NCBI GenBank assembly: GCA_016193585.1
Contig: JACPRW010000003.1
Coordinates: forward strand, 129,649 to 193,648
Length of the DNA: 64,000 nt
DNA from: Candidatus Aenigmatarchaeota archaeon
Lineage (GTDB): Archaea > Aenigmatarchaeota > Aenigmatarchaeia > GW2011-AR5
Direction of reading: 5' to 3'
Shown here: positions 1-64,000 of the stretch, one piece after another
How positions within the stretch are numbered: the stretch's first letter is position 1
Layout of the letters: every line of letters starts with the position of its first letter
Notes under the pieces: model-generated
The model's database searches: none
What the model saw: only the letters and a program-made list of their open reading frames with translations
Told to the model about the DNA's origin: nothing
Position numbers and translations under genes: made by a program

Positions 1-43
1 CCTGAGAAGAATATAAAAGTACCTGAATGTCTTGGTAAGGCAG

Positions 44-140
44 TTATAGCAGATTGTAATAATAATGGAACTTTTAGCTGCAATCTGCTATAGGGAAAGA
101 ACATCATAAAATGTTCCAAAATCAATGTTCTTTACTATTA
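44..140 (+). repeat. Miniature hairpin repeat, family R2, copy 1 (about 97 bp). Two internal stem-loops (gcagattg...caatctgc and aaagaacat...atgttcttt), TATAG start and CTATTA end.
   Basis: Near-identical copies at 38195-38291 and 48073-48169, all in + orientation. The internal inverted repeats are directly visible. Confidence 0.7.
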
Positions 141-197
141 TTGTTATTTGTTGTCACGCCATTCTAAAAATGTTCACTAATCAACAGAACATACTAT

Positions 198-292
198 TAT
201 AGAGAATTGCGTTGCTTATGACCTGTGAAAACGCAATTCGCTAGATGAGAAATGCGCAGCCTCTAAGGATATATGCTGCGCATTTCTCCATA
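198..292 (+). repeat. Miniature hairpin repeat, family R3, copy 1 (about 95 bp). Hairpins gaattgcgtt...aacgcaattc and gagaaatgcgcagc...gctgcgcatttctc. Imperfect terminal inverted repeat tatagagaattgc / gcatttctccata.
   Basis: Copies at 25347-25441 and 54620-54713. Stems are conserved while the loops vary. Confidence 0.7.
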
Positions 293-338
293 CATACCGA
301 AAAAGAAGCAGTAACCTCGTGGCTGAAGATTCTCAGCT

Positions 339-435
339 TATAGTGAACCAAGTAAACAATCAGGTATTATATCTTGGTTCACTTATAGCGGACAACAAAA
401 GTACTATGTCGGTATTCTTTTGTTGGTCCACTATA
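339..435 (+). repeat. Miniature hairpin repeat, family R1, copy 1 (97 bp). Hairpins gtgaaccaag...cttggttcac and ggacaacaaaag...cttttgttggtcc. Termini tatagtgaacca / tggtccactata.
   Basis: Seven copies in the window on both strands, about 90-95% identical. Confidence 0.75.
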
Positions 436-525
436 AAGCGTTACGCCTTATTCTAGCACCACGTGCGTCTCTGTCTTCCTCTTTCAATATGGTGAAAGTC
501 GATTCCAGCCTGTTCGCGCCGGAAA

Positions 526-1581
526 TCACGCATCCTCAATCCCATTCTCCGTTATCCTGAAGACGGCCTCGCCTTCGGGGAGGTGCGGCGAATCGATGAG
601 CCGCGCGATGCGCATGCCCTGCTTGCCTTTCCGCAGGTAAATGCGCACGCCGGTCGCGTGCGCGACAATATGCCCGCCTATTGCCGTCGTGGGGTCGCCG
701 AACATGATTGCCGGGTTCGCCATGACCTGGTTGGTGACGTACACGGCAAGATTGTGCATGTCCGCGAGCTTCTGGAGCGCGTGGATGTGCCGGTTGAGTT
801 TCTGCTGGCGCGGCGCCAGTTCTCCTCTCCCTGAATAGTCTGCGCGGAAGTGCGCAGTGAGCGAATCAACGACAATAAGCTTGATGCCCTTTTCCTTGAT
901 GACCTCCTTCGCCTTCTCGGCGAGCATGACCTGGTGGTCGCTGTTGAATGCCCGCCCCACGATGATGTTCTTGAGGACCTTGTTCGGGTCAAGGCCGTGG
1001 TTTTCCGCGATTTGCTTGATACGCTCGGGCTTAAAAGTTGCCTCCGTATCGATCCAGAGGCATGCGCCATTGAGCCCCCCCTTCTCCTTCGGCAGCTGGA
1101 CGTTGATTGCAAGCTGGTAGCCAAGCTGCGTTTTGCTGCTTGCAAACGAGCCGTACGCTTCGGTTATCTGCTGCGTTTCTATCCCGCCGCCGAACAGCGC
1201 GTTGAGCGAGGTGCAGCCGGTCGTTATTTTTCCTATTTCCTTCCGTTTTTCCATTATCTCGATGCCGGTCTTGTAGCCGATATCGAGCTTCGAGCGCGCG
1301 GCAATGATGATTTTCTCAGCAGTCGCCTCGCCGATCTCGCACGCGGCCATGAGCTCGCCGGTAGAGGCAGCCGCAATGGACATCAAATCCTCGTATCCCG
1401 ACTCGCGCAGCTTCTGCGCCCCTTTCGGCCCGACACCCGGCAGGTCCTCGATGGTGGGCTGGGGCGTTGCAGCATCCGTTACATCGTCATGTTCCTCTAT
1501 CGGAATTGGGCTGGCCGAATGCTTTTCGTCGCCGTCTTCCCCGAACTCCTCGTCATTCTTTGCTTTCGATTTCTTCGCCAT
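526..1581 (-). CDS. radA: DNA repair and recombination protein RadA (RecA/Rad51 family), with an N-terminal HhH domain.
   Basis: Full-length similarity to archaeal RadA from protein-family knowledge (HhH motif [13 protein letters not shown], Walker B LIVVDS, conserved C-terminal half). The Walker A region reads GSFASSKTQ rather than the canonical GEFGSGKTQ. Confidence 0.9.
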
Positions 1582-1592
1582 AATAACCCCGT

Positions 1593-2546
1593 TTATGCGG
1601 CAAGGAGCAGCCGTATCTCATCCTTGACAGAGACGTCCTTCACCGCGCTCGCCACGAATTCAAGGCGGTCGAACAGCTTGTTCCTGCGCACTTTTCCCTC
1701 AAACAGGAAATCCTTGCCGAGCGGAATCTTGTCAATGACCGGCCGCACGTTCCTCTTGCGGTCGAACAACTGCCGTGCCTCGTGCTTGTTTATGCCGATG
1801 ACCTTTTCAGCGTGTTCCCGGAACAGCACGGCACGAATGGAGTCGGTGCCGTCGTCGATGATGCCTGAGACGACGATGTCGAAATCAGGCTCGAGCTCTC
1901 CGTGCTCTGCGCATGCGCCTTCCCTCATCCGCGAGCCGCATTGCGGGCACAGCTCAAAAAAGAGCGTCGATTCGAATACCTGCACCAGGCATGCCCTGAC
2001 TTCCCGGTAATGTCCGTCTTTCAGGTCTGCCAGCGTGCTCCGTTCCACGCGGCGCTCGGCAATTTCAGTGATGCGCTCCGCGCTTTTCTGGATGATGCCG
2101 AACCTGCCAAGCCTGAGTTCTGCCGAGCCGGTATTGTCTTCCCGCGCGTGCCCTTTGACATGCACCACGTCGCCCTCGTCGAGCCCCTCTACCTTGTCGA
2201 TTTCGTCGTTCCAGAGCGACATCCGCACAGAGCCGGACCCGTCCGCAAGTATGATGTTCATAACTTTGCCGCTTGCCTTCTCGGTTTTGAATTCGCGTGC
2301 CGGAAAGATTCTCATTACCTTGCCCACGATGTCGACGTTTTTCATGCCGGGGATGATGTGCTGTATATGGAGTCGTTCCTGCTTGCGCAGGAGGCTCAGG
2401 CCAAGCTCCTTGGCAACAATGTACGCGGCTCCTTCCTCTGAGATAAGGCCCGCAAGCTCCCGCTGCTTCTCCGCTATTTTGTGCATGACCTCGTCTTCGT
2501 CAAGTCCAGAATCAGCAGCTATGATTTTAACAAGGTCGGCAAGCAT
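1593..2546 (-). CDS. Replication protein A-like single-stranded DNA-binding protein (OB folds plus a C4 zinc ribbon).
   Basis: OB-fold-like repeats and a CPQCG...C..H zinc ribbon typical of archaeal RPA. It lies adjacent to radA. Confidence 0.75.
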
Positions 2547-2603
2547 GCAATAACTACAGCGGAAAAATGTTTAAAGGTCAATCAATTTTGCTCTTTAAGA
2601 GCA

Positions 2604-2864
2604 CTATCTGCCGAAGGCTTCATGGTAAAGCGATTCGATGTCCCTTTGTACGTCCTCGATGCCGCTCGCCCTTTTTTCAGCATCGCTGGCCATAGCATAG
2701 GCACGCTGTATCATATCATACGCGGCTTGTAGGGAACGATAATTTCCGAAAAGGCTGTAGTGTGTTGCCTCTGCCCGAGCGCGTGCTACCATAACCCCCA
2801 CCGATGTTTCGGAAGGCAGTTTCCTGAATGTAGCCAACATTTCGTCAGGTATTTTCGCCATCAT
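2604..2864 (-). CDS. Hypothetical protein (86 aa).
   Basis: ORF only. Co-directional and tightly spaced with its neighbours. Confidence 0.35.
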   Translation of the reverse strand: MMAKIPDEMLATFRKLPSETSVGVMVARARAEATHYSLFGNYRSLQAAYDMIQRAYAMASDAEKRASGIEDVQRDIESLYHEAFGR

Positions 2865-2877
2865 AATGCACCTCCAG

Positions 2878-3312
2878 TCACGGTTGCTGCGCCAGTTCCG
2901 CGAGCCTGCGCTGCAGCTGCTGGAAATCCTCAGGAAGTTCTATGCCGCCATCATGCGCATACGTTTCTGCGAGGGTCAGGGCATCATGTGCCTCCCCTAT
3001 TTTTCTTCTCACCGACACTTCATATGACTCCCTTCTCAAGAGAGGAATGTCGGCAGGAGCAGGGATGCCTGCTTTGGCTGCATAACTTTCGGCATGGTGA
3101 AGCCCTTGAAGCACGTGCCTGCCGTACCCCTTTTGCAGGTCATCGCGGGCGCACTGCATGTGCCATTCTGCAGCAGCTTCATAGACAGCTCGGCACAAGT
3201 CAGGAGGGAGGCGCTTTTGATATCGGTTTGCGAGCCGTACAGCGGCTTGAATACGCTTGCTGCGCAAGCAATCCTGCACGTCACGTGCGATCAATTCCCG
3301 TGGATGGGGCAT
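2878..3312 (-). CDS. Hypothetical alpha-helical protein (144 aa).
   Basis: ORF with a non-repetitive protein-like sequence. No recognisable family. Confidence 0.4.
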   Translation of the reverse strand: MPHPRELIARDVQDCLRSKRIQAAVRLANRYQKRLPPDLCRAVYEAAAEWHMQCARDDLQKGYGRHVLQGLHHAESYAAKAGIPAPADIPLLRRESYEVSVRRKIGEAHDALTLAETYAHDGGIELPEDFQQLQRRLAELAQQP

Positions 3313-3345
3313 AAAACTCGTGCGTTAGTACTGCAGAAACAGATA

Positions 3346-3442
3346 TATAGTGGACCAACAAAAGAATACCGACATAGTACTTTTGTTGTCCGCTATAAGT
3401 GAACCAAGATATAATACCTGATTGTTTACTTGGTTCACTATA
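3346..3442 (-). repeat. R1 family repeat, copy 2 (reverse orientation).
   Basis: Reverse complement of copy 1. Confidence 0.75.
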
Positions 3443-3635
3443 AACGCATGCCGCAGGTGGGCGTGGTTGCTTCTAATAAACGCATGGCGGAACGTGCTCT
3501 TCCTGCAGTTACCTGTCCGGTGGCGTATGGATTTCTGTGCACGTTTCAGTGAACGTAACGGGGAATCTATTTTTGTAATGCCAAAATAAACCCGTAACAA
3601 CGCTAACGAGAAGGAATGTAACAACCCTGCACGTT

Positions 3636-3848
3636 TCAGTGCTTCTCCAGAATCTTCTTCGCAAGCCTGATGTCCCGTTTCATGACCGTGCGCCGCTCTG
3701 AGTGCTCGGAAAGCTTCCGCGCCTCCTCGGCGACGAGCCTGGTGCGCTCTTCAAGAACCCGTGCGAGCTCAAGTGCCGCCTTGTCGCTGACGCGCTTGGC
3801 GCCGGCGCGCTTGAACAGGCGGCGCACGGGTTCCAGCGTGAGTTCCAT
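3636..3848 (-). CDS. Archaeal histone (HMf-like histone fold, 70 aa).
   Basis: The sequence MELTLEPVRRLFKRAGAKRVSDKAALELARVLEE...IRLAKKIL matches the archaeal histone fold. The listed ORF starts with GTG 14 codons upstream; the ATG at 3848 gives the typical length. Confidence 0.8.
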   Translation of the reverse strand: MELTLEPVRRLFKRAGAKRVSDKAALELARVLEERTRLVAEEARKLSEHSERRTVMKRDIRLAKKILEKH

Positions 3849-4082
3849 ACATGCATTTGTACCTTCCATGATTAAAAGTGATGCCATCACAAGAGAAAGA
3901 ATACGTCAGAAACTATCGTTCATGAAAAAATTATAACGAACTATAGTTAAGAAAGTCGATGAAAGAATATATAAATATACAACAAAACGTATGATACATC
4001 TACGTTTATAGAAGATATCTGTTACAATACATATGTAAAAACATATTTAAACCCAGGCAGCTATAACTAACGTAAGAAAACT

Positions 4083-4373
4083 ATGACTATCAACGATCTC
4101 GAAGAACTTTTTCTGCGGAAAAAGCCCGTGAGGTTATTGCTCAATATAAAGCTCGGCGGCACGAAGTACGTTTCGATACTCGCGAAGGAAACGGACTGCA
4201 CGTATTCCCATACGGTGAAGCTGCTTGAGCTGTTCCAGAACCTCGGCTTGGTTACGTTCGAGAAGAGCGGCCGCATCAAGTTCGTCAAGCTGTCGGCCGA
4301 AGGCACCGAGCTTGCCGGCGATTTCGAGAATGTGCTGCGCAAATTCGCGAAGCTGAAGCCGAAAAAGAAGTGA
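4083..4373 (+). CDS. Small winged-helix (ArsR/TrmB-like) DNA-binding protein.
   Basis: Size and helix-turn-helix-like segment. Weak family assignment. Confidence 0.5.
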   Translation: MTINDLEELFLRKKPVRLLLNIKLGGTKYVSILAKETDCTYSHTVKLLELFQNLGLVTFEKSGRIKFVKLSAEGTELAGDFENVLRKFAKLKPKKK

Positions 4374-4377
4374 TGTA

Positions 4378-4716
4378 ATGGGAAGGAAGGGGCAGGTGTT
4401 GAACCCGTTCGATACCTGCGGCTGCCCGACGCCGTCCAAAGCAAAAGTGCGGCTGCTGGCAAGAGGCTTGGTCGCGCGCACGCCGCCGGTGAGAAACAGC
4501 TGGCTGCTCGGCAAGATAGCGTACTACCAGCGGTACCTCGACCCGCAGCTGAAAAGAAAACTGGGCGTCAAGAATATCTGCAAGTTCTATCCCAGCTGTT
4601 CTGAATACTCGAAAGCGTCCATCCGGAAGTACGGCCCTGTTTCCGGCGCCGCCCGCACGGCGTGGCGCCTGCTCCGCTGCACGCCGCTCACGTCTGGCGG
4701 GTATGACCCGGTGTGA
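4378..4716 (+). CDS. yidD: YidD-like membrane protein insertion efficiency factor (DUF37). The N-terminus is uncertain and there is a possible internal GTG start near 4488.
   Basis: The C-terminal region CKFYPSCSEY...LLRCTPLTSGGYDPV matches the YidD signature C-x-FYPSCS-x-Y ... RC-x-P-x-GG-x-DP. Confidence 0.7.
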   Translation: MGRKGQVLNPFDTCGCPTPSKAKVRLLARGLVARTPPVRNSWLLGKIAYYQRYLDPQLKRKLGVKNICKFYPSCSEYSKASIRKYGPVSGAARTAWRLLRCTPLTSGGYDPV

Positions 4717-4769
4717 GGGACAGAGAGTGAATAATAAAGTTTCCAATAAATATATCAGAAAAACTATTT

Positions 4770-4850
4770 CTAAATAAGTATCTTATAAAAGATAAGAAAG
4801 AAAATATATTCTGTAGTTTATTTGAGGCGTGTATCGCTCACATAAGAATG
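4770..4850. repeat. AT-rich block, copy A, of an imperfect roughly 75-bp direct repeat (tcttataaaagataagaaagaaaatatat ... tgtatcgctcacataagaa).
   Basis: Second copy at 5710-5795. Confidence 0.45.
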
Positions 4851-4879
4851 GACAAAAAGCCCTGCACGCATAAAGAAGC

Positions 4880-5359
4880 ATGCGCCTCGCGCGGTATGTC
4901 CTCGGACGCAAACGCTTCAACTACCTGAGGGGATTCTTCCCCGTTTTCTCGGTGCAAGCGGTCATCGATTTTGGCGCGGCAGGCAAGCCGCAGGTGCTGC
5001 TGCTCAGACGCGCCGAAGAACCGGCAAAGGGCGAATGGTGGATTCCTGGCGGCATGGTGCTCAAGACAGAATCTTCCGGGAAGGCGCTGCGGCGCATCGT
5101 CAAAAGGGAAACCGGGCTGCGCTGCACCATAGTGCGCCAGCTTCCCAGTGCGCGCGAGGTGTTCAGAAACGTGCCGGGCATACCGGACGGTATCGCTGAT
5201 TGTATGACGGAGAACTACCTTCTCCGGCCACCGCCGCAAGCCCGCATAAAGCTCGATGCAACGTCAACCGATTTCAGGATGGCAACGGCGATAGACAAAG
5301 ACCTCCACCCATATGTCAAAAAGCACCTGATGCACAGCGGGCTGTTCTATAGCAAGTGA
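4880..5359 (+). CDS. NUDIX hydrolase.
   Basis: Nudix-box-like segment GGMVLKTESSGKALRRIVKRETGL. Confidence 0.7.
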   Translation: MRLARYVLGRKRFNYLRGFFPVFSVQAVIDFGAAGKPQVLLLRRAEEPAKGEWWIPGGMVLKTESSGKALRRIVKRETGLRCTIVRQLPSAREVFRNVPGIPDGIADCMTENYLLRPPPQARIKLDATSTDFRMATAIDKDLHPYVKKHLMHSGLFYSK

Positions 5360-5474
5360 CAGAACTCAGACAAAGTTCTGTCCTTGCTGCAAGGAGATGA
5401 TATAGATAATTGCGCAGCTTATGTCGTATTAACGCGCAATTTTCTATAGGTGAATTGCAAATAATATCAGGACA

Positions 5475-5571
5475 TATAGTGAACCAAGTAAATAATTAGG
5501 TATTGTATCTTGGTTCACTTATAGCAGACAACAAAAGTATTATGTCGGTATTCTTTTGTTGGTCCACTATA
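5475..5571 (+). repeat. R1 family repeat, copy 3 (slightly diverged).
   Basis: Same structure as copy 1 with a few substitutions. Confidence 0.75.
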
Positions 5572-5709
5572 ACCAGTGCAATTCACCATATCAGGGACTG
5601 TATGAAAACTAATGCCATCGACTATAGAATCGCATGACGAGGAAATAAATTAACCTACAAACCGGTCGTGAGGGTTATTTATTTACTAGAAGAAATAGTT
5701 TATTAAAAT

Positions 5710-5795
5710 TATTTTATAAAAAATCTTTTATAAAAGATAAAAAGAAATATATATGACACAGAAAACAATATCCTGCCTGTATCCCTCACATAAAA
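5710..5795. repeat. AT-rich block, copy B, of the roughly 75-bp direct repeat (cttttataaaagataaaaagaaatatatat ... tgtatccctcacataaaaaagaa).
   Basis: Matches 4770-4850. Confidence 0.45.
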
Positions 5796-5821
5796 AAGAA
5801 GGCGTCCGGCAGGAGGTAAAA

Positions 5822-6055
5822 CTAGTAGAGGTGTCGGGACTGAACCATCTTGTCTTCGGCGACGCCGTATCTGTCTGCTAATTCGTGCCTCAATCCATCG
5901 ATTGCGCGGTCGCGAGCAGCCATATCGCCTTCTGTGTACGCTCTTTGGAGTTGAACATACCTCAGCTCCCCGCCGCGTACCAAGCTTCTATCCAAGAGGG
6001 CGCTTACCATTACCCTGCGTTGATCCCATTCCACTTTGTAGCTTATCAATGTCAT
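5822..6055 (-). CDS. Hypothetical protein (77 aa).
   Basis: ORF only. Confidence 0.3.
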   Translation of the reverse strand: MTLISYKVEWDQRRVMVSALLDRSLVRGGELRYVQLQRAYTEGDMAARDRAIDGLRHELADRYGVAEDKMVQSRHLY

Positions 6056-6102
6056 AGCATTTAGCTGTCGGATGTTTTTTTAAAGCTAATACAGCACGTG
6101 CG

Positions 6103-6381
6103 CTATTTCCAGGCTTCTTCCCTGAAAATTCTTGCATAATCCCCTATGGTAATGTTGTATCCTTTTTCTATCAGGCGGTCTACGCCTTCCTTAAAGGTCA
6201 TTGCATACTCCATATTGGAGCCTCTACAGGAGCGCAGACTCGACCCGAAGTATTCGCGCAGCTCCTGTCGCGCCGCAGCAAGGGCAGCAGTATCCATGCA
6301 GGTGTCCTGTTCGAAATCCTTAAAACATCCAGTGGCGCACTGAAGGAAACACGATACGAGAGCAAAAATCCCCCACTCCAC
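6103..6381 (-). CDS. Hypothetical Cys-containing protein (92 aa).
   Basis: ORF only. Confidence 0.3.
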   Translation of the reverse strand: MEWGIFALVSCFLQCATGCFKDFEQDTCMDTAALAAARQELREYFGSSLRSCRGSNMEYAMTFKEGVDRLIEKGYNITIGDYARIFREEAWK

Positions 6382-6788
6382 CCTAATTCTGAAGAAAATA
6401 AAGGCTCTTGTGTGTGCAGATATGAAAAGCAGGCTCTACTCTGATCAGGAACCATAATTCCGCCAAGAACCCGTAAGAATCCAGTTTGCCATGGACAGAA
6501 GCATCGCACCCATGGGCAAGGTGGCGTGCCAGAGAAGCGCGTTGCAGGGAAGTTTAAATAACCGCTCCGGCATAATTATGAAAGTGATTGCATGACCGAT
6601 TTTGGCGCTGCGACGAGCAGATGCAGTGGTTGTGATGAACTTGGGTACAGGACGTTCATGGTAAAAAGGCCAAATGGCTGGTATCATCGCAGTCATGTGC
6701 CCCCCTCTGAAGGCGTTTCTTACGCCAGCAGCCTTATCACTCACATAAAAAGAGCCTTAGAAAATGCCCCTTTCTATAGGAGACAGAT

Positions 6789-7229
6789 ATGAAGCCTGAC
6801 TGGGACACGTACTTCATGGGTGTCGCCCACGCAGTCAAGGAGCGGGCATCCTGCAGCAGGCGCAAGGTCGGCGCTATTCTTGTTAAAGACAAGCAGATCG
6901 TATCGTCCGGCTACAACGGCACGCCGGCAGGAGTGAAAAACTGTGACGAAGGCGGCTGCGGCCGGTGCGCTTCCGATACGCCGTCGGGCAAGGACCTTGA
7001 GAAATGCTCGTGCTGCCACGCAGAGGAAAACGCCATCGTGCAGGCAGCCCGGCACGGCATGAACACCGGCGGCGCGACCATGTACACGACCTTCACCGCC
7101 TGCACGCAATGCGCGAAGATGATCATCAACGCCGGCATCAAAAAGGTAGTGGCAGAGCACGATTACCCAGACGATTTAGGAACAAAGCTCCTGAAAGAGG
7201 CGGACGTTGAGCTGGTCAGGCTCAGGTGA
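6789..7229 (+). CDS. dCMP / cytidine-deoxycytidylate deaminase (zinc-dependent).
   Basis: HAEENAI (H-A-E) and CTQCAKMI (PCxxC-type) zinc-binding motifs. Confidence 0.85.
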   Translation: MKPDWDTYFMGVAHAVKERASCSRRKVGAILVKDKQIVSSGYNGTPAGVKNCDEGGCGRCASDTPSGKDLEKCSCCHAEENAIVQAARHGMNTGGATMYTTFTACTQCAKMIINAGIKKVVAEHDYPDDLGTKLLKEADVELVRLR

Positions 7230-7286
7230 TGGTACATCCCCAAAACAAAGAAAGCAGGGGCGCGTGCAAAAGCACTTTCACTAGTC

Positions 7287-7430
7287 ATGGGAGCCGCTGG
7301 CGTAATCCTCTTTTGGCGCGGTGTGTGGGCACTCGCCGACATCACGCCGGTCATTGAGCAGCCATTGGTTTCGATGGTGCTCGGCGCCGTCATTTTATTC
7401 GTGTCGCATCAGTGGTACAGAGAATTATGA
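7287..7430 (+). CDS. Possible small membrane protein (47 aa), not in the ORF track because it is under 60 aa.
   Basis: ATG-initiated hydrophobic ORF between genes. Confidence 0.25.
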   Translation: MGAAGVILFWRGVWALADITPVIEQPLVSMVLGAVILFVSHQWYREL

Positions 7431-7442
7431 AGCGGTGATACG

Positions 7443-7964
7443 ATGCCCAAGAAAAAACTTTCCGACATGGTGTTCCAGCGCATCAGCCCGCCCGACACGA
7501 AGATGGACATGACCGTCGAAGACCTTGCGAATGTGCTCGTGCGCCGCCTTGGATTGAAGCGCAAGGAAAGCAAGGCGCAGCATGCCAAGCTGCTGCTCGA
7601 GCTGCTCAAGTACAAGAAGGATAACGTGCCTGTTTCCGTCGAGAAGATAGCGCAGATTCTCGCGGTTTCGCAGAGCCAGACGTACGAGGAGCTGCGGAAA
7701 TGGCGCTCGCTCGGACTCGTGGAGTTCGTCAAGATTCCTACAGGAACAGATTTTGTGAAAGGCTACATGCTCTCGTCGAACACCGTCAACAGGCTCATGG
7801 ACCGCGTGGAAAGCTCGATGAAGGGCTTCATGCGCAAATCCCGGCGCATCGCCAAGGATTTCGACGACCTTCTTATGTTAGAGATGGCGCGCAGGGAGAA
7901 AGAAGTGAAAGGCGAGGATGTGGCACCGCCAGAAGGCGCCCAGCCGCCTCCGGAGAATACGTAG
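7443..7964 (+). CDS. Hypothetical DNA-binding (winged-helix-like) protein.
   Basis: ORF with an HTH-like region (KIAQILAVSQSQTYEELRKW). Confidence 0.5.
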   Translation: MPKKKLSDMVFQRISPPDTKMDMTVEDLANVLVRRLGLKRKESKAQHAKLLLELLKYKKDNVPVSVEKIAQILAVSQSQTYEELRKWRSLGLVEFVKIPTGTDFVKGYMLSSNTVNRLMDRVESSMKGFMRKSRRIAKDFDDLLMLEMARREKEVKGEDVAPPEGAQPPPENT

Positions 7965-8188
7965 TTTCTTTAGTGAGTGATAACACCGGAAAAATTAAAC
8001 TGCAAAATATATAATTAAAAGTATTAGAAAATAAAAAATATAATTGAATATATATGATGGAATTAGTATTAATATACGGCTGTTATGAAATATACAAAAT
8101 AAAACATAATTTATTATATATATTTCTCAAAGAATAGATTACTGCACGCCCGTTTGTGAGGGTTCAAGTGGCAGCCTATATTATACAG

Positions 8189-8614
8189 CTATTTGCCTTT
8201 ACTTGCAACGGCGTCTTTCGGCACGACGAACGGAAACTGTATCGGCAGCGGCAGCCGCAATTCCTGCGAGATATCGACGGTTTTGGTGAGGCATTTCCTG
8301 AAGATGGCGTTGTATATCTCTGCGGCGACGTCGTCATCAAGCTTCCGTTCCTTCTTCCATCTGTTGAGGATGTCCTTGGTCTTGTCGTTCTGGTAGAGCA
8401 GCTCGCCTTCCATCGCAATTTCGCCGACGTTTGGCTCGTACGTGGTCGTGAACCTGAAGCCGACGGTGAGCACGTCCTTGATAACGGAGAACTCGATGTC
8501 CTTTTTTTCAACGGACTCGATGGCTGGCGAAGAATTGACGCTGATGTTCCCGCTGAAATTCTTGCGTTCGGCAGTTGCCGTGAGCGAGGTAAGATTTATC
8601 CCAATCACAGGCAT
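8189..8614 (-). CDS. Hypothetical protein (141 aa).
   Basis: Protein-like composition. It is divergently arranged from the DJ-1 gene across an AT-rich promoter spacer. The overlapping + frame (8156-8698) was judged spurious. Confidence 0.45.
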   Translation of the reverse strand: MPVIGINLTSLTATAERKNFSGNISVNSSPAIESVEKKDIEFSVIKDVLTVGFRFTTTYEPNVGEIAMEGELLYQNDKTKDILNRWKKERKLDDDVAAEIYNAIFRKCLTKTVDISQELRLPLPIQFPFVVPKDAVASKGK

Positions 8615-8698
8615 GCTCTGTTATATGATGATAAGGCTTTTATATGCATTGAATTTCGGCAGATGATTTTATATCTTCGCGGAAAAATAAACTTCATC

Positions 8699-9235
8699 AT
8701 GCGGGCATTCGTTATTCTTGCAGAGGGCTTCGAGGAAATCGAGGCATTTACCGTCATCGATGTCCTGCGCCGCGCCAAAATCGACACTGCGTCTGTCGGG
8801 CTGATATCGAAAGTCGTCTCTGGTGCGCATGGCATCACGACGATGGCAGAATACGTCCTGAGCGACATCAAGCCCGACAATTTCGACATGGTCATCCTGC
8901 CGGGCGGCGACCCGGGCTACAGGAACCTCGCGAACAGCGAGAAGGTGCTTTCGATAGTGAAAGACTACAACAAGAAGAGGAAATTCATCGCCGCAATCTG
9001 CGCCGCGCCGTACGTGCTCGCGAAAGCCGGCGTCCTTGACGACAAGATAGCGACCATCTATCCCGGCATGGAGAGCAAGATTCCGAAGCCCCGCGACGCC
9101 AAGGTCGTCGTCCACGACAACATTATCACGTCAAAGTCGCCGGGAACCGCAATGGATTTTGCGGTGAAGCTCGCCGAGATATTGGCAGGCAAGGCGGCGG
9201 CCCGCAAGGTGAGCAACGACCTTGTTTTGTCCTAA
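8699..9235 (+). CDS. DJ-1/PfpI family protein (intracellular protease/amidase or deglycase).
   Basis: DJ-1/PfpI fold signature with the nucleophile-elbow Cys in AAICAAP. Real start is the ATG at 8699. Confidence 0.85.
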   Translation: MRAFVILAEGFEEIEAFTVIDVLRRAKIDTASVGLISKVVSGAHGITTMAEYVLSDIKPDNFDMVILPGGDPGYRNLANSEKVLSIVKDYNKKRKFIAAICAAPYVLAKAGVLDDKIATIYPGMESKIPKPRDAKVVVHDNIITSKSPGTAMDFAVKLAEILAGKAAARKVSNDLVLS

Positions 9236-9250
9236 TGATTTTTAGGACGT

Positions 9251-9505
9251 ATGGAAGGTGACAGCATGAACCTGAGCAAGACGGAGAAGAAAATACTGCA
9301 GCTCATCGCCGAGCAGAGCCTAATAACGAAGCTCGAAATGAAAAGGCATCTCCGTGGCGATGGGATAGGCGAGTCAAGCCTTGGCGAGGTCGTCGACACC
9401 GTAACGAGGAACCTCATCGACAAGAAGCTCATCGCTTCGCTGAGACCTCTGGGCTCGACCTGCTTCGTCATCACGCAGCGCGGCTCGCAGATGCTGCAGG
9501 AGTGA
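9251..9505 (+). CDS. Small winged-HTH transcription regulator.
   Basis: KKILQLIAEQSLITKLEMKRHL HTH-like region. Size is typical of MarR/TrmB-like mini-regulators. Confidence 0.5.
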   Translation: MEGDSMNLSKTEKKILQLIAEQSLITKLEMKRHLRGDGIGESSLGEVVDTVTRNLIDKKLIASLRPLGSTCFVITQRGSQMLQE

Positions 9506-9879
9506 GCTTGTTTCTTTTGCTCTTCGAATATAAATGCCCTGAAGTAAGCATTACTATGTCATCAAAGCATGGAAAGCGGAAATTTTCTGAATTCAGGAAA
9601 GATACTGAAATAGCACCCAAATCAATCGCGGCCATGAAAGGCATGCTCAGTGGAATGGAAACTAAACCCACAAAAATAGTAATCAAAGAAGTAAAAAGAG
9701 GGTGGAAGGATAAGCAGTCGTAGCCCGTGAAATGAGTTTTCTTCATATCCGAATATATACCGAAGGACGCAAATTATTGAATATATTACTAATGTCCTTC
9801 AGATATACCAAAGACATTATTAAGTTCAAATGTTAATGTCTTTGAGTATAAATGCTCCGTTTCCATAGTAATTGCTTGC

Positions 9880-9970
9880 AGCCCCGTAGTGTAGCGGCCA
9901 AAGGCATAAAGCCGGCTATGCATGAGAGCCTCTGGAGCTCTAGACGGCGGTTCGAATCCGCCCGGGGCTA
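9880..9970 (+). tRNA. tRNA gene, 91 nt, probably tRNA-Gln(CUG), with a roughly 16-17-nt insertion (intron) at a non-canonical position between the D-arm and the anticodon stem.
   Basis: Acceptor stem agccccg / cggggct, T-arm ggcgg-ttcgaat-ccgcc, anticodon arm agagc-cucugga-gcucu (anticodon CUG). The extra sequence is gcataaagccggctatgcatg. Confidence 0.55.
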
Positions 9971-10002
9971 CCTTTAAATATATAATTAAACATAAACATA
10001 AC

Positions 10003-10257
10003 ATGGGATTCAAGACTATTACGATAAAGGAAAGTGTCTACAGGGAGTTGTCCGGTTTAAAGGGAAAAAGTGAAAGTTTTAGCGAGTTCTTTGAAAAATT
10101 GGTCAAAGAAAAAAAGGGGAAGCCTGACCTAAGGAAATTTTACGGTTCATGGAAGATGGGCACAGGCGAATGGAGAAGAATAGGAAAAATAGTTAAAAAA
10201 AGAAGAACCGCTGCCGGCAAACGCTACAAGGAAAAATTACAGGGGCTGTTCGAATGA
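10003..10257 (+). CDS. vapB: VapB-like antitoxin (84 aa).
   Basis: Small basic protein directly upstream of a PIN toxin, overlapping it by 4 nt (ATGA). Lies in an AT-rich segment. Confidence 0.55.
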   Translation: MGFKTITIKESVYRELSGLKGKSESFSEFFEKLVKEKKGKPDLRKFYGSWKMGTGEWRRIGKIVKKRRTAAGKRYKEKLQGLFE

Positions 10258-10643
10258 AAATTCTTGATACGGATATCCTCGTAGGCGTGCTCAGAAAGAA
10301 CGATGAAGCAATAAAAAAATACGAACAAATACGGGACGTAGAAATAACTACAACCATTTTCAATGCACAAGAACTCCTGTTCGGCGCGCTTATTTCTGAC
10401 AACGCCTATGAAAATTTCAGGGCTGCAAAAGGCTTGGTCAACGAACTTGGGGCTTTAAAGTACGACGAAAAAAGCATGGTAGAATCGGTCAGGATTCAGG
10501 TATATCTTGAAAAGACCGGCAGGCACATAGGACTTGTGGATGAGATGACCGCAGGCATATGCCTTGCTCACAATGCACCCATAGTAACCAGAAATACCGT
10601 GCATTTCTCAAGAGTTTCCGGACTGAAGGTTGAGAAATGGTAG
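10254..10643 (+). CDS. vapC: PIN-domain ribonuclease toxin VapC.
   Basis: MKILDTDILV... N-terminus and conserved acidic residues of the PIN domain. Gene pair architecture. Confidence 0.8.
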   Translation: MKILDTDILVGVLRKNDEAIKKYEQIRDVEITTTIFNAQELLFGALISDNAYENFRAAKGLVNELGALKYDEKSMVESVRIQVYLEKTGRHIGLVDEMTAGICLAHNAPIVTRNTVHFSRVSGLKVEKW

Positions 10644-10691
10644 GATGGGTAAAGCTCTGGGCATGGTTCGGATACGGTTGGGCTATTAAAT

Positions 10692-11534
10692 ATGTACACA
10701 TCGGTGGAAAAAATGAGGAAAATAACCGTGGCCATGCTTATAGCAATCTTGATTGTTATTTCTGGTTGTATTAAGGAACCCAGTGGGCAAGAAATTGTCC
10801 AGAAAATCATTTTGGGAAAAAAGAATATTGTATCTTACGGATTTGACACTAACACAGCGTTCACCGTAAAGGTGAATACAACAGAAGAGAGCAGTGAGTT
10901 TCATAGAGAAGAAACCGGAATATTTACGCTTCACGCAGAAGGTTTCCTCGACGTAATGAATAACGAATCAGTCGCTAATGCTACTTACAACATGTACAAT
11001 GACGCCGGAAAACCCCCCATGAGATTTGTGAGATATGTGCGCAACGATACCGTATACGCAACATACGGGCATGGATGGTTCAGGGACAGTTATTTTGCAC
11101 CACGGATGAGTTATTTAGATACCATCTATGAAACCTTGGAAAGAACCAATGAAACGGAGATTTCATTGAACGAGACAGAAGGTCACTACATAATTACAAT
11201 GAAACTTGATACCGCTGCCAATGAGGATGTATACGCATATAACGTATTTTTTAACATTCTTTTCCTTCCTACGGCAGGTGTGTACCCATGGTATATAGAA
11301 AATCTAAGTGCAGCATTTGTGCAGGTATCGGTAGACAGACAAACATTCAGAATAGATGAATACCGAGTATACGCGTATGGTGTTTACTACAATCAAACAA
11401 TTGGTCGAGAAAGTGTAGAATATGTTGCAACTGGAAGAATTTATGATTATAACAAATCCATACAAATAGATGTGCCGCCAGAGGCGGAAGATGCCGAATG
11501 GTTTCCTGCAGGCGTAATAAGTGTAATTCTTTAG
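10692..11534 (+). CDS. Secreted/lipoprotein-like hypothetical protein with many N-glycosylation sequons.
   Basis: Signal peptide with a lipobox-like ISGC. Numerous N-x-S/T sites. Low-GC gene. Confidence 0.55.
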   Translation: MYTSVEKMRKITVAMLIAILIVISGCIKEPSGQEIVQKIILGKKNIVSYGFDTNTAFTVKVNTTEESSEFHREETGIFTLHAEGFLDVMNNESVANATYNMYNDAGKPPMRFVRYVRNDTVYATYGHGWFRDSYFAPRMSYLDTIYETLERTNETEISLNETEGHYIITMKLDTAANEDVYAYNVFFNILFLPTAGVYPWYIENLSAAFVQVSVDRQTFRIDEYRVYAYGVYYNQTIGRESVEYVATGRIYDYNKSIQIDVPPEAEDAEWFPAGVISVIL

Positions 11535-11573
11535 GTGTTATGTGTAAAGCTGTAGGTATCGGTTCGAATCAGG

Positions 11574-12362
11574 TTGGGGCTATCAGTACTACAAGGATTC
11601 GGAATGAAATTAATTTCACTAAATATATGGGGCGGGAAACTCTTTGAACCGCTCATTAATTTTGTAGATGGTTGCGCTCACGAGACAAATATCTTTTGCT
11701 TCCAGGAGATGCACCACGTAACAGCGCACGGAACTGTCAATAAAGGTACTACGTCTTTATTCTCAGAAATTTCTGGACACCTTTCCGGATTTCGAGGAAT
11801 TTTCGCCCCCACGAATAAGGTTGAATCTTCAGAAAAAGAAAGAGTTGAGACATGGAATGGGTTAGCTCTTTTTATTCGGAAACCAATTAAGGTAATTTCT
11901 CATGGCGACGTGGTCATTCATAAGCCAGCAGCGACTATTGAAGATCCAGAACACAAATCAATTCCAAGAAACTTGCAGTATGTTATATTCAAGAATGGTG
12001 GAAGGAAGTACCTGCTCTGCCACTTCCACGGTATTTGGTACCCTAAAACAAAAGTTGATACGCCAGAACGGATTGAACAATCTAAAAAAATTAGGAACTT
12101 TTTAGATTCATATCGGTGCAGAAAAATTCTGTGCGGGGATTTCAATCTTTTACCTAAGACAGGGAGCATAGAAATCCTGGAGACGGGGATGAGGAATATG
12201 GTCACTGATTTCAAAATAAAAACAACACGGAACATCCACTACACGAGAGAAGAAAAGCACGCCGATTACGTGTTAGTAACGCCGGATATAAAAGTCAAGG
12301 CGTTTAGCGTCTTGGACGACGTAGTTTCTGACCACCTCCCGTTATTTTTGGAGTTTGAATAA
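11574..12362 (+). CDS. Endonuclease/exonuclease/phosphatase (EEP) family protein.
   Basis: LNIWGG N-terminal motif and C-terminal SDHLP motif typical of the EEP family. Low-GC gene. Confidence 0.75.
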   Translation: MGLSVLQGFGMKLISLNIWGGKLFEPLINFVDGCAHETNIFCFQEMHHVTAHGTVNKGTTSLFSEISGHLSGFRGIFAPTNKVESSEKERVETWNGLALFIRKPIKVISHGDVVIHKPAATIEDPEHKSIPRNLQYVIFKNGGRKYLLCHFHGIWYPKTKVDTPERIEQSKKIRNFLDSYRCRKILCGDFNLLPKTGSIEILETGMRNMVTDFKIKTTRNIHYTREEKHADYVLVTPDIKVKAFSVLDDVVSDHLPLFLEFE

Positions 12363-12369
12363 TAATTGG

Positions 12370-15300
12370 CTAGGTGTACTCATCCCACGCCTTGATCTTC
12401 AGGTCGTCCATGCTCTTCTTCGCGAGCGCGTCGATGAAGAACCGGGATATCTGCATGTTGGTGAGCAGCGGGATGCCGAAGTCGGCGGCGCGCCGGCGTA
12501 TGAGGTACTCGTCGTCGAGCTGCTCGGGCGTGTATTCCGAAGGGATGTTGATGACCAAATCAACCTTCTTCTGCTCGATGAGGTCGAGCACGTTGAAGTT
12601 CCCTGCCTCGTGGATTTTTCCGACGACCGTGTTCTGTATGCCGTGCTTCTTCAGGAATTCGGACGTGTGCTCGGTGGCGAATATGCTGAAGCCGCGGTCG
12701 TGCAGGATCCGGATAGAATCGAGCAGCTTGTACCTGTTCTCCTCGCCGCCGATGCCGAGCAGGACCGAATTTTTTGGCATGACGAACCCTGCCGAGATGA
12801 TGGACTTCAGGAACGCCTCCTGCACGTCGTCGCCGAGGCAGGCGACCTCTCCTGTCGATGACATTTCCACCGTCAGTATCGGGTCGGCGCCCTTCAGCCG
12901 CGAGAATGAGAACTGCGGCGCTTTCACGCCGACGTGCCTGATGACGTAGTCCGCCGGTTCGGCGTCGGCGCCCACGATGGCCTTTGTCGCGAGCTCGACG
13001 AAATTGACGTTCGACACCTTCGATACGAACGGAAAGCTCCTCGAAGCGCGCAGGTTGCATTCGATGACCTTAATCTCGTTGTCTTTCGCGATAAACTGGA
13101 TGTTGAAGGGGCCCGTGATGCGGAGCGCGCGGGATATTTTTTCTGCAATCTCGCCTATCCTGTTCGCGGTTTCGAGGTACACGTTTTTCGGCGGGAAGAC
13201 GATTGTTGCGTCGCCCGAATGCACGCCGGCGTTCTCGATGTGCTCGGTTATCGCCCGCACCAGCAGCGTGCCGTCCTTGGCGACCGCGTCGATCTCAAGC
13301 TCTTTGGCGTTCGTGATGAATTTGCTGATGACCACCGGATGCTCCTTGCTCACTGCCGCCGCCTTCTCGACGTACCGCTCGAGCTCGTGCTCGGTGAACG
13401 CGACGCTCATCGCCGAGCCGCTCAGCACGTAGCTCGGCCGTATCAGAACTGGATAGCCGACGGCACCCGAGAATTTCTTCGCCTCCCCGATGTTCGTCAG
13501 CTCTTTCCATTGCGGCTGGTCGATGCCCAGGCTGTCGAGCAGCGACGCGAATTTGTGGCGGTCCTCGGCGCGGTCGATGCTTTCCGGTGCCGTGCCGAGG
13601 ACGCGCACGTTTGCCGTGAGGAACCGCAGCGACAGGTTGTTCGGTATCTGCCCGCCCATCGATATGATGACGCCGAGCGGCGATTCCTTCTCGTATATAT
13701 CGAGCACCCGCTCGAACGTGAGCTCGTCGAAGTACAGCTTGTCGCAGATGTCGTAGTCGGTGCTCACCGTTTCCGGATTGTAGTTTATCATGATGGTGTG
13801 GTAGCCGAGTTCCCTGAGCGTGAGTATCGTGTTCACCGCACACCAGTCGAACTCGACCGAGGAGCCGATTCTGTACGCGCCGCCGCCGAGAACGATTATC
13901 TTGTTGCTTCCGGTGAAATCTATGTCGTCCTCGGTCCCGTTGTACGTGAGGTACAGATAGTTCGTTTTTGCGGGGAATTCCGCCGCAAGCGTGTCTATCT
14001 GCTTCACCACAGGAACGATGCCGAGCCTTTTCCTATACGACCTCACCGCCATGACTTTTTCCTCCATATGCTGCCGGTCCTTGAACATGATTCGCGCAAG
14101 CTGGTAGTCAGAAAAGCCGAGTTGTTTTGCCCGCAACAGGACATCTCTCGGCACGTCCTCGATGCCGTATCGTGCCAGCATTTTTTCATGCTCGACGATG
14201 TTGTGCATCTTGTAGAGGAACCATCGGTCTATTTTTGTCATATCATGGAGTTCTTCTACAGAAATCCCGTGCTTCATCGCGTCAGCTATGGCGAAGATGC
14301 GCGTTTCCCTCGGCTCGTGCAGCTCCTCGCGGGCATCGCCGGCAGCGTATTCGGTGTCGTTTGCGACAATACCGTTCTTGCCGGTGCCGAGCATGCGCAG
14401 CGCTTTCTGAAGTGTTTCCTCGAATGTCCTGCCGATAGCCATGACTTCGCCGACGCTTTTCATCTCCGAGCCTATCCGTTTCTCGGCAAGGCGGAATTTC
14501 TTGAGGTCCCACCGGGGGACTTTGACGACTATGTAATCGAGCGCAGGCTCGAAGCACGCGGTCGTGACTTCGGTAATCGAATTTTTCAGCTCGGGAAGCG
14601 AGTAGCCCAGCGCCAGTTTCGCCGCAACGAACGCAAGGGGATATCCCGTCGCCTTGCTCGCCAGGGCGGACGAGCGCGAAAGCCTGGCGTTCACCTCGAT
14701 GACGCGGTAGTCGTCGGAATGGGGGTTCAGCGCGAACTGGATGTTGCATTCGCCGACAATGCCAATGTGGCGGATGACGCGGATGGAGATTTCCCTGAGC
14801 AGGTGATACTCGTTGTTGTTCAGCGTCTGGGAAGGGGCGACAACAATTGATTCGCCGGTGTGGATTCCCATCGGGTCGAAGTTCTCCATATTGCACACCG
14901 TGATGCAGTTGTCCTTGCGGTCGCGCACTACTTCATACTCGATTTCTTTCCACCCTTCGAGGTATTCCTCGACCAGTATTTGGCGTGTGTGCGACAGCGC
15001 GATGCGCGCCTTTTCTTCAAGCACTGTGCTGTCGGCGGCAAGCGCAGATCCCAGGCCGCCGAGAGAATAACCTGAGCGTATCATCACCGGATAGCCTATC
15101 GCTGCAGCCGCCTGCAGCGCATCTCCCGCTGTTGTCACGGCAGTGCTTCGCGGGGTTTTGACGCCGATTTCACGGAGTTTCCTGACGAATAAATCCCTGT
15201 CCTCGGTGTTTTTGATAGCTTCGACAGGGGTGCCGAGGACACGGACGCGATGACGGTCGAGAATGCCCGCTGCAGCGAGCGCGAGGCCGCAGTTGAGCGC

Positions 15301-15582
15301 CGTCTGCCCGCCGAAGCCGAGGAGGATGCCGTCAGGCTTTTCTTTTGCGATAACCTTCTCGACGAACGAAGGATTGACAGGAAGGAAATACACCTTGTCG
15401 GCGAGCTTGCGGTCGGTCTGGATGGTCGCTATGTTCGGGTTGACGAGCACCGTTTCTACGTTCTCCTCCTTGAGCGCCTTGATGGCCTGCGACCCTGAGT
15501 AGTCGAATTCGCCCGCCTCTCCTATCTTGATTGCCGCGCTTCCGAGGACGAGGACTTTGTGTACCCGTTCATCCCTTGGCAT
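12370..15582 (-). CDS. carB: Carbamoyl-phosphate synthase large subunit.
   Basis: Duplicated ATP-grasp architecture. The N-terminus MPRDERVHKVLVLGSAAIKIGEAGEFDYSGSQA fixes the start at 15582. The ORF-track N-terminal extension is spurious. Confidence 0.95.
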   Translation of the reverse strand: MPRDERVHKVLVLGSAAIKIGEAGEFDYSGSQAIKALKEENVETVLVNPNIATIQTDRKLADKVYFLPVNPSFVEKVIAKEKPDGILLGFGGQTALNCGLALAAAGILDRHRVRVLGTPVEAIKNTEDRDLFVRKLREIGVKTPRSTAVTTAGDALQAAAAIGYPVMIRSGYSLGGLGSALAADSTVLEEKARIALSHTRQILVEEYLEGWKEIEYEVVRDRKDNCITVCNMENFDPMGIHTGESIVVAPSQTLNNNEYHLLREISIRVIRHIGIVGECNIQFALNPHSDDYRVIEVNARLSRSSALASKATGYPLAFVAAKLALGYSLPELKNSITEVTTACFEPALDYIVVKVPRWDLKKFRLAEKRIGSEMKSVGEVMAIGRTFEETLQKALRMLGTGKNGIVANDTEYAAGDAREELHEPRETRIFAIADAMKHGISVEELHDMTKIDRWFLYKMHNIVEHEKMLARYGIEDVPRDVLLRAKQLGFSDYQLARIMFKDRQHMEEKVMAVRSYRKRLGIVPVVKQIDTLAAEFPAKTNYLYLTYNGTEDDIDFTGSNKIIVLGGGAYRIGSSVEFDWCAVNTILTLRELGYHTIMINYNPETVSTDYDICDKLYFDELTFERVLDIYEKESPLGVIISMGGQIPNNLSLRFLTANVRVLGTAPESIDRAEDRHKFASLLDSLGIDQPQWKELTNIGEAKKFSGAVGYPVLIRPSYVLSGSAMSVAFTEHELERYVEKAAAVSKEHPVVISKFITNAKELEIDAVAKDGTLLVRAITEHIENAGVHSGDATIVFPPKNVYLETANRIGEIAEKISRALRITGPFNIQFIAKDNEIKVIECNLRASRSFPFVSKVSNVNFVELATKAIVGADAEPADYVIRHVGVKAPQFSFSRLKGADPILTVEMSSTGEVACLGDDVQEAFLKSIISAGFVMPKNSVLLGIGGEENRYKLLDSIRILHDRGFSIFATEHTSEFLKKHGIQNTVVGKIHEAGNFNVLDLIEQKKVDLVINIPSEYTPEQLDDEYLIRRRAADFGIPLLTNMQISRFFIDALAKKSMDDLKIKAWDEYT

Positions 15583-16642
15583 GCTTGACCATCTCCAGGA
15601 ACGTGTCGAACAGGAAGGCGGTGTCCACGGGACCGGGCGTTCCTTCTGGGTGGAACTGCGCGGACATGAACGGCTTGGTGCTGTGGCGCAGCCCTTCGTT
15701 GGTGCCGTCATTGGCGTTGACGAACAGCTCTTCCCAATCGCTCCCGAGACTCTTCGCGTTGACGGCGAAGCCGTGGTTCTGGGATGTGATGTAGCATCGT
15801 TCTCCTGATATACAGGGCTGGTTCTGCCCGCGATGGCCGTACTTGAGCTTGTACGTATCGCCGCCAGCAGCCAGTGCCATTAATTGGTTGCCGAGGCAGA
15901 TGCCGAAGATGGGCGTGCCGCCTTCCATGGCTTGTGCGATGGTGTGTATGGCCGTGGTGCACATTTTCGGGTCTCCGGGGCCGTTCGATATGACGATGCC
16001 GTCGTATTCATCGCCGAGGAAATGGTAATCCCATGGGACGCGTACCACGGTTACGTGGCGCTGTATAAGCGACCGGATTATGTTGTTCTTGACGCCGCAG
16101 TCGAGAAGAAGGATGCGCGCCGCAGCGCCTTCGTTGTAGACAATCTTCTTTTTTGTCGAAACTTCGGCGACAAGGTTCCGCTTGTTAGGGTCCTCGATGG
16201 CAACGTCGTCGCCGATGACAATCTTGCCCAGCATGACGCCGTGTTCCCGCAGTTTCTTGGTGAGGGCGCGCGTGTCGATGCCATGGATGCCCGGCACCTT
16301 GTGCGCCGCAAGCCATTCGTCCAGAGACCGCGACGAATTCCAGTGGTTGTGGAACTGCGTCAGCGAGCTGATGACCAGTCCGCTGATGTGGATGTTGTCC
16401 GACTCGAAGTGTTTCTCCAGCCCGTTATCCATGATGTCTGGCGGAACGCCGTAATTGCCGATGAGCGGATACGTGAGCGCCAGTATCTGGCCCCTGTAGG
16501 AGGGGTCGGTGAACGATTCCGGGTAGCCGACCATGCCGGTGTTGAAGACTACTTCCCCGGAAACGCTTTGGGCGTAGCCAAATGCCTTGCCCGAGAAAGT
16601 GGTGCCGTCTTCGAGAATGAGCTGAGCATTTTTGAAGTCCAA
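15569..16642 (-). CDS. carA: Carbamoyl-phosphate synthase small subunit (glutamine amidotransferase).
   Basis: Class-I GATase catalytic region (GICLGNQ). Overlaps carB by 14 nt. Confidence 0.95.
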   Translation of the reverse strand: MDFKNAQLILEDGTTFSGKAFGYAQSVSGEVVFNTGMVGYPESFTDPSYRGQILALTYPLIGNYGVPPDIMDNGLEKHFESDNIHISGLVISSLTQFHNHWNSSRSLDEWLAAHKVPGIHGIDTRALTKKLREHGVMLGKIVIGDDVAIEDPNKRNLVAEVSTKKKIVYNEGAAARILLLDCGVKNNIIRSLIQRHVTVVRVPWDYHFLGDEYDGIVISNGPGDPKMCTTAIHTIAQAMEGGTPIFGICLGNQLMALAAGGDTYKLKYGHRGQNQPCISGERCYITSQNHGFAVNAKSLGSDWEELFVNANDGTNEGLRHSTKPFMSAQFHPEGTPGPVDTAFLFDTFLEMVKHAKG

Positions 16643-16702
16643 TGCAACCCTCTAGTGGTATACCAAGATAAATATTAAAGCGTTGTCATTTGTAAGAAGA
16701 AC

Positions 16703-17152
16703 GTGAGGAAACAAACGCAGCAGAAGCTCATGGTCATTTTTATCATACTCACCTTTGCCCTTTCGTCAATCGCGTTCTTCGTGACAGGCTTCACCGGCGC
16801 CGCCACGCAGCAGGAGGAATTCAAGCCGCTCGACAGCTACGTCGTCGAAGGCCAGCTGGACGGAGCGGCAGAGGACGTGTACATGCGCAACGGGTTCACC
16901 ATCGTCAGGTATTACTATAGCGGCAGCCCGGAGCCGTACATCGACCAGTTGCCGCAGTCCTTCCAGACGAATTTCGGCAGGGTCCAGCTCATCGTCGAGA
17001 AGATGGGGGGATCTGAAAACAAGGTCGAGATACTCAATACGAACGGCTACGAGTCGCTCGCCGACGTTTCCCGCCAGGCGCTGAGCGCGAAGCTCTGCGA
17101 GCTCCTCCTGTTCACCCCGCTCGAGTGCAGCTTCGCGAATTTGACTAAGTAG
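16703..17152 (+). CDS. Hypothetical protein anchored by an N-terminal transmembrane helix.
   Basis: ORF plus an N-terminal hydrophobic segment. Confidence 0.45.
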   Translation: MRKQTQQKLMVIFIILTFALSSIAFFVTGFTGAATQQEEFKPLDSYVVEGQLDGAAEDVYMRNGFTIVRYYYSGSPEPYIDQLPQSFQTNFGRVQLIVEKMGGSENKVEILNTNGYESLADVSRQALSAKLCELLLFTPLECSFANLTK

Positions 17153-17153
17153 C

Positions 17154-17665
17154 TTATTCTGTAATGTACATCAACAAAAGCGTAGATGCAGCAATTATCG
17201 CGGCAATGGCATAGAACATAAATTTGAATCCAATCTCAGCTACAATGAAGCCACCAAACATCAGGGCAAAAGCCACCATAATACCGATGATAGCATTATA
17301 CGTCCCTATGTCAGTTCCGCGTGTCTTCTTTTTCGTTACATCAGCGAGAAAGGCTGTTGTCATTGTTTGCTGTATCGCTTCTGTCATTCCATTGATAATC
17401 TGAAGAATATACAGTTCCATGAGCGATGTTATGAACGTATAGGCAACCACGACTCCACTCAGAATAAAGCCGGCTGCCAGCAAAAAACCTTCCTTCCGAT
17501 CCTGTCAGAATGTTTGCCCACGACGTATGCCGTAACTGCCTGTCCAAGAGCCAACAATCCAACAGAAAAGCCGAATTGCTCGATACTCCCACCAAAATCG
17601 TTAACAAAGAGAATCCAGAAAGGAAAGAACAAGCCCGCAGCAAGCGCAAACATCGAATTTGCCAA
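17154..17665 (-). pseudogene. Remnant of an MFS transporter gene: two short fragments in different frames (17459-17665 with the MFS motif G-x-x-SDRIGRK, and 17154-17483 with C-terminal TM helices).
   Basis: MFS signature in the 68-aa fragment. The combined length is about 175 aa, against roughly 400 aa for an intact MFS transporter. There is a frame change near 17470. Confidence 0.5.
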
Positions 17666-17702
17666 TAAAAGTATTTTGTAGTTTCCGGTGGTTCTTATAG
17701 TA

Positions 17703-17838
17703 TCATACGTTCCCCTTCAGCTGCCTTTTCATCGCTTCGACTTCCTCTCTGAACCGGCGCAATGTCCGTGGCACGTCTGCCGCGTCCACCTTGAGCATCC
17801 TGCTCATTTCCCTGATGACCTTCTTTTCGTTTGTCATG
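17703..17838 (-). CDS. Possible small protein (45 aa) translationally coupled to the alaS stop codon.
   Basis: An ATG overlaps the alaS stop. Too short to be in the ORF track. No known family. Confidence 0.25.
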
Positions 17839-17839
17839 G

Positions 17840-20530
17840 CTACCCCGACAATTCCTTTTTCAGGTCTTCAATGACGTTGTCAAGCAGCTCCTTGTTATAG
17901 CCGACCCCCTGACCGAGGTGCCTGAGGCCGCCTCCTTTGCCGCCAAGCTTCTCGCACACACGCCTGATAATCTCGCCGATATCGGCGCCGCTCGCCTTGC
18001 CGGCAGAGCCAAACACAAATATTTTTTCCTTCACCCCGAACAGAAGTAGTACCTTATCGTCGCCTGAGAGCGACTTCGAGATTCCCTGAAGTTCCTGCAT
18101 GTCGGCGTCCAGCTTCTCGACAAGCACGTTGCCGGTGAAGCTCGTGCGCAGTACGTCTGTCTTTTTCTCCGACCGAACCCTCACTTTTTCCTCGACGCGT
18201 TTCTTGAGGTGCTTCCATTCTTCGAATAGCAGCTTCGTCGCTTGTACGACATTTTCTGACTGCAGGATTTCCCTGGATTCGGCCAGCAGCTCAGCAAATT
18301 TCTTCCGGTAATTCTCTGCCGCCTTGCCGGCGACGAACTCGATGCGCACGATGCCGTCCTGTATGCGCTCCGAGCGCAGGATGATGATTTCGCCGACGTC
18401 CTTTGTGTTGCCGGCATGCGTCCCGCCGCAGGCTTCAGCGTCGACATGGGGTATTTCGACTATCCGCAGCGTCCTGCCGGGGACCGCGCCTCCCTGATAC
18501 ACGGAGAAACCGAACTTCTTTTCTGCATCTGTCCTCGGAAGCACCCGTATCTTTGATGTAATCGATTTCGAGACGATGGCATTTGCCGAACGCTCGATGG
18601 TTTCAAGCTCCGTATCGGTAAGCGCGTTGTAATGCGTGATGTCGATGTGCGCTTTCTGCTCTCCCTTGAAGGCGCCTGCTTGGAATGCGTGGCCGCCCAG
18701 CACGTTTCGTGCAGCAGCGTTGATGATGTGCGTTGCAGTATGGTGCTGCGTGAGCTGCCGCCGCCGTTCCCAATCTATCGCCGCTTTCACTGTATCGCCT
18801 TCCTTGAAGCCGGGATTTTCAGCATGGTGAACGACGACCGTGCCCGCCTTCTCGACGTCGTACACGCGGGAGCTGCCGATGAAGCCAAAATCAGGTTCCT
18901 GTCCGCCGCCGCGGGGATAGAAGCACGTCCGGTTAAGGACAACGAACTTGTTGTCGACAATGCGAAGGACCGTCGCTTCGAACGATTGCATCGATTGGTC
19001 TTCGTAGTAGAGAAGCGCGGTGTCAGGCAAGTCCTCCACGCCGGGTCCTTCCTTCTCTGCAGCCATCGCCGGCTTATGAAGCTCGGCCACACGGGCATAA
19101 AAGTTGTCCGGCACCGAAACATTTTTACCGAGCTTCTGCGCCTCCTCGCGTATGATTTCCGGCGCAATGCCGTAGCTGTCGTACAGCTCAAGCAGTTTCT
19201 GCTCGTCGATGTCCGCTCGTATGATTCTGCCGACGAGCTGCCGCGATTTCTCCTTTGTCTGTTTGTAGCGCTGCGCCTCTATCTCCAGTATTTCGTTGAC
19301 GTGCCTGGCGTTCTTGGAAAGTTCCGGAAATAGAGGCTTCAGGTATTTTCCGTGAAGTTCCACGAGCTTTCCGAAATCCACGTCCCAGCCGTACTCGTCG
19401 GCGAATGAAAGCGCCCTCCTGAGGATGACCCTCAGGTTGTAGCCGCCGCCGACGTTGCTTGGCAGTGCGCCGTCGCTTATGGCGACGAGAAGCGCTCTGG
19501 TGTGCTCGGCAATGGAATAGAGCGCCGCGGCCTCGAGAACGCTTTTTTTGAGCGTCTGCATATCGATGCCCACCTTTTCCGAGACGCTTTTCCAGGAGGC
19601 GTCGATGTTTTCCGTTTCATCAATATTCAGGTACGACGCGTACGGCAGGAACGCGCGCATGAGCTGTTCGTCGAGAGCAATGCCGGTCGTGCGCTTGAGG
19701 TATTCGACGACCGGTGGGAACGTCGTCTCGTAGCTCGTTGATTTCCCAAGAGAGAACCACGCGTTTCGTTCGTGGCCCATGCCCATGTCGCAGACCCTGA
19801 GCGGAAGATTCTTGTGGCCGGAAGGCGTCATCTGGTAGAGCATGTACACCTGGTTGCCCAGTTCGAGGCCGCGGGAAAAATACTCCATGGAGGGCCCGAA
19901 ATTCCCGCCGCCCGCCCATGCGTCCTCGTGAAACGTCACTTCCTCGTTCGGCAGGCCGAGCCCGAGCTTCAGCCACTGGTGAATGTCGCTGAAAATCTTT
20001 TCCTGGTCCCACGCGTCTTCCGGGAGGAACGCATGCTGGCCTATCATCACGAATCCTGTATAATGCGAGCCGGTGACGCCGACATTGTCGATGTCATTGA
20101 ATCTGAGGCAGAATTGGGGCACGACAAGAGGGTTGGCGGGCGGCTCCACCTCGCCAGAAACGACGTAAGGCTGGAAGTTGTATATCGATGCCTGGACAAA
20201 GTCGGTGTCGTCGCGCCACCGTGCGGTCACCGGATAGCGCTTGATTGGCGTATAGCCCAGTTTCTTGAAAAGCTTTGAGAATTCTTTCCATACCTTTACA
20301 TAATCGAGCTTCTTTCGCGCAGGAGAGTTGCCAATAAAGCGGAAGCCGCCGGAGCACTCGGGATTGCCGCATACCCTCGTTTCAGTAACTGACCAGAAAA
20401 AATTGCCGCATGCCGTGCAGCGCTTCCTCGAGAATCCCTCGGACTTGAGCACGTTGACGGGATAGTACTGCTCGGGCGATTGCTGCGCCTTCTTTTTCAG
20501 CTCTGCCTTGATCTCCTTGTCGGTAGGCAT
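17840..20530 (-). CDS. alaS: Alanyl-tRNA synthetase.
   Basis: Class II AlaRS catalytic core, editing-domain HxxxH/CxxxH motifs (HHTATHII, CGGTHAGNT) and a C-terminal DHHA1-like region. Confidence 0.95.
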   Translation of the reverse strand: MPTDKEIKAELKKKAQQSPEQYYPVNVLKSEGFSRKRCTACGNFFWSVTETRVCGNPECSGGFRFIGNSPARKKLDYVKVWKEFSKLFKKLGYTPIKRYPVTARWRDDTDFVQASIYNFQPYVVSGEVEPPANPLVVPQFCLRFNDIDNVGVTGSHYTGFVMIGQHAFLPEDAWDQEKIFSDIHQWLKLGLGLPNEEVTFHEDAWAGGGNFGPSMEYFSRGLELGNQVYMLYQMTPSGHKNLPLRVCDMGMGHERNAWFSLGKSTSYETTFPPVVEYLKRTTGIALDEQLMRAFLPYASYLNIDETENIDASWKSVSEKVGIDMQTLKKSVLEAAALYSIAEHTRALLVAISDGALPSNVGGGYNLRVILRRALSFADEYGWDVDFGKLVELHGKYLKPLFPELSKNARHVNEILEIEAQRYKQTKEKSRQLVGRIIRADIDEQKLLELYDSYGIAPEIIREEAQKLGKNVSVPDNFYARVAELHKPAMAAEKEGPGVEDLPDTALLYYEDQSMQSFEATVLRIVDNKFVVLNRTCFYPRGGGQEPDFGFIGSSRVYDVEKAGTVVVHHAENPGFKEGDTVKAAIDWERRRQLTQHHTATHIINAAARNVLGGHAFQAGAFKGEQKAHIDITHYNALTDTELETIERSANAIVSKSITSKIRVLPRTDAEKKFGFSVYQGGAVPGRTLRIVEIPHVDAEACGGTHAGNTKDVGEIIILRSERIQDGIVRIEFVAGKAAENYRKKFAELLAESREILQSENVVQATKLLFEEWKHLKKRVEEKVRVRSEKKTDVLRTSFTGNVLVEKLDADMQELQGISKSLSGDDKVLLLFGVKEKIFVFGSAGKASGADIGEIIRRVCEKLGGKGGGLRHLGQGVGYNKELLDNVIEDLKKELSG

Positions 20531-20570
20531 GACTAATTAATGCAAGACAAAATTAAAGAAACTAAAAAGG

Positions 20571-20876
20571 CTAGCCAAACAGGGCTGAGAGCCCTTCAGC
20601 TGCTTCTTCGGCTTTCTTTTCCTTGTCTTCTTCCTTGATTTCTTCTTTCTTCGCTTCTGCTGCCGGCGCAGACGAAGGCGCAGCTACTGCAACAGGCATT
20701 GCCGCCGCTTTGCTCTTGAGCTCGTCGATGTTCTTGCCCTCGAGCGCGGACACGAGCGCCTTGACCAGCGCCGCGTCGGCACTTGCTCCCGTTGCGTCAG
20801 CAACCTTCTTGAGGTTCGCTTCGTTGATGCCTTTCCCTGCCGAGTGAAGCAAAAGCGCTCCATATATCAGGTTCAT
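20571..20876 (-). CDS. rpl12: 50S ribosomal protein L12 (P1 stalk protein).
   Basis: Ala/Glu/Lys-rich acidic tail ending ...EGLSALFG. Operon position after P0. Confidence 0.85.
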
Positions 20877-20895
20877 ATGTTCTGCCTCTCACATT

Positions 20896-21732
20896 TCATT
20901 GCGGAATTATCTTCTTCATTTCCTCAGCTTCTCGTATCGCCGCGACCATAATGTCCTCGATGAATTCTTTTTCGGCGATGCTGCATGCAACAGCGATGCT
21001 TTTCGCCTCGTTGAATGCCTTGGTGACCATGAGCTCGACGTTGTCCTCGGTCGGCCAGCCGAGCTCAACCGAGAGGTTGAGGCTTTCCTGTAGTGCTACT
21101 TCGACATTCTTTAAATAGACTTCTCTATCGATGTCCAGAACCTGCTTGTCGTATACGGTGTCGCCCTCAAGGACGGCGACGAGGTCGAGGCCGATTTCCA
21201 TCGGCTCCATTTTCAGCAGGTTGAAAACGCCCGCCGCGTCGGCGGAGATAATTTCCCCCGCCTTCACGACGACCTTGTCCTGCGCAACGGCTATCTTACC
21301 CTGCTGCACGCTCGTTTTCAGGCCTACTTTCTGCAGCGTGGAGATGGCAGGACCTGGAGGAAGGCCGGTAGGACCCTGGGTGATAACCAGGTCGCGCGGC
21401 GCGATGTCGCCTGCCTTCGCAGACGCCGGTGCCCTGTTTTCCTTGATGAGCCTGAAGAGCTTGAACGGATTCTCGTTGGAGAAGATAAGCGCAGGTGACC
21501 CGGTAATTTTGCCCTTCATCTGCTTGATTCCCTCTTTCCCGGAAACATCAATCGCCCTGAAAATGAGGTTCTTCTTGCTCATGCGTATTTCCGCAGCGCC
21601 CCTGAGTTCCTGCCGCATCTTCTGCAGCTGCCGCGCAGGCAGCTTGTGCATGTTGAGGACGCCTATTGTCGTGTAGCTGTCGAACATCTTTCTGAGGTTC
21701 TCGACTTCCTGCGGTTTTTCGGACTTGAGCAT
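20896..21732 (-). CDS. rpl10: 50S ribosomal protein L10 (acidic P0).
   Basis: P0 family similarity. Operon context L1-P0-L12. Confidence 0.9.
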   Translation of the reverse strand: MLKSEKPQEVENLRKMFDSYTTIGVLNMHKLPARQLQKMRQELRGAAEIRMSKKNLIFRAIDVSGKEGIKQMKGKITGSPALIFSNENPFKLFRLIKENRAPASAKAGDIAPRDLVITQGPTGLPPGPAISTLQKVGLKTSVQQGKIAVAQDKVVVKAGEIISADAAGVFNLLKMEPMEIGLDLVAVLEGDTVYDKQVLDIDREVYLKNVEVALQESLNLSVELGWPTEDNVELMVTKAFNEAKSIAVACSIAEKEFIEDIMVAAIREAEEMKKIIPQ

Positions 21733-21736
21733 GCTA

Positions 21737-22336
21737 TCACCAAGAATCGACTTTCAGCGGCTTGCTCATCGTCAGCTTGAGCATGACGCTTTTGATTTGC
21801 GTGTCCCCTTTTGGCAGCGACCGCTTGACTTCGTCAAGAACACTTTCGGCATTCTCAGCGAGGTGCGCTGATTCCATCGACTCGGTGCCTATCGGCACAT
21901 GTATCGACGGCGCGTCGCGTATCCTGACCTTGACGCTTCTCTTGAGCTCATCGACGACAGCAGCATGGTTTTGGTTCGGCAGCAGCAGTTTCGGCATCTT
22001 GCCCCGCGGGCCGAGATACTTTCCAAGAACCTTGCCTACAAAAACCATCAGCGGCGCTTCGCAGACGAAGAATTCATATTTCTTGGCAAGCTGTTTTATG
22101 CCTTTCTTGTCCATTTGCTCGATAGCGGACTTTGCTATGGCGCCTGCTATCGAGTCAGAAATAACACCGACAGTCACATCCTTCCCTCTGCCGTGCGGCA
22201 GGGTGACGTCCTTCGAGAACCTGTTTTCGGGCTTCTTGAGGTCTATGTTCTTCAGGCTGATGATAAGGTCAATCGTCTGGGAAAACCCTCGCTTGTCGCC
22301 TTCCTTCAGGTGTGCTACTGCTTCTGCAACGTTCAT
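21737..22336 (-). CDS. rpl1: 50S ribosomal protein L1.
   Basis: L1 family. True start MNVAEAVAHLKEG at 22336; the 30-aa extension in the ORF track is spurious. Confidence 0.9.
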   Translation of the reverse strand: MNVAEAVAHLKEGDKRGFSQTIDLIISLKNIDLKKPENRFSKDVTLPHGRGKDVTVGVISDSIAGAIAKSAIEQMDKKGIKQLAKKYEFFVCEAPLMVFVGKVLGKYLGPRGKMPKLLLPNQNHAAVVDELKRSVKVRIRDAPSIHVPIGTESMESAHLAENAESVLDEVKRSLPKGDTQIKSVMLKLTMSKPLKVDSW

Positions 22337-22444
22337 ACATACCCTCCTGCTAGAGAACCTTCGCAGTGCGCCATCAGACGGTTGTGCAACCGTTCTGTGC
22401 ATCGGCAACGGGTACCATCTATTCACGCGGAAAGGATAAAAAGG

Positions 22445-23227
22445 CTACATGTTGTCGGCTTCGCTGAGCGGTATGCTGGTGACGTGTACACCACTTCTCT
22501 TCAGCCTTCTGTAAAGGGTTTCCTGGGGGATCAGGAAATCAGAGGTTCTTTCTTCTTTTGTATGGGCCATTCCCACAATACAAATGTCAGGAGAAGTTGC
22601 CATCAATCCAACCTTCAAAAAATCCTCCCGTTCCTCTACAAATTCCCTCGCCGTATCAGTAAGCATGATTCCAGAAGGCACAAAGTCGGTCTGCCTGTAT
22701 TGAGCATCTGTCATTTCAATAGATCGCCGCACCATGTCTTCATATTTCAGTCCCCGCAACCCCCACCCGTTTACCATGTTCAGATATATCAAATCTACCG
22801 GCTTCTTCGGCTCAGCATAGCTGGACCCCATAGAAGCAAAAAGTGCTTCCACAAACGATGATGTTCTGGGATGTTCTACAAAGAAAAGATTTTCAGGGCC
22901 GTATCCAAGCTCGTAGCGCAATTCCATAGGGCATCTGGTTTCATAATCGAGTGTTTGTGAAAATGCTATCCCAAACCTTACCACATCTTCAGGCTCGTCC
23001 CCGGATAGCGCCCGTACATTCGCTTCAAGTGCAGACAACGAGCGGCGATTAAGGTAGTCATGGATAACGCCCTCATCAACAGGAAAGTCCCCCATGTGAA
23101 GCTCATAGGCCCACGTACCATTCCTGAACGTTGGGAGAAGGCATCTGTCCGGTGTGGGAGACTCTACTGCAACTGACCGGGGTTTCAGATACCTCAACAG
23201 TTTCGGCAGCCGCTCCGGGCATTTCAT
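22445..23227 (-). CDS. Hypothetical protein. The N-terminal 45 codons of the ORF-track call are just a translation of an R1 repeat.
   Basis: Coding-like sequence beginning at MKCPERLPKLL. No family recognised. Confidence 0.5.
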   Translation of the reverse strand: MKCPERLPKLLRYLKPRSVAVESPTPDRCLLPTFRNGTWAYELHMGDFPVDEGVIHDYLNRRSLSALEANVRALSGDEPEDVVRFGIAFSQTLDYETRCPMELRYELGYGPENLFFVEHPRTSSFVEALFASMGSSYAEPKKPVDLIYLNMVNGWGLRGLKYEDMVRRSIEMTDAQYRQTDFVPSGIMLTDTAREFVEEREDFLKVGLMATSPDICIVGMAHTKEERTSDFLIPQETLYRRLKRSGVHVTSIPLSEADNM

Positions 23228-23248
23228 GTCAAAATGTGATGTTCCGAT

Positions 23249-23397
23249 TATAGTGGACCAACAAAAGAATACCGACATATTACTTTTGTTGTCCGCTACA
23301 CGCGGAAAACAAGGTTTTCCGGTGCACCAAAAAGCTTTGCTTTTTGAGTGTAAGTGAACCAAGATATAATACCTGATTGTTTACTTGGTTCACTATA
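23249..23397 (-). repeat. R1 family repeat, copy 4, long variant with two extra hairpin modules (caaaaagc...gctttttg and cggaaaac...gttttccg) inserted between the two standard hairpins.
   Basis: Alignment to the short copies shows about 55 extra nt of modular insertion. Confidence 0.75.
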
Positions 23398-23423
23398 AGT
23401 ACATGAGATCGCCTTACAAGGAT

Positions 23424-23867
23424 CTAATCTTCCTGTTCTTCCATGAGGTGGATGCGGTCATCGAGGGAGCCGAACGCCGCGCCGAGCGTCTTTTTTATCG
23501 ACGTCAGCTTGTTTTCGATCTCGATGAGCTTCGTCGCAAGCATTTCGTTGGATGATCTCATCTCGGACTTGGACGATTCCAGCTCGGTGAGCCTGCTGCC
23601 GATGACAAACATGCTCCTGTTCAGTTCGACCCTCACGGCTTCTATACCCCGTGCAAACGCGTCCATGCGCTCCTCGATACGGGACAGGACGTTTCTCCTT
23701 CCCGCCAGCTCCACCTCAAGCTTCCGGTCGAGATGGAGCTTCTGGATGAGCATGATGAGCAGGAGCAGGAGCAATGCTATGGCGAGCGGCCAGAGAGACA
23801 TGAACTGGTAGAGTACAAAGAGCACAGCAACGATGTACAGCGCAAGCAGGAATGCGTCAGCCCTCAT
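23424..23867 (-). CDS. Membrane-anchored coiled-coil hypothetical protein.
   Basis: Two N-terminal hydrophobic helices followed by heptad-like charged repeats. Confidence 0.5.
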   Translation of the reverse strand: MRADAFLLALYIVAVLFVLYQFMSLWPLAIALLLLLLIMLIQKLHLDRKLEVELAGRRNVLSRIEERMDAFARGIEAVRVELNRSMFVIGSRLTELESSKSEMRSSNEMLATKLIEIENKLTSIKKTLGAAFGSLDDRIHLMEEQED

Positions 23868-24006
23868 ACCACGGACTATAAAATGAAAAAGTTCTTAAGT
23901 CCGAACCAAGAATCAGCAGGTTCCCACAAGGTCTAGACGAGCACGAACTGCTCGTAATTCTCTGCACATTCGTCCAGAGGAACAATGAAGTAGATCCCAA
24001 CCATTA

Positions 24007-24492
24007 TCACACCAGCATCTTGTCGTGCATTCCCCCATCCACTTCCTTCTGCACGTCCTTCGGGTTCTTGCCGTCGACGAGCACGCCGCATGAGACGCAC
24101 GTCCCCAGGACTTGCTTGACCCGCGACTTCATGCTGCCGCCGAGCGAGTCCTTGCTTTTCGCTATGGTGACAATCTTCTCGAATGGGATGCTTCCCGGCA
24201 GCTGCCGCTCCCCGCCTTCGAGGACCTTGGCAAGCTTCTGGACGTTCATCTCCTTCTTGAGCATCGAAGTGACCGGCGGTGTCCCGACGGTGATGGTGAA
24301 CTTCCTGGTTTCCGTGTCGACGTGTATCTTGACAGGGACCTCCATGCCGGAGAAAGCCGCTGTCTTTTCGTTTATCGCGCTGATGACCTCGCCGATGTTG
24401 ACGCCTGTCGGCCCGAGCGCCGGGCCGAGAGGTGGAGCGGCGCTCGCCTTGCCGCCCTGTACGAGCGCTTCAACGGTTTCTTTTTTGCCCAT
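24007..24492 (-). CDS. rpl11: 50S ribosomal protein L11.
   Basis: L11 family (PPLGPALGPTGVNI). Confidence 0.9.
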   Translation of the reverse strand: MGKKETVEALVQGGKASAAPPLGPALGPTGVNIGEVISAINEKTAAFSGMEVPVKIHVDTETRKFTITVGTPPVTSMLKKEMNVQKLAKVLEGGERQLPGSIPFEKIVTIAKSKDSLGGSMKSRVKQVLGTCVSCGVLVDGKNPKDVQKEVDGGMHDKMLV

Positions 24493-24691
24493 ACTATCGC
24501 CATAGTCCGTTCAAAGGATACTTACAAATCTTCCAGAGCCTGTGTAATTCTCCTAATGATGTTTGTTTCCAGGCTAGCGATCCTATCATCTCAGATTCTG
24601 ACCTATAACCTGCCGCAATTTGTCTTCCAATTTTTGCTTCTCTCCCCAAGGGATATTATTTTTTTGAATGATAATCTCATTGTACACACCG

Positions 24692-25141
24692 CTACTCCTT
24701 CTTTTTCTCGTAGATGCGTATCGAGTTGACCGATATGGTGACCGGGATGGGTATCGCCGCGTCAAGGAACTCGACGGTAAGCTCGTTTTTCGTCTCGTCG
24801 ACGCGCGTCACCTTTCCCTTCTCGCCCTTGAACGGGCCGCCGACGATTTCGACGACATCGCCGGTCTCCACCTTTATCTGCTGCTTCTCGGCGACAAGGA
24901 ACCGCTCGAGCTGCGTCATCGGGACGTCCTTGTTGATGAGGCCCCTGACGTGGGGGATGCCCTTGACGCTCGCCTCTATGTCGTTTATCTCGCCCTCGAT
25001 GAACACGTAGCCGCTGAGTTCCGTCGGGTGGAAAATGGAACGTATAGGTATGGTATGGTGCTTCACCTTTGCCATTATCGATTCTATGACAACATTTTCT
25101 CGTCCGGTCGTCGTCCGTATGGTCACGATGATAGATATCAC
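24692..25141 (-). CDS. spt5: Transcription elongation factor Spt5 (NusG homolog) with a KOW motif.
   Basis: NGN plus KOW (VEIVGGPFKGEKGKV). Conserved position upstream of L11. Confidence 0.9.
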   Translation of the reverse strand: MISIIVTIRTTTGRENVVIESIMAKVKHHTIPIRSIFHPTELSGYVFIEGEINDIEASVKGIPHVRGLINKDVPMTQLERFLVAEKQQIKVETGDVVEIVGGPFKGEKGKVTRVDETKNELTVEFLDAAIPIPVTISVNSIRIYEKKKE

Positions 25142-25149
25142 CTGTTCGG

Positions 25150-25320
25150 CTAGAGGCCTCCCATGAGTATGACGGTCAGGAAAATGGCGAATCCGACAAC
25201 ACCGACGACCGCCATGCCGATGCCTGTTATCTTCAGGCTCTGCATGAATTCAATTTTGTCGGGCTTGCTCGATACCAGCAGCACGCGCCTGATTCGCTCA
25301 AGTAACAGGTTGAGATTCAT
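25150..25320 (-). CDS. secE: Protein translocase subunit SecE / Sec61-gamma (56 aa). Not in the ORF track because it is under 60 aa.
   Basis: Short ORF with a single C-terminal TM helix, in the conserved slot between ftsZ and spt5. Confidence 0.7.
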   Translation of the reverse strand: MNLNLLLERIRRVLLVSSKPDKIEFMQSLKITGIGMAVVGVVGFAIFLTVILMGGL

Positions 25321-25346
25321 GAGCTTTATTACGAAAGAAAGGCTTA

Positions 25347-25441
25347 TATAGAGAATTGCGTTGCTTATGACCTGTGAAAACGCAATTCGCTAGATGAGAA
25401 ATGCGCAGCCTCTAAGGATATATGCTGCGCATTTCTCCATA
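25347..25441 (+). repeat. R3 family repeat, copy 2.
   Basis: About 98% identical to copy 1. Confidence 0.7.
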
Positions 25442-25447
25442 AAATCC

Positions 25448-26527
25448 TTATTCAACGATGTCAATGCCCAGGACCTTTTCAATCTCCCGTGTCCGTTCCC
25501 GTTTGAGCGTTTTCGGCGCTGCAAACAGCTGCGGCGAGTTGGCGCCGGTAACAATGATCATCGTCCGCACCGAATCTCCTAGTTCCTTGACAATCTGCGC
25601 GCCCCAGATGATTTTCGCGTCGGGGTTGAGCTTCGTTGCCACCGATTCGACAATTTCCTGGCACTCGCGTATGGTCACGTCCATGCCGCCGGACACGTTG
25701 ATCAGGGCACCTTTGGCGCCGTCGATATCGACGTCAAGAAGCGGGTTGTTGAGGGCACGTTCGACTGCCTCCCCTGCCCGGTTTTCGCTGTCCGAATCTC
25801 CCATGCCTATCATGGCAAGGCCGCCGTCGCGCATCACTGCCCGGACATCGGCGAAATCGAGGTTCACGAGGCCGGGCCTGGTGACAAGTTCGGTGATTCC
25901 CTTCACCGCGTTGACAAGGATTTCGTCGGCGACCTTGAATGCGGTCGTCAGCGATACGTCAGGCACAATCTCGAGCAGCTTGTCGTTCGGTATGACGATG
26001 AGCGTGTCGACGCTGTTCTGCAGCTTCTCCAGCCCCTGCTTGGCATTGTTCATCCGCTGCCTGCCTTCCATGGTGAACGGAAGCGTGACGACACCGACCG
26101 TAAGCGCGCCTGATTTTTTTGCGGTTTCAGCAACGACTGGCGCGCTGCCGGTTCCCGTGCCGCCGCCAAGGCCGCACGTCACGAAAATGAGGTCGGCGCC
26201 CTCGATGGATTTCTTCAGGTCGTTTTTGCTTTCTTTTGCGGACTCCTCCCCGACCTTCGGGTCGGCACCGGCGCCGAGGCCGCCGGTGATTTCCTTGCCG
26301 ATGAGTATCTTGAGGTCGGCGTCAGTGTACAAAAGGTCCTGCGCGTCGGTGTTGATGGCAATCGCTTCTGCGCCTACGATGCCGACCTGCACCAGCCGCG
26401 AAATGGTATTGCCTCCTGCGCCACCACAGCCGATAACCTTGATTTCTGCTTTCCTGGATTCGAGGAGTTTTCGCAGTTCTTCGTCCTGCGTATGAGAACC
26501 AACATCTTTGCTTTCAAGGACACCCAT
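25448..26527 (-). CDS. ftsZ: Cell division GTPase FtsZ.
   Basis: Tubulin signature GGGTGTG and the overall FtsZ fold. Confidence 0.95.
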   Translation of the reverse strand: MGVLESKDVGSHTQDEELRKLLESRKAEIKVIGCGGAGGNTISRLVQVGIVGAEAIAINTDAQDLLYTDADLKILIGKEITGGLGAGADPKVGEESAKESKNDLKKSIEGADLIFVTCGLGGGTGTGSAPVVAETAKKSGALTVGVVTLPFTMEGRQRMNNAKQGLEKLQNSVDTLIVIPNDKLLEIVPDVSLTTAFKVADEILVNAVKGITELVTRPGLVNLDFADVRAVMRDGGLAMIGMGDSDSENRAGEAVERALNNPLLDVDIDGAKGALINVSGGMDVTIRECQEIVESVATKLNPDAKIIWGAQIVKELGDSVRTMIIVTGANSPQLFAAPKTLKRERTREIEKVLGIDIVE

Positions 26528-26610
26528 GAAACCACGTTCTGTTATTACGTTTCGAAGTTATTTAAAACTTCGACCGCATAAATAGAGATAATAGTAACTG
26601 TAGTAGTAAT

Positions 26611-26707
26611 AGTAGTAAAGGATACATAGTAAAATAGTAGTAAAGGATACATAGTAAAATAGTAGTAAAGGATACATAGTAATAGTAGTAAAGGATACAG
26701 ATAGTAA
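26611..26707. repeat. Tandem repeat, about 4 copies of a roughly 25-bp AT-rich unit (agtagtaaaggatacatagtaaaat), in the divergent ftsZ / small-gene promoter region.
   Basis: Direct inspection. No unique spacers, so it is not a CRISPR array. Confidence 0.7.
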
Positions 26708-26759
26708 CGGTAGTAGTAAAAATAGTAATAGCAAAGCACGCAAGCAGGGGTGCGAGAGA

Positions 26760-26882
26760 ATGAAGCTGAAATGCGCGAAGTGCAGCCACGTATGGACGAC
26801 GCGTAAGGACAAGATGCCGGTGCTCTGCCCGTACTGCAAGAGCTCGACGTACTATCACAAGCCGCTCGTGCTGAGGGAATAG
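26760..26882 (+). CDS. Small zinc-ribbon protein (40 aa; CAKC...CPYC).
   Basis: ATG ORF with two CxxC pairs, immediately downstream of the tandem repeat. Too short for the ORF track. Confidence 0.4.
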   Translation: MKLKCAKCSHVWTTRKDKMPVLCPYCKSSTYYHKPLVLRE

Positions 26883-26910
26883 CGGTGCAGAAGCAGTTGT
26901 TGAAGAGCTT

Positions 26911-27051
26911 TATAGTGGACCAACAAAAGAATACCGACATATTACTTTTGTTGTCCGCTACACGCGGAAAACAAAGTTTTCCGGTGCACCAAAAAGCTTT
27001 GCTTTTTGCGTGTAAGTGAACCAAGATATAATACCTGATTATTTACTTGGT
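26911..27051 (-). repeat. R1 family repeat, copy 5, long variant. One terminus is degenerate.
   Basis: Same 4-hairpin architecture as copy 4. Confidence 0.7.
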
Positions 27052-27054
27052 CGT

Positions 27055-27339
27055 ATGACGGCAACAACGACGGGAATCCAGTTTCGTGGCAAAGATCCCT
27101 ACGGACTCGCGCGTTCCATTGGCGATGCGCTTACGCATGAAGGAGCAGGAAATTTTATAGGAGTATATCAGTCGTTCGGAGATAAAGGCGAAAGGGTCTA
27201 TCTTGTTTCCGCTGGTGTCACACCAGTATTTCATCTTAACCCGTTGCTCGCAGAGGTGACCGAGAGGGACGAGTACGTGGATGTAGTTCTGTATACAGCG
27301 CCTGAGATAGCTCAGCGTGTACGTGAAAAATTAGGGTAG
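27055..27339 (+). CDS. Hypothetical protein (94 aa). The ORF-track start lies inside the repeat.
   Basis: ORF from the first ATG outside the repeat. Confidence 0.35.
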   Translation: MTATTTGIQFRGKDPYGLARSIGDALTHEGAGNFIGVYQSFGDKGERVYLVSAGVTPVFHLNPLLAEVTERDEYVDVVLYTAPEIAQRVREKLG

Positions 27340-27343
27340 GCGT

Positions 27344-28018
27344 TCACTTCTTCCTAAACACTTCGATAAACGTGACGTTCTCGAGGCCTTTGCCGTCCGG
27401 CTTGACGTGGTCAAGAACCAGCTTCGCAATGCGTTCCTTGAGGTCTGACGGCAGCGCTGCCGCCTCGATTTCAGCCGTACCGTCCTTGAACGTGACTGAC
27501 GCTTTTTCCACGCCGAAAAATTCGAAAATCGCTTTCGCCTGCTCCTCGGGATTGGTGATGCATGTGGTAACGGTGAGCTCGTAATTCAGCTTCTTTCCCG
27601 CAAGGGGATTGTTAAAGTCGATAGTGACTCTGCCGGCAGCCACGCTCTGCACGCGGCCTTTGATGCCTGAAAAATCAACCACGAGTCCCGGTTTCGGCTC
27701 AACCTGCTGGTCCTTGAACACCTTCTTCTGCACGACACGGACGAGTTTCGGGTCACGGTCGCCGAACCCTTCCGTAGGGCTGACCGTGACATTTTTCTTG
27801 CCGCCGACGTCAACATCGAGAAGCGCCTTGTCAAGGCCGGGTATCACGAATCCGGCGCCGACCACGACGGGCACCGGCTTGTAGTGTATGTTCGGGTTGA
27901 AGATATGCTCCTTTTTCGCAAGTGTTTCGCTGGTCAGGTCGAAAATCTCCCCGGATTCGAGCCTGCCTACATAGTCAATCTTGATAAAATCGCCGTTTTT
28001 CATGCCACTTTCTTGCAA
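27344..28018 (-). CDS. FKBP-type peptidyl-prolyl cis-trans isomerase (long archaeal FKBP with an IF/chaperone insert).
   Basis: FKBP domain similarity at the N-terminus (DFIKIDYVGRLESGEIFD). Confidence 0.85.
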   Translation of the reverse strand: MQESGMKNGDFIKIDYVGRLESGEIFDLTSETLAKKEHIFNPNIHYKPVPVVVGAGFVIPGLDKALLDVDVGGKKNVTVSPTEGFGDRDPKLVRVVQKKVFKDQQVEPKPGLVVDFSGIKGRVQSVAAGRVTIDFNNPLAGKKLNYELTVTTCITNPEEQAKAIFEFFGVEKASVTFKDGTAEIEAAALPSDLKERIAKLVLDHVKPDGKGLENVTFIEVFRKK

Positions 28019-28063
28019 ACAAATCTTTATAAGAATTTTGATTTACTATACCGTAGTGATTTT

Positions 28064-28348
28064 ATGCCCGGAAACGAGAAAGACTGGAAGGAGCAGCTGC
28101 CGGATGAGGACGAGGAGCGGCTGAACGAGCTGCTCAAGACCGTCTCAAAGTACCGGCAGGCGTACAGCGAAGCTTCCGATATCAAGGTCGCGCAGCTGTG
28201 GTGCGCTATTCTTGAAATGAACAAGGCCAATGCAGAGCTGCAGGAGCGGATAGCACGGATTGAGGAACTGCTCGAGAACATGCTCTCGCTGGCGAAAATC
28301 AAGTACGAGGAAAAGAAAAAGCTCGGGGAAAGCCTCGAGACGTATTAG
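28064..28348 (+). CDS. Hypothetical coiled-coil protein.
   Basis: ORF with charged helical sequence. Confidence 0.35.
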   Translation: MPGNEKDWKEQLPDEDEERLNELLKTVSKYRQAYSEASDIKVAQLWCAILEMNKANAELQERIARIEELLENMLSLAKIKYEEKKKLGESLETY

Positions 28349-28358
28349 GAGTGGTTTT

Positions 28359-28619
28359 ATGGTTTCAGATCAAGTGGGGAGAGCAGTGTGGAACACGATG
28401 AGGGGTGCTATGGAATTGGCTGTTCATGAAGGGTTTGGCGTATCCCAGCCGCTACATGATGACTACCCCCACCTGAGCCTTTTAACTGGAGGAAGACACA
28501 GCTCGTATCCAAGAAAACAGGTCTTGCTGATACACGCACAGGGGAGCAACAGGGTAGTCGGTGCTTTGCTGTACCCCGCAGAGCCTCTATTCCCTAAAGA
28601 CATGCACTATCGGGGATGA
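28359..28619 (+). CDS. Hypothetical protein.
   Basis: ORF only. Confidence 0.3.
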   Translation: MVSDQVGRAVWNTMRGAMELAVHEGFGVSQPLHDDYPHLSLLTGGRHSSYPRKQVLLIHAQGSNRVVGALLYPAEPLFPKDMHYRG

Positions 28620-28622
28620 TTT

Positions 28623-31466
28623 TTACTCCAGCAGGATCCCCGGCTTCTGCGGAGACGCCTGGCGTGCCTTGGGATTGCCGCTCGCTTCTGCCTTGGCGAT
28701 AGAGATAGTGCAGTTGGTCTCCTTCTCAAGAAACGCTTTCGCCTTGGCGAGCGTTGCAAGCTGCCTTTTTCTCGGCAGCACCGGCTTGAGCTCGTTGATA
28801 CGCTTGTAGAGGTGCTGCACGAAGGCGACCGTCGTGTTCCCGTAGCGCTTCATGTCGCCTTGCATGATGTGTTTGGTTATCTCGTTGATGGGTTTCCCCT
28901 TGTTCTTCAGCACAAAATCGTACACGTCGAATTTCCAGTCCTCGGCAACGAACAGCGAGATTGTTTTCGGCGCGACCTTCGCTATTTTCTTTATCTCATC
29001 GACGTCCTCGATGACGTGGTGCACGAGCTCCTCGGCGAGTTCTGCTTCCCTGTTGACACGTCTCGTATCATGCGCAGGCCAGCCGGCAACTGACACGAAT
29101 CCTTTGCCAAGGTACGTCCAGAGCTCCTCGCACAGGTGCGGCGTTACCGGGGCAAGCATGCGGGCAATGGTGCTCATTGCCTCCTTGAGCACAGCTTTAT
29201 TCGCATGCGCTATGCCGCCGGTCCTGTTGAGGTACCACTTGAGGGCATTCGTCGTATCAAAGAGCGCGTGCTGGATGCCTGTCCTGAACCTGAGCTGTTC
29301 GTAGTGCTCGGTGACTTCGGCAACTGTCTTCTGGACTTTGCTCATCAGGTAGCGCTCCTCGTTTTCCACGCTTCGCTTTGACGCTTTGCCTATGTTTTTG
29401 CATATCCAGAACAGGTAATCATACCGCTGCTCGAGCGATTTTATGTTCTCCGCGCGCCAGTCCGCGTCGTCTATGCCTTCGGATGAGGAAACGATGTTGA
29501 GCCTCGTGAGGTCGGCGCCGTACTGCTCGATGAGGTCCTTAAGGGGGATGATATTCCCCTTACTCTTGGACATCTTCTCCCCTTCGACGCTCACAAACCC
29601 GTTGACCCCGATAGTCCTCGGCCAGTAACGCTCAGGCCATATCGCGGCGTGCTGGAAGATGTAGAATGTCAGGTGGTTCTGGATGAGGTCCTTGCCGCTG
29701 TTTCTGAAGTCAACAGGATAAAAATAGGTGAATTCCCTTCTCATCAACTGCAGGATGCCCAGCGCAACGCCGCTGCTCTTGGAAACGGTTCTTGGGTTCC
29801 CTTTCCCGAGGAAAACGTAATCGAACACGCTGTCGGTGAGCTTGTCAGCAGCAATCTTCTTCCCGTTGATGAGATGCGCAATTGTATAATATGCCATGTA
29901 CACCGTGCTGTCGGAGAGCGTCTCGACAATCCATTCCTTGTCCCACGGCAGCGGCGTTCCCAGGCCGGTTTTTCTCGTGCACGCCTTGTCCCTGAGCCAC
30001 TGGACCGTATTGTCAAAGTTGTTCCGCGCTTCATCCGGTATGATGCGCATTTTTTTCATCGCATACAGTACCCTCTTCTTCCATTCCTCGTCCGAGTACT
30101 TGAGGAACCACTGGTTTTCGAGTATCTTGACGTGGTTCGGCGTCGTGCACCTGCAGACGACTTCTTCTGTCGGTTCCCATATAATGTCTGCGAGCCCGTC
30201 TTTCAGCAGCTTCTGCTTTATCTTCTCCTTGGCAGTTTCAACAGGAAGCCCGGCATATGCTCCGCAATTGGCTTTCATAACGCCCGTATGGTGCTCTTTC
30301 TTGTAAATGATCCTGAGAGCTTCCTTCAGCTTTTCATAATCTTCCTGGTTCTTTACGCCCAGCTTCGCGATAACATCCTCTGCAGGGTGTTCCCCAAAGC
30401 CTTCAACGTGTATTATCGATATCGGTTCAAGGTCTTTGAAAATAGCAGCGTGCAACCCGTACTTTTCAAGTTCTGCCGGGTCGTTCCGTAAGTCAACCAG
30501 GCCCTGCCAGTCAAACGGTGCATGCGAAGGGACGCTCGTCACAAGGCCTGTTCCGATTTTCGGGTTGCAAAACTTTGACGGAAGGATGGGTATGTCCTTG
30601 TTGATCACCGGTGCAGTGCAGTATTTCCCTACCATCTTTTTTCCTTTGATAGAGCCGACGACCTGTATTTTCTTGAGCTGGTCCTTTAGTTTTTCAGCGC
30701 ATTCCTTGCTTACAATCCACTTTTCCCTGCCGTTGACAAGGGCAATGACGTACTCTACCTCAGGATTGACCCACATGTTGGTCTGCCCGAAGACCGTTTC
30801 CGGCCTGAGCGTTGCAGCGCAGAGGTACATGTCCTTGAATGCGAACTTGAGTATCGTGAATTCTATCGGGCTCTCCCCTTCTCCTTTCAGCCGGTCGTGG
30901 TCGCCTGTCGGCGACTGGCAGTGCGGGCACCAGATTACCGGATGGGTTCCCTGGACGACGTATCCCTTCTCCCTGAGCGTATTGTACTGCCACTCAATGA
31001 AGCGGTTGAACGTGGGCTCAACAGCGGTGATGAACGTCCTTCTCCAGTCCACCGAGAACCCCATCAGTTTCGCGGATTCTGTTATCTTCTTCGCCCAGAA
31101 CCGCGCCGCATACTCCGGTCCGTGCTTCTTGAACGCCTCAAGGTCGCGCGCTGTTGCGCCGAACGTCGTGAATGTCGCCGTCTGGCTTTTGTCGCCGTTT
31201 CTGAGGCGTTCGATGGCGCCGAGTATCGGCTCGCCAGTTGCGTGGAACCCCTGCGCCAGCAGCACGTTGTAGCCCTGCATCCGCTTGAAGCGGGCGTACG
31301 TGTCGGTGCGCGAGAAGGTGAACGAGTGCCCGATGTGGACATTGCCGTTGACGTACGGAATGACAATTGAGGTGAAGAACTTTTTCTTCTTTGAGGGATT
31401 CGCCTCAAAAAGCTTGGCTTTCTCCCACCGCTGCTGCCATTTCTTTTCCAGGGTACGTACGTTCAT
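28623..31466 (-). CDS. leuS: Leucyl-tRNA synthetase (archaeal type).
   Basis: HIGH-like HIGHSF and KMSKS (KMSKSKGN) class I motifs. About 950 aa. Confidence 0.95.
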   Translation of the reverse strand: MNVRTLEKKWQQRWEKAKLFEANPSKKKKFFTSIVIPYVNGNVHIGHSFTFSRTDTYARFKRMQGYNVLLAQGFHATGEPILGAIERLRNGDKSQTATFTTFGATARDLEAFKKHGPEYAARFWAKKITESAKLMGFSVDWRRTFITAVEPTFNRFIEWQYNTLREKGYVVQGTHPVIWCPHCQSPTGDHDRLKGEGESPIEFTILKFAFKDMYLCAATLRPETVFGQTNMWVNPEVEYVIALVNGREKWIVSKECAEKLKDQLKKIQVVGSIKGKKMVGKYCTAPVINKDIPILPSKFCNPKIGTGLVTSVPSHAPFDWQGLVDLRNDPAELEKYGLHAAIFKDLEPISIIHVEGFGEHPAEDVIAKLGVKNQEDYEKLKEALRIIYKKEHHTGVMKANCGAYAGLPVETAKEKIKQKLLKDGLADIIWEPTEEVVCRCTTPNHVKILENQWFLKYSDEEWKKRVLYAMKKMRIIPDEARNNFDNTVQWLRDKACTRKTGLGTPLPWDKEWIVETLSDSTVYMAYYTIAHLINGKKIAADKLTDSVFDYVFLGKGNPRTVSKSSGVALGILQLMRREFTYFYPVDFRNSGKDLIQNHLTFYIFQHAAIWPERYWPRTIGVNGFVSVEGEKMSKSKGNIIPLKDLIEQYGADLTRLNIVSSSEGIDDADWRAENIKSLEQRYDYLFWICKNIGKASKRSVENEERYLMSKVQKTVAEVTEHYEQLRFRTGIQHALFDTTNALKWYLNRTGGIAHANKAVLKEAMSTIARMLAPVTPHLCEELWTYLGKGFVSVAGWPAHDTRRVNREAELAEELVHHVIEDVDEIKKIAKVAPKTISLFVAEDWKFDVYDFVLKNKGKPINEITKHIMQGDMKRYGNTTVAFVQHLYKRINELKPVLPRKRQLATLAKAKAFLEKETNCTISIAKAEASGNPKARQASPQKPGILLE

Positions 31467-31543
31467 GCGTCTCAGCTATGTAATTTTTAATGAAGGCTTA
31501 AAAAGCGCTCCGTGAAGCACAGCATGCGGCATGCTAGAGGCTA

Positions 31544-31762
31544 TCACTGATTTCTGCTCCGCGCATACCGTTCACATTCCGGCGGAGAATCATAGGGCAC
31601 ATGCGTGTTGATTTCAGCGCAGTACGGAGCAAGGTCTTCGGGCCTGTGCCCCTTCATTCCATCCTCACATAACGCCATCGCCGCACGCTGCCAGAGAGGG
31701 CATTCACCGCATACGGCTGGCGTTCTGGATGCACCCGCCACTTGTCTATAGTTCATAGTCAT
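31544..31762 (-). CDS. Hypothetical Cys-containing small protein.
   Basis: ORF. Start overlaps the upstream gene's stop. Confidence 0.3.
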   Translation of the reverse strand: MTMNYRQVAGASRTPAVCGECPLWQRAAMALCEDGMKGHRPEDLAPYCAEINTHVPYDSPPECERYARSRNQ

Positions 31763-32097
31763 CTCCTCCTATAAGGTAACTGCTGGCCCGTATCAGGCGG
31801 ATACCGGTTTGTGTTTGAAACGACAAGCTGTCGTTCGGGGATGAGACGGCTGTACTTTACCTGCCGGTTGCTGCCATCGGCGTGACGTTCGAATGCAACC
31901 ACATAACCATACCCCTGCCGAGTACATTCTGTTGGTACAGGGTACGCACGTACCCTCTCAGCCGAGCTGAAAACGCGCACCTTCCGCTGGGCGATCACGT
32001 AAAACCGCGCTTTTTCAGGAAGGCGCACTTTATTCACGACATGTTCTCCTGGTTGTGTGTTGATGCCCTGTTTCAAGAGGGGTTTCGGTCTTGCCAT
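31759..32097 (-). CDS. Hypothetical basic protein.
   Basis: ORF only. Confidence 0.35.
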   Translation of the reverse strand: MARPKPLLKQGINTQPGEHVVNKVRLPEKARFYVIAQRKVRVFSSAERVRAYPVPTECTRQGYGYVVAFERHADGSNRQVKYSRLIPERQLVVSNTNRYPPDTGQQLPYRRR

Positions 32098-32191
32098 CAG
32101 ATCACTGATGCATGTTGTAGTGTGCTACGTTTCTCCTTCGCGCGCAGCCTCCTCCGCTGCTTGCGCTGGTGTGCCAGGTCGTCATTTCCAA

Positions 32192-32410
32192 TCATGCTCC
32201 GATAGGGTACATCTTGCCGTTCTCCCCTGCACGCACCGGACAATACTCGCCGTCGAGCTTTGCATAGTATTCCGCTCCGGATACTATGCGGTGCGCTGGA
32301 ACGCCATCAGGACTTTCATAGATGCCTGCGGTCCTCTTCGTGCCGCCGATAATTACATCCCTGACAGGGATGCTCGGTCTTGCTCTCGTTTCTAGTGTTG
32401 CGTTTCTCAT
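32192..32410 (-). CDS. Hypothetical protein.
   Basis: ORF from an internal ATG. The longer call runs into an AT-rich spacer. Confidence 0.25.
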   Translation of the reverse strand: MRNATLETRARPSIPVRDVIIGGTKRTAGIYESPDGVPAHRIVSGAEYYAKLDGEYCPVRAGENGKMYPIGA

Positions 32411-32732
32411 CTTTCTCGACCTCCAGTTTCGTTGTATGTAGTGAAATCTCCACGGTTGAAATGTTGGAAAAACATCGCGCGAAAAGTTCAGCGGAAAAGT
32501 GGAGTAAAACCGTATCGGGCTGCTCAGCGCAGCAAAACTACCAAGCACAAGCTAAGGAGAACGTTAGAAACCTGTCCCACAATTTTCCCATACATACTGG
32601 CATTATTTGGAACGCTAAAACTTAAATACGTATAAGGATAGCGTCAAGAAGCAACGAGAGCTAAAATCGCAGGAAGGATTCGGCAGTCAAAGAGAACTGA
32701 GGGAGAACATGGGTTCTCCCGCGGGTCCTCAA

Positions 32733-32851
32733 TGGGCGTGACGCGATTCGAACGCGCGACCCCCTGCTGACCTTTTTAGGAAAAAGGTCAATCAAAAACC
32801 TTCTCCCTTCATTAGAAGGCAGATGCTCTATCCAAGCTGAGCTACACGCCC
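32733..32851 (-). tRNA. tRNA-Arg (anticodon UCU) with a 44-nt intron at the canonical 37/38 position.
   Basis: Complete cloverleaf: acceptor gggcgtg / cacgccc, D-arm gctc/gagc, anticodon stem tctgc/gcagg with loop cuUCUaa, T-arm gcgcg-ttcgaat-cgcgt. The intron contains a cctttttcctaaaaagg helix. Confidence 0.8.
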
Positions 32852-32944
32852 TGAAGCCAGATTTGTGGCATTTTTGTACATTATTTTCGTCATAGCTATT
32901 AAGGTTTTAAATACTGCACAAACCAAAGGTAAAATGGGTGTGGC

Positions 32945-33706
32945 ATGACACGTATCATAACGCTTTGTTCTGGCAAGGGAGGCGCCGGAAAGACCTTTCT
33001 GACCGCGAATCTTGGGGCGGCGCTCGCCGAATACCGCAGGGACGTGGTTGTTGTCGATGCGAACCTGACGACGCCGAACCTGGGGTTCCATTTGGGTGTG
33101 CCGCTCTATCCGACAACGCTTCATGACGTTCTGAAGGGGAAGGCGAAGATTTCCGATGCGCTCTACGAGCATTCGCCCGGGCTCAAGATAGTGCCTGCGG
33201 GCATCGCGCTCCGCGATTTGCAGGGAACGGACGCGCGCGACTTTCCGAACGCGCTGCTCGACCTGCTCGGCAACACCGACATCGTGCTCATCGACTCTGC
33301 TGCAGGATTGGGAAGGGAGGCACTGGCATCCCTGGAAACAGCCGACGAGCTTGTCCTTGTCACCAATCCGGAGCTGCCGGCAGTTGCGGACGCACTGAAG
33401 GCGGCGAAGCTTGCCGAACAGCTTGGAACGCGCGTTTCCGGCGTCGTTCTCAACAGAGTTGCCGGAAAAAAGCACGAGATGAAACAGCACGAAGTGCTTA
33501 CCATGCTCGACCATATGAACCTGCTTGCGGAGATACCCGAGGACAGCGCAGTCCAGCAGGCCATCGCGCGCCGCATGCCCGTTATCCACCACGCTCCGCG
33601 CTCGAAGGCGAGCATGGCAATCCGCCGCCTTGCCGGCCGCATGCTCGGCTACCAGCAGCGCCTTAAGGAACCGTGGTATGCGCGCATGTTCAGCTTCCTG
33701 AGGTAA
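32945..33706 (+). CDS. minD: MinD/ParA-family P-loop ATPase (archaeal MinD-like).
   Basis: Deviant Walker A CSGKGGAGKT. Walker B VLIDSAAG. Confidence 0.85.
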   Translation: MTRIITLCSGKGGAGKTFLTANLGAALAEYRRDVVVVDANLTTPNLGFHLGVPLYPTTLHDVLKGKAKISDALYEHSPGLKIVPAGIALRDLQGTDARDFPNALLDLLGNTDIVLIDSAAGLGREALASLETADELVLVTNPELPAVADALKAAKLAEQLGTRVSGVVLNRVAGKKHEMKQHEVLTMLDHMNLLAEIPEDSAVQQAIARRMPVIHHAPRSKASMAIRRLAGRMLGYQQRLKEPWYARMFSFLR

Positions 33707-33709
33707 GGT

Positions 33710-33961
33710 ATGCGGAATCCCTACGCCGCTGCATTCCTTAATCTGGTGTTCTACGGTCTCGGCTACCTCTACAATGGGAACCGGCCTGTCATGGCCGCAG
33801 GGCTCATCCTCATCGGAATTATTGAAATTGTATCGCTGAATTTCAATCCAATGTCCCTCGTGAAGGCATGGACGTCCTTTCCCGGCTTGCTGTTCGGTCT
33901 CGTGTTCGCAGTGGACGGCTACATGGATGCCGCCGCCATAAACAGGCAGGGAAGCAGATGA
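33710..33961 (+). CDS. Small two-TM membrane protein (family motif A-A-x-LN-x-x-x-x-GLGY-x-Y-x-G).
   Basis: Immediately downstream of the minD-like gene. A paralog follows. Confidence 0.5.
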   Translation: MRNPYAAAFLNLVFYGLGYLYNGNRPVMAAGLILIGIIEIVSLNFNPMSLVKAWTSFPGLLFGLVFAVDGYMDAAAINRQGSR

Positions 33962-34236
33962 AGAAACTGGCGAAGTTCTCCGGAACAAAGAATCCATGGA
34001 TGGCAGCAGCGCTCAATTTCATTCTTCCGGGGCTGGGCTACATCTACGGCGGGCGGCGCGTCGTCTTCGGAGCAGGGCTCATCATTGTGCTGCTAGTCCT
34101 GCCGTACGCGCTCTTCAGCGGCACGCAGCTCGCAGGTGCTTCTGCTGATTATGGTACGCGCGCGCTTCTCTGGCAGGTAACAGCAAACTCCGTATTCGCC
34201 TACGATGCTTATTCCGATATAAAGAACGGCGGATAA
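33958..34236 (+). CDS. Small TM protein, paralog of the preceding gene (MAAALNFILPGLGYIYGGRR).
   Basis: Shared motif with 33710-33961. Start overlaps the previous stop (ATGA). Confidence 0.5.
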   Translation: MKKLAKFSGTKNPWMAAALNFILPGLGYIYGGRRVVFGAGLIIVLLVLPYALFSGTQLAGASADYGTRALLWQVTANSVFAYDAYSDIKNGG

Positions 34237-34408
34237 ACATAATTACAATTGCGATGGGCGAGGTAGGCGTATGCGCTGCAATCACTGCGATGTCTGCAAA
34301 AAATCAGTCAAGTGCACTCCTGCCCGCCATGCGTGCCAAGGCTTTTTCGAGAACGAAGCGCTCAAGGACATGAAGCCCGCACGGTGGAAGCCGTCGGCAA
34401 GAAGGTAA

Positions 34409-36079
34409 TCATTTCCTGACCGAGAACAGGGCGTCGGCATCAAGCTCAAACGCGACGGCAGGCTTTTCGAGCCCCCAGTTGTTGAGGACGTGCGGGCTGA
34501 TTTCACCGACAATGCCGATGGACTTCCCTGCGGCTATAATCCCGGCCACGCGGCCATGGATGAAGCTTGCGTGGTTTGTGCGCGCCAGTTTGTAGGTGAT
34601 GGCGAGGTTTCTCATGAGCGCGTCAAGAGCAGAAGAAATTCTGTCGTAATTTATCGCCGCATCTGATATGGCAGCGGCCACCTTCCTGCGGTCGCGCGTT
34701 TTTGTTTCCATTTTTTCGTCAAGGAGGACGACGTCGCCGATTTCGAAGATGCTCTGCGGGTAGTCTATATGCTTGTTCTGCGAAAAGAATTCCATCAGGT
34801 TCGGCATGAGCCACGTCCTGAAGACGCCCCAGTTTGCAGACGAAGGATTTTCTATCTCAGCCACTTTTTCTTCCTCCATGTTCATTTTTGAGAACAAGTT
34901 GTTTTTGTTGGTGAGTGTGTACGACAGTATCTCCTGGAATCCCATACCTATCATGATTTCTGTCATCTTTTCAGAAAACAGTTCCTTCTCGAGAAGCTTC
35001 CCGGACGTAGGGAGCCTTGGAATTCTCGGCTCTATGTGATTATAACCGTATGAGACTGCTACATCTTCTGCGACGTCACGCCAGTGCATAACATCCTGCC
35101 TGTACGAGGGGTAGTTGAGCGTGAGGCGGCTGCCCTTTCCTGCTACTACCTCATAGCCAGCCTGCCTGAGAAGTCCTAACAGATTCTTGTTGTCGAGCCC
35201 CAATCCGCTGATTTTTCTGATAGAATCCAGAGAGACCTCAATCGTCTTTTTGGAAAAATCAGGAGTTACGACAGAGCCTTTGTTCCATACAGTCTTGACC
35301 GATTTTACTGCAGCTCCCCTCTCAAGCATCTGCGCTGCAAGGACGTTTATCGCAGTGGATAAAAATCCGAGACGGTGACCTGTTACTTCGATGAAAGCGT
35401 GCGTCGTTTTTGCAGATACGTTGCCGAGCGATTCCGAATTAATAATCGGAGGCATCGAGAGTATTTTTCCTGTAGCGTCAACCCACACGGGGTATTCCTT
35501 TTCCCCTCTCAGAAGGTGCCCGTACTCCCTGCCTTTCGGGTGATGCTGCAGTATCTCTTCGGCAGTCATCTCTTTCGAAAAGCCAAGCGGAACAAACAGT
35601 ATATCCTCCGGTTTTCTTGACGTATAGACGACGGGGAGCTTTATTCTGCTCATATCGTATATCCCCATTGACAACTCCCGGCGCTTGCGGCCGAAGCTTG
35701 ACGCTATTTTTTCCTGAAGCTGTAGTATCTGGGAAAGGAAATGCCCGTCTATGGCAAGCTTTTCGGCGACAGCGCAAACAGCCAACGGTTGCACGCGGGA
35801 TCTTGTCGTGATGCGTACCGTGATGTCGGACTTCTGGGCAGCGTACGTCTGAACTCCTTTACTACCCTTTATTCTGTTCCTTATTTCGCGCGCTATTCCC
35901 TCAGCAGACCACAGGTCAGGCCGGTTCGTATCTTTTATGTCTATCTTGAGCGTGTCGCCTTCGGCAGCATCCACTTCGCCCTTCACGTAGAGGATCAGCT
36001 CTTCCCGGAGTTCCTTGAGTGAAACCTTCTTCCCGATAAGCGTGCACAGGTCATGGTAGGAAACGTCTATGGTTGGCAA
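34409..36079 (-). CDS. pheT: Phenylalanyl-tRNA synthetase beta subunit (archaeal).
   Basis: B3/B4 and B5 domain similarity. Adjacent to pheS. Confidence 0.9.
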   Translation of the reverse strand: MPTIDVSYHDLCTLIGKKVSLKELREELILYVKGEVDAAEGDTLKIDIKDTNRPDLWSAEGIAREIRNRIKGSKGVQTYAAQKSDITVRITTRSRVQPLAVCAVAEKLAIDGHFLSQILQLQEKIASSFGRKRRELSMGIYDMSRIKLPVVYTSRKPEDILFVPLGFSKEMTAEEILQHHPKGREYGHLLRGEKEYPVWVDATGKILSMPPIINSESLGNVSAKTTHAFIEVTGHRLGFLSTAINVLAAQMLERGAAVKSVKTVWNKGSVVTPDFSKKTIEVSLDSIRKISGLGLDNKNLLGLLRQAGYEVVAGKGSRLTLNYPSYRQDVMHWRDVAEDVAVSYGYNHIEPRIPRLPTSGKLLEKELFSEKMTEIMIGMGFQEILSYTLTNKNNLFSKMNMEEEKVAEIENPSSANWGVFRTWLMPNLMEFFSQNKHIDYPQSIFEIGDVVLLDEKMETKTRDRRKVAAAISDAAINYDRISSALDALMRNLAITYKLARTNHASFIHGRVAGIIAAGKSIGIVGEISPHVLNNWGLEKPAVAFELDADALFSVRK

Positions 36080-37351
36080 TCATATCACCGCTGCATTCCT
36101 CAGCCACTCAAGGTTCTGTGAAAACAGATATCTTATATCCTGTACGCCAAGTTTAAGCATAGCAAGTCTATCAATGCCAAATCCCCATGCTATTACGGGA
36201 GCATCTACTCCAAGAGGTTTTGTAAGCTCTTCTCTGAATATGCCAGCGCCTGCCAGTTCAATCCAACCAAGTTCAGGGTGCTTTGCCGAAATCTGTACCC
36301 CAGGTTCTACGAATGGATAGTAGTCCGCATAGAACTTCACATCCTCAGCTCCTCCAAGCTCGAAGGCGAATTGCTTCAGCAAGCCAAGCAAATCGCGGAA
36401 ATCGAGGTCTTCTGCGACAACAAAGCCTCCCATCTGGTTGAACTCGACGCCGTGCGTTGCGTCGATGACATCGGGCCGGTAGCACCGCACTATCTGGAAA
36501 TATTTTCCCGGTATTTCCAGCGTTGGCGAGGAAAGGGTTCGTGGAGAAATTGCCGTGTCGTGTGCTCTCGGCATGAGACGCGCCGCCCTTTGTTCATCCC
36601 ATGAATACTGCCATCCGGTGCTGCCTGTTTTCCAGCCGCTTTCATGGGTTTTCCTCACCGCGTCGACGAGCCGTGCATCCGGCAATCTGCCGTACACCGG
36701 ATTTTTCATGGAGTACGTCTCTGTCCAGTCACGCGAGGGATGATTCTGCGCCTGGTAGAGCGCGTCGAAATTCCAGAATTCTAATTCTACGGCGGGGCCT
36801 GCCATTTCCCGGAAACCCATCTCAACGAGCTTTCTCCTCACTTCCAGAAGGAATTTGTTGTACGGCTGCCGCTTCCCGATATGTATCCTCTTGCCGACGG
36901 CCTCGACGTTGTACGACCTGAGCTTGACTTTTTTCCACGCCCCGGTTTTTATCAGGTCCTCGGTCAGGTTGGTAACTTCTGTCCCTTCGATATGCTTGGA
37001 GCGCTGCCGTGCATCCTCGTGCTCCTTTTCTACAAGGTTTCTCGAGAGCAGCAGAGCGAGCACGCTTTCGGTTACCTGATCCCCTTTGTATATCCTTTCA
37101 AGGGCATCCTGTTCCTGTATCTTTGCCGGCTTGTGGAGCAGCAGGAGTTTCTCGCCTTCAATCCTGACCCAGCCGTGCTTCTTCGCCCACTGGAGCGCGA
37201 TGGAGAAGTCGTTCATCGACCGCCGCACGTCGGCGAGTGTTCTCGGCCCGCTGACGAGCATCTCGGCCAGCCGCTTCTCGGGCAGGCCGTTCTTCAGGTA
37301 GTTCCTGCCCTCCTCAGTCAGGACATAGTGCATGGTAATCACTTGGTGCAC
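36080..37351 (-). CDS. pheS: Phenylalanyl-tRNA synthetase alpha subunit.
   Basis: Class II core motifs (FNFDALYQAQNHPSRD, GAGIFRE). Confidence 0.9.
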   Translation of the reverse strand: MHQVITMHYVLTEEGRNYLKNGLPEKRLAEMLVSGPRTLADVRRSMNDFSIALQWAKKHGWVRIEGEKLLLLHKPAKIQEQDALERIYKGDQVTESVLALLLSRNLVEKEHEDARQRSKHIEGTEVTNLTEDLIKTGAWKKVKLRSYNVEAVGKRIHIGKRQPYNKFLLEVRRKLVEMGFREMAGPAVELEFWNFDALYQAQNHPSRDWTETYSMKNPVYGRLPDARLVDAVRKTHESGWKTGSTGWQYSWDEQRAARLMPRAHDTAISPRTLSSPTLEIPGKYFQIVRCYRPDVIDATHGVEFNQMGGFVVAEDLDFRDLLGLLKQFAFELGGAEDVKFYADYYPFVEPGVQISAKHPELGWIELAGAGIFREELTKPLGVDAPVIAWGFGIDRLAMLKLGVQDIRYLFSQNLEWLRNAAVI

Positions 37352-37364
37352 GGAATTTTAATAA

Positions 37365-37613
37365 CTAGAGCGACCACCAGCCGGATGCCGCTACTCTCCG
37401 CCGTGATAATGAAAAGTAGCCACTCGGTATGCCGCGCTCTTCATAAAATTCTCTAAGCGTCGTAACTCTTCTGAGATGCCGTTCGCTTCCGTCGAGCTCG
37501 TACACCCATGCGTTAGGGTCGTACAGGTTTCCTTGAAGGTATGCGACACTGTCGTGACTGATACGCAAGCGCATCAGTGCACCTCCTTCAGGTTTTTCAT
37601 TACCGTACGCCAT
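37365..37613 (-). CDS. Hypothetical protein.
   Basis: ORF only. Confidence 0.3.
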   Translation of the reverse strand: MAYGNEKPEGGALMRLRISHDSVAYLQGNLYDPNAWVYELDGSERHLRRVTTLREFYEERGIPSGYFSLSRRRVAASGWWSL

Positions 37614-37622
37614 GCGCGGGAC

Positions 37623-37850
37623 CTACCAGATAGATTGTTTCGGCCTCTCTTCCAGTGATGCAAGGCGCGGGTCTATAAGAGGCGACAGTTCAGGAATTCT
37701 CAATCCATTGTACGTAGGACATACCTCATACGATTCCGGTCCTCCTATTCCCCACCGTTCCATGAGATCCGGGTAACACCCTAACATCGGTCTCCCGCCG
37801 CGCACACAGTAATTGCCACTGTTCCTCCAGTAACGGCATTTCCCATCCAT
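37623..37850 (-). CDS. Hypothetical Cys-containing small protein.
   Basis: ORF only. Confidence 0.3.
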   Translation of the reverse strand: MDGKCRYWRNSGNYCVRGGRPMLGCYPDLMERWGIGGPESYEVCPTYNGLRIPELSPLIDPRLASLEERPKQSIW

Positions 37851-38194
37851 TGCTCACAACCTCCTATTTCGTGCAGTTTCCCATCTAGCTGGTTATCGCG
37901 CTGCGCACGAAGGCGCAGCTTACGCAAAAAAGAAAAACATGAAACCTACTTTGGAAAAGTTAGACAGGAAACTATGAGCATGACGACTACTTCTGCATGT
38001 CGTCAGCATAGAAATTGGTACGGCATCAATCCTCGCCTTCTGTACTTTTGCAGGAATAACTATTAAAAACTTCCCACCAGAGTCCCACGCAGAGGGGCTG
38101 TACATGAATGTCAAAAGAACGCCCCCGGTACTAGCAGCGGAAAAGAAATTATTGATGGCATTGCGGATGACAATAGAATCTCCACATCAGCATC

Positions 38195-38291
38195 TTATAG
38201 CAGATTGTAATAATAATGGAACTTTTAGCTGCAATCTGCTATATGGAAAGAACATTGTAAAATGTTCCAAAATCAATGTTCTTTACTATTA
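38195..38291 (+). repeat. R2 family repeat, copy 2.
   Basis: About 95% identical to copy 1. Differences fall mostly in loops. Confidence 0.7.
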
Positions 38292-38473
38292 GGAGCTACT
38301 ATCGCACGCGCATTCTGTTACGCAACGTGAATTACGCTTGCATGGCTGGCAGATACCGTATGATGGACCGACGGATTCCTTGCATAGCGTTGTTGATGAG
38401 GCGGTAGAGAAGGCAAGGCAAAAGGGCTGGCAGGCTTATTAACATTAAAAGCTAATTCACGATTGATACACAT

Positions 38474-39982
38474 ATGACCGCCGACAAGATCGAGGACGTC
38501 GCGAAGCGCCGCGGCTTCTTCTTCCCCTCGTCAGAGATATACGGCGGCATGTCGGGCTTCTACGACTACGGGCATCTCGGCACGCTCATGAAGCGCAAGT
38601 TCGAAAGCGTATGGAAACGTCACTTTCTTTCCCTCAGCGACAATTTCTACGAGATAGAAACGAGCGACATCATGCCCGAGAGCGTGTTCGTTGCGTCAGG
38701 TCATCTGCAGAACTTCGTCGACCCGATGGTCAAATGCAGCAGGTGCGGCAACACCGAGCGCGCCGACCATGTGCTCGAGGACGTGCTCAAGGAAAGTTTT
38801 GAGGGTCTCACGGCAAAGGAACTCACCGGCATCATAAAAAAGCACGGCATAAAATGCGAGAAATGCAAGGGGCAGCTCGAGGATGTCGGCATACTCAACA
38901 TGATGTTCCCCGTCGTTGTCGGCACCGTCAAGGAAGCCAAGGCATATCTGCGTCCTGAGACAGCGCAGGGCGCATATGTTAATTTCTCCCGCGCATGGGA
39001 GCATCTGCGCCGGCAGCTGCCGCTGGGGCTGGCGATCATAGGCAAGGCGTACCGGAACGAGATATCACCGAGAAACGTTCTGGTCAGGATGCGCGAATTC
39101 ACGCAGGCAGAGCTGCAGATATTCTTCGACCCCGATACAATCGCCGTGCATGAAGATTTCGAGGCAGTGAAGGACTGTAAGCTCAGGTTGTTCCCTATCG
39201 GCAGCAGGAAAGCGAACAACGTTGAGGAAACAACGTGCGGCGAACTTGCAAAGAAGCTGCCAAAGTTTTATGTGTACCACCTTGCGAAGATACAGGAGTT
39301 TTATCTCGATGTCCTGAAGTTGCCCAGGGACAAGTTCAGGTTCAAGGAGCTCAGCGAAGAGGAGCGGGCTTTCTACAATAAGTATCACTGGGACATACAG
39401 GTCCAGATGAATGCAGGCTGGACTGAGATAGGCGGCCTGCACTATCGGACTGACCACGACCTTTCAGGGCATGCAAAGGTTTCCAAGAAAGACATGTCTG
39501 TCAACATCGAAGGACGAAAATTCGTTCCCCACGTGCTGGAAATCAGCATGGGTGTCGACCGGAACGTGTTTGCGCTGCTCGAGCTGGGCTATCGGCAGGA
39601 AAAGGAACGGGATGTCTTTGAATTGCCAAGGCTTCTCGCACCGTTTGATGCAGCCGTCTTTCCCTTGGTAAACCGCGATGGCATGCAGGAAAAGGCACAG
39701 GAGATAAAGAAAACGTTAGAGAAAGCAAAATTCACTGTCTTCTACGACGATTCAGGAAGCATCGGCAGGCGCTACAGGAGAATGGACGAGGTCGGCGTGC
39801 CGCTGTGCATCACCATCGACAGCGAAACGCTGGGCGGCGGCACGGTCACGCTGCGCGACCGCGACTCGATGAAGCAGGTGCACGTAGCGGTAAGCGAGCT
39901 TGCTGAACAAGTTGACATGTTTCTTCACGGCGCGCGGGTGGAAGATGTGGGAGAGGTGGTCAAGAAAAGCAAGGCGGAGTGA
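38474..39982 (+). CDS. glyS: Glycyl-tRNA synthetase (archaeal/eukaryotic-type class II).
   Basis: Class II motifs and an anticodon-binding C-terminal domain. N-terminus MTADKIEDVAKRRGFFFPSSEIYGG. Confidence 0.9.
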   Translation: MTADKIEDVAKRRGFFFPSSEIYGGMSGFYDYGHLGTLMKRKFESVWKRHFLSLSDNFYEIETSDIMPESVFVASGHLQNFVDPMVKCSRCGNTERADHVLEDVLKESFEGLTAKELTGIIKKHGIKCEKCKGQLEDVGILNMMFPVVVGTVKEAKAYLRPETAQGAYVNFSRAWEHLRRQLPLGLAIIGKAYRNEISPRNVLVRMREFTQAELQIFFDPDTIAVHEDFEAVKDCKLRLFPIGSRKANNVEETTCGELAKKLPKFYVYHLAKIQEFYLDVLKLPRDKFRFKELSEEERAFYNKYHWDIQVQMNAGWTEIGGLHYRTDHDLSGHAKVSKKDMSVNIEGRKFVPHVLEISMGVDRNVFALLELGYRQEKERDVFELPRLLAPFDAAVFPLVNRDGMQEKAQEIKKTLEKAKFTVFYDDSGSIGRRYRRMDEVGVPLCITIDSETLGGGTVTLRDRDSMKQVHVAVSELAEQVDMFLHGARVEDVGEVVKKSKAE

Positions 39983-39987
39983 GCGGG

Positions 39988-41109
39988 TTAACGCATCTTT
40001 TGCAGTTCCTTCGATTTTTTCGACCGTTCGTGTTGACGGACCTTGTCATGTTTTTTACAGAACTCGCGCTCGAGATTGTTCATCGACTCTTGCGTGGCGG
40101 TAACGAGTTCCCAGCCTTTCGCTTTTGTAGATATGAACGTGCCAAGCTGCGTCGGCAGCTGCACATGGACCGAGTACTGCGTCTTGCCGCCATGCTGTAT
40201 GCGCTCTACAGTTATTTTCATCGGTTGTATTTCCGTCACGTGCGAAATCCTTCGTATGGTTTCGCTTGCCGCCTGGTGGATTTTGTACACGTCGAGCGGA
40301 GACTCGTCTTTCAGCCCGGTGATTTGCAAATAGGCGAGTTTTTTCGGCTTCACGAGCATGCGCAGGATGTCTTTCGGGGTCACGATGCCGAGCATGCCAT
40401 TTTGGACCACGACCTCGTCATGTTCTCTGAGCAATGAAAGTATTTCCTTTATCTGCGTATCCGGTTTGACGAGGCACGGTTCGCGCATGAACGCCTTTAC
40501 CGATGTTTGGTTAAGATTGACCGGCTCCTTGTAGCCTCTGTCACGGCCGCGGAAAGCCGCCCGCCCCCCAAACCGCTCTTTGCCGGGTTCCAGAAGCGGA
40601 ATGAGGTCCAATGAGCAGACGATGCCGGTGCATTTCCCCTGTTTTACAACAGGCACGCGCGAAACATTCTCGCGCCGCATAATCTCCCTGACCTTGCCGA
40701 CATTGTCGCCCTCGTCGACGTACACGGCATCCTGCATGGCATCAGGCAGCGGATGGCCAGCCTTCACGAATTTCACAATGTCGGTCTCTGAAACGATTCC
40801 CTGCAGCTCCCCGTCGTAGACGGGCAGGGCGCGCACATTGGAATTAAGGATGAGTTCCGCTGCATCTTCGATGCTTGTTTCAGGCTTTACTGACGGGCAG
40901 GAAGCCATGAGGGCATCGACCTTCGTTGTCGAAGGATCAGTTTCTCTCTTGATAATCGCATCAAGCGTTATCATGCCGGCTATTTGCTTCTTTTCGATCA
41001 CCGGGAGCTGGTGTATTTTCCTTGTCCGCATGATGGAAAGGACTTTCGACAGGGTGTCGTCCCTGCTGCACGTCGCCACGTTTTTTGTCATGATGTCGCT
41101 TGCCTGCAT
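39988..41109 (-). CDS. CBS-domain-containing protein (four CBS motifs plus a C-terminal extension).
   Basis: Repeated CBS pair pattern. Confidence 0.8.
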   Translation of the reverse strand: MQASDIMTKNVATCSRDDTLSKVLSIMRTRKIHQLPVIEKKQIAGMITLDAIIKRETDPSTTKVDALMASCPSVKPETSIEDAAELILNSNVRALPVYDGELQGIVSETDIVKFVKAGHPLPDAMQDAVYVDEGDNVGKVREIMRRENVSRVPVVKQGKCTGIVCSLDLIPLLEPGKERFGGRAAFRGRDRGYKEPVNLNQTSVKAFMREPCLVKPDTQIKEILSLLREHDEVVVQNGMLGIVTPKDILRMLVKPKKLAYLQITGLKDESPLDVYKIHQAASETIRRISHVTEIQPMKITVERIQHGGKTQYSVHVQLPTQLGTFISTKAKGWELVTATQESMNNLEREFCKKHDKVRQHERSKKSKELQKMR

Positions 41110-41141
41110 AGGTATCGCATCTATTTACAAATCGAAGTATT

Positions 41142-41385
41142 TATAGTGAACCAAGTAAATAATCAGGTATTATAGCAATACAAGGGAATAAACACGATAT
41201 TACTTCCTTGTTTGCTATATGTGAAACAAGAAGTGATATGCCGATATTATTTTCTTGTTTCACTATATATCTTGGTTCACTTACACGCAAAAAGCAAAGC
41301 TTTTTGGTGCACCGGAAAACGTTGTTTTCCGCGTGTAGCGGACAACAAAAGTAATATGTCGGTATTCTTTTGTTGGTCCACTATA
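41142..41385 (+). repeat. R1 family repeat, copy 6 (long variant) carrying a nested insertion of a different hairpin element (family R4, about 41175-41267) inside its first hairpin loop.
   Basis: R1 termini and hairpins are intact around an about 92-bp insert. The insert contains caaggga...tccttg and gtgaaacaag...cttgtttcac hairpins. Confidence 0.7.
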
Positions 41386-41425
41386 TACGCTCGCATTTCT
41401 GTGACGAGAAACAGTGCAGAAGCGA

Positions 41426-42061
41426 TCAAGGCTTATGACGGGTGATTTGATAAAAGGTCACGTCTCCTTCGTTATCCACAATCGCCCACAGCATCCGCGC
41501 CCGTATGTTGTGCGCCAGCCGCACCGAGCGCGACAGTTCCTGGAAGGACATCGTGAAATCCTCGGGAACGCAGAAGACGATCCATTTGGTGTGCTCTTTG
41601 GCGCTTTTCGGGCCCTTTTTCAGCTGGACGCCCCGTTCATAGACGCGGAAATCGACGCCGAACTTGAAGCCTGTCCGCACGAGCAAGCCGCGCTCGCGCA
41701 GGTCCTCATACACGCGGTAGCGGTGCGAAAAGCGCTTGTCAAGGGAAGCTGCGTGTTCGTACAATTCTTGGAACTTCATGGGCTCATTATTCCTGAGAAC
41801 ACGAATACGCCCGCGCTTCAGGAGCAGGCATGCCTCTACGAGGGCGAGCTCAAGGCGGTCGCCAAGCTGCTTGCCATAGAAACCGGGTTCATAGACCTGC
41901 TGCCATTTGTCCCAGGCAAATACCTTGTCTTCCTCGAGCTTCGTGTCGATGATTTCCTTCGGCGCTTCCCACTCGACGTACTCCGCTTTCTGCTGGTCCT
42001 CTTCCCAAGCCTCTTCCTCTGTTTTCTGAGCTTCATGGGGTCTTTTTTTCTTTTTGCTCAT
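41426..42061 (-). CDS. endA: tRNA-splicing endonuclease subunit (EndA family).
   Basis: C-terminal catalytic domain pattern (GFKFGVDFRVYERG ... HTKWIVFCV ... RLAHNIRARMLWAIVD). Confidence 0.8.
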   Translation of the reverse strand: MSKKKKRPHEAQKTEEEAWEEDQQKAEYVEWEAPKEIIDTKLEEDKVFAWDKWQQVYEPGFYGKQLGDRLELALVEACLLLKRGRIRVLRNNEPMKFQELYEHAASLDKRFSHRYRVYEDLRERGLLVRTGFKFGVDFRVYERGVQLKKGPKSAKEHTKWIVFCVPEDFTMSFQELSRSVRLAHNIRARMLWAIVDNEGDVTFYQITRHKP

Positions 42062-42233
42062 GACATCACATCATTGTATGTATGTTCGGATAGTCAGTTT
42101 ACTCAGCTTCTGTAGTGATACGTGCTGCACGCTAAGAAGGCGGGACTGGCAGATACGTCAATCCTTTCACCTCTTACCGTCTGTACTTAGAACCAAACGG
42201 TTTTAAGCTTACAGAAGCTCCAACGCGGCAGGT

Positions 42234-42779
42234 TCAGGACGATGAGGCAAAAGACACTTCGCCTGATGTGCAGTTTATAGAGGAACTGCCGACGCATACT
42301 ATCTTGCCCGCGCTTATGTTCCACTCGGCTACCTCGATACCCGGCCTGCAGCACACGTCCTTGACCGAGCTGCGCACGAGCAGTTCGTAGTCGTTCTGGA
42401 CAGAAACAAGCTTCCCTGCCGTCGCCTTGGTCTGTGTCTCGCAGGTGCTGAGCATCGTCGACAATTCGTCGGTCTTGGCTTTGCACGAGGCGAATGCAGT
42501 TTCGCCGGACTTTCGTTCGGCTTCGCAGTACGCAAGAGTTTTGTTCACGGTGACGAGGATAGTTTCGCAGCGGTCGCGTTCCGCGTTCGTCCGCTGGAGC
42601 GTGTTCTGCGTTTCATTGAGCACTGTTTCGAGGCTCGATGCGCGCGTGAGCCAGCCGGTGATGCTGAGCGTGGCGGTATAAAATATATACAGCGAAAATG
42701 CAGCAATGGCGGCGATGAGGAGGGTTTTGGGCTTTATTTTTTCGGTTACTCGTGAAACCCCCCGGTACCGGTAGCCCAT
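42234..42779 (-). CDS. Membrane-anchored hypothetical protein with a coiled-coil and a Cys-rich C-terminus.
   Basis: Start moved to M20 so that the CDS does not overlap tRNA-Phe. Confidence 0.45.
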   Translation of the reverse strand: MGYRYRGVSRVTEKIKPKTLLIAAIAAFSLYIFYTATLSITGWLTRASSLETVLNETQNTLQRTNAERDRCETILVTVNKTLAYCEAERKSGETAFASCKAKTDELSTMLSTCETQTKATAGKLVSVQNDYELLVRSSVKDVCCRPGIEVAEWNISAGKIVCVGSSSINCTSGEVSFASSS

Positions 42780-42810
42780 GCGTACTCTTGAGGCTGCAGG
42801 GATAAAAAGG

Positions 42811-42884
42811 ATGGGACAGGTGCGATTTGAACGCACGACAGCACGGTCTTCAGCCGTGTGCTCTCCCAGGCTGAGCTACTGTCC
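42811..42884 (-). tRNA. tRNA-Phe (anticodon GAA), intron-less.
   Basis: Perfect cloverleaf: gggacag/ctgtccc, gctc/gagc, cacgg-cuGAAga-ccgtg, gtgcg-ttcaaat-cgcac. Confidence 0.9.
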
Positions 42885-42886
42885 CA

Positions 42887-42990
42887 GCGCCTCCGGCAGG
42901 ACTCGAACCTGCGACCACCTGATTAACAGTTTCACCCAACCTTTTATCGCTGAAAGGTTGACAGGTGCTCTACCTGCTGAGCTACAGAGG
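42887..42990 (-). tRNA. tRNA, probably Asn(GUU), 104 nt, with an about 31-nt intron located at the anticodon stem/loop junction (non-canonical position). It lies 2 nt from tRNA-Phe.
   Basis: Acceptor gcctctg/cggaggc, D-arm gctc/gagc, T-arm gcagg-ttcgagt-cctgc. The only 7-nt loop with U33 obtainable by removing one contiguous segment is cuGUUaa. The intron contains an aaccttt...aaaggtt helix. Confidence 0.6.
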
Positions 42991-43018
42991 CTTCGTTTAG
43001 TTTTATTGAGGAAAGCAT

Positions 43019-43115
43019 ATATAGTGAACCAAGTAAATAATCAGGTATTATATCTTGGTTCACTTATAGCGGACAACAAAAGTAATATGTCGGTATTCTT
43101 TTGTTGATCCACTAT
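43019..43115 (+). repeat. R1 family repeat, copy 7.
   Basis: Immediately 5' of the tRNA pair. Confidence 0.75.
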
Positions 43116-43338
43116 ATAAAGAATTCAAAGGAAACGGATTTTCAAGAAATCGGAGACGAATATTCCCCGAAACACTGGAAAGCGAAAGGCTTTCTGAACG
43201 AGTCTACGCGGTCTACGGCAAAAAATCGCCCTTCTTGAGCTTCTGCGGCAGGTAGGTTTCGCCCATGAACTTCAGGCCGCGGTATACAATCCTAAAACTG
43301 AGAAATGGTTAAGAGATTTCTGTGTAGAATGTCTTAAC

Positions 43339-43821
43339 TTGGAAGGAATAAGAAAAATGAAAATCAGTCAGAGAGAACATGGGGGCTATATTGTATTATC
43401 GAGCTGGGCTAACTATTACAGAATGTGGAAATTAGGTATTTTTGATGGATGTGCAAGGAAAAAAGTGAAATTCCTTAAAATATTTGCCAATACAAAAATA
43501 TGCTGCAAAATCGAGGAAAAAACAAGACTCAGAATTTTTTCCGGAGACCAGAATGCATTAGCAAAAAGACTTGGAACATATCAGGCAACGATTTCTAATA
43601 TGAAAACCGGAAGTAAAAGAAATATGTGGCCTACTGTAGATCACATTAAACAATTATCAGAAATCAGCAAAATAAATCTGGACGAAATAAAACAAAATAT
43701 AACACACGTGAGATTCGGAAGTCTAATTATTTTAGAATCAAACAAGGAACTGTTAAATGATGTTTTTAGTCTAAGAAATCCTTCTTCTTTATCTTCTCAG
43801 GAAGGTATTGTTCGGACATAA
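43339..43821 (+). CDS. Hypothetical protein with an XRE-type HTH (QNALAKRLGTYQATISNMKTG). Low-GC gene.
   Basis: ORF plus HTH motif. About 35% GC against about 60% for neighbouring genes. Confidence 0.5.
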   Translation: MEGIRKMKISQREHGGYIVLSSWANYYRMWKLGIFDGCARKKVKFLKIFANTKICCKIEEKTRLRIFSGDQNALAKRLGTYQATISNMKTGSKRNMWPTVDHIKQLSEISKINLDEIKQNITHVRFGSLIILESNKELLNDVFSLRNPSSLSSQEGIVRT

Positions 43822-44839
43822 ATTTTAGGCCTCTGTGTGAAAGCGCCTCTATCTCGGCTTTAATCCCTTTTTCTATCATCAAATTTATTTCTTTCTGCCA
43901 TCGCGGTTTCTGGAACCACTCATACTTAAGCAATTCTTTTGCACGTTTTATGTCTACATCTTTTGCTTTGATTGTGGCCTTCTTGAGGTCATACTCAAAG
44001 ATGTCACTCACAGTAAGGCCAAGAAACTTTACCTCTGGGGTGCTTATTCTATCTGATACGTGGGCAAGACCCATTGATCCGAATTTTATTACAGAATAGA
44101 TATAGAAACCATAACTATCACTATCAGTCATGACGTATACTGGTAGTTTGTGTTCTCCATTCAGGCGTTGTATAAGCAATCTACAGCCCCTACTTGGCTG
44201 CCCTCCTGTTCCAATCAGTATGCACTTGTTTTTTTGCCAGAATTTGTCCTCATGGAGGCGCTCAAAGCCGGCATTCTTCTCAACGACAAGCACATAATCA
44301 GCATCAACACTCTTGAAATCTATCTCATCAACGGTGCTTGGAATGGACCAGCCGCCGGAACCGAGCTTGGACCAGTCTATGCTGTCGCCTCTGTCTATGA
44401 TTACAACGTTTCCGGCTACGATTCCTTTCCTGTCTGTTGTCAAGTGGAGCTGCTCTCTGAGCACGTCCATTGCAACCTCAAGGTCAACTATTATCGGGTC
44501 GCTTTCAGTCTGCTCATCAAAAGTATTCTCGTTGCTTTCAGGGAAAGTCCTTTTTAGGTTGTAGTACATATCTCTGATGCTTGTGTGTATCCCTTCGTCA
44601 ATCAAATGCTTGGAAAATGAAGCTACCATGAGGGTCTGCATGAATTTCTTGCTGTGGGCGACATTGAAGTAATATCTTTTGGATGTTTTGTTCCCAAGGC
44701 TTAGCTGGCGGGTTTTCTTGTCAAAAATTATGTTGGAAAGGCCGCGTATAGGTATTTCTATGTAAGGATTTTCCTTCTTTTCAATGTCGGTCAGGACTTT
44801 TTCGCCCAGTTGTGAAAATTCTTTCTTGATTTCTTTCAT
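43766..44839 (-). CDS. top6A: DNA topoisomerase VI subunit A (Spo11-like).
   Basis: Winged-helix catalytic Tyr region and a Toprim motif (TDSDSYG). Downstream of top6B. Confidence 0.9.
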   Translation of the reverse strand: MKEIKKEFSQLGEKVLTDIEKKENPYIEIPIRGLSNIIFDKKTRQLSLGNKTSKRYYFNVAHSKKFMQTLMVASFSKHLIDEGIHTSIRDMYYNLKRTFPESNENTFDEQTESDPIIVDLEVAMDVLREQLHLTTDRKGIVAGNVVIIDRGDSIDWSKLGSGGWSIPSTVDEIDFKSVDADYVLVVEKNAGFERLHEDKFWQKNKCILIGTGGQPSRGCRLLIQRLNGEHKLPVYVMTDSDSYGFYIYSVIKFGSMGLAHVSDRISTPEVKFLGLTVSDIFEYDLKKATIKAKDVDIKRAKELLKYEWFQKPRWQKEINLMIEKGIKAEIEALSHRGLKFMSEQYLPEKIKKKDFLD

Positions 44840-44911
44840 AGTATCATCCTTCCTTTTAACAGCAGGAACCTAGGTTCCTTCAGTTTCAAGTTCTTCCTAA
44901 TTAAACTATTA

Positions 44912-46600
44912 CTATTCTTCCTCTTCATCTTTTTGTTTCTTCTCTTTCTTTTTCTCGGGCTCCTCAGACGGTTCGGCTTCTGGTGTCTCCTCTTCCGTCT
45001 TTGCAAACTCATTAAGGCGACTTCTGTCAGAAATAAGCTCTTTTAGCTTTTTTTCTATATCTTTCTTTGGCTTGCCAGTTAGTATTGCAAGCGCATCCGA
45101 CACTTCATCAGAATACCGATCAAAGATCTGAAGCCTTCTTTTTTCTGCGCCCACCCTTTTTTTGCCTGACAGATACAGGGAAAGTTTCCGGCCGGCGTCC
45201 TGTATTGCCAGTTTCATTTCCTTGGTGATGTCCGGATACGGCGCGATGGCTTCCTTGCTTTCTGACACGAATGGCACCCATACAGAGCACATGTGGATAA
45301 CGATAACCGCAGGGCCGGCCGGCAGTGCATTCTTCGGCTGCGCCATGCCGTAACGCTTCCAGTCGACATCCTTCATCGCCTCGGCCGTCGCGCACGCGCC
45401 CAGCTGGTAGAGCAGTGGCACGCGGTTGGCGAAGCGGATAAGCTGGACGGTATCGTCCTGGGCGAGGTCCCCGCCGTATACAATGCCGACCTCTATCTGG
45501 AACGGCATGCCGCGGTAGACTTCGGGCTCTTTGGTGACGGTCGTGACAAATTCAGCATTCGGGTATTCCTTCCTGAGGCTTTTCTCCAGTTCTGATTCGC
45601 CGATGGGCGAGAGGCAGTCGGTCGGCGGCCGCTGGATCTTCACCTTCTGCATCGCCGCGAGCAGCTTTTCAATCTGCTCGCGCGCCAGCTCGACCGGCTT
45701 CAGTTCCGGATTAAGCTTTGCCGTAGCGCAGATCTCTTTCGCGCTTTGGCTGCCGACCGAGGAAAATTCATTCGACAGGAACGACGCAAGCGTGCGCGAG
45801 CTCGTCTTGCTGAGCAGCCGCATGAGGATGCCGTATTCGACGCCGTACGGGTGGAGCTTCATTTCCTTCGGCGGCTTCGGCAGCTGGTTGAAACTGCGGG
45901 GGAATGTCATCTTTGTGCCGTCAGGGGCATGATACATGATTTTCGTTGACGGGTTGGCGATCGATGTCTGCTTCAGATAGTCGTCGACGCCCTGCGTCTT
46001 CCGGTAGCGGCCCACGACGTCCATCTCGACGCGGATGCCGTGACCATCGGAGAAGCCGTCTTTGTCGAGTACGGTTTCCTTGGTGATCTCCGGTTCGTTC
46101 TTCATCGTGTTGAGGAACAGTTCGCAGTAGTACGTTTTCTTGCCCGCGTCGGTTTTCGCCCAGACGCGCGTCGGCGCGCCTGTGGTGAGCTGTGCGTAGA
46201 GCACGCACGCGGAGATGCCGATGCCCTGCTGGCCGCGAGCCTGGCGAAGCCTATGGAACTTGCTGCCATAGAGCAGCTTGCCGAATATTTTCGGCACTTG
46301 TTCCTTGACGATTCCCGGGCCGTTGTCCTCGACACTGACACGGTACTTGTCCTCGTCAAGCTGCTTGACTTTGACGGTGATGTCCGGCAGGATGCCCGCC
46401 TCCTCGCAGGCATCGATGCTGTTGTCAACCGCCTCCTTGACCGCCATGAGCAGCGCCTTGGTCGGGTTGTCGAAGCCGAGGAGGTGCTTGTTCTTCTCGA
46501 AGAATTCGCTCACTGATATTTCCTTCTGCTCTTTCGCGAACTCCTCTGCAGTCTTCTTAAGGACTTCTGCCATGTGTTTCACCAAGGAACTTGTAGACAT
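44912..46600 (-). CDS. top6B: DNA topoisomerase VI subunit B (GHKL ATPase).
   Basis: Bergerat-fold motifs, a transducer domain and a Lys/Glu-rich C-terminal tail. Confidence 0.9.
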   Translation of the reverse strand: MSTSSLVKHMAEVLKKTAEEFAKEQKEISVSEFFEKNKHLLGFDNPTKALLMAVKEAVDNSIDACEEAGILPDITVKVKQLDEDKYRVSVEDNGPGIVKEQVPKIFGKLLYGSKFHRLRQARGQQGIGISACVLYAQLTTGAPTRVWAKTDAGKKTYYCELFLNTMKNEPEITKETVLDKDGFSDGHGIRVEMDVVGRYRKTQGVDDYLKQTSIANPSTKIMYHAPDGTKMTFPRSFNQLPKPPKEMKLHPYGVEYGILMRLLSKTSSRTLASFLSNEFSSVGSQSAKEICATAKLNPELKPVELAREQIEKLLAAMQKVKIQRPPTDCLSPIGESELEKSLRKEYPNAEFVTTVTKEPEVYRGMPFQIEVGIVYGGDLAQDDTVQLIRFANRVPLLYQLGACATAEAMKDVDWKRYGMAQPKNALPAGPAVIVIHMCSVWVPFVSESKEAIAPYPDITKEMKLAIQDAGRKLSLYLSGKKRVGAEKRRLQIFDRYSDEVSDALAILTGKPKKDIEKKLKELISDRSRLNEFAKTEEETPEAEPSEEPEKKKEKKQKDEEEE

Positions 46601-47048
46601 TTTTATGCTCGCTGCCCTTTATGAGCATTTCCAGAGCACTGCGGGCAGCTTTTACACTTTCGTAGGTGCCGATAATAGAAACTGTTTTCCCATACACGCA
46701 AATGTCCGTCTTTGACAGCCGCTCGATGTTTCGTCTTGCCTTGCCGCGGCTTCCTATAACCCTTGCTTTCACCCGAACTAAAGTATTTCGCTCCTTGGGC
46801 AGGGGGATTACGACAAGCGTCATGTCTTCGTCGCGGAGTTTCATCGAAACCAGCGGAGCGAAGCCACGGCCGATTGCGCGTATGATGTTTTCTGCAGTCA
46901 TGACATCGGTCGCCTCCCCTTCGATGGTTACCTCCTCGCCGACCTGAATAACCGTATTCGTCCTGTTTTCCACGGTTTTCTTGATTCCCCCTCTCTTCCC
47001 TATAAGAACAGCGAGTCTCTCGTCTGGTATTTTGAGCTTGCTTATCAT
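46557..47048 (-). CDS. KH-domain RNA-binding protein (two KH domains; Dim2/Pno1-like).
   Basis: GxxG loops (IGKRGG, IGSRGK). Start moved to M30 to reduce overlap with top6B. Confidence 0.75.
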   Translation of the reverse strand: MISKLKIPDERLAVLIGKRGGIKKTVENRTNTVIQVGEEVTIEGEATDVMTAENIIRAIGRGFAPLVSMKLRDEDMTLVVIPLPKERNTLVRVKARVIGSRGKARRNIERLSKTDICVYGKTVSIIGTYESVKAARSALEMLIKGSEHKNVYKFLGETHGRSP

Positions 47049-47055
47049 GCTACCA

Positions 47056-47337
47056 CTAGAGCTTGAGAATTCCCTTCCTGCGCAACCAGCTGGACTCTGT
47101 CGGTGTATACCGCCATTTGACATTGCCGTTTTCATTCCCTTGTATCTCCCATGGCTCTATGAGAACAGCGTCGTTTTCCCGTATCCACACGCGTTTCCGC
47201 ATCTTCCCGGGTATCCTGCACATTCTCAGCTTGCCGTCCTGGCACATGACCCGGATTTTGTTGGCGCCGAGCAGCGATTCGACTACACCGAGGACTTCCT
47301 TCCCCCGAGGCGACCGTATGCGAATTTCTTCTTCCAT
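47056..47337 (-). CDS. eif1a: Translation initiation factor 1A (aIF-1A).
   Basis: S1-like OB-fold sequence (GKEVLGVVESLLGANKIRVMCQDGKLRMCRIPGKMRKRVWIREND). Confidence 0.85.
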   Translation of the reverse strand: MEEEIRIRSPRGKEVLGVVESLLGANKIRVMCQDGKLRMCRIPGKMRKRVWIRENDAVLIEPWEIQGNENGNVKWRYTPTESSWLRRKGILKL

Positions 47338-47425
47338 AATCAGAACACATTCATGCTGCATTTATGTAGTCGGTTCCGGTACTTTCGTTATTACCAGAAC
47401 CCGGTATGGTACTGTTCTGCCGGTG

Positions 47426-48049
47426 TCAGCGCACCGAATAAAAATTCCTTATGAGACTTTTTCCCTTTTTTTCCCCCACGAGCTTGAATGACCTTTTTAT
47501 CGTATATTGTTTTAAGCCTTTAATCGCCCTCTCAGCTTCATTCTTTGCGACGAATTTGACGTTGTAACCCCCCTGTATCCGCTCTATCCTGGCACCTTTT
47601 GGCAGGCTGCCTTCGAGCTTGTGCAGCATTTTTTCAGGTTCGTTGCCCCTCAGCTGGATGACAGCCTCGTAGTAGCCCCCTGCGATTCTGATGCAGCGCT
47701 CGCATGTCCTCTTCTTCAGACGGACCTTTATTGCGTGCGTTTCCGTCTTGCGGAGGCCGCTGAGAAATCCTGTGCCGGTGACCGTGACAAAAAGCGTAGT
47801 GCCCTGTCTCTTGGTTATTGAGAACCGGATGGCAACGTTATTCCCTTCCTTGAGGTGCTTCTCAATGGCGGTGCGGAGGACATCATCGATGTCCGTTCGT
47901 TTGGCAGCCGCGCCTTCATGGTAGGCTCCGCAGTCACCGCAGGCATAGATGATGAAATCCTCCAGGCTGAAAAGCGGATGATGTTTCAGGAAACAGGCAT
48001 CACAGAACGTCCCTTTCGTCGCAGTCCGTCCGCATACAATGCAGAACAT
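47426..48049 (-). CDS. Nmd3-family protein (ribosomal large-subunit export/maturation factor homolog).
   Basis: N-terminal CxxCG...C..C zinc-binding cluster and a downstream conserved region. Confidence 0.75.
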   Translation of the reverse strand: MFCIVCGRTATKGTFCDACFLKHHPLFSLEDFIIYACGDCGAYHEGAAAKRTDIDDVLRTAIEKHLKEGNNVAIRFSITKRQGTTLFVTVTGTGFLSGLRKTETHAIKVRLKKRTCERCIRIAGGYYEAVIQLRGNEPEKMLHKLEGSLPKGARIERIQGGYNVKFVAKNEAERAIKGLKQYTIKRSFKLVGEKKGKSLIRNFYSVR

Positions 48050-48072
48050 GTACTTACTGCGTACGGAATGCA

Positions 48073-48169
48073 TAAAAGCGTGTTATAGCAGATTGTAATA
48101 ATAATGGAACTTTTAGCTGCAATCTGCTATAGGGAAAGAACATCATAAAATGTTCCAAAATCAATGTTC
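48073..48169 (+). repeat. R2 family repeat, copy 3.
   Basis: Near-identical to copy 1. Confidence 0.7.
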
Positions 48170-48189
48170 TTTACTATTATAGTCATTAC

Positions 48190-48234
48190 GTGAAACAAGA
48201 TGTGCCATCGGTATCATTTTCTTGTTTCACTATA
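48190..48234 (+). repeat. Partial R4-type hairpin element (gtgaaacaag...cttgtttcac + tata), abutting R2 copy 3.
   Basis: Same hairpin module as the nested insert in R1 copy 6. Confidence 0.5.
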
Positions 48235-48235
48235 C

Positions 48236-49321
48236 TCAGTAGAATATTCTCCACACCATGACGCGCGTCGCGAATGTTTCATACCCGTCGAGAACCCCGA
48301 TATGGTGATAGGATACGGAGCGCTGAACTTTTGGAACAGTCTTAAAGGGCGGGTCGAGAAGGAACTGCTCCCCAGAAGCCCACATGATAGACGCTGTGGT
48401 AAGATTGCTGAGAACTTCAGCAGCATTTTCTTCATCCTCATCAGGCGTATAGTGCGCCATCCAGGCGGTCCTGCCCTTGCCTGAAACGGTGATGTTGAGC
48501 TTGAGGTACGAGAACCTGCCGTTGGACGACTCGATGGCGGTCGTTTCGTCGACTGTTATGCAGTTGGCACCGTCGCCGTTGGATTGCGTATTGAATTTCT
48601 TGAAGACAGTATTTGCGTCGAGCCCGGAAATGTTCGCGAAATAATTTCTCACCTTGAACGCGTAAGACGATGGATTTTCCTGCGACTCGGGGAATCGCCC
48701 GTTGCCGTTATTGCCGCCGCAGCCTTGCGGCCTCCAGCTCAGCCCGAACAACGGCCCTATGAAACCGTCTTTCACTTCATTCTCTTTCAGGTCAGCGAGC
48801 ATGAACAGCGTCTTGCCGTTCGCAAGGAAGTTGGACAGGTAGCTCCTGTTGGCCGCGTCAAACTGCCTGTAGCCGAAAAATACGACCACGTCAATGGGCG
48901 CGTAGGCGAGGTTGTCAAGCGAGTCATTGGTCACAACAAGCATAATATTTCTTTTTTTGTAGCCGAATGCTGTGCTGTACAGCATATCCTTTAGTTTCTG
49001 CGTTTCTTCTGTTGTGCAATTGCACCCGATGCGTATCACCGGATTCGGGATACCGCGAACTTCCACTGAAAAATCCACCGTTTCAGGGAGCATCCTTTTG
49101 AGCCTCGTGTGCAGCAGTGTTGCATTATTCAGAAGAATCGCCTGCTGTACTGTCCCGTTTATGTACAGCGATGCCATCGCATCGTTGACCTGAGTCTGGG
49201 TCAATACATCGCCCCAGAACGAGTACCTTTCGATGATAAAAAAATAGGAAAGCGATGTCAGCAGTATAAGCGACGCTATAATTGCCTCAAGAATCCTCAC
49301 GAATCCCTTCCGTTGTTTCAT
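48236..49321 (-). CDS. Pilin-like protein with a class III (type IV prepilin-like) signal peptide (KG|FVRILEAIIASLIL).
   Basis: N-terminal K-G cleavage motif followed by a hydrophobic helix with Glu at +6. Sits in a pilus gene cluster. Confidence 0.6.
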   Translation of the reverse strand: MKQRKGFVRILEAIIASLILLTSLSYFFIIERYSFWGDVLTQTQVNDAMASLYINGTVQQAILLNNATLLHTRLKRMLPETVDFSVEVRGIPNPVIRIGCNCTTEETQKLKDMLYSTAFGYKKRNIMLVVTNDSLDNLAYAPIDVVVFFGYRQFDAANRSYLSNFLANGKTLFMLADLKENEVKDGFIGPLFGLSWRPQGCGGNNGNGRFPESQENPSSYAFKVRNYFANISGLDANTVFKKFNTQSNGDGANCITVDETTAIESSNGRFSYLKLNITVSGKGRTAWMAHYTPDEDEENAAEVLSNLTTASIMWASGEQFLLDPPFKTVPKVQRSVSYHHIGVLDGYETFATRVMVWRIFY

Positions 49322-49821
49322 GCAATCAGCGTGACGTTTATTTCAAGCACCGTGAAGCCCCCGGCTTCTTGGAGCGTGGCGAAGCGGTGGGTGACGAATT
49401 CGGGACGGGATTTACTCTGTTCAAACGGAGGACAGGTCAGGACGGCGCTGTTTTCCCCCGAATCGGTTATGTAAATCGAGACGTCCTCCGACAGACCGAG
49501 GATGCTTTTAAATGCCGCATAGTCCCCGTTGCATATCGCCTGCAGAGAGGTTATTTTGTCGATGTCAAGGATATAGTGCTGCCCCGAAGAAAGGCCGATG
49601 CGCCGCACCTCGCCTAGTGGTTTCGTTTCCCAGTTTTTCGGCTCGCCCTCATCAAAGATGAGCAGTTCCGCTAACTGGTAGCTTTTTGACTTTATGTCAT
49701 CGGTAAGTGCGCGCTCCTCGAGTGAAGGGAACTGGCGCCCGATAGTGATGACGGTGAACGATATGGTAACAAGGAAAACAAGGACAGAGATGACAAATTC
49801 TATGTCGACTACGCCCTTCAT
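49318..49821 (-). CDS. Pilin-like protein with a class III signal peptide (KG|VVDIEFVISVLVFL).
   Basis: As above. Confidence 0.6.
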   Translation of the reverse strand: MKGVVDIEFVISVLVFLVTISFTVITIGRQFPSLEERALTDDIKSKSYQLAELLIFDEGEPKNWETKPLGEVRRIGLSSGQHYILDIDKITSLQAICNGDYAAFKSILGLSEDVSIYITDSGENSAVLTCPPFEQSKSRPEFVTHRFATLQEAGGFTVLEINVTLIA

Positions 49822-49832
49822 TGGAAAGCCCT

Positions 49833-50771
49833 CTATACGATGCCAGTCCGGACAGTTATCAGGAATATCGACACGCCGGTGATGAGAAGTATAGCGCTAT
49901 GCTTCACGCCCGCAGCAATCGAATCCGATCCTATCTGGCCCGCGATGAGGCCGGTAAAGAATCCCTGTACGATAATCATGATGAAGAAAAGCGACTTATA
50001 GTAAGCAGACGGGTCAGTTTTCTCCCCGAAGTCCATGAGCGCAGAAACAGAGAAGAAAGTATTGCAGCCGACGCACGCGCCACTTGCGCTGCTTATGCAT
50101 TCAAAGCAGGGGTTTGAATTGGTCCCTTTGACAAGTCCTATGCCGCTTTCAGACTGCGTCTGGACGAGGGGAATCAGGAATTTGATGAGTGCTATGGTGA
50201 TGCCAAGGAAGATGAAGAAAATGGCGTACATCATGAGCACCTGCTGATTCATGAGCGTGTTTTTTTCCTCCTGAACGTCGCGCAGCATTTCTATGTTGCC
50301 CGCGAGCGACTCCATGGTATCCTCGATATTGCCCCCCGACTTGTTCGATTCAAGTATGACCATCACGGACCGGGAAATTATCCTGCTATTTTTCATCCGT
50401 ACGATAAAGTTGTTGAGGACTTTTTCAAGAGGAACGTTCCAGCTCAGCTGGTTGTCCATTTTTTTTACCTCATGCGTCAGCGAGCCGTAATCCGAGCGCG
50501 CGGCAAGCTGTATGCTCTGGAGGATGCTGAGGCCCGCGCGCTGGGATTCCGCCAGGTCGCGGAGGAAATTGGGGAATTCGCTTTCGAACGCACGCACGCG
50601 TTTGAACTCGAAAAACTTATAGATGCTGTATGGCGCGGTGAGGATGATTATTGCTATGAAAATGAGGTTGGTCGAAAGCGCGAACGATCCGGAGAACGTC
50701 ACGGCAATGCCGATAAGCAGCATGCTTACTACAAAAGAGCCGATAAGAATATTCCGCTCGTTCAGCTCCAT
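49833..50771 (-). CDS. TadC/FlaJ-like polytopic membrane protein (type IV pilus / archaellum platform).
   Basis: GspF/TadC-type domain with paired TM helices. Adjacent to a paralog and the ATPase. Confidence 0.75.
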   Translation of the reverse strand: MELNERNILIGSFVVSMLLIGIAVTFSGSFALSTNLIFIAIIILTAPYSIYKFFEFKRVRAFESEFPNFLRDLAESQRAGLSILQSIQLAARSDYGSLTHEVKKMDNQLSWNVPLEKVLNNFIVRMKNSRIISRSVMVILESNKSGGNIEDTMESLAGNIEMLRDVQEEKNTLMNQQVLMMYAIFFIFLGITIALIKFLIPLVQTQSESGIGLVKGTNSNPCFECISSASGACVGCNTFFSVSALMDFGEKTDPSAYYKSLFFIMIIVQGFFTGLIAGQIGSDSIAAGVKHSAILLITGVSIFLITVRTGIV

Positions 50772-50848
50772 GTTACTTTATTATGCTCCTGCCTATTTTA
50801 GCTTTGTCAGGCAAAGCGCCCCAATCGGCCCAAATCAGCGGGCAGTAG

Positions 50849-51709
50849 CTACTCGAGAGGAGAGATGGATTTGATGATGAGGATAAAGCCTATGGAAAGC
50901 AGCGGAAGGAGGATGAAAACGACGAAGCTCTGGACAAATATCGTTCCGAGCCCCCCCGAAATCGCCGAAATGATGGACGAAAGGACTATGAAAAATATGG
51001 ACCCGGTGATTATGAGTGTCAGGTAAATTTCGACAAAAAGCGAAAGGTCCTGTGAGTACTTCCGTATCCTTCTTCGGTAGTCGTTCATGAGTTCGTCGCC
51101 CTTGTTCTTCAGGTAGATGGTGAGGTCCCCGCCTGAGGAAATGACGGTATTTATTCCCCACAACAGCTCCCTGAATTCAGTCGACGGGGTGCGCTTGGAT
51201 TGCTTCTTGACTGCCTCGGAAAACGTCATGCCGAAGACCTCGACGTCCCTCGCAATGTTCCCCGCTTCCTTGGCGAGTTCGCCGTACTCCTCGAACTGCG
51301 CCAGCGTCTTGAAAAGCACTATCGGCGGGACTTTTGCGCTCGAGATGGTCGAGAGGTACGAAACTGAAAAGGGCAGCATCTTCTTGATTTTGCTTTCCCT
51401 CGTCTTTGCCTTGGTGGCGGGATAAGAATAGAAGAGGAAAAAAATGAGGCCCGATAGTGCCAGAGAAAGCGTCAGCCCAAGGACGATGGCTATGACAGGC
51501 GGCGCCAACAAGCCGAAAATAAACGAAAGTCCTATCGTCTCGAGGAAGAATGTCCAGGCGGTCGTGAAAACGGCAGTGGCCAGCCATTCTTCAAGCGTAT
51601 AATTGAGGTTGGCACGATGAAGATCGTCGCGTATGTCAAGAAAATACGGTTTGATGAGTTTCACGATGTCCTCGAAAAGCCTGTACGACAGATTGACGTA
51701 ACTTATCAT
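50849..51709 (-). CDS. TadB/FlaJ-like polytopic membrane protein (second platform gene).
   Basis: Paralogous to 49833-50771. Overlaps the ATPase gene by 4 nt. Confidence 0.75.
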   Translation of the reverse strand: MISYVNLSYRLFEDIVKLIKPYFLDIRDDLHRANLNYTLEEWLATAVFTTAWTFFLETIGLSFIFGLLAPPVIAIVLGLTLSLALSGLIFFLFYSYPATKAKTRESKIKKMLPFSVSYLSTISSAKVPPIVLFKTLAQFEEYGELAKEAGNIARDVEVFGMTFSEAVKKQSKRTPSTEFRELLWGINTVISSGGDLTIYLKNKGDELMNDYRRRIRKYSQDLSLFVEIYLTLIITGSIFFIVLSSIISAISGGLGTIFVQSFVVFILLPLLSIGFILIIKSISPLE

Positions 51710-53517
51710 ATGGCTTCGATCCTTCCAAGCAGGTAATCAGGGGAGGTGTAGAAGAGATTTATCACAGATGCAATCTTCCGGTAATCGGTGATGTTGTTGA
51801 GAACCGTCCATTCAAGCACCTTTGCGCGCTTTTTGAGCTCCTCCTGGACGGCATAGTCGTCAAGCCCGCTCGCCTCGGCTATCTTCCTCAAAAGCACGCT
51901 TTTGTTCGTGTTCTTGTACACGTCCATCTTCGGGTCCCAAGAAAAGACCTCGTCGACGATAGGCGCGTTGAGCTTGTCGTTAAAGCCTATGACCTCGACC
52001 GAGCTGTTCACGCGTCGCAGGTATTTTTTCCCCTGTTTTATCCTCTTCAGGAATATAATCACGTCGAGGTTCTGCATCAGGTTTGGCGGCAGGCTTATGG
52101 GAGGCGACGTGAGCCTGTCGACGAGTTTCGGGAAATTTTCGGCGTGGATGGTGGAGAGGCCGGGATGGCCGACGGCCATCTGCTGGAAAAGCACATACGC
52201 TTCCTTACCACGAACCTCGCCGACGATGATGTAGTCAGGCCGCTGCCTGAGCGATTCCCTCAGAAGCTCGAACATGTCAACCTTGCCCTCCTCTGCTATC
52301 GGGGTCCGTGCCACCTCCGGCACCCAGTGCGAGTGCGGGAGCCTTAGTTCTGCGGTATCCTCTATCGAAATGATTTTCATCTGCGGCTTGATGAAGAGGG
52401 ACAGCACATTGAGTAATGACGTCTTCCCCGTTGCTGTGCCGCCGGAGATGAGGAACGAGGAGCCGTGCTCAATGAGCATCCAGTAATACGCCATCATGCG
52501 GATGTCGCAGGTCCCGAACTTGACGATGTCAAGGGGAGTCAGCGGCTTGTCGGTGAACATCCTGATGGTGTAATTGGACCCGCGCCGCGCTATGTCACTC
52601 CCAAGCGTTGCCTGGACACGCGAGCCGTCGGGGAGAGTGCCGTCAAGGAGCGGCTTTGAGATGGATATTGTCCTGCCGCACCGCTCGGCAATCTTATTCA
52701 CGAAAGAATCGAGCTCGTCGCCGTTGGTGAAGACGACGTTCGTCCGCAGCGACCCGAGGCGCGGATCACGGTGGTACACGTAAATGTTTATGTTCACGCC
52801 GTCACACGAAATATCCTCGATGCGATTGTCGTTCAGTATAGGCTCTATCTTTTCGAGGCCGACGAAATCCCTGAATATGTAGTACCGAAGGATTTCCCGT
52901 TTCTCGTCGTCGAAACGTGAGTGGAAATAATCAAGTGCCTTCTCAAAAACGGCGGCGATGTAGTTTATTGCGTCCCTCTTTCGTACATGGGAAAAATTTA
53001 TGTCGACTTTTTCCTGGATGTACTCCTTTATCTCATGGACGAGCATCTTCATGCGCGCGTCAAGCGGCGGCTCGACAACATCGTATACAACCTGGTTCGT
53101 GGACTGGTCGTAGTGGATATACGCGTACGCAAAAATTCGCTCCCCCTCCTTCGGATTTTGCGGTATAAGCGGATAGGTAATGCTTATGTTCCTCAGCTCA
53201 AGCAGCTCCTTCGTCACCGCCTCAAGGTCCTTTGTTTTGAGCCTCTCCACTTCGGTTTCTATCGGCGGCACCTTGATGCCAGTTGCGATTTTAATTTGAG
53301 TCTCCTCATGGCCACTGCTCTCCTTCTGTGCGCCGCCGGAAAATCCTGTTCCTTGGGCAATGACATTGCCGCCGATGGGCATCGAGGCCGCTATATAGCC
53401 TGTTGTTATGCCGTCTGCCTTCGGCTTCGGATTGAATTTGAACCGTATCTTCTTTGTTCCGGTGTTCGTAGCCAGGCGTACGATGAGGTATTTTTCCTTT
53501 GCCTGTAGCTCTGCCAT
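51706..53517 (-). CDS. FlaI/TadA/VirB11-family secretion ATPase, with an about 130-aa N-terminal extension.
   Basis: Walker A GGTATGKTS, Asp and His boxes typical of type II/IV secretion ATPases. Confidence 0.9.
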   Translation of the reverse strand: MAELQAKEKYLIVRLATNTGTKKIRFKFNPKPKADGITTGYIAASMPIGGNVIAQGTGFSGGAQKESSGHEETQIKIATGIKVPPIETEVERLKTKDLEAVTKELLELRNISITYPLIPQNPKEGERIFAYAYIHYDQSTNQVVYDVVEPPLDARMKMLVHEIKEYIQEKVDINFSHVRKRDAINYIAAVFEKALDYFHSRFDDEKREILRYYIFRDFVGLEKIEPILNDNRIEDISCDGVNINIYVYHRDPRLGSLRTNVVFTNGDELDSFVNKIAERCGRTISISKPLLDGTLPDGSRVQATLGSDIARRGSNYTIRMFTDKPLTPLDIVKFGTCDIRMMAYYWMLIEHGSSFLISGGTATGKTSLLNVLSLFIKPQMKIISIEDTAELRLPHSHWVPEVARTPIAEEGKVDMFELLRESLRQRPDYIIVGEVRGKEAYVLFQQMAVGHPGLSTIHAENFPKLVDRLTSPPISLPPNLMQNLDVIIFLKRIKQGKKYLRRVNSSVEVIGFNDKLNAPIVDEVFSWDPKMDVYKNTNKSVLLRKIAEASGLDDYAVQEELKKRAKVLEWTVLNNITDYRKIASVINLFYTSPDYLLGRIEAI

Positions 53518-53519
53518 TG

Positions 53520-53966
53520 CTATCCCCTGAGCAGGTCTATTGTGCCGCCAGCAGACCTGACCTGAACGTATCGTGTTGCGCTGTGCACGCTGCCTCTTAA
53601 ATTATAACTTTCCTCCAGTTTAAAAATTTCCCTTGTGAAACTCACCGATGCCGTGCTTATGTTGAGTAAGCAGCGTTCCCCACGTTCGCACACTCTCCCG
53701 TTGGCATCGTGGATGCGCATGAGGTACGGCTGTTCCGAAACCGTCTCCGGCACCGAAAAGCTCACGGTCATGTTGGTTGCATTCGTCTTTCCTACGATGA
53801 CGATTGCAGAAGCGATGGCATCGGAAACCAATGAAAGCTGGCTTCTCGTCGCCTTTTCCTTAAGCGTATTCTCCAGCAGAGCAAAGTTGAGAATGACAAA
53901 ACTGGTTATGGCAAGGCCGATGGCGAATATGAGGATCTCATTTACAATAATATACTGGCCCTTCAT
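53520..53966 (-). CDS. Pilin-like protein with a class III signal peptide (KG|QYIIVNEILIFAIGL).
   Basis: As above. Confidence 0.6.
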   Translation of the reverse strand: MKGQYIIVNEILIFAIGLAITSFVILNFALLENTLKEKATRSQLSLVSDAIASAIVIVGKTNATNMTVSFSVPETVSEQPYLMRIHDANGRVCERGERCLLNISTASVSFTREIFKLEESYNLRGSVHSATRYVQVRSAGGTIDLLRG

Positions 53967-54003
53967 ATGTACATTATAATGCTGCCACTATATATACAGT
54001 GGC

Positions 54004-54594
54004 TTATTCTATCCCAATCCTGACAAAAGTCCGCGTGACATCGCGCCCGCTTGCGGTTGTCGTTGCAGACCCGGCGCTCTCGATGATGATGCTGCGCTGT
54101 TCGGAGCCCGTTGCATTTCCGCCGATAAGCTCGATGCGGTATGACAGGATGCCAGGCGTGTCGAGCGTTATGAACGTGAGCCGGTAGTCATGCTCCATGA
54201 CGGTATCCACCTGCTTCGTTTCGACGCAGAGGCTCGAAGGCTCGTCAGTTCCCCATATCCCCCGCGTCATGGTGCAGCTGTTCCTGCTGAGCGAGATAAG
54301 GCCAGGCACGTAGATGCTTCCCTTGGTATTTATAGCCAGCCTCACGCTGTTGCTGCGGTTGTCGAATATCACGGTACCCGGAACAGATATCTGCAGCCTG
54401 TCCCTACCCCCATGATTGGCGATATATTTTATCTTGTCGTTGAGTTCATGGGCAAACCGCTCTGAATTTTCAAGCGTGGCGATGTCACGGTTTTTTTCGA
54501 TGAGTGGCAGTCCCCAGAAGTATACCGAGCCCACGACGCCAAGCATGACGCCGGTAATAAGCACGGCAGAAAATGCCTGAATGCCTTTTCGCAT
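54004..54594 (-). CDS. Pilin-like protein with a class III signal peptide (RKG|IQAFSAVLITGVML). Start placed at M34.
   Basis: As above. Confidence 0.55.
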   Translation of the reverse strand: MRKGIQAFSAVLITGVMLGVVGSVYFWGLPLIEKNRDIATLENSERFAHELNDKIKYIANHGGRDRLQISVPGTVIFDNRSNSVRLAINTKGSIYVPGLISLSRNSCTMTRGIWGTDEPSSLCVETKQVDTVMEHDYRLTFITLDTPGILSYRIELIGGNATGSEQRSIIIESAGSATTTASGRDVTRTFVRIGIE

Positions 54595-54619
54595 AATATC
54601 ATATCTGTTTTGCGATATA

Positions 54620-54713
54620 TATAGTGAATTGCGTTGCTTATGACCTATGAAAACGCAATTCGCTGGATGAGAAATGCGCAGCTCCAAGGGCATATGCTGC
54701 GCATTTCTCCATA
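54620..54713 (+). repeat. R3 family repeat, copy 3 (stems conserved, loops diverged).
   Basis: Compensatory pattern relative to copies 1 and 2. Confidence 0.7.
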
Positions 54714-54843
54714 TTGCTATCGTGTTGTCCTGTGCAGCTCGTTTCTTTCGCGGGAAAAAAGCCCCGTACCAATGAAACTTTATATAGTGCCACCGCCAAA
54801 TAACTTTAGTATTTCAGGACATCTCGAGAAATGAGGGATATTT

Positions 54844-55233
54844 ATGGAAGAAGAGTACGAAATTATTCCGGTTTCGCCCATCAGAAGGATAGAGCGCCGT
54901 CTCGAGCGCCTCGAGCGCATAGGGACGGGGTCGGAATCGAACAAGGAGCTCATAGAAATCGTCAAGGCAAACCAGCACGTCATCGACGACATGGTCCGCA
55001 TCAATTCGGAAATGATGTCGAGGATGTCAAGCTTGCTCGAATCCGTCCATACTATGACCGGCAAGGTGAATGAGTTCATGTCACGGATCGAAGTCGCCGG
55101 CGAGAAACCGTCGGAAAACAGCGAAGAGTCGAAGGACCTCGAGCGCAAGATGGACGAGCGCCTCGTCAAGCTGGAGAAGCGCGTCAATGCGATGCTCCTT
55201 ACCGCGATCGCAAAGAGAAAGGCAGGACAGTAG
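54844..55233 (+). CDS. Hypothetical coiled-coil protein.
   Basis: ORF only. Confidence 0.45.
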   Translation: MEEEYEIIPVSPIRRIERRLERLERIGTGSESNKELIEIVKANQHVIDDMVRINSEMMSRMSSLLESVHTMTGKVNEFMSRIEVAGEKPSENSEESKDLERKMDERLVKLEKRVNAMLLTAIAKRKAGQ

Positions 55234-55335
55234 ACTGTGTTTTGTTCTCCGATAATTTGGCGATGCAGCCAAAGCTGCCTGAAAGTAGGAAAAACGGAAA
55301 GCCGAAACAAAAAGTAAAAATAGGGCAGTTGGGCG

Positions 55336-57024
55336 TTACTCCATGTCGCCCATGTCGCCCATGTCGCCGCCGGGCATCTTCGGCATCCCGCCGCCAGGCC
55401 CGCCCCCTGATTTCGCGGTGATAACATCGTCTATCCGCAGGATGAGCTCTGCAGCTTCGCCCGCCGACTTGATAGCCTGGGTCTTGATGCGAAGCGGCTC
55501 CACGACGCCAAGTCTCTTCATGTCGGCAACCGAGCCGTTGATGACATCAACTCCGTAGCTCTTGTTGTCTTTTTCATGCTGCGTCCGCAGGTTAACAAGG
55601 ATGTCTATCGGGTCCTTCCCGGTGGATTCTGCGAGCGTTCGCGGGATGATCTCGACAGCCTCGGCGAATGCATTGATGGCCAGTTGCTCGCGGCCGCCGA
55701 CGGTCTCTGCGTATTCCCGCAGCCTGCGTGCAAGCTCTATCTCGACCGCGCCGCCTCCGGGGACTATCTTGCCGTCCTCGATGGCAGCTGCAAGTCCCAG
55801 CACAGCGTCGTCCATTGCGCGTTTCGCCTCGTCGACGACGTGTTCCGTGCCACCACGGATGAGTATGGAGACAGCCTTTGGGTCTTTGCAGTCCCGCACA
55901 AAAATCATCTCTTCGCCGGCGATTTTCTGCTCCTCGACAAGACCAGCCCTGCCAAGATCTTCGCTGCGCAGCTCGTCAACATTGGACACGACGTTGGCGC
56001 CGGTCGCTTTCGCAAGAACCTCCATGTCGCTCTTCTTGACGCGGCGCGCAGCAAGGATTTTCTCCTTTGCGAGGTAATGCTGCGCAAGGTCGTCGATGCC
56101 TTTCTGGCAGAAGACGACGTTGCAGCCGGACGCAACGGCTTTGCGGACCATCTCCTTGAGCATCTTGCTCTCCTGGTCGAGGAATGCCTGCAGCTGGTCA
56201 GGAGAGGTTATCCTTATCTCCGCATTGTTTTCTGTTTCCTTCACTTCCAGCGCGCAGTCGAGCAGCGCGATTTTAGCTTCTTTCACGCGCTTCGGCATGT
56301 TGGCGTGGACGACCTCTTTGTCGATGACGATGCCCTTGATGAGCTCAGAGTCGTCCATGCTGCCGCCCTGCTTCTTTTCTATCTTGATGTCGTCCCTGTT
56401 GATGGCAGGTCGGCCGTTCCCTCCCTCGGCGACCATCTTGACCGCAGCGACCGCGATGGCAGCAAGGTTGTCTCTCGCGGTTTCGCCGCTCTTGCCGGTC
56501 ATAGCCGTCATTGCTATCTTCTTGAGCGTGTCTTCATCGGTAATTGAGATATCTTCCGAAAGGCCGCCGAGCACTTCGAGGGACTTTTTCCTTGCGTCGC
56601 GGTAGCCGCGCAGTATGACCGAGGGATGAATGTCCTGCTCGATGAGCGACTCGGCTTTCTTGAGCAGCTCGCCCGCGAGGACGACTGCCGTCGTTGTGCC
56701 GTCGCCGACCTCGTCTTCCTGCGTCTTGGCAACTTCGACGAGCATTTTCGCTGCAGGGTGCTCGATTTCCATTTCCCGAAGAATGGTGGCGCCGTCGTTG
56801 GTGATCGTCACGTCGCCGATGGTATCGACAAGCATCTTGTCCATGCCCTTCGGGCCGAGCGTTGTTCTGATGCTTTCGGCAACCGCTTTCGCGGCAGCGA
56901 TGTTGCGCGATTGCGCGTCTTTCCCTGACGAGCGCAATGTCCCTTCAGGAAGAATGAATATTGGCTGTCCGCCCATCTGTGCAAATCCTACCATGTTCTT
57001 CACCCCTTTTTTGAAACTGTGCAT
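55336..57024 (-). CDS. ths: Thermosome subunit (group II chaperonin).
   Basis: GDGTTT ATP-binding motif and full-length group II chaperonin similarity. Confidence 0.95.
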
Positions 57025-57069
57025 GAAAGTATACTTCTAGAAGTACCGCGGAAAAGTATAAAAAGGCAA

Positions 57070-57939
57070 TTACCGTTTCTTGAGCAGGCGGCGGATGTCC
57101 CCGGCTGACTGCATCGACCTGATATCCTTTTCCTGGATGCTCGGCAGGTCGAAATCCGCTTCTTCCTTCGTTACGAGAAGCACGGGGCGTTCGGTGATTT
57201 CGGAGAAGCCGGCCATGTTGCTGGCGTCAGCGTCTTCTCTGCGCTCTTCCGCATCCGCGAAGACCATGAAGCGCTCGCTCGCTATGATGTTGAACGGCGA
57301 CTGGTGGACGGATTGCGTCTCGAAGCCGAGCCGCCGCAAATCTGCGATAACAAGCCGCTCGAAAGCGCCTTTCGGATTGGCGGTGGCGCCTGCCTCAAAT
57401 TCAAGTGTCACCGCATCGGTGATGTCGCCGAGCACTTTCTCCAGCCGCTGCACGATGTCGTACGACGCCTTCATGGTTTTGTGTTCGTGCTCGTAGACGC
57501 TCTTCCTGGTGATGCCGACTCTTGCTGCAAGCTCCTGCTGCGTGAGCCCTGCTTCGGTCCGCTTCTGGCGCAGGCGTTCTGCGCTGATCGTGGCAAAGAG
57601 ACCTCCCCTGAAACGGTAGAGCTTCGGGAACGCTGACTGGACGATATGCTCGAACGTTCGCACGGTCATCGACGGCACGGAGAACCGTTCATATATAATA
57701 TTGTCTTCCATAGCTTCCCGGCGCGTATGCGAGCCGACAAGGAACGCGCTCGCATCGAGGCTGCCAGAGAGGATTTTGAGGTTGTTCGCCTGCTCTTCCT
57801 GGAATGAGTCGATATTCCCGAGAATCTTGAGGAAGAGCGTCTGCTCGCGGCGCGCGACGATGTCGAAGCACCCGCGGTACTCAGCGTAGGCGAAGCGATG
57901 GTCCTCGAGGACGCGCCCCACTTGTGTTTTGATGTCCAT
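57070..57939 (-). CDS. Archaeal transcription regulator with an XRE-type HTH (LTQQELAARVGITRKSVYEHE) embedded in a larger conserved protein.
   Basis: HTH motif plus the domain layout of a widespread archaeal putative-regulator family. Confidence 0.7.
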   Translation of the reverse strand: MDIKTQVGRVLEDHRFAYAEYRGCFDIVARREQTLFLKILGNIDSFQEEQANNLKILSGSLDASAFLVGSHTRREAMEDNIIYERFSVPSMTVRTFEHIVQSAFPKLYRFRGGLFATISAERLRQKRTEAGLTQQELAARVGITRKSVYEHEHKTMKASYDIVQRLEKVLGDITDAVTLEFEAGATANPKGAFERLVIADLRRLGFETQSVHQSPFNIIASERFMVFADAEERREDADASNMAGFSEITERPVLLVTKEEADFDLPSIQEKDIRSMQSAGDIRRLLKKR

Positions 57940-57995
57940 AAAATCCTTTTAGCTGAACAAAGTATATAAGATTTCCAGGGAGAAAGCATCAGAAA

Positions 57996-58139
57996 GGGCC
58001 GGTAGCTCAGTGGTAGAGCACCAGTCTTATATGACAGCCTGGTTTAAGCAGGAACAAGCCCGGCTATCGTGGTTAACTGGCGACATGTTCCGCATCGCGG
58101 AGATGCCAGAAGTCGTGAGTTCGATCCTCATCCGGCCCA
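57996..58139 (+). tRNA. tRNA gene spanning 144 nt, with about 68 nt of intervening sequence that is probably two introns. Anticodon tentatively UAU (Ile) if the first intron is at 37/38.
   Basis: Canonical 5' part (gggccgg-ta-gctc-agtggta-gagc-a) and 3' part (gtgag-ttcgatc-ctcat-ccggccc-a). Anticodon stem ccagt pairs with actgg 44 nt downstream. A further about 29 nt separates the stem from the variable loop. Confidence 0.65.
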
Positions 58140-58177
58140 TCTGAGCAAGAACAACGAATGGATGCACAGCGTCCGTT

Positions 58178-58522
58178 TCACGGAGGGCACCCGCAGGCCT
58201 GTTTGCAGTCGCTGGCACTTGTACCTTCCCCTGCATGCCTGGCCCAGCCGAACTTCAGTTCGCATGCCCGTGCAAGTGTATTTCCATCAGTCCCGTCACT
58301 GTCAGGGTCAAAGTTCGCTAGTGTTATGCCGCTCGGCGCTGTACCACACTTGTGAATATAGAACAGCTGGTTGCACCCGTCAGAAAACGCCTTTTCGACG
58401 GTAAGTGTATTCGAGCCTTTAGACAAATTACTGGAGAACAGGAAGCCGATTGTGGCGAACACAAGAACGGCCAGCAGCAGTATGACGGTTGTTTCTATCG
58501 ATAGGGAGATGCCCTTTGCCAT
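58178..58522 (-). CDS. Small pilin-like protein with a class III signal peptide (KG|ISLSIETTVILLLAV) and a Cys-containing globular domain.
   Basis: N-terminal motif shared with the two Cys-rich paralogs downstream (x-x-L-x-x-E-T). Confidence 0.55.
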   Translation of the reverse strand: MAKGISLSIETTVILLLAVLVFATIGFLFSSNLSKGSNTLTVEKAFSDGCNQLFYIHKCGTAPSGITLANFDPDSDGTDGNTLARACELKFGWARHAGEGTSASDCKQACGCPP

Positions 58523-58567
58523 GCAGTACGTATGGCATTCTGGATTTATAAAGAAGAGGAGAAGGCG

Positions 58568-58882
58568 CTACTTCTTCAGCACGACTTCGATGGTCGAGAC
58601 GTTGAGCTTTTCCTTGTTCTCATTCTCTATTTGTTCAGTGCCTATCCTGATAGCAGCGACTTTCGCGTCCTGCACGAACTTGTTCCGCACGATTTCCGCC
58701 ACGTTGACAGCGGTGGAAATCGCGTTGCCCCGCGCCTTCAGGTGGACCTCGTTCTGGCCTTCGCTGAACTGCGTCACGACTGCAAGAACATATGACATGC
58801 TTGGCTTCTTGCCCACGAAGACCACGTTGTCGCCTGCCCTTTCTGCCATTTGTGTCATCCCTGCTGTTTCTATTCGTAGCAA
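58568..58882 (-). CDS. albA: Chromatin protein Alba.
   Basis: Alba family full-length match ([20 protein letters not shown]...[14 protein letters not shown]). Confidence 0.9.
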
Positions 58883-59065
58883 TTACTGAATTTCCTGAAC
58901 GCCATTATAGGGGGCGGCAAAGTTCTTAAGGATTAGGGACACGGTATCCATGATTCGCAGCCGCCTGTGCTATCGCAGTTGCAATAGACCGACGAACACG
59001 CAGTGCACTGATCCTGGTAGCATGCTACATCTTGAATCGACATGAGAGTAAAAGAAAAGTTTTAA

Positions 59066-59545
59066 TCACCTGCAGCATTTGTAGGTGCTATCGAGTGGAG
59101 GTTTTTGACAGTCAGGAGTGCCTTGCGTCAGCTCCCCGCCTGGACATGACTTTCCGCAGCTGGTACCGCCGAGATCCTCTCTGCATCTGGGCATGCCGTT
59201 GCACTGGTCGCCGCAGCACTGCCAGATGCACTGCTGGCTTGCTGCCTGGCCGGTGGTGCAGCCCGGGTAGCCGCCTTCGCGCTGCTTGAGGCCGCCGCAT
59301 GCGTTCGCTATGCGGAGCCTGATGTCGTTGAGGTCGCTACGTTCGGTGCAGCCGGGCTCGTGCTGCGTATACGCGCTGCAGGCGGTTACCTTTTCCCGGG
59401 TGAGGCGCACCGTGTCGCCGAACGGGTTGGCGTTGCCCGTGAACACGAAGGCAAGAGAAGCGAGAACAATAAGGGCAAGAACAACGAGAACGATGGTCTC
59501 AACAGACAGCGCGACGCCTTTACGTTTCACATCTATTTGCAGCAT
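59066..59545 (-). CDS. Cysteine-rich pilin-like protein (class III signal KRKG|VALSVETIVLVV; about 15 Cys in a roughly 110-aa ectodomain).
   Basis: Signal motif plus a conserved Cys spacing shared with 59533-60066. Confidence 0.55.
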   Translation of the reverse strand: MLQIDVKRKGVALSVETIVLVVLALIVLASLAFVFTGNANPFGDTVRLTREKVTACSAYTQHEPGCTERSDLNDIRLRIANACGGLKQREGGYPGCTTGQAASQQCIWQCCGDQCNGMPRCREDLGGTSCGKSCPGGELTQGTPDCQKPPLDSTYKCCR

Positions 59546-60066
59546 TTGTAACCCCCCGTTGTCGACGATGTCTGGCACGACGGGCTGCTCGATTGTATTT
59601 CACGCTTGCCCGCAGGGCAGTTTGCCTCGCACGTGCCGCCGATTTCCCGGCAGCTTGCCGTTCCCCTGCAGTAGGTGCTGCAGCACTGCCACACGCACGC
59701 CAGTGATGCAGTGCCGGTGCAGTCCGAATAGCCTCCCTCAAGTGCGCGGAGCGCCTTGCAGGCAACTGCCACACGGTTGCGCGCGTCATTGACCTCACTG
59801 GTGCTCGCAGGGCTGCCCAAGTCAATGCTGCATTCCGGGTCCTTCTGCGTATACGCGCTGCAGGCGATCGCCCGTTCACGCTCCTTGGCAACTTTGTCGC
59901 CAGCCGGTGGCACGTTGCCCGAAAACAGGAAGAGCAGCGCGGCGAGGACGATGATGGCGAGCACCATGAACGTCATCGTCTCGAGCGGCAGTGCCGCGCC
60001 CTTAAAGGACGAGGGCCCGGGTTCTCTTCGACATCTACTGATTACCATAGCACGCATCAGATTCAC
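59533..60066 (-). CDS. Cysteine-rich pilin-like protein, paralog (class III signal FKG|AALPLETMTFMV).
   Basis: Aligns with 59066-59545 (ACSAYTQ..P.C ... EGGY..CT ... WQCC ... CRE.GGT.C ... YKCC). Confidence 0.55.
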   Translation of the reverse strand: MNLMRAMVISRCRREPGPSSFKGAALPLETMTFMVLAIIVLAALLFLFSGNVPPAGDKVAKERERAIACSAYTQKDPECSIDLGSPASTSEVNDARNRVAVACKALRALEGGYSDCTGTASLACVWQCCSTYCRGTASCREIGGTCEANCPAGKREIQSSSPSCQTSSTTGGYKCCK

Positions 60067-60088
60067 TTTGTCGTACCTCCATAAATAA

Positions 60089-63000
60089 TTATGCGCAGCC
60101 GCCTCCTTGTAGAGGCCCGCAGTACGTGTTTGAATCGCATGCGCCGTTGCTGCAGCAGTTCATGTGCACGCCAGCAGGGCAACCGGGGTCTGTGCAGTCC
60201 TGCGAGCACCAGTCGTTATAGGTGCAGCCCTCAGGACCAGTACAGCCGCCAGATGGCGGTGGAGGCGGCGGCGGGGTGGATGACCTGCAGGTGCTGCCAG
60301 AGCAGCCATTGCTGCAGTCTCTAACTTTTTCAGATTGTGGCGTGGAATCTTGGTAACACCCGCCTCGTGGATCAGAGCAGCCTATTGTATAACACGTTCT
60401 GTCGTGCCAGATATTGCCGTCCGCGGCATTGCAGTACTCAGAGCCCCATGGAGCGCAGCCGCTTATGAGCCCGGGACAGTTTTGAACAGTGCATACCGAG
60501 CTGCATACTGCCGACGTTGTCGCGCATTTCCCCGGCTCTATGCCGTCGCAGAGCGCATCAGCGCCGCACTGCGAGGCGCACGCGCCTCCATGGTACGCCT
60601 GCGCAAGGGCAGCATCGCTTGTGGGGTCAATGCCGTTTGCGCAGGATTGCGGCGCATCCTGCCTGCACTCCCATTTCCTCTTTGTCGGAGCGTCACAGTA
60701 AAACGAGCAGCCGCTGTTTTTTGCGTCGTCCCTGGTTGGCGTGCCGCTGCATTCCTTCCGGTAATCGCAAATCTCGTTCCGGTCCTTGTCCGTATACGCG
60801 TCGCCGAAGCAGTACGTCCTGCTGTTGCACGTGTTCGTTCCGCCGCGCCATGTCGGGGCAGGCGTGTCCGGCCAGTTCCATTTCTCGCAGCACTGCTTGC
60901 CCAGCGCCTCCCGCGGATTGATGCCGTCGTCATGCTCCTTGCAGAATATCGGGTTGCACGGTGGCGTGTCACATGCAGTGACGCACTGGAAGTCGCCGAG
61001 ATTGGTGTCCTGCTGCTTCTTGTAGGTGTCCTCCATACCAGGAATGGCACGCTCAGCGCTCGGTGACTGGCATGCATAGAACTTCCCGCCGACGCACACC
61101 GTATCCTTCTCGGTCAGCCAGCTGAACTGCTCGCTCGTATACTCCCTACAGTCAAGCACGCCAAGGTAATCCTTCACGCTGACGTCGAGCTGGAACGGCT
61201 GCTTGACAAACCTGCTGTTCGCTTCATCGTGATAATAGTAGCCCGGTCCGCTGGCTGCTGCTGGCGGCGGCGGAGGCGGCATGCCACCCGAAGAGCAGAG
61301 CCCCAGCGTGATTTCCGGATTTGCGACGGGCTGTTTTGACTGACCGCTCTTCTGGACTTGGACCTGGATGTGCACATGACCTTTGCCGCAGTTTGGTGCA
61401 GTGCTGGGGCAATCAATATTCGGATACAATCTGCCTGCAACGGCCCCGGACCAGGCTCTTGCGTTCTCTCTTCCTGACGAGAAATCACCCTCGTTCCTGA
61501 GGTGCGTCAGGTAGATTTCGTAGGTGTCCGTTCCTGCAGTTGTCCTGAACGTCTTGCCGTAGCCGAGGCCGCTGGCGCCGCCTTCTATCTGCACGAACGT
61601 CCATTCGACGGCATTCCCCTTTATGGTCGGCAGATAGACCTCGTAATTGTCAGTGCCGCCAGGGCCCTGAACGTCAATGCCGGTTACGGTTCTCGGGAAT
61701 TGCGTGCACCAGCTCGGCAGCGGCGTTCCATAGCCTTTGCCGCAATGCTCGCACGTCGCATGGCCAGAATTGAGCGAGCCGCAGCTGATGGTCGGGCTCT
61801 GCATCGGGCACGACATTCCCGAAGCAATGCTTTGAAGATACGTGTAACAGCCGTACACCTTGTCGGCGTACGCGCTGTCATGATTATAGCACCACGCCTG
61901 ATTCCATGCGACAGGACGCGCCGGGTCGCGCACGCTCGTCGCGCACGCCTTGAGGTAGGCTGCAGCAGCGGTCACCGAATCGGCTAACGTCTGGATGTCT
62001 GCGGTGCCGTCGCCGTTTCCATCCCTTCCGTAGCCTCCGGCTTGCTGGATGCGGTTCGGATTGGTATCAACAGGATAGGTCTGCTGGTTGCTCGACACGC
62101 AGTTGTAACCTTGCAGCACCGGGTTCGTGCTCCCGCTCCATGTGCACGGCATGAACTGGAACGGACCCTTCGCGCCTTTCGGCGAAGTGCCCCACGGTCC
62201 GTCAGGGTTCGGCCACGGCCGGCTGAACTCTTCGGCAGCATTGTCTGTTTTGCACGATGATGTCGGGCATGCATTCCCTGCATGCTCGCCGCACTTGAAG
62301 ATTGCTGCAATGAGCGCAGCAGGCGTCCCTTCCTGGTTCGACGCTGTCACGAAGATGGTATTGTAGGGCGCAGGAATGCCGGTGATGCTCCCCCCGCCGC
62401 TGCCTGGCGGCGTTGATGTCCCGCTCCCGTCTCTGAATGTTCCGGTGAGGTCGTATGCGAGCACCAGCCCTGCCTGGGGCGGCAGTATGCCGCTCTCGGT
62501 TGTCGGAACTTTCACGTGCAGGGCATTGATGACGAACGCCGAGGTGATGCTGTCCGTCTGCAGCCAGCTCTTGATTTCGTTTGCTTTCGAGAGCAGGTGC
62601 GTCTCTTTCTGGGTGCGGTACGTTTCATGAGTCATGGCATTGTTGATATCACCCGGCGACGCAGGATAATCATGCAGCCTGCCTGCGGCTGTACTGGAGA
62701 ACTCGGTTGCAACGCCGACGAGCCGCCAGCCCCCTGCGACGAGCTTCTTGAAAGGGGTGAAGATGACGTTGTCGTTCCGCGTTTCTGCATCAACGTGCGT
62801 ACCCAGATAGCTCGCCTGCAGGCGCTGCGTGACCAATGCAGTAACGCGGTCATAGGCAGGCCAGAAATTATTCGGCCTTGCGTCAAGCCGTATGCCGGTT
62901 ATGCCGAGCCGCACGTCGTTGACAGCCGGGTCGGACGGTATGGACAGATACCCTTGCATGATGCCGAGCAGGTAGTCGGAAACATGCTTGTTCTGCGGCA

Positions 63001-63349
63001 GGCATATTTTCGGGTTTGCAGTATCGGCGTTACACTTCCCCGCCTCCGGGACGATGATGCGCTTCTGTTCGGTCGGGTCGGTGAGGTACCAGTACCGCTC
63101 TCCGACACCCGTATAACCTGTCTTGAATATCGTCTGTATGGTGGACACGTACCACGTCATGCCGAGCGAGCGATTGGCAAGGTAGAACGTGTTTTTCGCC
63201 CGCAGCAAACCTGCTTCCTCGATGTTGATTTTGTACGTCTTGATGTTCGTTCCGAAGACTGCTATGCCGAAGATGAGGCCTATCAGTACGATGCTGATGC
63301 CGTAGAACAGGAGCTGGGCCGATGGGCCGCCGAATCCCTTAGCCGCCAA
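60089..63349 (-). CDS. Giant (1086 aa) membrane-anchored, Cys-rich extracellular protein with a lytic transglycosylase (SLT/lysozyme-like) domain and poly-Pro linkers.
   Basis: N-terminal TM anchor. A central segment AAEEFSRPW...SPKGAKGPFQFMPCTW...CYNHDSAY matches SLT motifs I-III (ES-x-F, S-x-x-GA-x-GLMQ-x-MP-x-T, AYN). The C-terminal 350 aa contain more than 60 Cys and PPPPPPP linkers. Confidence 0.65.
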   Translation of the reverse strand: MAAKGFGGPSAQLLFYGISIVLIGLIFGIAVFGTNIKTYKINIEEAGLLRAKNTFYLANRSLGMTWYVSTIQTIFKTGYTGVGERYWYLTDPTEQKRIIVPEAGKCNADTANPKICLPQNKHVSDYLLGIMQGYLSIPSDPAVNDVRLGITGIRLDARPNNFWPAYDRVTALVTQRLQASYLGTHVDAETRNDNVIFTPFKKLVAGGWRLVGVATEFSSTAAGRLHDYPASPGDINNAMTHETYRTQKETHLLSKANEIKSWLQTDSITSAFVINALHVKVPTTESGILPPQAGLVLAYDLTGTFRDGSGTSTPPGSGGGSITGIPAPYNTIFVTASNQEGTPAALIAAIFKCGEHAGNACPTSSCKTDNAAEEFSRPWPNPDGPWGTSPKGAKGPFQFMPCTWSGSTNPVLQGYNCVSSNQQTYPVDTNPNRIQQAGGYGRDGNGDGTADIQTLADSVTAAAAYLKACATSVRDPARPVAWNQAWCYNHDSAYADKVYGCYTYLQSIASGMSCPMQSPTISCGSLNSGHATCEHCGKGYGTPLPSWCTQFPRTVTGIDVQGPGGTDNYEVYLPTIKGNAVEWTFVQIEGGASGLGYGKTFRTTAGTDTYEIYLTHLRNEGDFSSGRENARAWSGAVAGRLYPNIDCPSTAPNCGKGHVHIQVQVQKSGQSKQPVANPEITLGLCSSGGMPPPPPPAAASGPGYYYHDEANSRFVKQPFQLDVSVKDYLGVLDCREYTSEQFSWLTEKDTVCVGGKFYACQSPSAERAIPGMEDTYKKQQDTNLGDFQCVTACDTPPCNPIFCKEHDDGINPREALGKQCCEKWNWPDTPAPTWRGGTNTCNSRTYCFGDAYTDKDRNEICDYRKECSGTPTRDDAKNSGCSFYCDAPTKRKWECRQDAPQSCANGIDPTSDAALAQAYHGGACASQCGADALCDGIEPGKCATTSAVCSSVCTVQNCPGLISGCAPWGSEYCNAADGNIWHDRTCYTIGCSDPRGGCYQDSTPQSEKVRDCSNGCSGSTCRSSTPPPPPPPSGGCTGPEGCTYNDWCSQDCTDPGCPAGVHMNCCSNGACDSNTYCGPLQGGGCA

Positions 63350-64000
63350 GTGCTATCACCATTTCTCCGTACAAATTGCCTTTGTAAAAAAGCGGAACCG
63401 CAGCCGACCCGATAAGATTCGCTGCCGCCATGAGCTGCGGATTCTTCGCCATGCAGCAGATGGGCGTCTCGCCGTTGTTGATGTCCAGGCAGTCGCCGGT
63501 GTCATCTATTTTCACCATCGTCGCGCCGCATGGCAGGTAGGTGTCTCCCAGGACCCCTGCATTGCAGATGCCGAGCGCGTAATCGCCGCAGGTTACGACG
63601 GCAAATTTTCCCGGCGTCCCCCCATTGCCTCCCCTGGACGCATACGCAGGCGGGTCGTACCTGCAGCACCTGACAGCGCTGCTTCCCATCTTCTTGTCGC
63701 AGCGTGAGGGGTCGTTGTAGTCGGGATTTTCCTGCACTTCCACAAACCCAACCGGGCACGGCTCGAAGTTGGTAAACTGGAAATTGCCTATACATGTCCC
63801 TTCCTCTACCTGCCCGCAGCGAAACGGCGTGTTATCAAATGCGAGAATCTTCTGGGAGTTGCGCATTACCGTGAACCCGTAGTAATCGCGCAGCGCGTAG
63901 ATGCCGACAAACTCACCAACAGAACGTTGCACCGCCGCTTCATCAGAGCCTGCGGCTCCCGCCGAGCCCGCCACCGACGTTTCGAGCGCGTGCTCGAGGA
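63339..64000 (-). CDS. Cys-rich hypothetical protein, 5'-partial. The reading frame continues past the window edge, so the start is not in the window.
   Basis: Open frame with no stop up to position 64000. About 20 Cys. Confidence 0.45.
   Translation of the reverse strand, partial: LEHALETSVAGSAGAAGSDEAAVQRSVGEFVGIYALRDYYGFTVMRNSQKILAFDNTPFRCGQVEEGTCIGNFQFTNFEPCPVGFVEVQENPDYNDPSRCDKKMGSSAVRCCRYDPPAYASRGGNGGTPGKFAVVTCGDYALGICNAGVLGDTYLPCGATMVKIDDTGDCLDINNGETPICCMAKNPQLMAAANLIGSAAVPLFYKGNLYGEMVIALGG

Follow-up and report, generated by a model that had tools for sequence, protein, structure and literature searches.

Correia elements (CREE/NEMIS) of Neisseria are non-coding, intergenic, multi-copy repeats of ~100-150 bp that fold into hairpins, and the elements described here, in a 64-kb stretch (the window) of a Candidatus Aenigmarchaeota MAG, are likewise. 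Correia elements duplicate a TA target, and no cognate transposase is known for them. They are bacterial, restricted to Neisseria, and have one terminal repeat of 26 bp plus an IHF site, while the elements of the window differ in architecture and host. In the latter, each end forms a full hairpin whose loop is conserved and whose stem varies freely, and the units are modular and nesting and are accompanied by a separate 50-bp module. The published Correia repeat, tatagtggattaacaaaaaccggtacgg (PMC5039591), and the B arm of the window elements, TATAGTGGACCAACAAAAGAATACCGAC, both start with TATAG and are identical at 16 of their first 18 positions. The resemblance to the 26-bp repeat (TATAGYGGATTAACAAAAA...) is limited to these 18 nt and may be convergence. 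Correia ends create junction promoters (PMC10969869), and a like effect is suspected for the window elements.

Miniature elements of the IS630/Tc1-mariner type, such as SM1 of Sulfolobus, pneumococcal RUP and enterobacterial ERIC/MITEEc1, are also small, non-coding, multi-copy and hairpin-forming. They have in common with our 50-bp mini module the CA...TG-type ends flanked by TA, as well as the TA duplication that we show for this module. They differ in that here it is the foot and the loop that are conserved, and not a 15-30-bp terminal repeat. SM1 measures ~80 bp, and to our knowledge the 50-bp module is smaller than any known MITE. REP, BIME and REPIN sequences, which are associated with RAYT enzymes, share with the window elements the short, dense intergenic palindromes, inverted pairs, mosaics, a foot motif and covarying stems. 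However, REPs are bacterial and have 20-40 nt and small loops, whereas loops of 15-22 nt are conserved in the archaeal host studied here. Persistence throughout a lineage has been described for the bacterial REP-RAYT system (PMC2817692) and is also found for the window elements. IS200/IS605 palindrome-associated elements (PATEs) of haloarchaea and cyanobacteria are likewise non-autonomous elements with hairpins, found in archaea too. PATEs are several hundred bp long, have subterminal hairpins and no terminal inverted repeats, and insert beside a fixed 4-5-nt target without duplicating it. A first-pass annotation of the sequence had proposed such an origin as one alternative. We rejected it because the window elements end in inverted repeats, appear to duplicate TA and have variable flanks beyond the TA. 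A general census of MITEs noted high densities in some DPANN genomes, and we found no description of these repeats in the literature on Aenigmarchaeota or DPANN.

The window contains 31 hairpin units of ~47 nt at 11 intergenic loci, amounting to 2.6% of its sequence. These short, multi-copy units form 16 pairs; none is coding, and their termini are inverted (TATAG...CTATA). A covariance model of 29 diverse units from ten other loci and the window, run without filters, matched every unit in the window and nothing else in the 64 kb at E<0.5. Predicted single-strand folds of the elements were far better than those of shuffled sequences (z of -3.9 to -10.7). All of the 15 copies in the first-pass annotation are present where it placed them or nearby, and their two-hairpin build corresponds to an inverted pair of ~47-nt units in each ~95-bp repeat. 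The termini also agree (TATAG at the start, CTATA or CCATA at the end), with the addition that R2 ends in CTATTA. Identity between copies, previously given as 90-98%, was 89-100% by our measurement, with the third R3 copy at 71% without gaps because of a 1-nt indel. The repeats of the four proposed families are real, but common foot and loop motifs unite them as one structure-defined superfamily of modular hairpin units.

R1 and the composite element described below have a strand; the other elements are given without one. Short R1 pairs are found at 339-435 (plus strand; A unit 339-385, B unit 384-435) and, inverted and 100% complementary to this copy, at 3346-3442 (minus; B 3346-3397, A 3396-3442). 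Another R1 pair is located at 43019-43116 (plus). An R1 pair at 5475-5571 (plus), with TA on either side, is nested in the loop of hairpin F, which it splits into 5445-5474 and 5572-5590 (stem GGTGAATTGCA/TGCAATTCACC). Hairpin F and hairpin E (5401-5448) constitute the pair E/F at 5401-5590, which was absent from the earlier list. Long forms of R1 occur at 23249-23397 (minus; B 23249-23298, mini-hairpin module 23299-23350, A 23351-23397) and, with a truncated A unit, between convergent genes at 26911-27058 (minus; B 26911-26960, mini module 26961-27012, A remnant 27013-27058). The third is the composite element at 41142-41385 (plus; A 41142-41174 and 41268-41283, mini module 41284-41335, B 41336-41385), in which the R4 pair at 41171-41267 (units 41171-41219 and 41218-41267) splits the A unit, being nested in its loop at a TA step. 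The 52-bp inserts of these three long copies are a separate module of two mini-hairpins.

The R2 pairs are at 44-140 (units 45-92 and 93-139), 3' of radA, at 38195-38291 (38196-38243 and 38244-38290) and at 48083-48178 (48084-48131 and 48132-48178). This third R2 copy had been placed ~10 nt off in the earlier list, at 48073-48169. Next to it is a single R4b-like unit (48186-48234), which had been called a partial R4 copy at 48190-48234 and is in fact a complete hairpin; together they fill a 162-nt gap between co-directional genes. R3 pairs are present at 198-292 (units 198-245 and 243-292), at 25347-25441, where the pair lies 6 nt past the ftsZ stop codon, and at 54620-54713. The differences of this last copy had been assigned to the loops; they are in the loops and the linker, and one stem change (A.G to T.G) accompanies them. 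No copy lies within any Pfam-supported gene. Three long mechanical ORFs (22445-23362, 26545-27024 and 54004-54693) run into the ends of elements. Two of them have an in-frame ATG outside the element, 21 nt (23227) and 25 nt (54594) away, while the ORF at 26545-27024 has no Pfam match and was discarded by a codon-score gene call.

Each unit consists of a TATAG foot, a variable stem of 11-15 bp, a conserved loop of 15-22 nt (AAATAATCnGGATAttA) and a CTATA foot, and the units are arranged as inverted pairs; in the six pair types checked, the better model scores of the two units of a pair are on opposite strands. We distinguish two classes. In class I, two ~47-nt hairpins form an inverted pair, each with a TAG...CTA foot, a self-complementary stem of free sequence and a conserved loop. 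Class II is the module of ~50 bp with two mini-hairpins, ending in CA(A)G...C(T)TG, which is located between or inside large hairpins; its CA...TG-type termini are flanked by TA. TATAG starts 67 of the 81 unique units, and the loop consensus is kept across genomes of 36-52% GC. The stems covary strongly. In 125 distinct rows, 93.9% of stem cells are paired, compared with 74.2% in shuffles, and 204 cells have changed on both sides versus 36.6 in shuffles; registers slid along the stem pair at 22-44%. Of the 11 stem pairs, 10 have compensatory changes. With feet and loops conserved and stems covarying, a trans-acting enzyme may read the folded or extruded hairpin by its foot and loop and not the sequence of a terminal repeat, which would explain how one enzyme could serve all variants. 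Irregularities of the helix are kept on one arm, for instance the bulged T in GCTC-T-ACAAGG units, and are easier to reconcile with recognition of a single strand than with a DDE enzyme acting on double strands.

Strong stem covariation and a conserved loop are also what would be expected if the units were structured RNAs or cis-acting RNA hairpins, such as terminators, processing or stabilising sites or small RNAs, with the multi-copy state being secondary. The first-pass annotation had raised transcribed structured RNAs as a possibility. Units follow co-directional genes closely (ftsZ by 6 nt, the gene that ends at 48236 by 1 nt), and being a few nt past stop codons they are almost certainly transcribed within operons. 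However, A and B show no consistent order with respect to flanking transcription (three versus two), and the units score on both strands. Stem mismatches are not enriched in G.U (GT and TG together 21, CT 21, TT 16, AG 15, AC 12). Only tRNAs were matched in Rfam at gathering thresholds, and when two element-rich stretches were searched with E up to 1 the sole match was RsaJ with 16.9 bits against a gathering score of 100. Insertion polymorphism and nesting, described below, are DNA-level behaviour. We therefore regard an RNA origin as improbable. Relatives of tRNA introns were also considered, and the introns of the tRNAs in the window are unlike the units.

Evidence for mobility comes from a pair of contigs, L059 and L097, which have flanks 99.8% identical and differ by exactly 52 bp, the absence or presence of a mini module. 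The empty site in L059 reads GA-TA-TCGG with one TA, while the filled site in L097 reads GA-TA-[50-bp CAAG...CTTG]-TA-TCGG and is located in the loop of a large hairpin. Thus the mini module inserts at a TA dinucleotide, which is left on both sides. Mini modules are present within loops of large hairpins at four further loci. Where R4 is nested in the loop of the R1 A unit, intact copies have two TAs and the split copy has five, a count that fits a TAG...CTA element with TA duplication and excludes a 4-bp duplication of TATA. From this one nested insertion and its intact reference copies, we infer the same TA duplication for the large class I pairs. Elements of the window and those of the syntenic JBAZQV01 MAG (thermosome 75% identical in amino acids) occupy different intergenic gaps. 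The 52-bp presence/absence, the two nested insertions and the differing syntenic gaps show that the elements are mobile, and the MITE-like, non-coding, multi-copy and TA-targeting character proposed at the outset was borne out. Long and short R1 forms in the window are not a plain insertion pair because both carry two TAs at the junction and show no simple difference of one TA; excision leaving both TAs would fit, as a conjecture. Two other sets of related contigs also differ by indels (L052/L067, 4.3 kb between 9-bp repeats; L079/L114), which have nothing to do with the hairpin family.

The two R1 copies that are 100% identical, inverted and 2.9 kb apart could have been explained by local segmental duplication or an assembly artefact of the region. 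Nevertheless, flanks of all copies are unrelated, and contigs of independent short-read assemblies of this organism break off at the repeats. Of six gene edges that face a repeat, five have a contig stopping within 60 bp of it, and the remaining one has a contig stopping ~210 bp short. As contigs stop at or short of the repeats, none spans an element site in the window's own strain. The same design is moreover found in at least seven other MAGs and ~35 metagenome contigs. Contig ends at repeats and occurrence in other genomes refute a local origin, to which we give essentially no credence.

The absence of a transposase gene noted in the first-pass annotation holds for the 81 window ORFs, in which Pfam revealed no transposase, integrase or HUH domains. 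Ten ORFs between elements at four other loci comprised five of ordinary cellular families, five with no match and no transposase, and a Logan contig reaching beyond the right edge of the window had unknown genes only. Neither an autonomous, transposase-encoding element with these ends nor an IS630-family partner whose ends match turned up in the window or the four other loci sampled. We infer that the elements are mobilised in trans. It is plausible that a single transposase would mobilise all variants, as the earlier annotation had suggested, since feet and loops are common to all of them. Integron attC sites, which are imperfect hairpins around gene cassettes and have GTTRRRY cores and an adjacent integrase, were rejected: the feet here are TATAG/CTATA, no integrase was found in the window, and the flanking genes are housekeeping (radA, ftsZ, aminoacyl-tRNA synthetases).

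A TA-duplicating DDE transposase of IS630/Tc1 type would fit the duplication, and a single-strand HUH enzyme would fit the hairpin logic. The latter could mean that the repeats are an archaeal counterpart of REP/REPIN-RAYT, in which single-stranded hairpins are cut at the TATAG foot by a single-copy domesticated HUH (Y1) transposase that spreads inverted pairs. Intergenic, dense inverted hairpin pairs and mosaics resemble REPINs and BIMEs, and a conserved foot, covarying stems and helix irregularities conserved on one arm agree with this reading, as does lineage-wide persistence, as with a vertically inherited, co-evolving enzyme. Loop ends (...GATATTAC and ...GGTATTAT) resemble what we take to be nick sites of HUH Rep proteins. 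The two TAs of a filled site may also be the target TA plus the element's own terminal TA, which is how the apparent duplication would be read here. Against this, one TA in the empty and two in the filled site is the classic signature of duplication, and no RAYT-like gene with a Y1/HUH domain was seen in the window or in the ORFs sampled beside elements elsewhere. RAYT genes are known mainly from Proteobacteria. A REPIN-RAYT counterpart thus appears unlikely. We consider it probable that the repeats are instead non-autonomous, TA-duplicating elements of the MITE/Correia kind, built of hairpin modules and specific to Aenigmatarchaeota. They preferentially enter AT-rich loops within other elements, as well as intergenic DNA rich in TA, and composites and nests accumulate as a result.

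The placement of the elements relative to genes suggests a possible effect on transcription. At five or six of the window's 11 loci, a terminal TATA precedes a start codon or the 5' end of a tRNA by 21-33 nt. The distances are 21 nt for the left end of the long R1 copy at 23249 (in-frame ATG 23227, minus strand), 26 nt for the R3 pair past ftsZ (ATG 25320 of a 56-aa ORF just upstream of the Spt5/NusG gene), 32 nt for the left end of the composite (ATG 41109 of a CBS-domain gene), ~28 nt for the left TATA of the R1 pair at 43019 (5' end, 42991, of a minus-strand tRNA gene) and 25 nt for the left end of the last R3 pair (plausible ATG 54594 of a membrane-protein ORF). Each insertion would regenerate TATA at both junctions, and with ends so often 21-33 nt upstream of starts the termini may replace or supply an archaeal TATA box. 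The hairpins may in addition end or stabilise upstream transcripts. An archaeal BRE would be expected to be purine-rich, and the bases just inside the terminal TATA do not seem to be. A crude ORF-based scan of other loci gave a broad distribution of distances with no peak, so the promoter idea is based on the window.

These distances could also indicate that the repeats are host-selected DNA signals, such as portable TATA-box or promoter modules, chromatin-protein sites or DNA-uptake sites, whose sequence would be conserved by a host factor and not by a transposase. A-type units are near-identical across genomes of 36-52% GC, and an unrelated contig has an R2a-type unit that matches that of the window at 45 of 48 positions. 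In bacteria, Correia elements have been found to provide promoters (PMC10969869, PMC2649163). The distance pattern was, however, not reproduced at the other loci scanned, some of the copies are placed between convergent genes or are remote from any start, the bases inside the TATA speak against a BRE, and nesting and TA duplication are left unexplained unless mobility is added. We regard host selection as a rather unlikely explanation.

The hairpin design is present in at least eight assemblies of Aenigmatarchaeota (DPANN), the window included: among the species representatives, at least seven further MAGs (GC 36-49%) carry elements, and the design is kept in every Aenigmatarchaeota assembly recovered by the stem pattern. 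Carrier genomes differ at 25-60% of amino-acid positions, and the elements are not species-specific MITEs. The very high degree of conservation of A-type stems and loops across such divergence is unusual for selfish MITEs and hints at a host function or horizontal spread. Three pattern scans of viral contigs gave no convincing family member, and the family is essentially absent there; of two candidate loci, L135 has no TATAG feet, and L045 has neither TATA flanks nor the loop motif. Tentatively, the repeats could be a lineage-wide, structure-defined, TA-duplicating hairpin system read by foot and loop, which would imply a new structure-specific transposase or a domesticated host enzyme and make them, in effect, the equivalent in archaea of REP-RAYT or the orphan Correia elements.

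DPANN genomes are small and compact, yet ~2.6% of the window consists of hairpin modules, and these repeats break up short-read assemblies of the organisms. If foot and loop are recognised while the stem is free, this would point to a novel hairpin-specific DNA enzyme; the 50-bp module would lower the known size limit of mobile DNA, and the Correia-like termini could provide a lead on the question of the Correia transposase. The elements might be useful as markers of the lineage and as naturally occurring cassettes with promoter or terminator function. Should TATA at both junctions prove to act as suggested, they would be portable promoter and terminator cassettes in reduced genomes.

The observation of dense hairpin repeats in the first-pass annotation is confirmed and extended here. 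All of the listed repeats (R1 to R4) are present in the window, and their coordinates hold for every listed copy except the third R2 copy, which was displaced by about 10 nt. Single-strand folds of the repeats are 3.9-10.7 standard deviations better than those of dinucleotide shuffles. Each repeat of about 95 bp consists of two hairpin units of about 47 nt placed side by side, and each unit is made up of TATAG, an arm of 11-15 nt, a loop of 15-22 nt, the complementary arm and CTATA; the terminal TATAG and CTATA are called feet below. Arm sequences are wholly different among R1, R2, R3 and R4, and these had been proposed as four families. After loop-based orientation, their units align to a single consensus, TATAG-YnnAMCMAnn-AAATAATCnGGATA-TTAy-...-CTATA, and form one superfamily. 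A single covariance model, made from 29 units of the window and ten loci elsewhere and searched without filters, matched every unit in the window, with no other window match at E<0.5. In total, 11 loci hold 31 units, which take up 1,653 bp (2.6%) of the window. These include a previously unlisted hairpin pair, E/F, at 5401-5590, and a complete single unit at 48186-48234 that had not been listed as such. The 52-bp inserts of the three long R1 copies represent a second module of two mini-hairpins of about 24 nt each. Pair partners are inverted to each other: for the six pair types that were checked, one unit has its better model score on one strand and its partner on the other. Two R1 copies, 338-435 and 3346-3443, are inverted, 100% complementary over 98 nt and bracket a 2.9-kb radA-RPA segment; differences of 2-7% separate the other R1 pairs. 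This points to recent copying, to gene conversion or to a segment that can invert.

The hairpin is under selection. Among 125 distinct model-aligned rows, 93.9% of cells formed a standard pair, compared to 74.2% in shuffles and 22-44% in slid registers, and 204 cells were changed on both sides, compared to 36.6 in shuffles. Compensatory changes occur at ten of the 11 stem pairs in the hand-made seed alignment, where the foot-proximal G-C pair hardly varies (26 of 29). In some unit types a helix irregularity is fixed in place while neighbouring pairs covary, for example the bulged T in GCTC-T-ACAAGG...CCTTGTGAGC. It had been proposed that the fold may be under selection and that the elements could be transcribed structured RNAs. 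G.U pairs are not enriched among stem mismatches, and the order of the two R1 units, A and B, is mixed relative to flanking transcription, so that there is no sign of one RNA strand being the functional form. A primary role as structured RNA is unlikely.

A clear case of mobility comes from two contigs, L059 and L097. In the loop of a large hairpin, one has exactly 52 bp that the other lacks, and the sequences to either side are 99.8% and 98.2% identical. The empty site is GA-TA-TCGG and the filled site GA-TA-[CAAGAAGG...CTGCTTG, 50 bp]-TA-TCGG. Either an insertion or a precise excision has taken place, and the TA is duplicated. Mini modules also lie inside large-hairpin loops at at least four other loci; their boundaries are conserved (TA-CA(A)G...C(T)TG-TA) and their stems covary. 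Within the window, an R4 element has split the loop of an R1 A unit. The loop reads GGTAT-TA-TA-TCTTGG in intact copies, and five TAs are present in the split one; this count is as expected for an element TAG...CTA with a single TA duplicated and excludes a 4-bp TATA duplication. Hairpin F holds another nested copy in its loop: the R1 at 5475-5571 lies between the arms GGTGAATTGCA and TGCAATTCACC. When the window is compared with the Aenigmatarchaeota MAG JBAZQV01, which is syntenic over seven genes and has a 75% identical thermosome, the elements occupy different intergenic gaps. Together, the empty and filled sites, the nested insertions and these different gaps show mobility, and the earlier reading of the repeats as MITE-like and TA-targeting is supported. 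The long and short R1 forms of the window (with and without the 52-bp insert) both have two TAs at the junction and hence are not a simple insertion pair; excision leaving both TAs would fit, as a conjecture. Short-read contigs of the same organism end no more than 60 bp from the adjacent repeat at five of six repeat-facing gene edges, and none of them yielded an empty site.

Two other differences between related contigs were seen. L079 (96-936) and L114 (9110-9314) are 99.5% identical and differ by a replaced segment, with an insert of about 63 bp between CACATA direct repeats in L079; this is unrelated to the hairpin family. L052 (364-4648) and L067, 99% identical, show a 4.3-kb presence/absence difference between 9-bp direct repeats CAACTAATC, a possible further case of a mobile or deleted segment.

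A Pfam search of 81 window ORFs gave no transposase, integrase or HUH domain, and ten ORFs located between elements at other loci gave no transposase; five of these ten match ordinary cellular protein families and five match nothing. The best-supported reading is that of non-autonomous, TA-duplicating mobile elements built of hairpin modules. Since the foot and the loop are the conserved parts, the sequences argue for a shared trans-acting enzyme that would recognise the extruded or single-stranded hairpin. Two enzyme types would fit: TA duplication and mini-module ends of the form CA...TG accord with IS630/Tc1-type DDE transposition, and the hairpin logic and conserved bulges with an HUH enzyme of REP-RAYT or IS200/IS605 type.

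Known elements share some of these traits: IS630-derived MITEs the TA duplication, and REP/REPIN elements the inverted-pair and mosaic logic. Correia elements of Neisseria, which duplicate TA and for which no transposase is known, are the closest analogue in form: they too are small, form hairpins and have TATAG termini, and their ends create promoters, as is suspected for the window elements. A published Correia repeat matches the B arm of the window at 16 of the first 18 positions (PMC5039591), a terminal similarity that may reflect convergence. The defining features of PATEs, an origin also put forward earlier, are absent from these elements, and so are those of integron attC sites. We found no paper that describes these elements in Aenigmarchaeota or DPANN; a 2024 census notes only high MITE densities in some DPANN genomes (PMC11602168).

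None of the element copies lies inside a Pfam-supported gene. Several begin a few nucleotides past a stop codon, including one 6 nt past the ftsZ stop and one 1 nt past the stop of the gene ending at 48236. At five or six of the 11 loci a terminal TATA is located 21-33 nt upstream of an outward-facing start codon or tRNA 5' end (starts at 23227, 25320, 41109, 42991, 54594 and possibly 3312), the expected place of an archaeal TATA box. The thermosome gene has its own TTTTTATAC about 30-38 nt before its ATG. With element termini of TAG...CTA and a duplicated TA, both junctions become TATA, and a TATA box hit by insertion would therefore stay present. No peak in the distance from terminal TATA to start emerged when other loci were scanned crudely, and for this reason we offer the use of element ends as TATA boxes as a hypothesis. 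Co-option as promoter or terminator cassettes is possible.

The archaeal origin of the window shows in its genes for topoisomerase VI, a thermosome, RadA, archaeal ribosomal proteins, a tRNA-splicing endonuclease (41426-42061) and intron-containing tRNAs. Deposited MAG proteins of 'Candidatus Aenigmarchaeota archaeon' include two that the window encodes, from the 346-kb contig that carries MBI2971198.1. Of five tRNA genes, four give matches of 91-144 nt to the tRNA model (9880-9970, 32733-32851, 42888-42991 and 57996-58139). An insert of 46 nt is seen in the anticodon arm in the one alignment displayed, and the gene at 57996-58139 is long enough for a similar one. ARAGORN detects only two of the five. 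Directly after tRNA-Ser(GCT), a low-GC island at 9880-12362 (about 41% versus about 52% GC) codes for a VapB/VapC (PIN) toxin-antitoxin pair, a protein of 280 aa without a Pfam match and a member of the endonuclease/exonuclease/phosphatase family. Its appearance is that of an element integrated at a tRNA gene; no integrase was seen. The 59066-63349 region may be a surface or pilus gene cluster: a 1086-aa ORF lacking a Pfam match (60089-63349) adjoins two similar small ORFs with internal direct repeats spaced by about 470-480 bp, and at 49.8-53.5 kb, a distance of about 6-10 kb, there are genes for a type IV pilus-like ATPase and T2SSF. Archaeal histone and Alba genes (3636-3890; 58186-58467 region) are candidate DNA-binding partners for structured repeats, and nothing in the data links them to the elements.

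An exact-pattern scan of one genome per species for the commonest stem, GTGAACCAAG...CTTGGTTCAC, returned 42 loci (L002-L042). TATA feet, the loop, an adjacent second hairpin and the mini-hairpin module are common to 19 of them, from seven Aenigmatarchaeota MAGs, including GW2011_AR5, that range from 36% to 49% GC. Bacterial matches lack the TATA feet and loop motif; many are terminator-like, GC-rich hairpins followed by T-runs. The same stem pattern revealed about 35 further family loci in metagenome contigs, and pattern scans of viral contigs gave no convincing family locus. A-type units are nearly identical in all genomes with the family, and an R2a-type unit of the window agrees at 45/48 positions with one from an unrelated contig; orthologous proteins, in contrast, are 40-75% identical. 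Conservation of the units is far above that of the host genomes.

The scans also returned other hairpins. In L049 (1313-1357), L068 (766-807) and L096 (893-931), the GTGAACCAAG hairpin is the tip of a far longer palindrome (GACCCTGCAGGGTCATCATCAGGCCTTTAT...), which looks like a different, larger hairpin element family. A conserved hairpin GTGAACCAAGctactNNNNNNNNgtagCTTGGTTCAC, found in L011, L017, L022, L028, L033, L041 and about 12 metagenome loci, belongs to a single locus that is orthologous among freshwater Actinobacteria (Planktophila and relatives); it looks like an ordinary conserved terminator and is unrelated to the archaeal family.

What sets the archaeal elements apart is a recognition that would be defined by structure, a mobile module of 50 bp, ends that regenerate TATA, and their recurrence in all Aenigmatarchaeota assemblies recovered.

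What the first reader, a model, noticed from the sequence alone, without database searches (positions are those of the whole stretch)
9880..9970. tRNA (probably Gln-CUG) with a 16-17-nt insertion at a non-canonical position
The acceptor, T-arm and a perfect anticodon arm (agagc-cucugga-gcucu) are present. The region between the D-stem and the anticodon stem carries about 17 extra nt (gcataaagccggctatgcatg, locally palindromic gcat...atgc). This fits an intron near positions 22-26 rather than at 37/38.
Basis: partly seen in the sequence, partly recalled or inferred. Interest (0 to 1): 0.55.

Follow-up and report, generated by a model that had tools for sequence, protein, structure and literature searches.

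The report
tRNA-Gln gene with D-loop intron
This is a real glutamine tRNA gene from an uncultured DPANN archaeon, interrupted by an 18-base intron in its D-loop; such introns are a known archaeal oddity that standard gene finders misread.

Summary
Window 9880-9970 (+) is a genuine tRNA-Gln(CUG) gene in a Candidatus Aenigmarchaeota (DPANN) genome. It carries one non-canonical intron. The intron is 18 nt (9902-9919) and lies between A21 and G22, at the D-loop/D-stem junction. It is not 16-17 nt at 22-26.

- **Fold:** the precursor forms a relaxed bulge-helix-bulge (HBh') motif. D-loop G18G19C20C20a pairs with intron GGCU, followed by a 3-nt AAA bulge and a 3-bp inner hairpin.
- **Product:** excision gives a 73-nt tRNA whose D-arm matches intronless archaeal tRNA-Gln genes.
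- **Class:** at least 86 distinct environmental tRNA-Gln genes and four DPANN genome genes have an intron at the same site, with clear covariation in both helices.
- **Relatives:** syntenic orthologues carry their intron at 20a/20b or 37/38 instead.
- **Enzyme:** the window also encodes a splicing endonuclease with a Nanoarchaeum-type basic loop. Throughout its clade, Ala replaces the canonical catalytic Lys.

D-loop HBh' introns are already documented, so this is a new member of a known kind. ARAGORN mislabels three of the window's five tRNAs.

The parts
9847..9852 (+). TATA-like box (TATAAA), about 30 nt upstream of the mature 5' end. Putative archaeal promoter element.
   Evidence: Read directly from the sequence. 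The promoter role is inferred from the usual archaeal TATA position and was not tested.
9880..9901 (+). Exon 1: acceptor 5' strand 9880-9886, U8 A9, D-stem 5' strand GUGU 9889-9892, and the complete 9-nt D-loop AGCGGCCAA 9893-9901 (A14...A21).
   Evidence: Rfam alignment. Comparison with 92 intronless tRNA-Gln genes. PWM and BHB mapping.
9896..9899 (+). 5' strand of the central 4-bp helix H (G18 G19 C20 C20a of the D-loop).
   Evidence: MFE and centroid fold. Pair probability 0.67-0.72. In the intron class the Y20 partner covaries: C-G 51, U-A 32.
9900..9902 (+). 3-nt 5' bulge AAA. The predicted 5' cleavage is between 9901 and 9902.
   Evidence: Folds. The BHB rule, as implemented, places the cut after the second nt 3' of each H strand. 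In 24 of the 29 single-intron class members first analysed the bulge is AAA.
9902..9919 (+). Intron, 18 nt: AGGCAUAAAGCCGGCUAU, between tRNA positions 21 and 22.
   Evidence: It is the only excision with H 4/4, a 3-nt bulge and h' of 3 bp or more that also yields a canonical 73-nt tRNA.
9903..9913 (+). Inner hairpin h': GGC 9903-9905 pairs with GCC 9911-9913; loop AUAAA 9906-9910.
   Evidence: Folds. Pair probability 0.72. Across the class h' averages 4.8 bp against 0.65 bp when shuffled, and pair 1 is 100% paired using four Watson-Crick types. In L243 the pairs are flipped (GCC/GGC).
9914..9917 (+). 3' strand of helix H (GGCU), inside the intron.
   Evidence: GGCU is among the commonest H 3' strands in the class.
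9918..9920 (+). 3' splice region A U | G. The predicted 3' cleavage is between 9919 and 9920. It lies in an internal loop opposite nt 13/14-16, not in a closed 3-nt bulge, which is the relaxed HBh' feature.
   Evidence: No outer helix h is found. Pairing of A14 with the last intron nt is not conserved, at 17 of 75.
9920..9970 (+). Exon 2: D-stem 3' strand GCAU 9920-9923, G26 9924, anticodon arm 9925-9941 (anticodon CUG 9932-9934), variable loop AGAC 9942-9945, T-arm 9946-9962, acceptor 3' strand 9963-9969, discriminator A 9970.
9971..9972 (+). CC following the discriminator, so the CCA end is only partly encoded.
   Evidence: Read directly from the sequence.
41426..42061 (-). tRNA splicing endonuclease EndA, 211 aa. 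It is the enzyme expected to excise the intron.
   Evidence: Pfam tRNA_int_endo_N (5e-15) and tRNA_int_endo (6e-28). Best solved relatives are M. jannaschii alpha4 EndA (3e-36) and the N. equitans alpha subunit (4e-30). It has a NEQ-type basic loop, and Ala at the catalytic-Lys column.

Best explanation
The locus is the tRNA-Gln(CUG) gene of a Candidatus Aenigmarchaeota (DPANN) archaeon. One protein-spliced archaeal intron of 18 nt (9902-9919) interrupts it between A21 and G22.

**Precursor fold.**
- D-loop nucleotides G18 G19 C20 C20a pair with GGCU near the 3' end of the intron, forming the central 4-bp helix H.
- A20b, A21 and the first intron nucleotide form the 3-nt 5' bulge.
- The intron interior forms a 3-bp hairpin, h'.
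- The 3' splice site lies two nucleotides after helix H, in an internal loop next to the D-stem.

This is a relaxed bulge-helix-bulge motif of the HBh' type.

**Processing.** The splicing endonuclease cuts after 9901 and after 9919. An RNA ligase joins the exons into a 73-nt tRNA with the standard D-loop AGCGGCCAA. Because helix H uses G18 and G19, the D-loop/T-loop elbow cannot form until the intron is removed.

**Shown versus inferred.** The fold, the comparative support for both helices and both splice sites, the identity of the mature product, and the presence of an EndA gene are shown. Cleavage, ligation and expression are inferred.
For: 1. **It is a tRNA.** Rfam tRNA scores 53.7 bits with the insert placed in the D-loop.
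2. **The fold is the favoured one.** The MFE and the centroid are both the H / bulge / h' fold at -40.5 kcal/mol. Pair probabilities are about 0.7, against 0.00 for the rival hairpins.
3. **One excision stands out.** Enumerating all BHB-like excisions leaves a single one with H 4/4, a 3-nt bulge and h' of 3 bp that restores a tRNA. ARAGORN then calls it tRNA-Gln(ctg).
4. **The product matches intronless genes.** 92 of 112 archaeal tRNA-Gln genes sampled are 73 nt, with the D-loop AGYGGYCAA ending in A21. The spliced product reproduces GTGTAGCGGCCAAGCATG exactly as in intronless L085.
5. **Two criteria agree.** The PWM-best excision and the BHB rule coincide at the same site in L053, L069, L120 (Woesearchaeota) and L084 (Aenigmatarchaeota).
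6. **The class covaries.** 86 distinct metagenomic tRNA-Gln genes carry an insert at this exact site. Features the search pattern did not constrain behave as the structure predicts:
   - the Y20 partner is C-G 51, U-A 32, U.G 2, C.A 1 (Fisher p = 4e-20)
   - h' averages 4.8 bp against 0.65 bp when shuffled
   - in-register pairing is 90%, against 40-68% when the partner is slid
7. **Chance is unlikely.** A shuffled intron gives this geometry in 0.03% of trials.
8. **Orthologues carry other introns.** Syntenic genes in three relatives are tRNA-Gln(CUG) with BHB-type introns at 20a/20b (L127, L130) or 37/38 (L128).
9. **An enzyme is encoded nearby.** The window has an EndA with the N. equitans-type basic loop.
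10. **There is precedent.** D-loop introns, including the HBh' type, are spliced in A. pernix tRNA-Thr (PMC3241643) and occur at 20b/21 in M. kandleri tRNA-Glu (PMC5829648).
Against: - **No RNA-level evidence.** Nothing here shows expression or splicing.
- **The 3' site is not canonical.** It is not in a closed 3-nt bulge, because there is no outer helix. Recognition therefore depends on a broad-specificity enzyme.
- **The enzyme is atypical.** The only EndA seen has Ala where the catalytic Lys should be. The equivalent K-to-A mutants of ARMAN-2 and M. kandleri EndA are inactive (PMC3488258, PMC5829648). Its activity therefore needs a compensating residue or a partner subunit that I did not find.
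- **PWM alone does not fix the boundary.** It cannot separate 9902-9919 from 9903-9920. Only the helix geometry does, at 4/4 against 0/4 pairs.
- **The covariation counts are not independent.** They come from related sequences collected with a pattern that fixed three of the four H pairs.
Confidence: 0.85

Rival explanations
1. The D-stem closes with the first GCAU (9904-9907), and a 16-17-nt intron lies between the D-stem and the anticodon stem, at positions 22-26. This uses the GCAU...GCAU direct repeat, for example by excising 9904-9919 or 9908-9923.
For: ARAGORN also calls the 16-nt and 17-nt excision products tRNA-Gln. The GCAU direct repeat and the GCAUA/UAUGC palindrome are really in the sequence.
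Against: - It leaves an 11-nt D-loop, AGCGGCCAAAG, ending in G. All 92 intronless 73-nt tRNA-Gln genes have a 9-nt loop ending in A21.
- No 4-bp helix in BHB register exists for any of the five equivalent cut positions.
- Pair probability is 0.00 for the first-GCAU D-stem and for the palindrome hairpin. The forced folds cost 5-9 kcal/mol.
Confidence: 0.03
2. A 16-nt intron at 9901-9916, defined by the alternative central helix CGGC (9895-9898) / GCCG (9911-9914). The mature D-loop would be AGCGGCCAUAU.
For: The helix is 4/4 G-C pairs in correct BHB register. It has pair probability 0.14-0.28 in the ensemble.
Against: - It has no inner helix h' and no outer helix.
- The product has an 11-nt D-loop ending in U instead of A21, which is seen in none of the comparators.
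- Class members conserve the GGYC / GRYY register, not this one.
Confidence: 0.04
3. The same 18-nt intron shifted by one nucleotide (9903-9920). This gives the D-stem 3' strand ACAU with a U13-A22 pair.
For: The PWM and stem score is identical to that of the preferred model, at 110.3.
Against: - The central helix in that register has 0 of 4 pairs.
- Position 22 is G in most class members, and U13.G22 is the norm for these tRNA-Gln genes.
Confidence: 0.03
4. A pseudogene. A tRNA-Gln gene was inactivated by a random 18-nt insertion, and the insert is never removed.
For: No expression data. The local EndA lacks the canonical catalytic Lys.
Against: - The insert has exactly the splice-motif geometry, which arises by chance in 0.03% of shuffles.
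- The same site and design recur in at least 90 genes with covariation.
- The gene is the syntenic orthologue of tRNA-Gln(CUG) in three relatives, each of which also carries an intron.
- The sequence is identical in five independent assemblies.
- All stems and conserved positions are intact.
Confidence: 0.04
5. ARAGORN's reading: an intron-less 93-nt class II tRNA (Ser-GCU, or an undetermined tRNA with a 4-nt anticodon) in which the Gln anticodon arm serves as a long variable arm.
For: ARAGORN output.
Against: - The drawn structure has a D-arm of only 1-2 pairs.
- The anticodon loop is irregular, and two runs give inconsistent anticodon calls (gct and gccg).
- A1-U72 and the D-loop are tRNA-Gln hallmarks.
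- ARAGORN makes the same kind of error on two other intron-bearing tRNAs in the window.
Confidence: 0.01

Closest known systems
Methanopyrus kandleri pre-tRNA-Glu(UUC) D-loop intron at 20b/21 (relaxed HBh' motif; Kaneta et al. 2018, PMC5829648)
   Same: - It is a non-canonical intron inside the D-loop with a relaxed HBh' motif.
- It sits one nucleotide away from the site here.
- It occurs in the closely related Glx tRNA family.
- It disrupts D-loop tertiary contacts until it is spliced.
   Different: - The site is 20b/21, not 21/22.
- That tRNA also has a 37/38 intron.
- The host is a euryarchaeon with an (alpha-beta)2 EndA that lacks any specificity loop and cuts the HBh' intron poorly.
Aeropyrum pernix pre-tRNA-Thr(UGU) D-loop intron (Hirata et al. 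2011, PMC3241643)
   Same: It is a D-loop intron removed by EndA alone. This shows experimentally that D-loop introns are spliced without guide RNAs or modifications.
   Different: - It is described as a canonical BHB motif at a non-standard position.
- The host is crenarchaeal, with a CSL-bearing (alpha-beta)2 enzyme.
- The isotype is different.
Non-canonical and multiple tRNA introns of Thermoproteales and ARMAN-2 (Sugahara 2008 and Fujishima 2010/2011, as reviewed in PMC4090602, PMC4033280 and PMC3239211)
   Same: - The mechanism is the same: BHB or relaxed-BHB recognition by a broad-specificity EndA.
- Genomes carry many disrupted tRNAs. Four of the five tRNAs in this window have introns, at 21/22, 30/31, 37/38 and 45/46.
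- Intron positions differ between orthologues.
   Different: - The lineage is Aenigmarchaeota.
- 21/22 is not among the sites listed in the review I could read: 20/21, 22/23, 25/26, 29/30, 30/31, 45/46, 53/54, 56/57, 59/60.
- The enzyme is a single alpha-type protein, not (alpha-beta)2 or epsilon2.
Nanoarchaeum equitans EndA alpha subunit (PDB 3IEY) with its basic 'NEQ-specific' loop, called L3 by Kaneta et al.
   Same: The window EndA aligns to the NEQ loop without gaps (QLKKGPKSAKEH against IPKKGKRSEREH), just before the catalytic His. Kaneta et al. associate L3-bearing alpha4-type EndAs of DPANN and Hadesarchaea with heavy tRNA gene disruption.
   Different: - The window protein has Ala at the catalytic-Lys column, where NEQ has Lys.
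- No beta subunit was seen in the window.
- Overall it is closer to M. jannaschii alpha4 EndA.

Membership tests
tRNA (Rfam RF00005), isotype Gln, anticodon CUG | Covariance-model score above the curated threshold | tested here: met
   53.7 bits against a gathering score of 29, over model positions 1-71.
tRNA (Rfam RF00005), isotype Gln, anticodon CUG | A canonical cloverleaf after intron removal (7/4/5/5-bp stems, U8, A14, G18G19, A21, U33, purine 37, T-loop UUCGAAU), with anticodon CUG | tested here: met
   The 73-nt product is called tRNA-Gln(ctg) by ARAGORN. The conserved positions can be read in the sequence.
tRNA (Rfam RF00005), isotype Gln, anticodon CUG | Archaeal tRNA-Gln signature: A1-U72 and the 9-nt D-loop AGYGGYCAA | tested here: met
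   The D-arm is identical to those of intronless archaeal tRNA-Gln genes. 16 of the 92 have exactly AGCGGCCAA.
tRNA (Rfam RF00005), isotype Gln, anticodon CUG | Expressed, spliced and aminoacylated in vivo | not testable with these tools
   No transcriptome data are available here.
Archaeal EndA-dependent tRNA intron, strict hBHBh' motif | Two closed 3-nt bulges separated by a 4-bp helix and flanked by an outer helix h and an inner helix h' | tested here: not met
   H is 4/4, the 5' bulge is 3 nt and h' is 3 bp. The outer helix h is 0 bp, and the 3' site lies in an internal loop.
Archaeal EndA-dependent tRNA intron, relaxed HBh' subtype at a non-canonical position | A 4-bp central helix, one canonical 3-nt bulge and an inner helix, with cleavage sites two nt 3' of each H strand | tested here: met
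   The same rule reproduces the PWM-best mature tRNA in the other single-intron D-arm genes of the sample.
Archaeal EndA-dependent tRNA intron, relaxed HBh' subtype at a non-canonical position | Excision restores a canonical mature tRNA | tested here: met
Archaeal EndA-dependent tRNA intron, relaxed HBh' subtype at a non-canonical position | The helices are supported by covariation in homologous introns | tested here: met
   The Y20 partner is C-G 51, U-A 32, U.G 2, C.A 1. h' pair 1 is 100% paired using four Watson-Crick types. In-register pairing is 90%, against 40-68% when slid. The sequences are not phylogenetically independent.
Archaeal EndA-dependent tRNA intron, relaxed HBh' subtype at a non-canonical position | The genome encodes a splicing endonuclease of a broad-specificity type | tested here: inconclusive
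   EndA is present in the window with a NEQ-type (L3-like) basic loop. The catalytic-Lys column is Ala. EndAs on two other contigs carrying 21/22 introns lack the loop extension. The subunit composition is unknown.
Archaeal EndA-dependent tRNA intron, relaxed HBh' subtype at a non-canonical position | Demonstrated cleavage at the predicted sites and ligation of the exons | not testable with these tools
   This needs an in vitro assay or RNA-seq.
Canonical archaeal or eukaryal tRNA intron (37/38) | The intron lies one nucleotide 3' of the anticodon | tested here: not met
   The anticodon loop CUCUGGA is uninterrupted.
Class II tRNA-Ser (ARAGORN's call) | A Ser anticodon in a regular 7-nt loop, a normal D-arm and a long variable arm | tested here: not met
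   The D-arm has 1-2 pairs, and the anticodon calls are inconsistent or 4 nt long.

The most novel reading that the evidence does not exclude
The intron may be one instance of a large class that has not been described as such. The class would be D-loop (21/22) HBh' introns, concentrated in tRNA-Gln (with at least one tRNA-Glu case) of DPANN archaea, whose central helix is built from the invariant G18G19 nucleotides.

In Aenigmarchaeota this class may be processed by an uncharacterised EndA subfamily. In that subfamily the canonical transition-state Lys (M. jannaschii K156) is replaced by Ala. A Lys in the inserted basic loop (the K of GPK, five residues before the catalytic His) may have taken over its role. 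That would link a rewired active site to relaxed substrate specificity.
Probability: 0.2. Interest if true: 0.6.

Novelty: new member of a known kind. Interest (0 to 1): 0.33.

Why it matters
**Annotation.** Without recognising the intron, this genome appears to lack tRNA-Gln(CUG) and to have a spurious tRNA-Ser.
- ARAGORN mislabels three of the window's five tRNAs: Gln as Ser, Asn as Ile, and Ile as Leu.
- Rfam's curated threshold misses all three orthologous genes in relatives.
- Kaneta et al. 2018 already noted that DPANN tRNA sets look incomplete and need manual curation.
- The non-canonical intron models of tRNAscan-SE 2.0 were trained on Crenarchaeota/Euryarchaeota and Thaumarchaeota (PMC8450103).

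**Biology.** The case adds a well-supported example of the co-evolution of tRNA gene disruption and EndA architecture in DPANN.
- Intron position turns over at a single orthologous gene: 21/22, 20a/20b and 37/38.
- The work also turned up an EndA clade with a non-canonical catalytic column, which may deserve its own study.

Tried and rejected
- **ARAGORN's Ser(gct) / ?(gccg) call.** Rejected as an artefact.
Rejected on D-loop comparison, BHB geometry and pair probabilities.
- **Integrated element next to the tRNA 3' end** (VapBC, a hypothetical gene and an EEP-family gene, 10005-12362; absent in relatives). No att-like repeat of the tRNA was found. The only repeat is an AT-rich 15-mer at 8005 and 9976.
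- **Isotype specificity of the 21/22 site.** The by-catch in the fetched loci was only about 31 non-Gln tRNAs, so the test is underpowered. One tRNA-Glu(CUC) on L241 has a 21/22 intron, so the site is not strictly Gln-only.
- **Rfam scan of syntenic loci.** It found nothing. The orthologues had to be found by a T-loop motif scan plus ARAGORN.
- **Exact-protein look-ups.** The 84-aa ORF upstream is not on record. The look-up of the AlaRS did not return the NCBI contig, so the MAG accession is not known.
- **Literature.** Marck & Grosjean 2003 is not held. Position strings such as "21/22" cannot be searched. I therefore could not exclude that 21/22 is listed somewhere, for example in Sugahara 2008.
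- **Scan caps.** Class counts are therefore lower bounds and say nothing about frequencies.
- **EndA probe.** EndA was first found with a probe sequence recalled from memory. That result served only as a lead and was then verified with Pfam and PDB searches.
- **Lysine-relocation idea.** It could not be tested, because the structure tools return no coordinates.
Full report
**1. What is at the coordinates**

Window 9880-9970 (+) matches the Rfam tRNA model over its full length. The score is 53.7 bits against a gathering score of 29, and the alignment places a 22-nt unaligned block inside the D-loop. The sequence shows a 7-bp acceptor stem, the T-arm GGCGG-UUCGAAU-CCGCC and the anticodon arm AGAGC-CUCUGGA-GCUCU with anticodon CUG.

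ARAGORN instead reports a 93-nt tRNA-Ser(gct). In a second run it reports an undetermined tRNA with a 4-nt anticodon. Its drawing has a D-arm of only one or two pairs and uses the Gln anticodon arm as a variable arm. I treat that call as an artefact.

The window holds five tRNA matches, and four of them have inserts. That pointed to an archaeon with many tRNA introns.

**2. Where the intron is**

The minimum-free-energy and centroid folds of the precursor are identical, at -40.5 kcal/mol and z = -2.45. They contain these elements:

| Element | Coordinates | Sequence |
|---|---|---|
| D-stem | 9889-9892 / 9920-9923 | GUGU / GCAU (the second GCAU) |
| Central helix H | 9896-9899 / 9914-9917 | GGCC / GGCU |
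| 5' bulge | 9900-9902 | AAA |
| Inner hairpin h' | 9903-9905 / 9911-9913 | GGC / GCC, loop AUAAA |

I applied the standard archaeal bulge-helix-bulge rule, which places each cut two nucleotides 3' of each strand of the central helix. This rests on established knowledge of EndA substrates, as reviewed in PMC6379350 and PMC4090602. It gives an 18-nt intron, 9902-9919.

I then enumerated every 4-bp helix in BHB register across the gene. This is the only excision that combines a fully paired H, a 3-nt bulge and an inner helix, and that also leaves a tRNA.

Pair probabilities are 0.67-0.72 for H and h'. An alternative helix, CGGC/GCCG, has 0.14-0.28. A shuffled intron gives H 4/4 plus h' of at least 3 bp in this register in 0.03% of trials.

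**3. Independent check from intronless genes**

A pattern scan of the species-level genome collection fixed only the acceptor 3' strand, the T-loop and the anticodon loop.
- Of 112 complete genes, 92 are exactly 73 nt.
- All 92 have a 9-nt D-loop, AGYGGYCAA or a close variant, always ending in A21 and running straight into the D-stem 3' strand.
- The 18-nt excision gives a 73-nt product whose D-arm, GTGTAGCGGCCAAGCATG, is identical to that of intronless L085.

A PWM built from the 73-mers cannot separate 9902-9919 from 9903-9920. The helix register can, with 4/4 pairs against 0/4.

**4. The same intron elsewhere**

*Genome sample.* About 18 tRNA-Gln genes have inserts in the 5' half. For each single-intron gene, the PWM-best excision coincides with a BHB-rule excision.
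- Four have the intron at exactly the window's site: L053, L069 and L120 (Woesearchaeota) and L084 (Aenigmatarchaeota). Their H helices are GGUC/GACC, GGCC/GGCC and GGCC/GGCU.
- Others lie at 10/11, 15/16, 20a/20b, 20b/21 and 22/23.
- Every named carrier is DPANN or Hadarchaeota. None of the many Thermoplasmata, Methanosarcinales, Archaeoglobi or Thermococci genes has one.

It yielded 86 distinct complete tRNA-Gln genes, 56 CUG and 30 UUG, with an insert at 21/22. Of these, 57 also have a second insert after nt 37.

Features that the pattern left free behave as the structure predicts:
- The partner of Y20 is C-G 51, U-A 32, U.G 2 and C.A 1 (Fisher p = 4e-20).
- The inner helix averages 4.8 bp against 0.65 bp when shuffled.
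- The first h' pair is 100% paired using all four Watson-Crick types.
- In-register pairing of h' is 90%, against 40-68% when the partner is slid.
- The D-stem is 86-100% paired.

The nearest relative, L243, matches the window gene at 65 of 73 mature positions. Its 17-nt intron, AGCCAGAAGGCGGCUAU, has the h' pairs flipped relative to the window.

These counts come from related sequences and are not independent events.

**5. Organism and orthologues**

The window's alanyl-tRNA synthetase is 100% identical to a protein named [quoted passage not shown], from a 345,983-bp contig. The next relatives are about 60% identical. The window also encodes FtsZ, topoisomerase VI and ribosomal proteins. The tRNA is identical in five independent assemblies of one sample series.

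The gene order AlaRS-carA-carB-(tRNA)-79 aa-DJ-1 is conserved in three relatives. Rfam's threshold finds no tRNA there. A T-loop motif scan finds the orthologous tRNA-Gln(CUG) in each, and ARAGORN confirms them after excision.

| Locus | Intron | Position | H helix |
|---|---|---|---|
| window | 18 nt | 21/22 | GGCC / GGCU |
| L127 | 19 nt | 20a/20b | GUGG / CCGC |
| L130 | 25 nt | 20a/20b | GUGG / CCAU (h' 6 bp) |
| L128 | 40 nt | 37/38 (canonical hBHBh') | no D-loop intron |

So the intron position has changed repeatedly at one orthologous gene.

**6. Mechanism**

The motif has a canonical 5' bulge flanked by H and h'. There is no outer helix. The 3' site sits in an internal loop opposite nt 13/14-16, and the A14 pairing seen in the window's MFE fold is not conserved. 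This is the relaxed HBh' type.

According to the literature I read:
- Such motifs are cut efficiently only by EndAs with extra "specificity loops" (PMC6379350, PMC5829648).
- D-loop introns are spliced in A. pernix tRNA-Thr (PMC3241643).
- An HBh' intron lies at 20b/21 in M. kandleri tRNA-Glu (PMC5829648).
- DPANN and Hadesarchaea carry alpha4-type EndAs with an "L3" (Nanoarchaea/ARMAN-2) loop, associated with heavy tRNA gene disruption (PMC5829648).

The window itself encodes an EndA at 41426-42061 (-), 211 aa, with both Pfam domains.
- Its best solved relatives are M. jannaschii alpha4 EndA and the N. equitans alpha subunit.
- Relative to the M. jannaschii, A. fulgidus and M. kandleri enzymes, it has a 5-8-residue insertion before the catalytic His.
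- The insertion aligns without gaps to the basic NEQ-specific loop: QLKKGPKSAKEH against IPKKGKRSEREH (loop defined in PMC3488258).

The inferred steps are cleavage after 9901 and after 9919, followed by ligation. Because H uses G18 and G19, the elbow cannot form before splicing. That last point is also an inference.

**7. A complication, and a lead**

At the column of the catalytic Lys (M. jannaschii K156, ARMAN-2 K282, M. kandleri K334) the window EndA has Ala, in the context RLAHNIRARM.
- The column is Ala in 120 of the 120 closest homologues, which are 70-100% identical and several of which are named Aenigm(at)archaeota. The next residue is R, K or H, and the loop is almost invariant.
- K282A and K334A mutants are reported inactive (PMC3488258, PMC5829648).
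- Among the 150 best representatives of the whole family, the column is K in 134 and A, S or T in 14. The 14 are mostly the proteins with the long loop carrying a conserved G-P/x-K five residues before the His.
- Either the lysine role has moved into the loop, or a partner subunit exists elsewhere. I could not test this.
- EndAs on two other contigs with 21/22 introns (L215, L223) keep the Lys and lack the loop extension. The extension is therefore not required for this intron class.

**8. Verdict**

Non-canonical, relaxed-BHB, D-loop introns are a known phenomenon, also in lineages with L3-type EndAs. This is therefore a new member of a known kind.

What may be new is that the 21/22 site is a common, covarying intron class in DPANN tRNA-Gln genes. 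I found no description of this in the literature I could search, and 21/22 is absent from the site list in PMC4090602. The associated Aenigmarchaeota EndA clade also lacks the canonical catalytic Lys.

Noticed in passing
window 41426-42061 (-): The EndA (tRNA splicing endonuclease) gene has Ala at the canonical catalytic-Lys column (RLAHNIRARM against M. jannaschii RVAHSVRKKL). This holds in 120 of the 120 closest homologues. Tyr, His and a nearly invariant basic loop, GVQLKKGPKSAKEH, are retained. Across 150 family representatives, the 14 non-Lys cases cluster with the long G-P/x-K loop. The catalytic lysine may have relocated into the loop, or a partner subunit may exist.
   Followed up: partly
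window 41426-42061 compared with 17840-20530: EndA is far more conserved in this clade than AlaRS. EndA stays at 70% identity or more over 120 cluster representatives, whereas AlaRS drops to about 60% at its nearest relative.
   Followed up: no
window 42888-42991 (-): This tRNA becomes tRNA-Asn(GUU) after removal of a 31-nt intron at 30/31, inside the anticodon stem (H CACC/GGUG, h' 8 bp). ARAGORN calls the raw gene Ile(aat). It lies directly upstream of an intronless tRNA-Phe(GAA) at 42812-42885 and about 750 nt from the EndA gene.
   Followed up: partly
window 57996-58139 (+): This tRNA has two introns: 43 nt at 37/38 and 29 nt at 45/46 (H CUGG/CCAG). The spliced product is tRNA-Ile(UAU). 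ARAGORN calls the raw gene Leu(gag). tRNA-Ile(UAU) is the AUA-decoding solution reported for ARMAN lineages (PMC3239211).
   Followed up: partly
window 32733-32851 (-): tRNA-Arg(UCU) with an anticodon-loop intron of about 44-46 nt. I did not resolve a clean 4/4 BHB helix for it.
   Followed up: no
L127 21193-21284 (-), L128 18489-18601 (-), L130 about 18375-18472 (-; derived from reverse-complement coordinates): The syntenic tRNA-Gln(CUG) orthologues carry their introns at other sites: 20a/20b, 37/38 and 20a/20b respectively. All three are missed by Rfam at the gathering threshold.
   Followed up: yes
window 10005-12362 (+): A block of VapB, VapC (PIN), a 273-aa hypothetical gene and an Exo_endo_phos-family gene lies between the tRNA 3' end and carB. 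Its GC content is lower, at 44%. The block is absent at this position in relatives L128 and L130. No att-like repeat of the tRNA was found.
   Followed up: partly
L127 21365-21991 (-): A 208-aa ORF with a weak LAGLIDADG_3 hit lies immediately next to the intron-bearing tRNA-Gln of this relative.
   Followed up: no
L241, + strand, from about 8814 (112-nt gene): A tRNA-Glu(CUC) carries a 21/22 D-loop intron plus a second intron, so the 21/22 site is not restricted to tRNA-Gln.
   Followed up: partly
L132-L251 (metagenome loci): 57 of the 86 tRNA-Gln genes with a 21/22 intron also have a second insert of 12-56 nt after nt 37. Doubly interrupted tRNA-Gln genes are therefore the majority in this sample.
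   Followed up: partly
window 8005-8019 and 9976-9990 (+): The same AT-rich 15-mer, AAATATATAATTAAA, occurs just downstream of the tRNA (upstream of vapB) and about 2 kb upstream. It may be a shared promoter-type element.
   Followed up: no
window 42858-42918 (-): A sub-threshold Rfam YrlA (Y RNA-like) hit, 31 bits against a gathering score of 69, spans the junction of the tRNA-Asn and tRNA-Phe genes. It is most likely a tRNA-like chance match.
   Followed up: no

What the first reader, a model, noticed from the sequence alone, without database searches (positions are those of the whole stretch)
57996..58139. tRNA gene interrupted by about 68 nt, probably two introns
The 5' part (acceptor, D-arm, position 26, anticodon 5' stem ccagt) and the 3' part (T-arm gtgag-ttcgatc-ctcat, acceptor ccggccc, discriminator A) are canonical. 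The partner of the anticodon stem (actgg) is 44 nt downstream, and a further 29 nt sit between the stem and the variable loop. Double-intron tRNAs with non-canonical positions are known in only a few archaeal lineages. They require a splicing endonuclease with relaxed bulge-helix-bulge recognition.
Basis: partly seen in the sequence, partly recalled or inferred. Interest (0 to 1): 0.6.

Follow-up and report, generated by a model that had tools for sequence, protein, structure and literature searches.

The report
Two-intron isoleucine tRNA gene, DPANN archaeon
This is a real gene for an isoleucine tRNA (anticodon UAU) in a tiny uncultured archaeon (Aenigmarchaeota), interrupted by two protein-spliced introns at positions already known from other archaea, so it is a well-supported but ordinary example of a known phenomenon.

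Summary
Window 57996-58139 (+) is a full-length tRNA gene (Rfam tRNA, 49.8 bits against a threshold of 29) with two insertions totalling 72 nt. Removing them gives a canonical 72-nt tRNA-Ile(UAU).

Intron 1 is 43 nt (58032-58074) at the canonical 37/38 site. Intron 2 is 29 nt (58083-58111) at 45/46. There a perfect 4-bp helix (CUGG/CCAG) is flanked by two 3-nt bulges, which is the bulge-helix-bulge (BHB) core.

The neighbouring gene places the window in a divergent Aenigmarchaeota (DPANN) genome. Syntenic orthologues elsewhere carry the same 37/38 intron. The closest one (L138) also has an intron at 45/46 with the same BHB core and a different interior. Another (L221) has an uninterrupted variable loop, CGGTC, exactly the predicted spliced product. 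Other relatives carry their second intron at 53/54, at 59/60 or in the D loop.

The positions 45/46, 53/54 and 59/60, multi-intron tRNAs in DPANN, and intron-containing tRNA-Ile(UAU) are all described in the literature.

One oddity: the central helix of intron 1 is degenerate here, 2 of 4 pairs against 4 of 4 in most relatives.

Splicing itself and the endonuclease type are untested.

The parts
57963..57969 (+). TATA-box-like element (TATATAA), 27-33 nt upstream of the mature 5' end, preceded by a purine-rich stretch. Putative archaeal promoter in the divergent intergenic region shared with the HTH regulator gene.
   Evidence: Read directly from the sequence. Relatives L219, L220 and L221 also have A/T-rich TATA-like elements about 30-35 nt upstream. 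Inferred, not tested.
57996..58139 (+). Complete precursor gene for tRNA-Ile(UAU), 144 nt. CCA is not encoded.
   Evidence: Rfam RF00005, 49.8 bits, model 1-71. Identical in six assemblies.
57996..58031 (+). Exon 1 (tRNA positions 1-37): acceptor 5' strand, D arm, anticodon stem 5' strand CCAGU, loop CUUAUA. The anticodon TAT is at 58028-58030.
58032..58074 (+). Intron 1, 43 nt, at the canonical position 37/38. Relaxed BHB. Outer helix is the anticodon stem (5 bp). Central helix is 58026-58029 (CUUA) with 58069-58072 (GUGG), only 2 of 4 pairs. Bulges are 58030-58032 (UAU) and 58073-58075 (UUA). Inner helix is 58033-58042 with 58059-58068.
   Evidence: The register was validated on 57 distinct relatives: outer helix 100% paired, central helix 93% paired, against 28-42% when the partner is slid. 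The intron is orthologous in the syntenic loci L007, L009, L011, L138 and L200.
58075..58082 (+). Exon 2 (positions 38-45): A38, anticodon stem 3' strand ACUGG, C44, G45.
   Evidence: The L221 orthologue has the same bases joined directly to GTC, giving variable loop CGGTC.
58083..58111 (+). Intron 2, 29 nt, at the non-canonical position 45/46. BHB core: central helix 58077-58080 (CUGG, tRNA positions 40-43) with 58106-58109 (CCAG), 4 of 4 Watson-Crick. 5' bulge 58081-58083 (CGA). 3' bulge 58110-58112 (AAG). Inner helix 58084-58086 (CAU) with 58103-58105 (AUG). The outer helix has only 1 bp, so the motif is of the HBh' type.
   Evidence: An unbiased scan of all registers picks 45/46 in the window, L138 and L137. 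Shuffle control. Rfam shows the same insertion in L138 and L137.
58112..58139 (+). Exon 3 (positions 46-73): G46 U47 C48, T arm GUGAG-UUCGAUC-CUCAU, acceptor 3' strand CCGGCCC, discriminator A73.

Best explanation
This is a functional gene for tRNA-Ile(UAU), the decoder of AUA, in a divergent Aenigmarchaeota (DPANN) archaeon. It is interrupted by two archaeal protein-spliced (bulge-helix-bulge, BHB) introns: 43 nt at the canonical 37/38 site and 29 nt at the known non-canonical 45/46 site.

Proposed mechanism. The 144-nt precursor is transcribed from the upstream TATA-like element. The splicing endonuclease (EndA) cuts between the 2nd and 3rd base of each 3-nt bulge. An RtcB-type ligase joins the three exons into a 72-nt tRNA with anticodon loop CUUAUAA and variable loop CGGUC. 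CCA is added afterwards.

The central helix of the intron-2 motif is built from tRNA positions 40-43, the 3' strand of the anticodon stem, paired with the intron's own CCAG. That stem also serves as the outer helix of the intron-1 motif. The two motifs therefore cannot form at once, and the introns must be removed stepwise through alternative folds.

Shown here: the gene, the exon and intron boundaries that give a canonical cloverleaf, the BHB geometry, and its conservation in relatives. Inferred: transcription, cleavage, ligation, order of removal, and the need for a broad-specificity EndA.
For: Gene: full-length Rfam tRNA hit with two insertions. ARAGORN calls the spliced 72-mer tRNA-Ile(tat).

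Intron 2: a scan of all registers finds a 4/4 Watson-Crick central helix with two 3-nt bulges only at 45/46. This is rare in shuffles, 38-131 of 20000.

Closest relative: L138 has a neighbouring HTH protein 55.6% identical and in synteny. Its exons are nearly identical. It has both introns at the same sites, the same CUGG/CCAG helix, the same CGA bulge and the same first two inner-helix pairs, but an unrelated intron interior that still forms a hairpin. L137 has a third 45/46 intron with a 6-bp GC inner helix.

Spliced product: orthologue L221 has the same anticodon arm and an uninterrupted variable loop CGGTC, exactly as predicted.

Intron 1: the 37/38 BHB register is supported across 57 distinct relatives, with covariation in the outer helix and a 93% paired central helix.

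Context: the tRNA lies divergently upstream of the same HTH regulator gene in L007, L009, L011 and L012. The regulator is 100% identical to a protein named 'Candidatus Aenigmarchaeota archaeon'. The same window holds tRNA-Asn(GUU) with a strict BHB intron at 30/31, so non-canonical splicing is needed in this genome anyway. The identical gene appears in six assemblies.

Literature: 45/46, 53/54 and 59/60 are listed non-canonical positions (PMC4090602). DPANN lineages are rich in disrupted tRNAs (PMC5829648). ARMAN tRNA-Ile(UAU) has a 37/38 intron that its EndA cleaves in vitro (PMC3239211).
Against: There is no RNA-level evidence for transcription or splicing. The central helix of intron 1 has only 2 of 4 pairs (C-G, U.G, then U.U and A.G); 58 of 73 relatives have 4/4, 13 have 3/4 and only 2 have 2/4, so this motif is the weakest in the family. 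Neither BHB conformer is the minimum-free-energy fold: -51.6 and -49.3 against -56.0 kcal/mol. The outer helix of intron 2 is a single pair. No EndA, RtcB or TiaS gene lies in the 64-kb window, so the enzyme's specificity is unknown. Only three sequences carry the 45/46 intron, too few for a formal covariation test.
Confidence: 0.87

Rival explanations
1. The gene is a decaying or poorly spliced copy (incipient pseudogene). The introns are real in origin, but the degenerate BHB of intron 1 means little or no mature tRNA is made here.
For: The central helix of intron 1 has 2 of 4 pairs, the lowest class among 73 relatives. The BHB conformers lie 4-7 kcal/mol above the minimum-free-energy fold. 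No clear oligo-T terminator follows the gene.
Against: All four tRNA stems and the conserved tertiary positions (U8, A14, G15-C48, G18G19, G53-C61, T loop UUCGAUC) are intact. The exons are nearly identical to L138, although the neighbouring protein is only 56% identical. Both flanking helices of intron 1 are intact. The closest relatives already have 3/4 central helices, which suggests the lineage's enzyme tolerates mismatches. No other AUA decoder is present in the window.
Confidence: 0.06
2. The 29-nt insertion is not removed. It stays in the tRNA as an unusually long variable arm, making a class-II-like tRNA.
For: The 34 nt between the anticodon and T stems can form a local hairpin in the minimum-free-energy fold. 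V-arm tRNAs with non-Leu/Ser anticodons exist in nematodes (PMC3333845, title and abstract seen).
Against: The conserved pairing is between the insertion's 3' end (CCAG) and the anticodon stem's 3' strand (CUGG), with 3-nt bulges on both sides. That is BHB geometry, not a self-contained variable-arm stem. Orthologues L007, L009, L200, L203 and L221 have ordinary 5-nt variable loops, and L221's is exactly the predicted spliced CGGTC. The interior of the insertion is not conserved between the window, L138 and L137.
Confidence: 0.04
3. There is a single long intron and a different anticodon stem, as in ARAGORN's intron-mode call: 'tRNA-Leu(gag)' with a 71-nt intron at 33/34.
For: ARAGORN -i returns this fold for the 144-nt sequence.
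Against: The proposed anticodon stem has only 3 of 5 pairs (A.A and U.C mismatches). A Leu tRNA should have a long variable arm, and this fold has a 5-nt loop. No 4/4 BHB exists at those cut sites. L138 and L137 share the architecture but differ in the bases that would form this anticodon loop. The perfect CCAGU/ACUGG stem and the loop CUUAUA-A would go unused, although they are conserved in every orthologue.
Confidence: 0.01

Closest known systems
ARMAN-2 (Micrarchaeota, DPANN) pre-tRNA-Ile(UAU) with a 25-nt intron at 37/38 (Fujishima et al. 2011, PMC3239211)
   Same: Same isoacceptor (UAU, used by lineages that lack TiaS and tRNA-Ile(CAU)). Same DPANN setting. Intron at 37/38 in an hBHBh' motif. 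Shown to be cleaved in vitro by the organism's EndA.
   Different: The ARMAN gene has one intron with a strict motif. Here the 37/38 motif has a degenerate central helix (2 of 4 pairs), and there is a second intron at 45/46. The endonuclease type of this organism is unknown.
Multi-intron tRNA genes of Crenarchaeota/Thermoproteales, with non-canonical sites including 45/46 (Sugahara et al. 2007, 2008; Marck and Grosjean 2003; reviewed in PMC4090602)
   Same: A canonical 37/38 intron combined with a BHB-type intron at a listed non-canonical position (45/46). Relaxed HBh'-like motif. The cloverleaf must refold to present the motif.
   Different: A different phylum (Aenigmarchaeota, DPANN). Those organisms use (alpha-beta)2 EndA with the Crenarchaea-specific loop. 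No sequence relationship between the introns was tested.
Methanopyrus kandleri pre-tRNA-Glu(UUC) with a canonical intron plus a D-loop HBh' intron (Kaneta et al. 2018, PMC5829648)
   Same: Two introns, one strict or canonical and one relaxed or non-canonical. Stepwise removal, with the canonical intron cut first in vitro.
   Different: The second intron is in the D loop, not the variable loop. That case has been tested biochemically, and this one has not.
Eukaryotic tRNA-Ile(UAU) introns: yeast Pus1 forms pseudouridine 34/36 in an intron-dependent way, and the Cyanidioschyzon merolae tRNA-Ile(UAU) gene has three introns (PMC9602550)
   Same: Same isoacceptor, carrying a 37/38 intron. In C. merolae there are additional BHB-like introns in other arms.
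   Different: Eukaryotic nuclear genes and enzymes. No evidence here that the archaeal intron is needed for anticodon modification. 6 of 21 archaeal tRNA-Ile(UAU) genes found in the unbiased scan have no intron.

Membership tests
tRNA (Rfam RF00005) | Full-length match to the covariance model above the gathering score | tested here: met
   49.8 bits against a gathering score of 29, model 1-71, E = 1.2e-7 over the window.
tRNA (Rfam RF00005) | After removal of the insertions, a canonical cloverleaf with the conserved tertiary positions and a 7-nt anticodon loop | tested here: met
   ARAGORN calls the 72-mer tRNA-Ile(tat). All stems are paired. U8, A14, G15/C48, G18G19, G53-C61 and the T loop UUCGAUC are present.
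tRNA-Ile(UAU) isoacceptor of DPANN archaea | UAU anticodon on an Ile-type body (A73, A37, A38), with orthologues in related genomes | tested here: met
   Anticodon TAT at 58028-58030. Syntenic orthologues lie next to the same HTH gene in 7 or more related loci. UAU tRNAs occur in Nano-, Woese-, Pace-, Aenigmat-, Micr- and Iainarchaeota genomes. Aminoacylation identity was not tested.
tRNA-Ile(UAU) isoacceptor of DPANN archaea | The genome lacks TiaS and tRNA-Ile(CAU) | not testable with these tools
   Only 64 kb of the genome is available. No TiaS-like Pfam hit among about 50 ORFs in the window, which says nothing about the rest of the genome.
Archaeal BHB (bulge-helix-bulge) tRNA intron | Two 3-nt bulges on opposite strands, separated by a 4-bp helix, placed so that cleavage yields a correct tRNA | tested here: met
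   Intron 2: CUGG/CCAG, 4 of 4 Watson-Crick, bulges CGA and AAG, register 45/46, and the only 4/4 register in the scan.
Archaeal BHB (bulge-helix-bulge) tRNA intron | The same core for intron 1 at 37/38 | tested here: inconclusive
   The register is fixed by 57 relatives. In the window the central helix is CUUA/GUGG, 2 of 4 pairs. Both bulges and both flanking helices are present. This fits a relaxed motif, not a strict one.
Archaeal BHB (bulge-helix-bulge) tRNA intron | Flanking helices h and h' (strict hBHBh') as opposed to the relaxed forms (HBh', hBH) | tested here: not met
   Intron 2 has an inner helix of 3 bp but an outer helix of only 1 bp (A39-U47), so it is of the relaxed HBh' type. 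This fails the strict form only. Relaxed forms are accepted members of the class (PMC5829648).
Archaeal BHB (bulge-helix-bulge) tRNA intron | The motif is conserved in orthologues while the intron interior varies | tested here: met
   L138 has the same central helix, the same 5' bulge and the same first inner-helix pairs, with a different interior. L137 has a 3/4 central helix and a 6-bp GC inner helix.
Archaeal BHB (bulge-helix-bulge) tRNA intron | Excision by EndA and ligation, so that the mature RNA lacks the intron | not testable with these tools
   No transcript data and no enzyme assay. The uninterrupted CGGTC loop in orthologue L221 is indirect support.
Archaeal BHB (bulge-helix-bulge) tRNA intron | The host encodes an EndA able to cut relaxed or non-canonical motifs ((alpha-beta)2, epsilon2, or alpha4 with the L3 loop) | not testable with these tools
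   No tRNA_int_endo domain among the ORFs of the window.
Class II tRNA with a long variable arm | A self-paired variable-arm stem-loop retained in the mature tRNA, on a Leu or Ser (or Tyr) body | tested here: not met
   The anticodon is UAU on an Ile-type body. Orthologues have 5-nt variable loops. The conserved pairing is with the anticodon stem strand, not within the insertion.
tRNA pseudogene | Broken stems or lost conserved positions, and no conservation across species | tested here: not met
   The stems are intact. The gene and both intron sites are conserved in L138, although the neighbouring protein is only 56% identical.

The most novel reading that the evidence does not exclude
In Aenigmarchaeota and other DPANN archaea, the tRNA-Ile(UAU) gene may be a hotspot of repeated, lineage-specific intron gain around an anciently retained 37/38 intron. 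The extra introns seen here lie at 45/46, at 53/54, at 59/60 and in the D loop (172 nt). The retained intron may be kept because it pairs with the anticodon and is needed for an intron-dependent modification of U34/U36 that prevents AUG misreading, as yeast Pus1 does on tRNA-Ile(UAU). Because the 45/46 motif and the anticodon stem exclude each other, splicing (and perhaps modification) would follow an obligatory order.
Probability: 0.15. Interest if true: 0.5.

Novelty: new member of a known kind. Interest (0 to 1): 0.25.

Why it matters
It matters mainly for annotation. Default tRNA finders miss this gene: ARAGORN found 2 of the 5 tRNA genes in the window, against 5 of 5 for the Rfam model. 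The genome would therefore look as if it had no decoder for AUA codons. Such gaps are one reason DPANN genomes appear to have incomplete tRNA sets.

The locus also adds Aenigmarchaeota to the lineages with multi-intron tRNAs. It gives a compact comparative series: the same gene with a second intron at 45/46, at 53/54, at 59/60, in the D loop, or absent. That series could be used to study how BHB introns are gained and lost, and how far the splicing endonuclease tolerates a decayed central helix.

It does not reveal a new mechanism.

Tried and rejected
1. An exact 30-mer of the 5' exon in the species-representative genome collection gave 0 hits. The species is not represented there, so a looser pattern was used.
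2. ARAGORN in default mode found nothing at the locus.
3. ARAGORN in intron mode gave a single-intron 'tRNA-Leu(gag)' with a 3/5 anticodon stem. Rejected; see the rival explanations.
4. RNAalifold on a MAFFT alignment of the anticodon arm plus intron 1 from 16 relatives returned only a trivial GUC/GAC hairpin, because the variable interiors misalign. It was replaced by an alignment anchored at both splice sites and explicit pair counting.
5. An enumeration of BHB-like motifs that allowed G.U pairs anywhere in the 144 nt gave 39 candidates. The motif alone is therefore not specific, and the requirement that the product be a tRNA is what discriminates.
6. Alternative registers for intron 2 (43/44, 44/45) give 1 of 4 and 0 of 4 central-helix pairs.
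7. A slipped register for intron 1 gives four pairs, but would leave an 8-nt anticodon loop. Rejected by reasoning.
8. A Pfam scan of about 50 ORFs in the window for EndA, RtcB or TiaS found none.
9. An Rfam search at a permissive E-value around the locus, looking for any RNA family inside the introns, found nothing credible: only a 10.8-bit lncRNA hit on the opposite strand. No C/D-box motifs were seen by eye.
10. A literature search for Aenigmarchaeota tRNA introns found no specific description in the held library. PMC12397907 contains none of the search terms (Aenigm, DPANN, multiple introns, non-canonical).

Full report
OBSERVATION

The sequence at 57996-58139 (+) reads GGGCCGG-UA-GCUC-AGUGGUA-GAGC-A-CCAGU-CUUAUA-[43 nt]-A-ACUGG-CG-[29 nt]-GUC-GUGAG-UUCGAUC-CUCAU-CCGGCCC-A. 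The Rfam tRNA model matches exactly these coordinates over its full length at 49.8 bits. The gathering score is 29, and E = 1.2e-7 for the 64-kb window. The alignment opens two insertions, one in the anticodon loop and one between the anticodon stem and the T stem. ARAGORN in its default mode does not report the gene.

The total insertion is 72 nt rather than about 68.

WHAT THE MATURE MOLECULE WOULD BE

Cutting after A37 (58031) and before A38 (58075) removes the first insertion. Cutting after G45 (58082) and before G46 (58112) removes the second. The result is a 72-nt sequence that ARAGORN calls tRNA-Ile(tat), with every stem paired. The anticodon loop is CUUAUAA and the variable loop is CGGUC.

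Other cut positions inside the anticodon loop that preserve a 7-nt loop would put a pyrimidine at position 37, or would change the anticodon while leaving U37. This follows from reading the sequence. The UAU anticodon with A37 is therefore the only canonical product.

PLACING THE SPLICE SITES

Archaeal tRNA introns are recognised through the bulge-helix-bulge (BHB) motif. Two 3-nt bulges are separated by a 4-bp helix, and cleavage falls between the second and third bulge base (established knowledge; PMC5829648, PMC4090602).

I first fixed the register empirically on relatives. I used 57 distinct tRNA-Ile(UAU) genes with 37/38 introns, aligned from both splice sites inward.
- The outer helix (the anticodon stem) is 100% paired and covaries.
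- The central helix (positions 32-35 against the four bases that precede the last two intron bases) is 93.4% paired.
- The first inner-helix pair is always paired.
- Sliding the 3' partner by one to three columns drops overall pairing from 80% to 28-42%.

I then applied the same register to the second insertion, trying every position from the anticodon stem to the acceptor stem. Only 45/46 gives a perfect central helix:
- C40-G, U41-A, G42-C, G43-C (58077-58080 with 58106-58109);
- bulges CGA and AAG;
- a 3-bp inner helix.

Placing the intron at 43/44 or 44/45 gives 1 and 0 central pairs. I shuffled the 34 nt between the stems and allowed six registers. A motif this good arose in 131 of 20000 shuffles, or 38 of 20000 with Watson-Crick pairs only.

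ORGANISM

The gene immediately upstream on the other strand (57070-57939) encodes an HTH/PDDEXK regulator. It is 100% identical to an NCBI protein from 'Candidatus Aenigmarchaeota archaeon'. All other homologues are 56% identical or less, and the named ones are nearly all from Aenigmarchaeota. The rest of the window is archaeal housekeeping: thermosome, Alba, topoisomerase VI, FtsZ, aminoacyl-tRNA synthetases and type-IV-pilus-like genes. The window therefore comes from a divergent DPANN archaeon.

COMPARATIVE EVIDENCE

The tRNA sits divergently upstream of the same regulator gene in related contigs.
- L007 and L009 have one intron, 43 nt at 37/38, clearly homologous to intron 1 here, and a normal variable loop GGGUC.
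- L011, L012 and L170 add a 24-nt intron at 53/54, with central helix CGUG/CACG, 4 of 4.
- L138 is the closest relative, with a regulator 55.6% identical. Its exons are nearly identical to the window's, and both introns lie at the same sites. Its intron 2 keeps CUGG/CCAG, the CGA bulge and the first two inner-helix pairs. The interior is unrelated and still forms a hairpin. Rfam scores it at 50.1 bits with the same two insertions.
- L137 carries a third 45/46 intron, with a 3/4 central helix and a 6-bp GC inner helix.
- L221 has the same anticodon arm (CCAGU...ACUGG) and an uninterrupted variable loop CGGTC, exactly the product predicted for the window.
- More distant DPANN genes carry second introns at 59/60.

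The identical 144-nt gene is found in six independent assemblies, so it is not an assembly artefact.

MECHANISM

Shown: the gene, the boundaries and the motifs. Inferred: transcription from the TATA-like element at 57963-57969; cleavage by EndA at four sites; ligation by an RtcB-type ligase; addition of CCA.

The central helix of the intron-2 motif necessarily uses positions 40-43, the 3' strand of the anticodon stem. That stem is also the outer helix of the intron-1 motif, so the two motifs are mutually exclusive folds. The minimum-free-energy fold is -56.0 kcal/mol. The fold presenting the intron-2 motif is -51.6, and the fold presenting the intron-1 motif is -49.3. With intron 1 removed, the intron-2 conformer lies 2.7 kcal/mol above the minimum. 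Removal must therefore be stepwise. The order is unknown. For M. kandleri pre-tRNA-Glu the canonical intron went first in vitro (PMC5829648).

WHAT IS UNUSUAL

The central helix of intron 1 is CUUA/GUGG: C-G, U.G, U.U, A.G. Among 73 relatives, 58 have 4/4 (typically UAAG), 13 have 3/4 (these include the window's closest relatives, with UUGG or UUAG), and only 2 have 2/4. Both flanking helices are intact, so the junction is a relaxed motif.

Intron 2 lacks an outer helix (1 bp) and is of the HBh' type. According to the literature, relaxed motifs need an (alpha-beta)2 or epsilon2 EndA, or an EndA with lineage-specific insertions (PMC5829648, PMC3239211). No EndA gene lies in the window, so this could not be checked.

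The same window also holds tRNA-Asn(GUU) with a strict BHB intron at 30/31. Non-canonical splicing is therefore required in this genome in any case.

RIVAL READINGS

- ARAGORN's intron mode proposes one 71-nt intron and 'tRNA-Leu(gag)'. Its anticodon stem has two mismatches, there is no long variable arm, there is no BHB at its junctions, and the relatives do not conserve its anticodon loop.
- A retained long variable arm is contradicted by the 5-nt variable loops of the orthologues, and by the fact that the conserved pairing is with the anticodon stem strand.
- A pseudogene is contradicted by intact stems and cross-species conservation. A poorly spliced, decaying copy cannot be fully excluded without RNA data.

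COMPARISON WITH WHAT IS KNOWN

- Non-canonical positions 45/46, 53/54 and 59/60, and combinations with a canonical intron, are listed in the review PMC4090602.
- DPANN lineages with increased tRNA gene disruption are described in PMC5829648.
- tRNA-Ile(UAU) with a 37/38 intron, in lineages lacking TiaS, is described for ARMAN in PMC3239211 and for Korarchaeum in PMC6000648, which also lists the UAU gene in Nanoarchaeum.
- My scan shows UAU tRNAs widely in DPANN archaea and CPR bacteria.
- I found no paper in the held library that describes tRNA introns specifically in Aenigmarchaeota.

The finding is a new member of a known kind.

VERDICT

Interest is low to moderate. The value lies in annotation and in the comparative series of second-intron positions at one orthologous locus.

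Noticed in passing
window 42888-42991 (-), next to 42809-42886 (-): This is tRNA-Asn(GUU) with a 31-nt intron at the non-canonical position 30/31. It has a strict BHB: central helix 4 of 4 Watson-Crick, inner helix 8 bp. ARAGORN missed it. It lies 2 nt upstream of an uninterrupted tRNA-Phe(GAA), so the two are probably co-transcribed.
   Followed up: partly
window 32733-32851 (-): This is tRNA-Arg(UCU) with a 44-nt intron in the anticodon loop, also missed by ARAGORN. In the canonical 37/38 register the central helix has 3 of 4 pairs. A 4/4 register exists one base upstream, but it would leave a 6-nt anticodon loop. The exact 5' cut is therefore ambiguous from sequence alone.
   Followed up: partly
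L221 847-1500 (-) and L219 1-148 (-): In two relatives, the orthologous tRNA-Ile(UAU) gene has a large insertion in the D loop after AGCUCAG(U), in addition to the 37/38 intron. It is 172 nt in L221 and is cut off by the contig end in L219. Only a central-helix match (GCUC/GGGG) is visible at 15/16, with no flanking helices. The first ~55 nt of the insertion is an oligo-T/oligo-A hairpin followed by CCCCAAAAGAAAA. This element recurs just downstream of the tRNA's 3' end. It could be a terminator-like or mobile element, or a hint of separately transcribed halves.
   Followed up: partly
L009 1202-1297 (+) versus L012 1184-1292 (+); L137 529-583 (-): A tRNA with anticodon CAC (Val) near the same locus has a 25-nt insertion in the D loop in L009, but an anticodon-loop intron in L012. 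In L137 only model positions 9-63 of a similar tRNA match, so its acceptor stem may be displaced by further introns. Intron positions shift between close relatives for this gene too.
   Followed up: no
L039 and L056 (genome contigs): Two short contigs binned as 'uncultured Methanosarcinales archaeon' carry a DPANN-type tRNA-Ile(UAU) with a 42-43-nt intron. It is nearly identical in design to genes on unbinned groundwater and sediment metagenome contigs (for example L190, L183). This may be a binning error.
   Followed up: no
Genome-contig scan, L013-L132: A loose pattern for tRNAs with anticodon UAU returned at least 120 species. They are mostly CPR/Patescibacteria bacteria and DPANN archaea, plus several Streptomyces, Gammaproteobacteria MAGs and Fimbriiglobus. 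15 of the 21 archaeal genes carry a 37/38 intron. The 6 without one are the Iainarchaeum genes and some unclassified archaea.
   Followed up: partly
window 58178-63349 (-) and 49833-53517 (-): Just downstream of the tRNA lie three small proteins with class-III signal-peptide-like (pilin-like) N termini and cysteine-rich C-terminal parts (114, 170 and 177 aa). A 1086-aa cysteine-rich protein follows. None has a Pfam match. A type-IV-pilus-like ATPase and two T2SSF membrane proteins lie nearby. This may be a surface or attachment apparatus of this DPANN cell.
   Followed up: no
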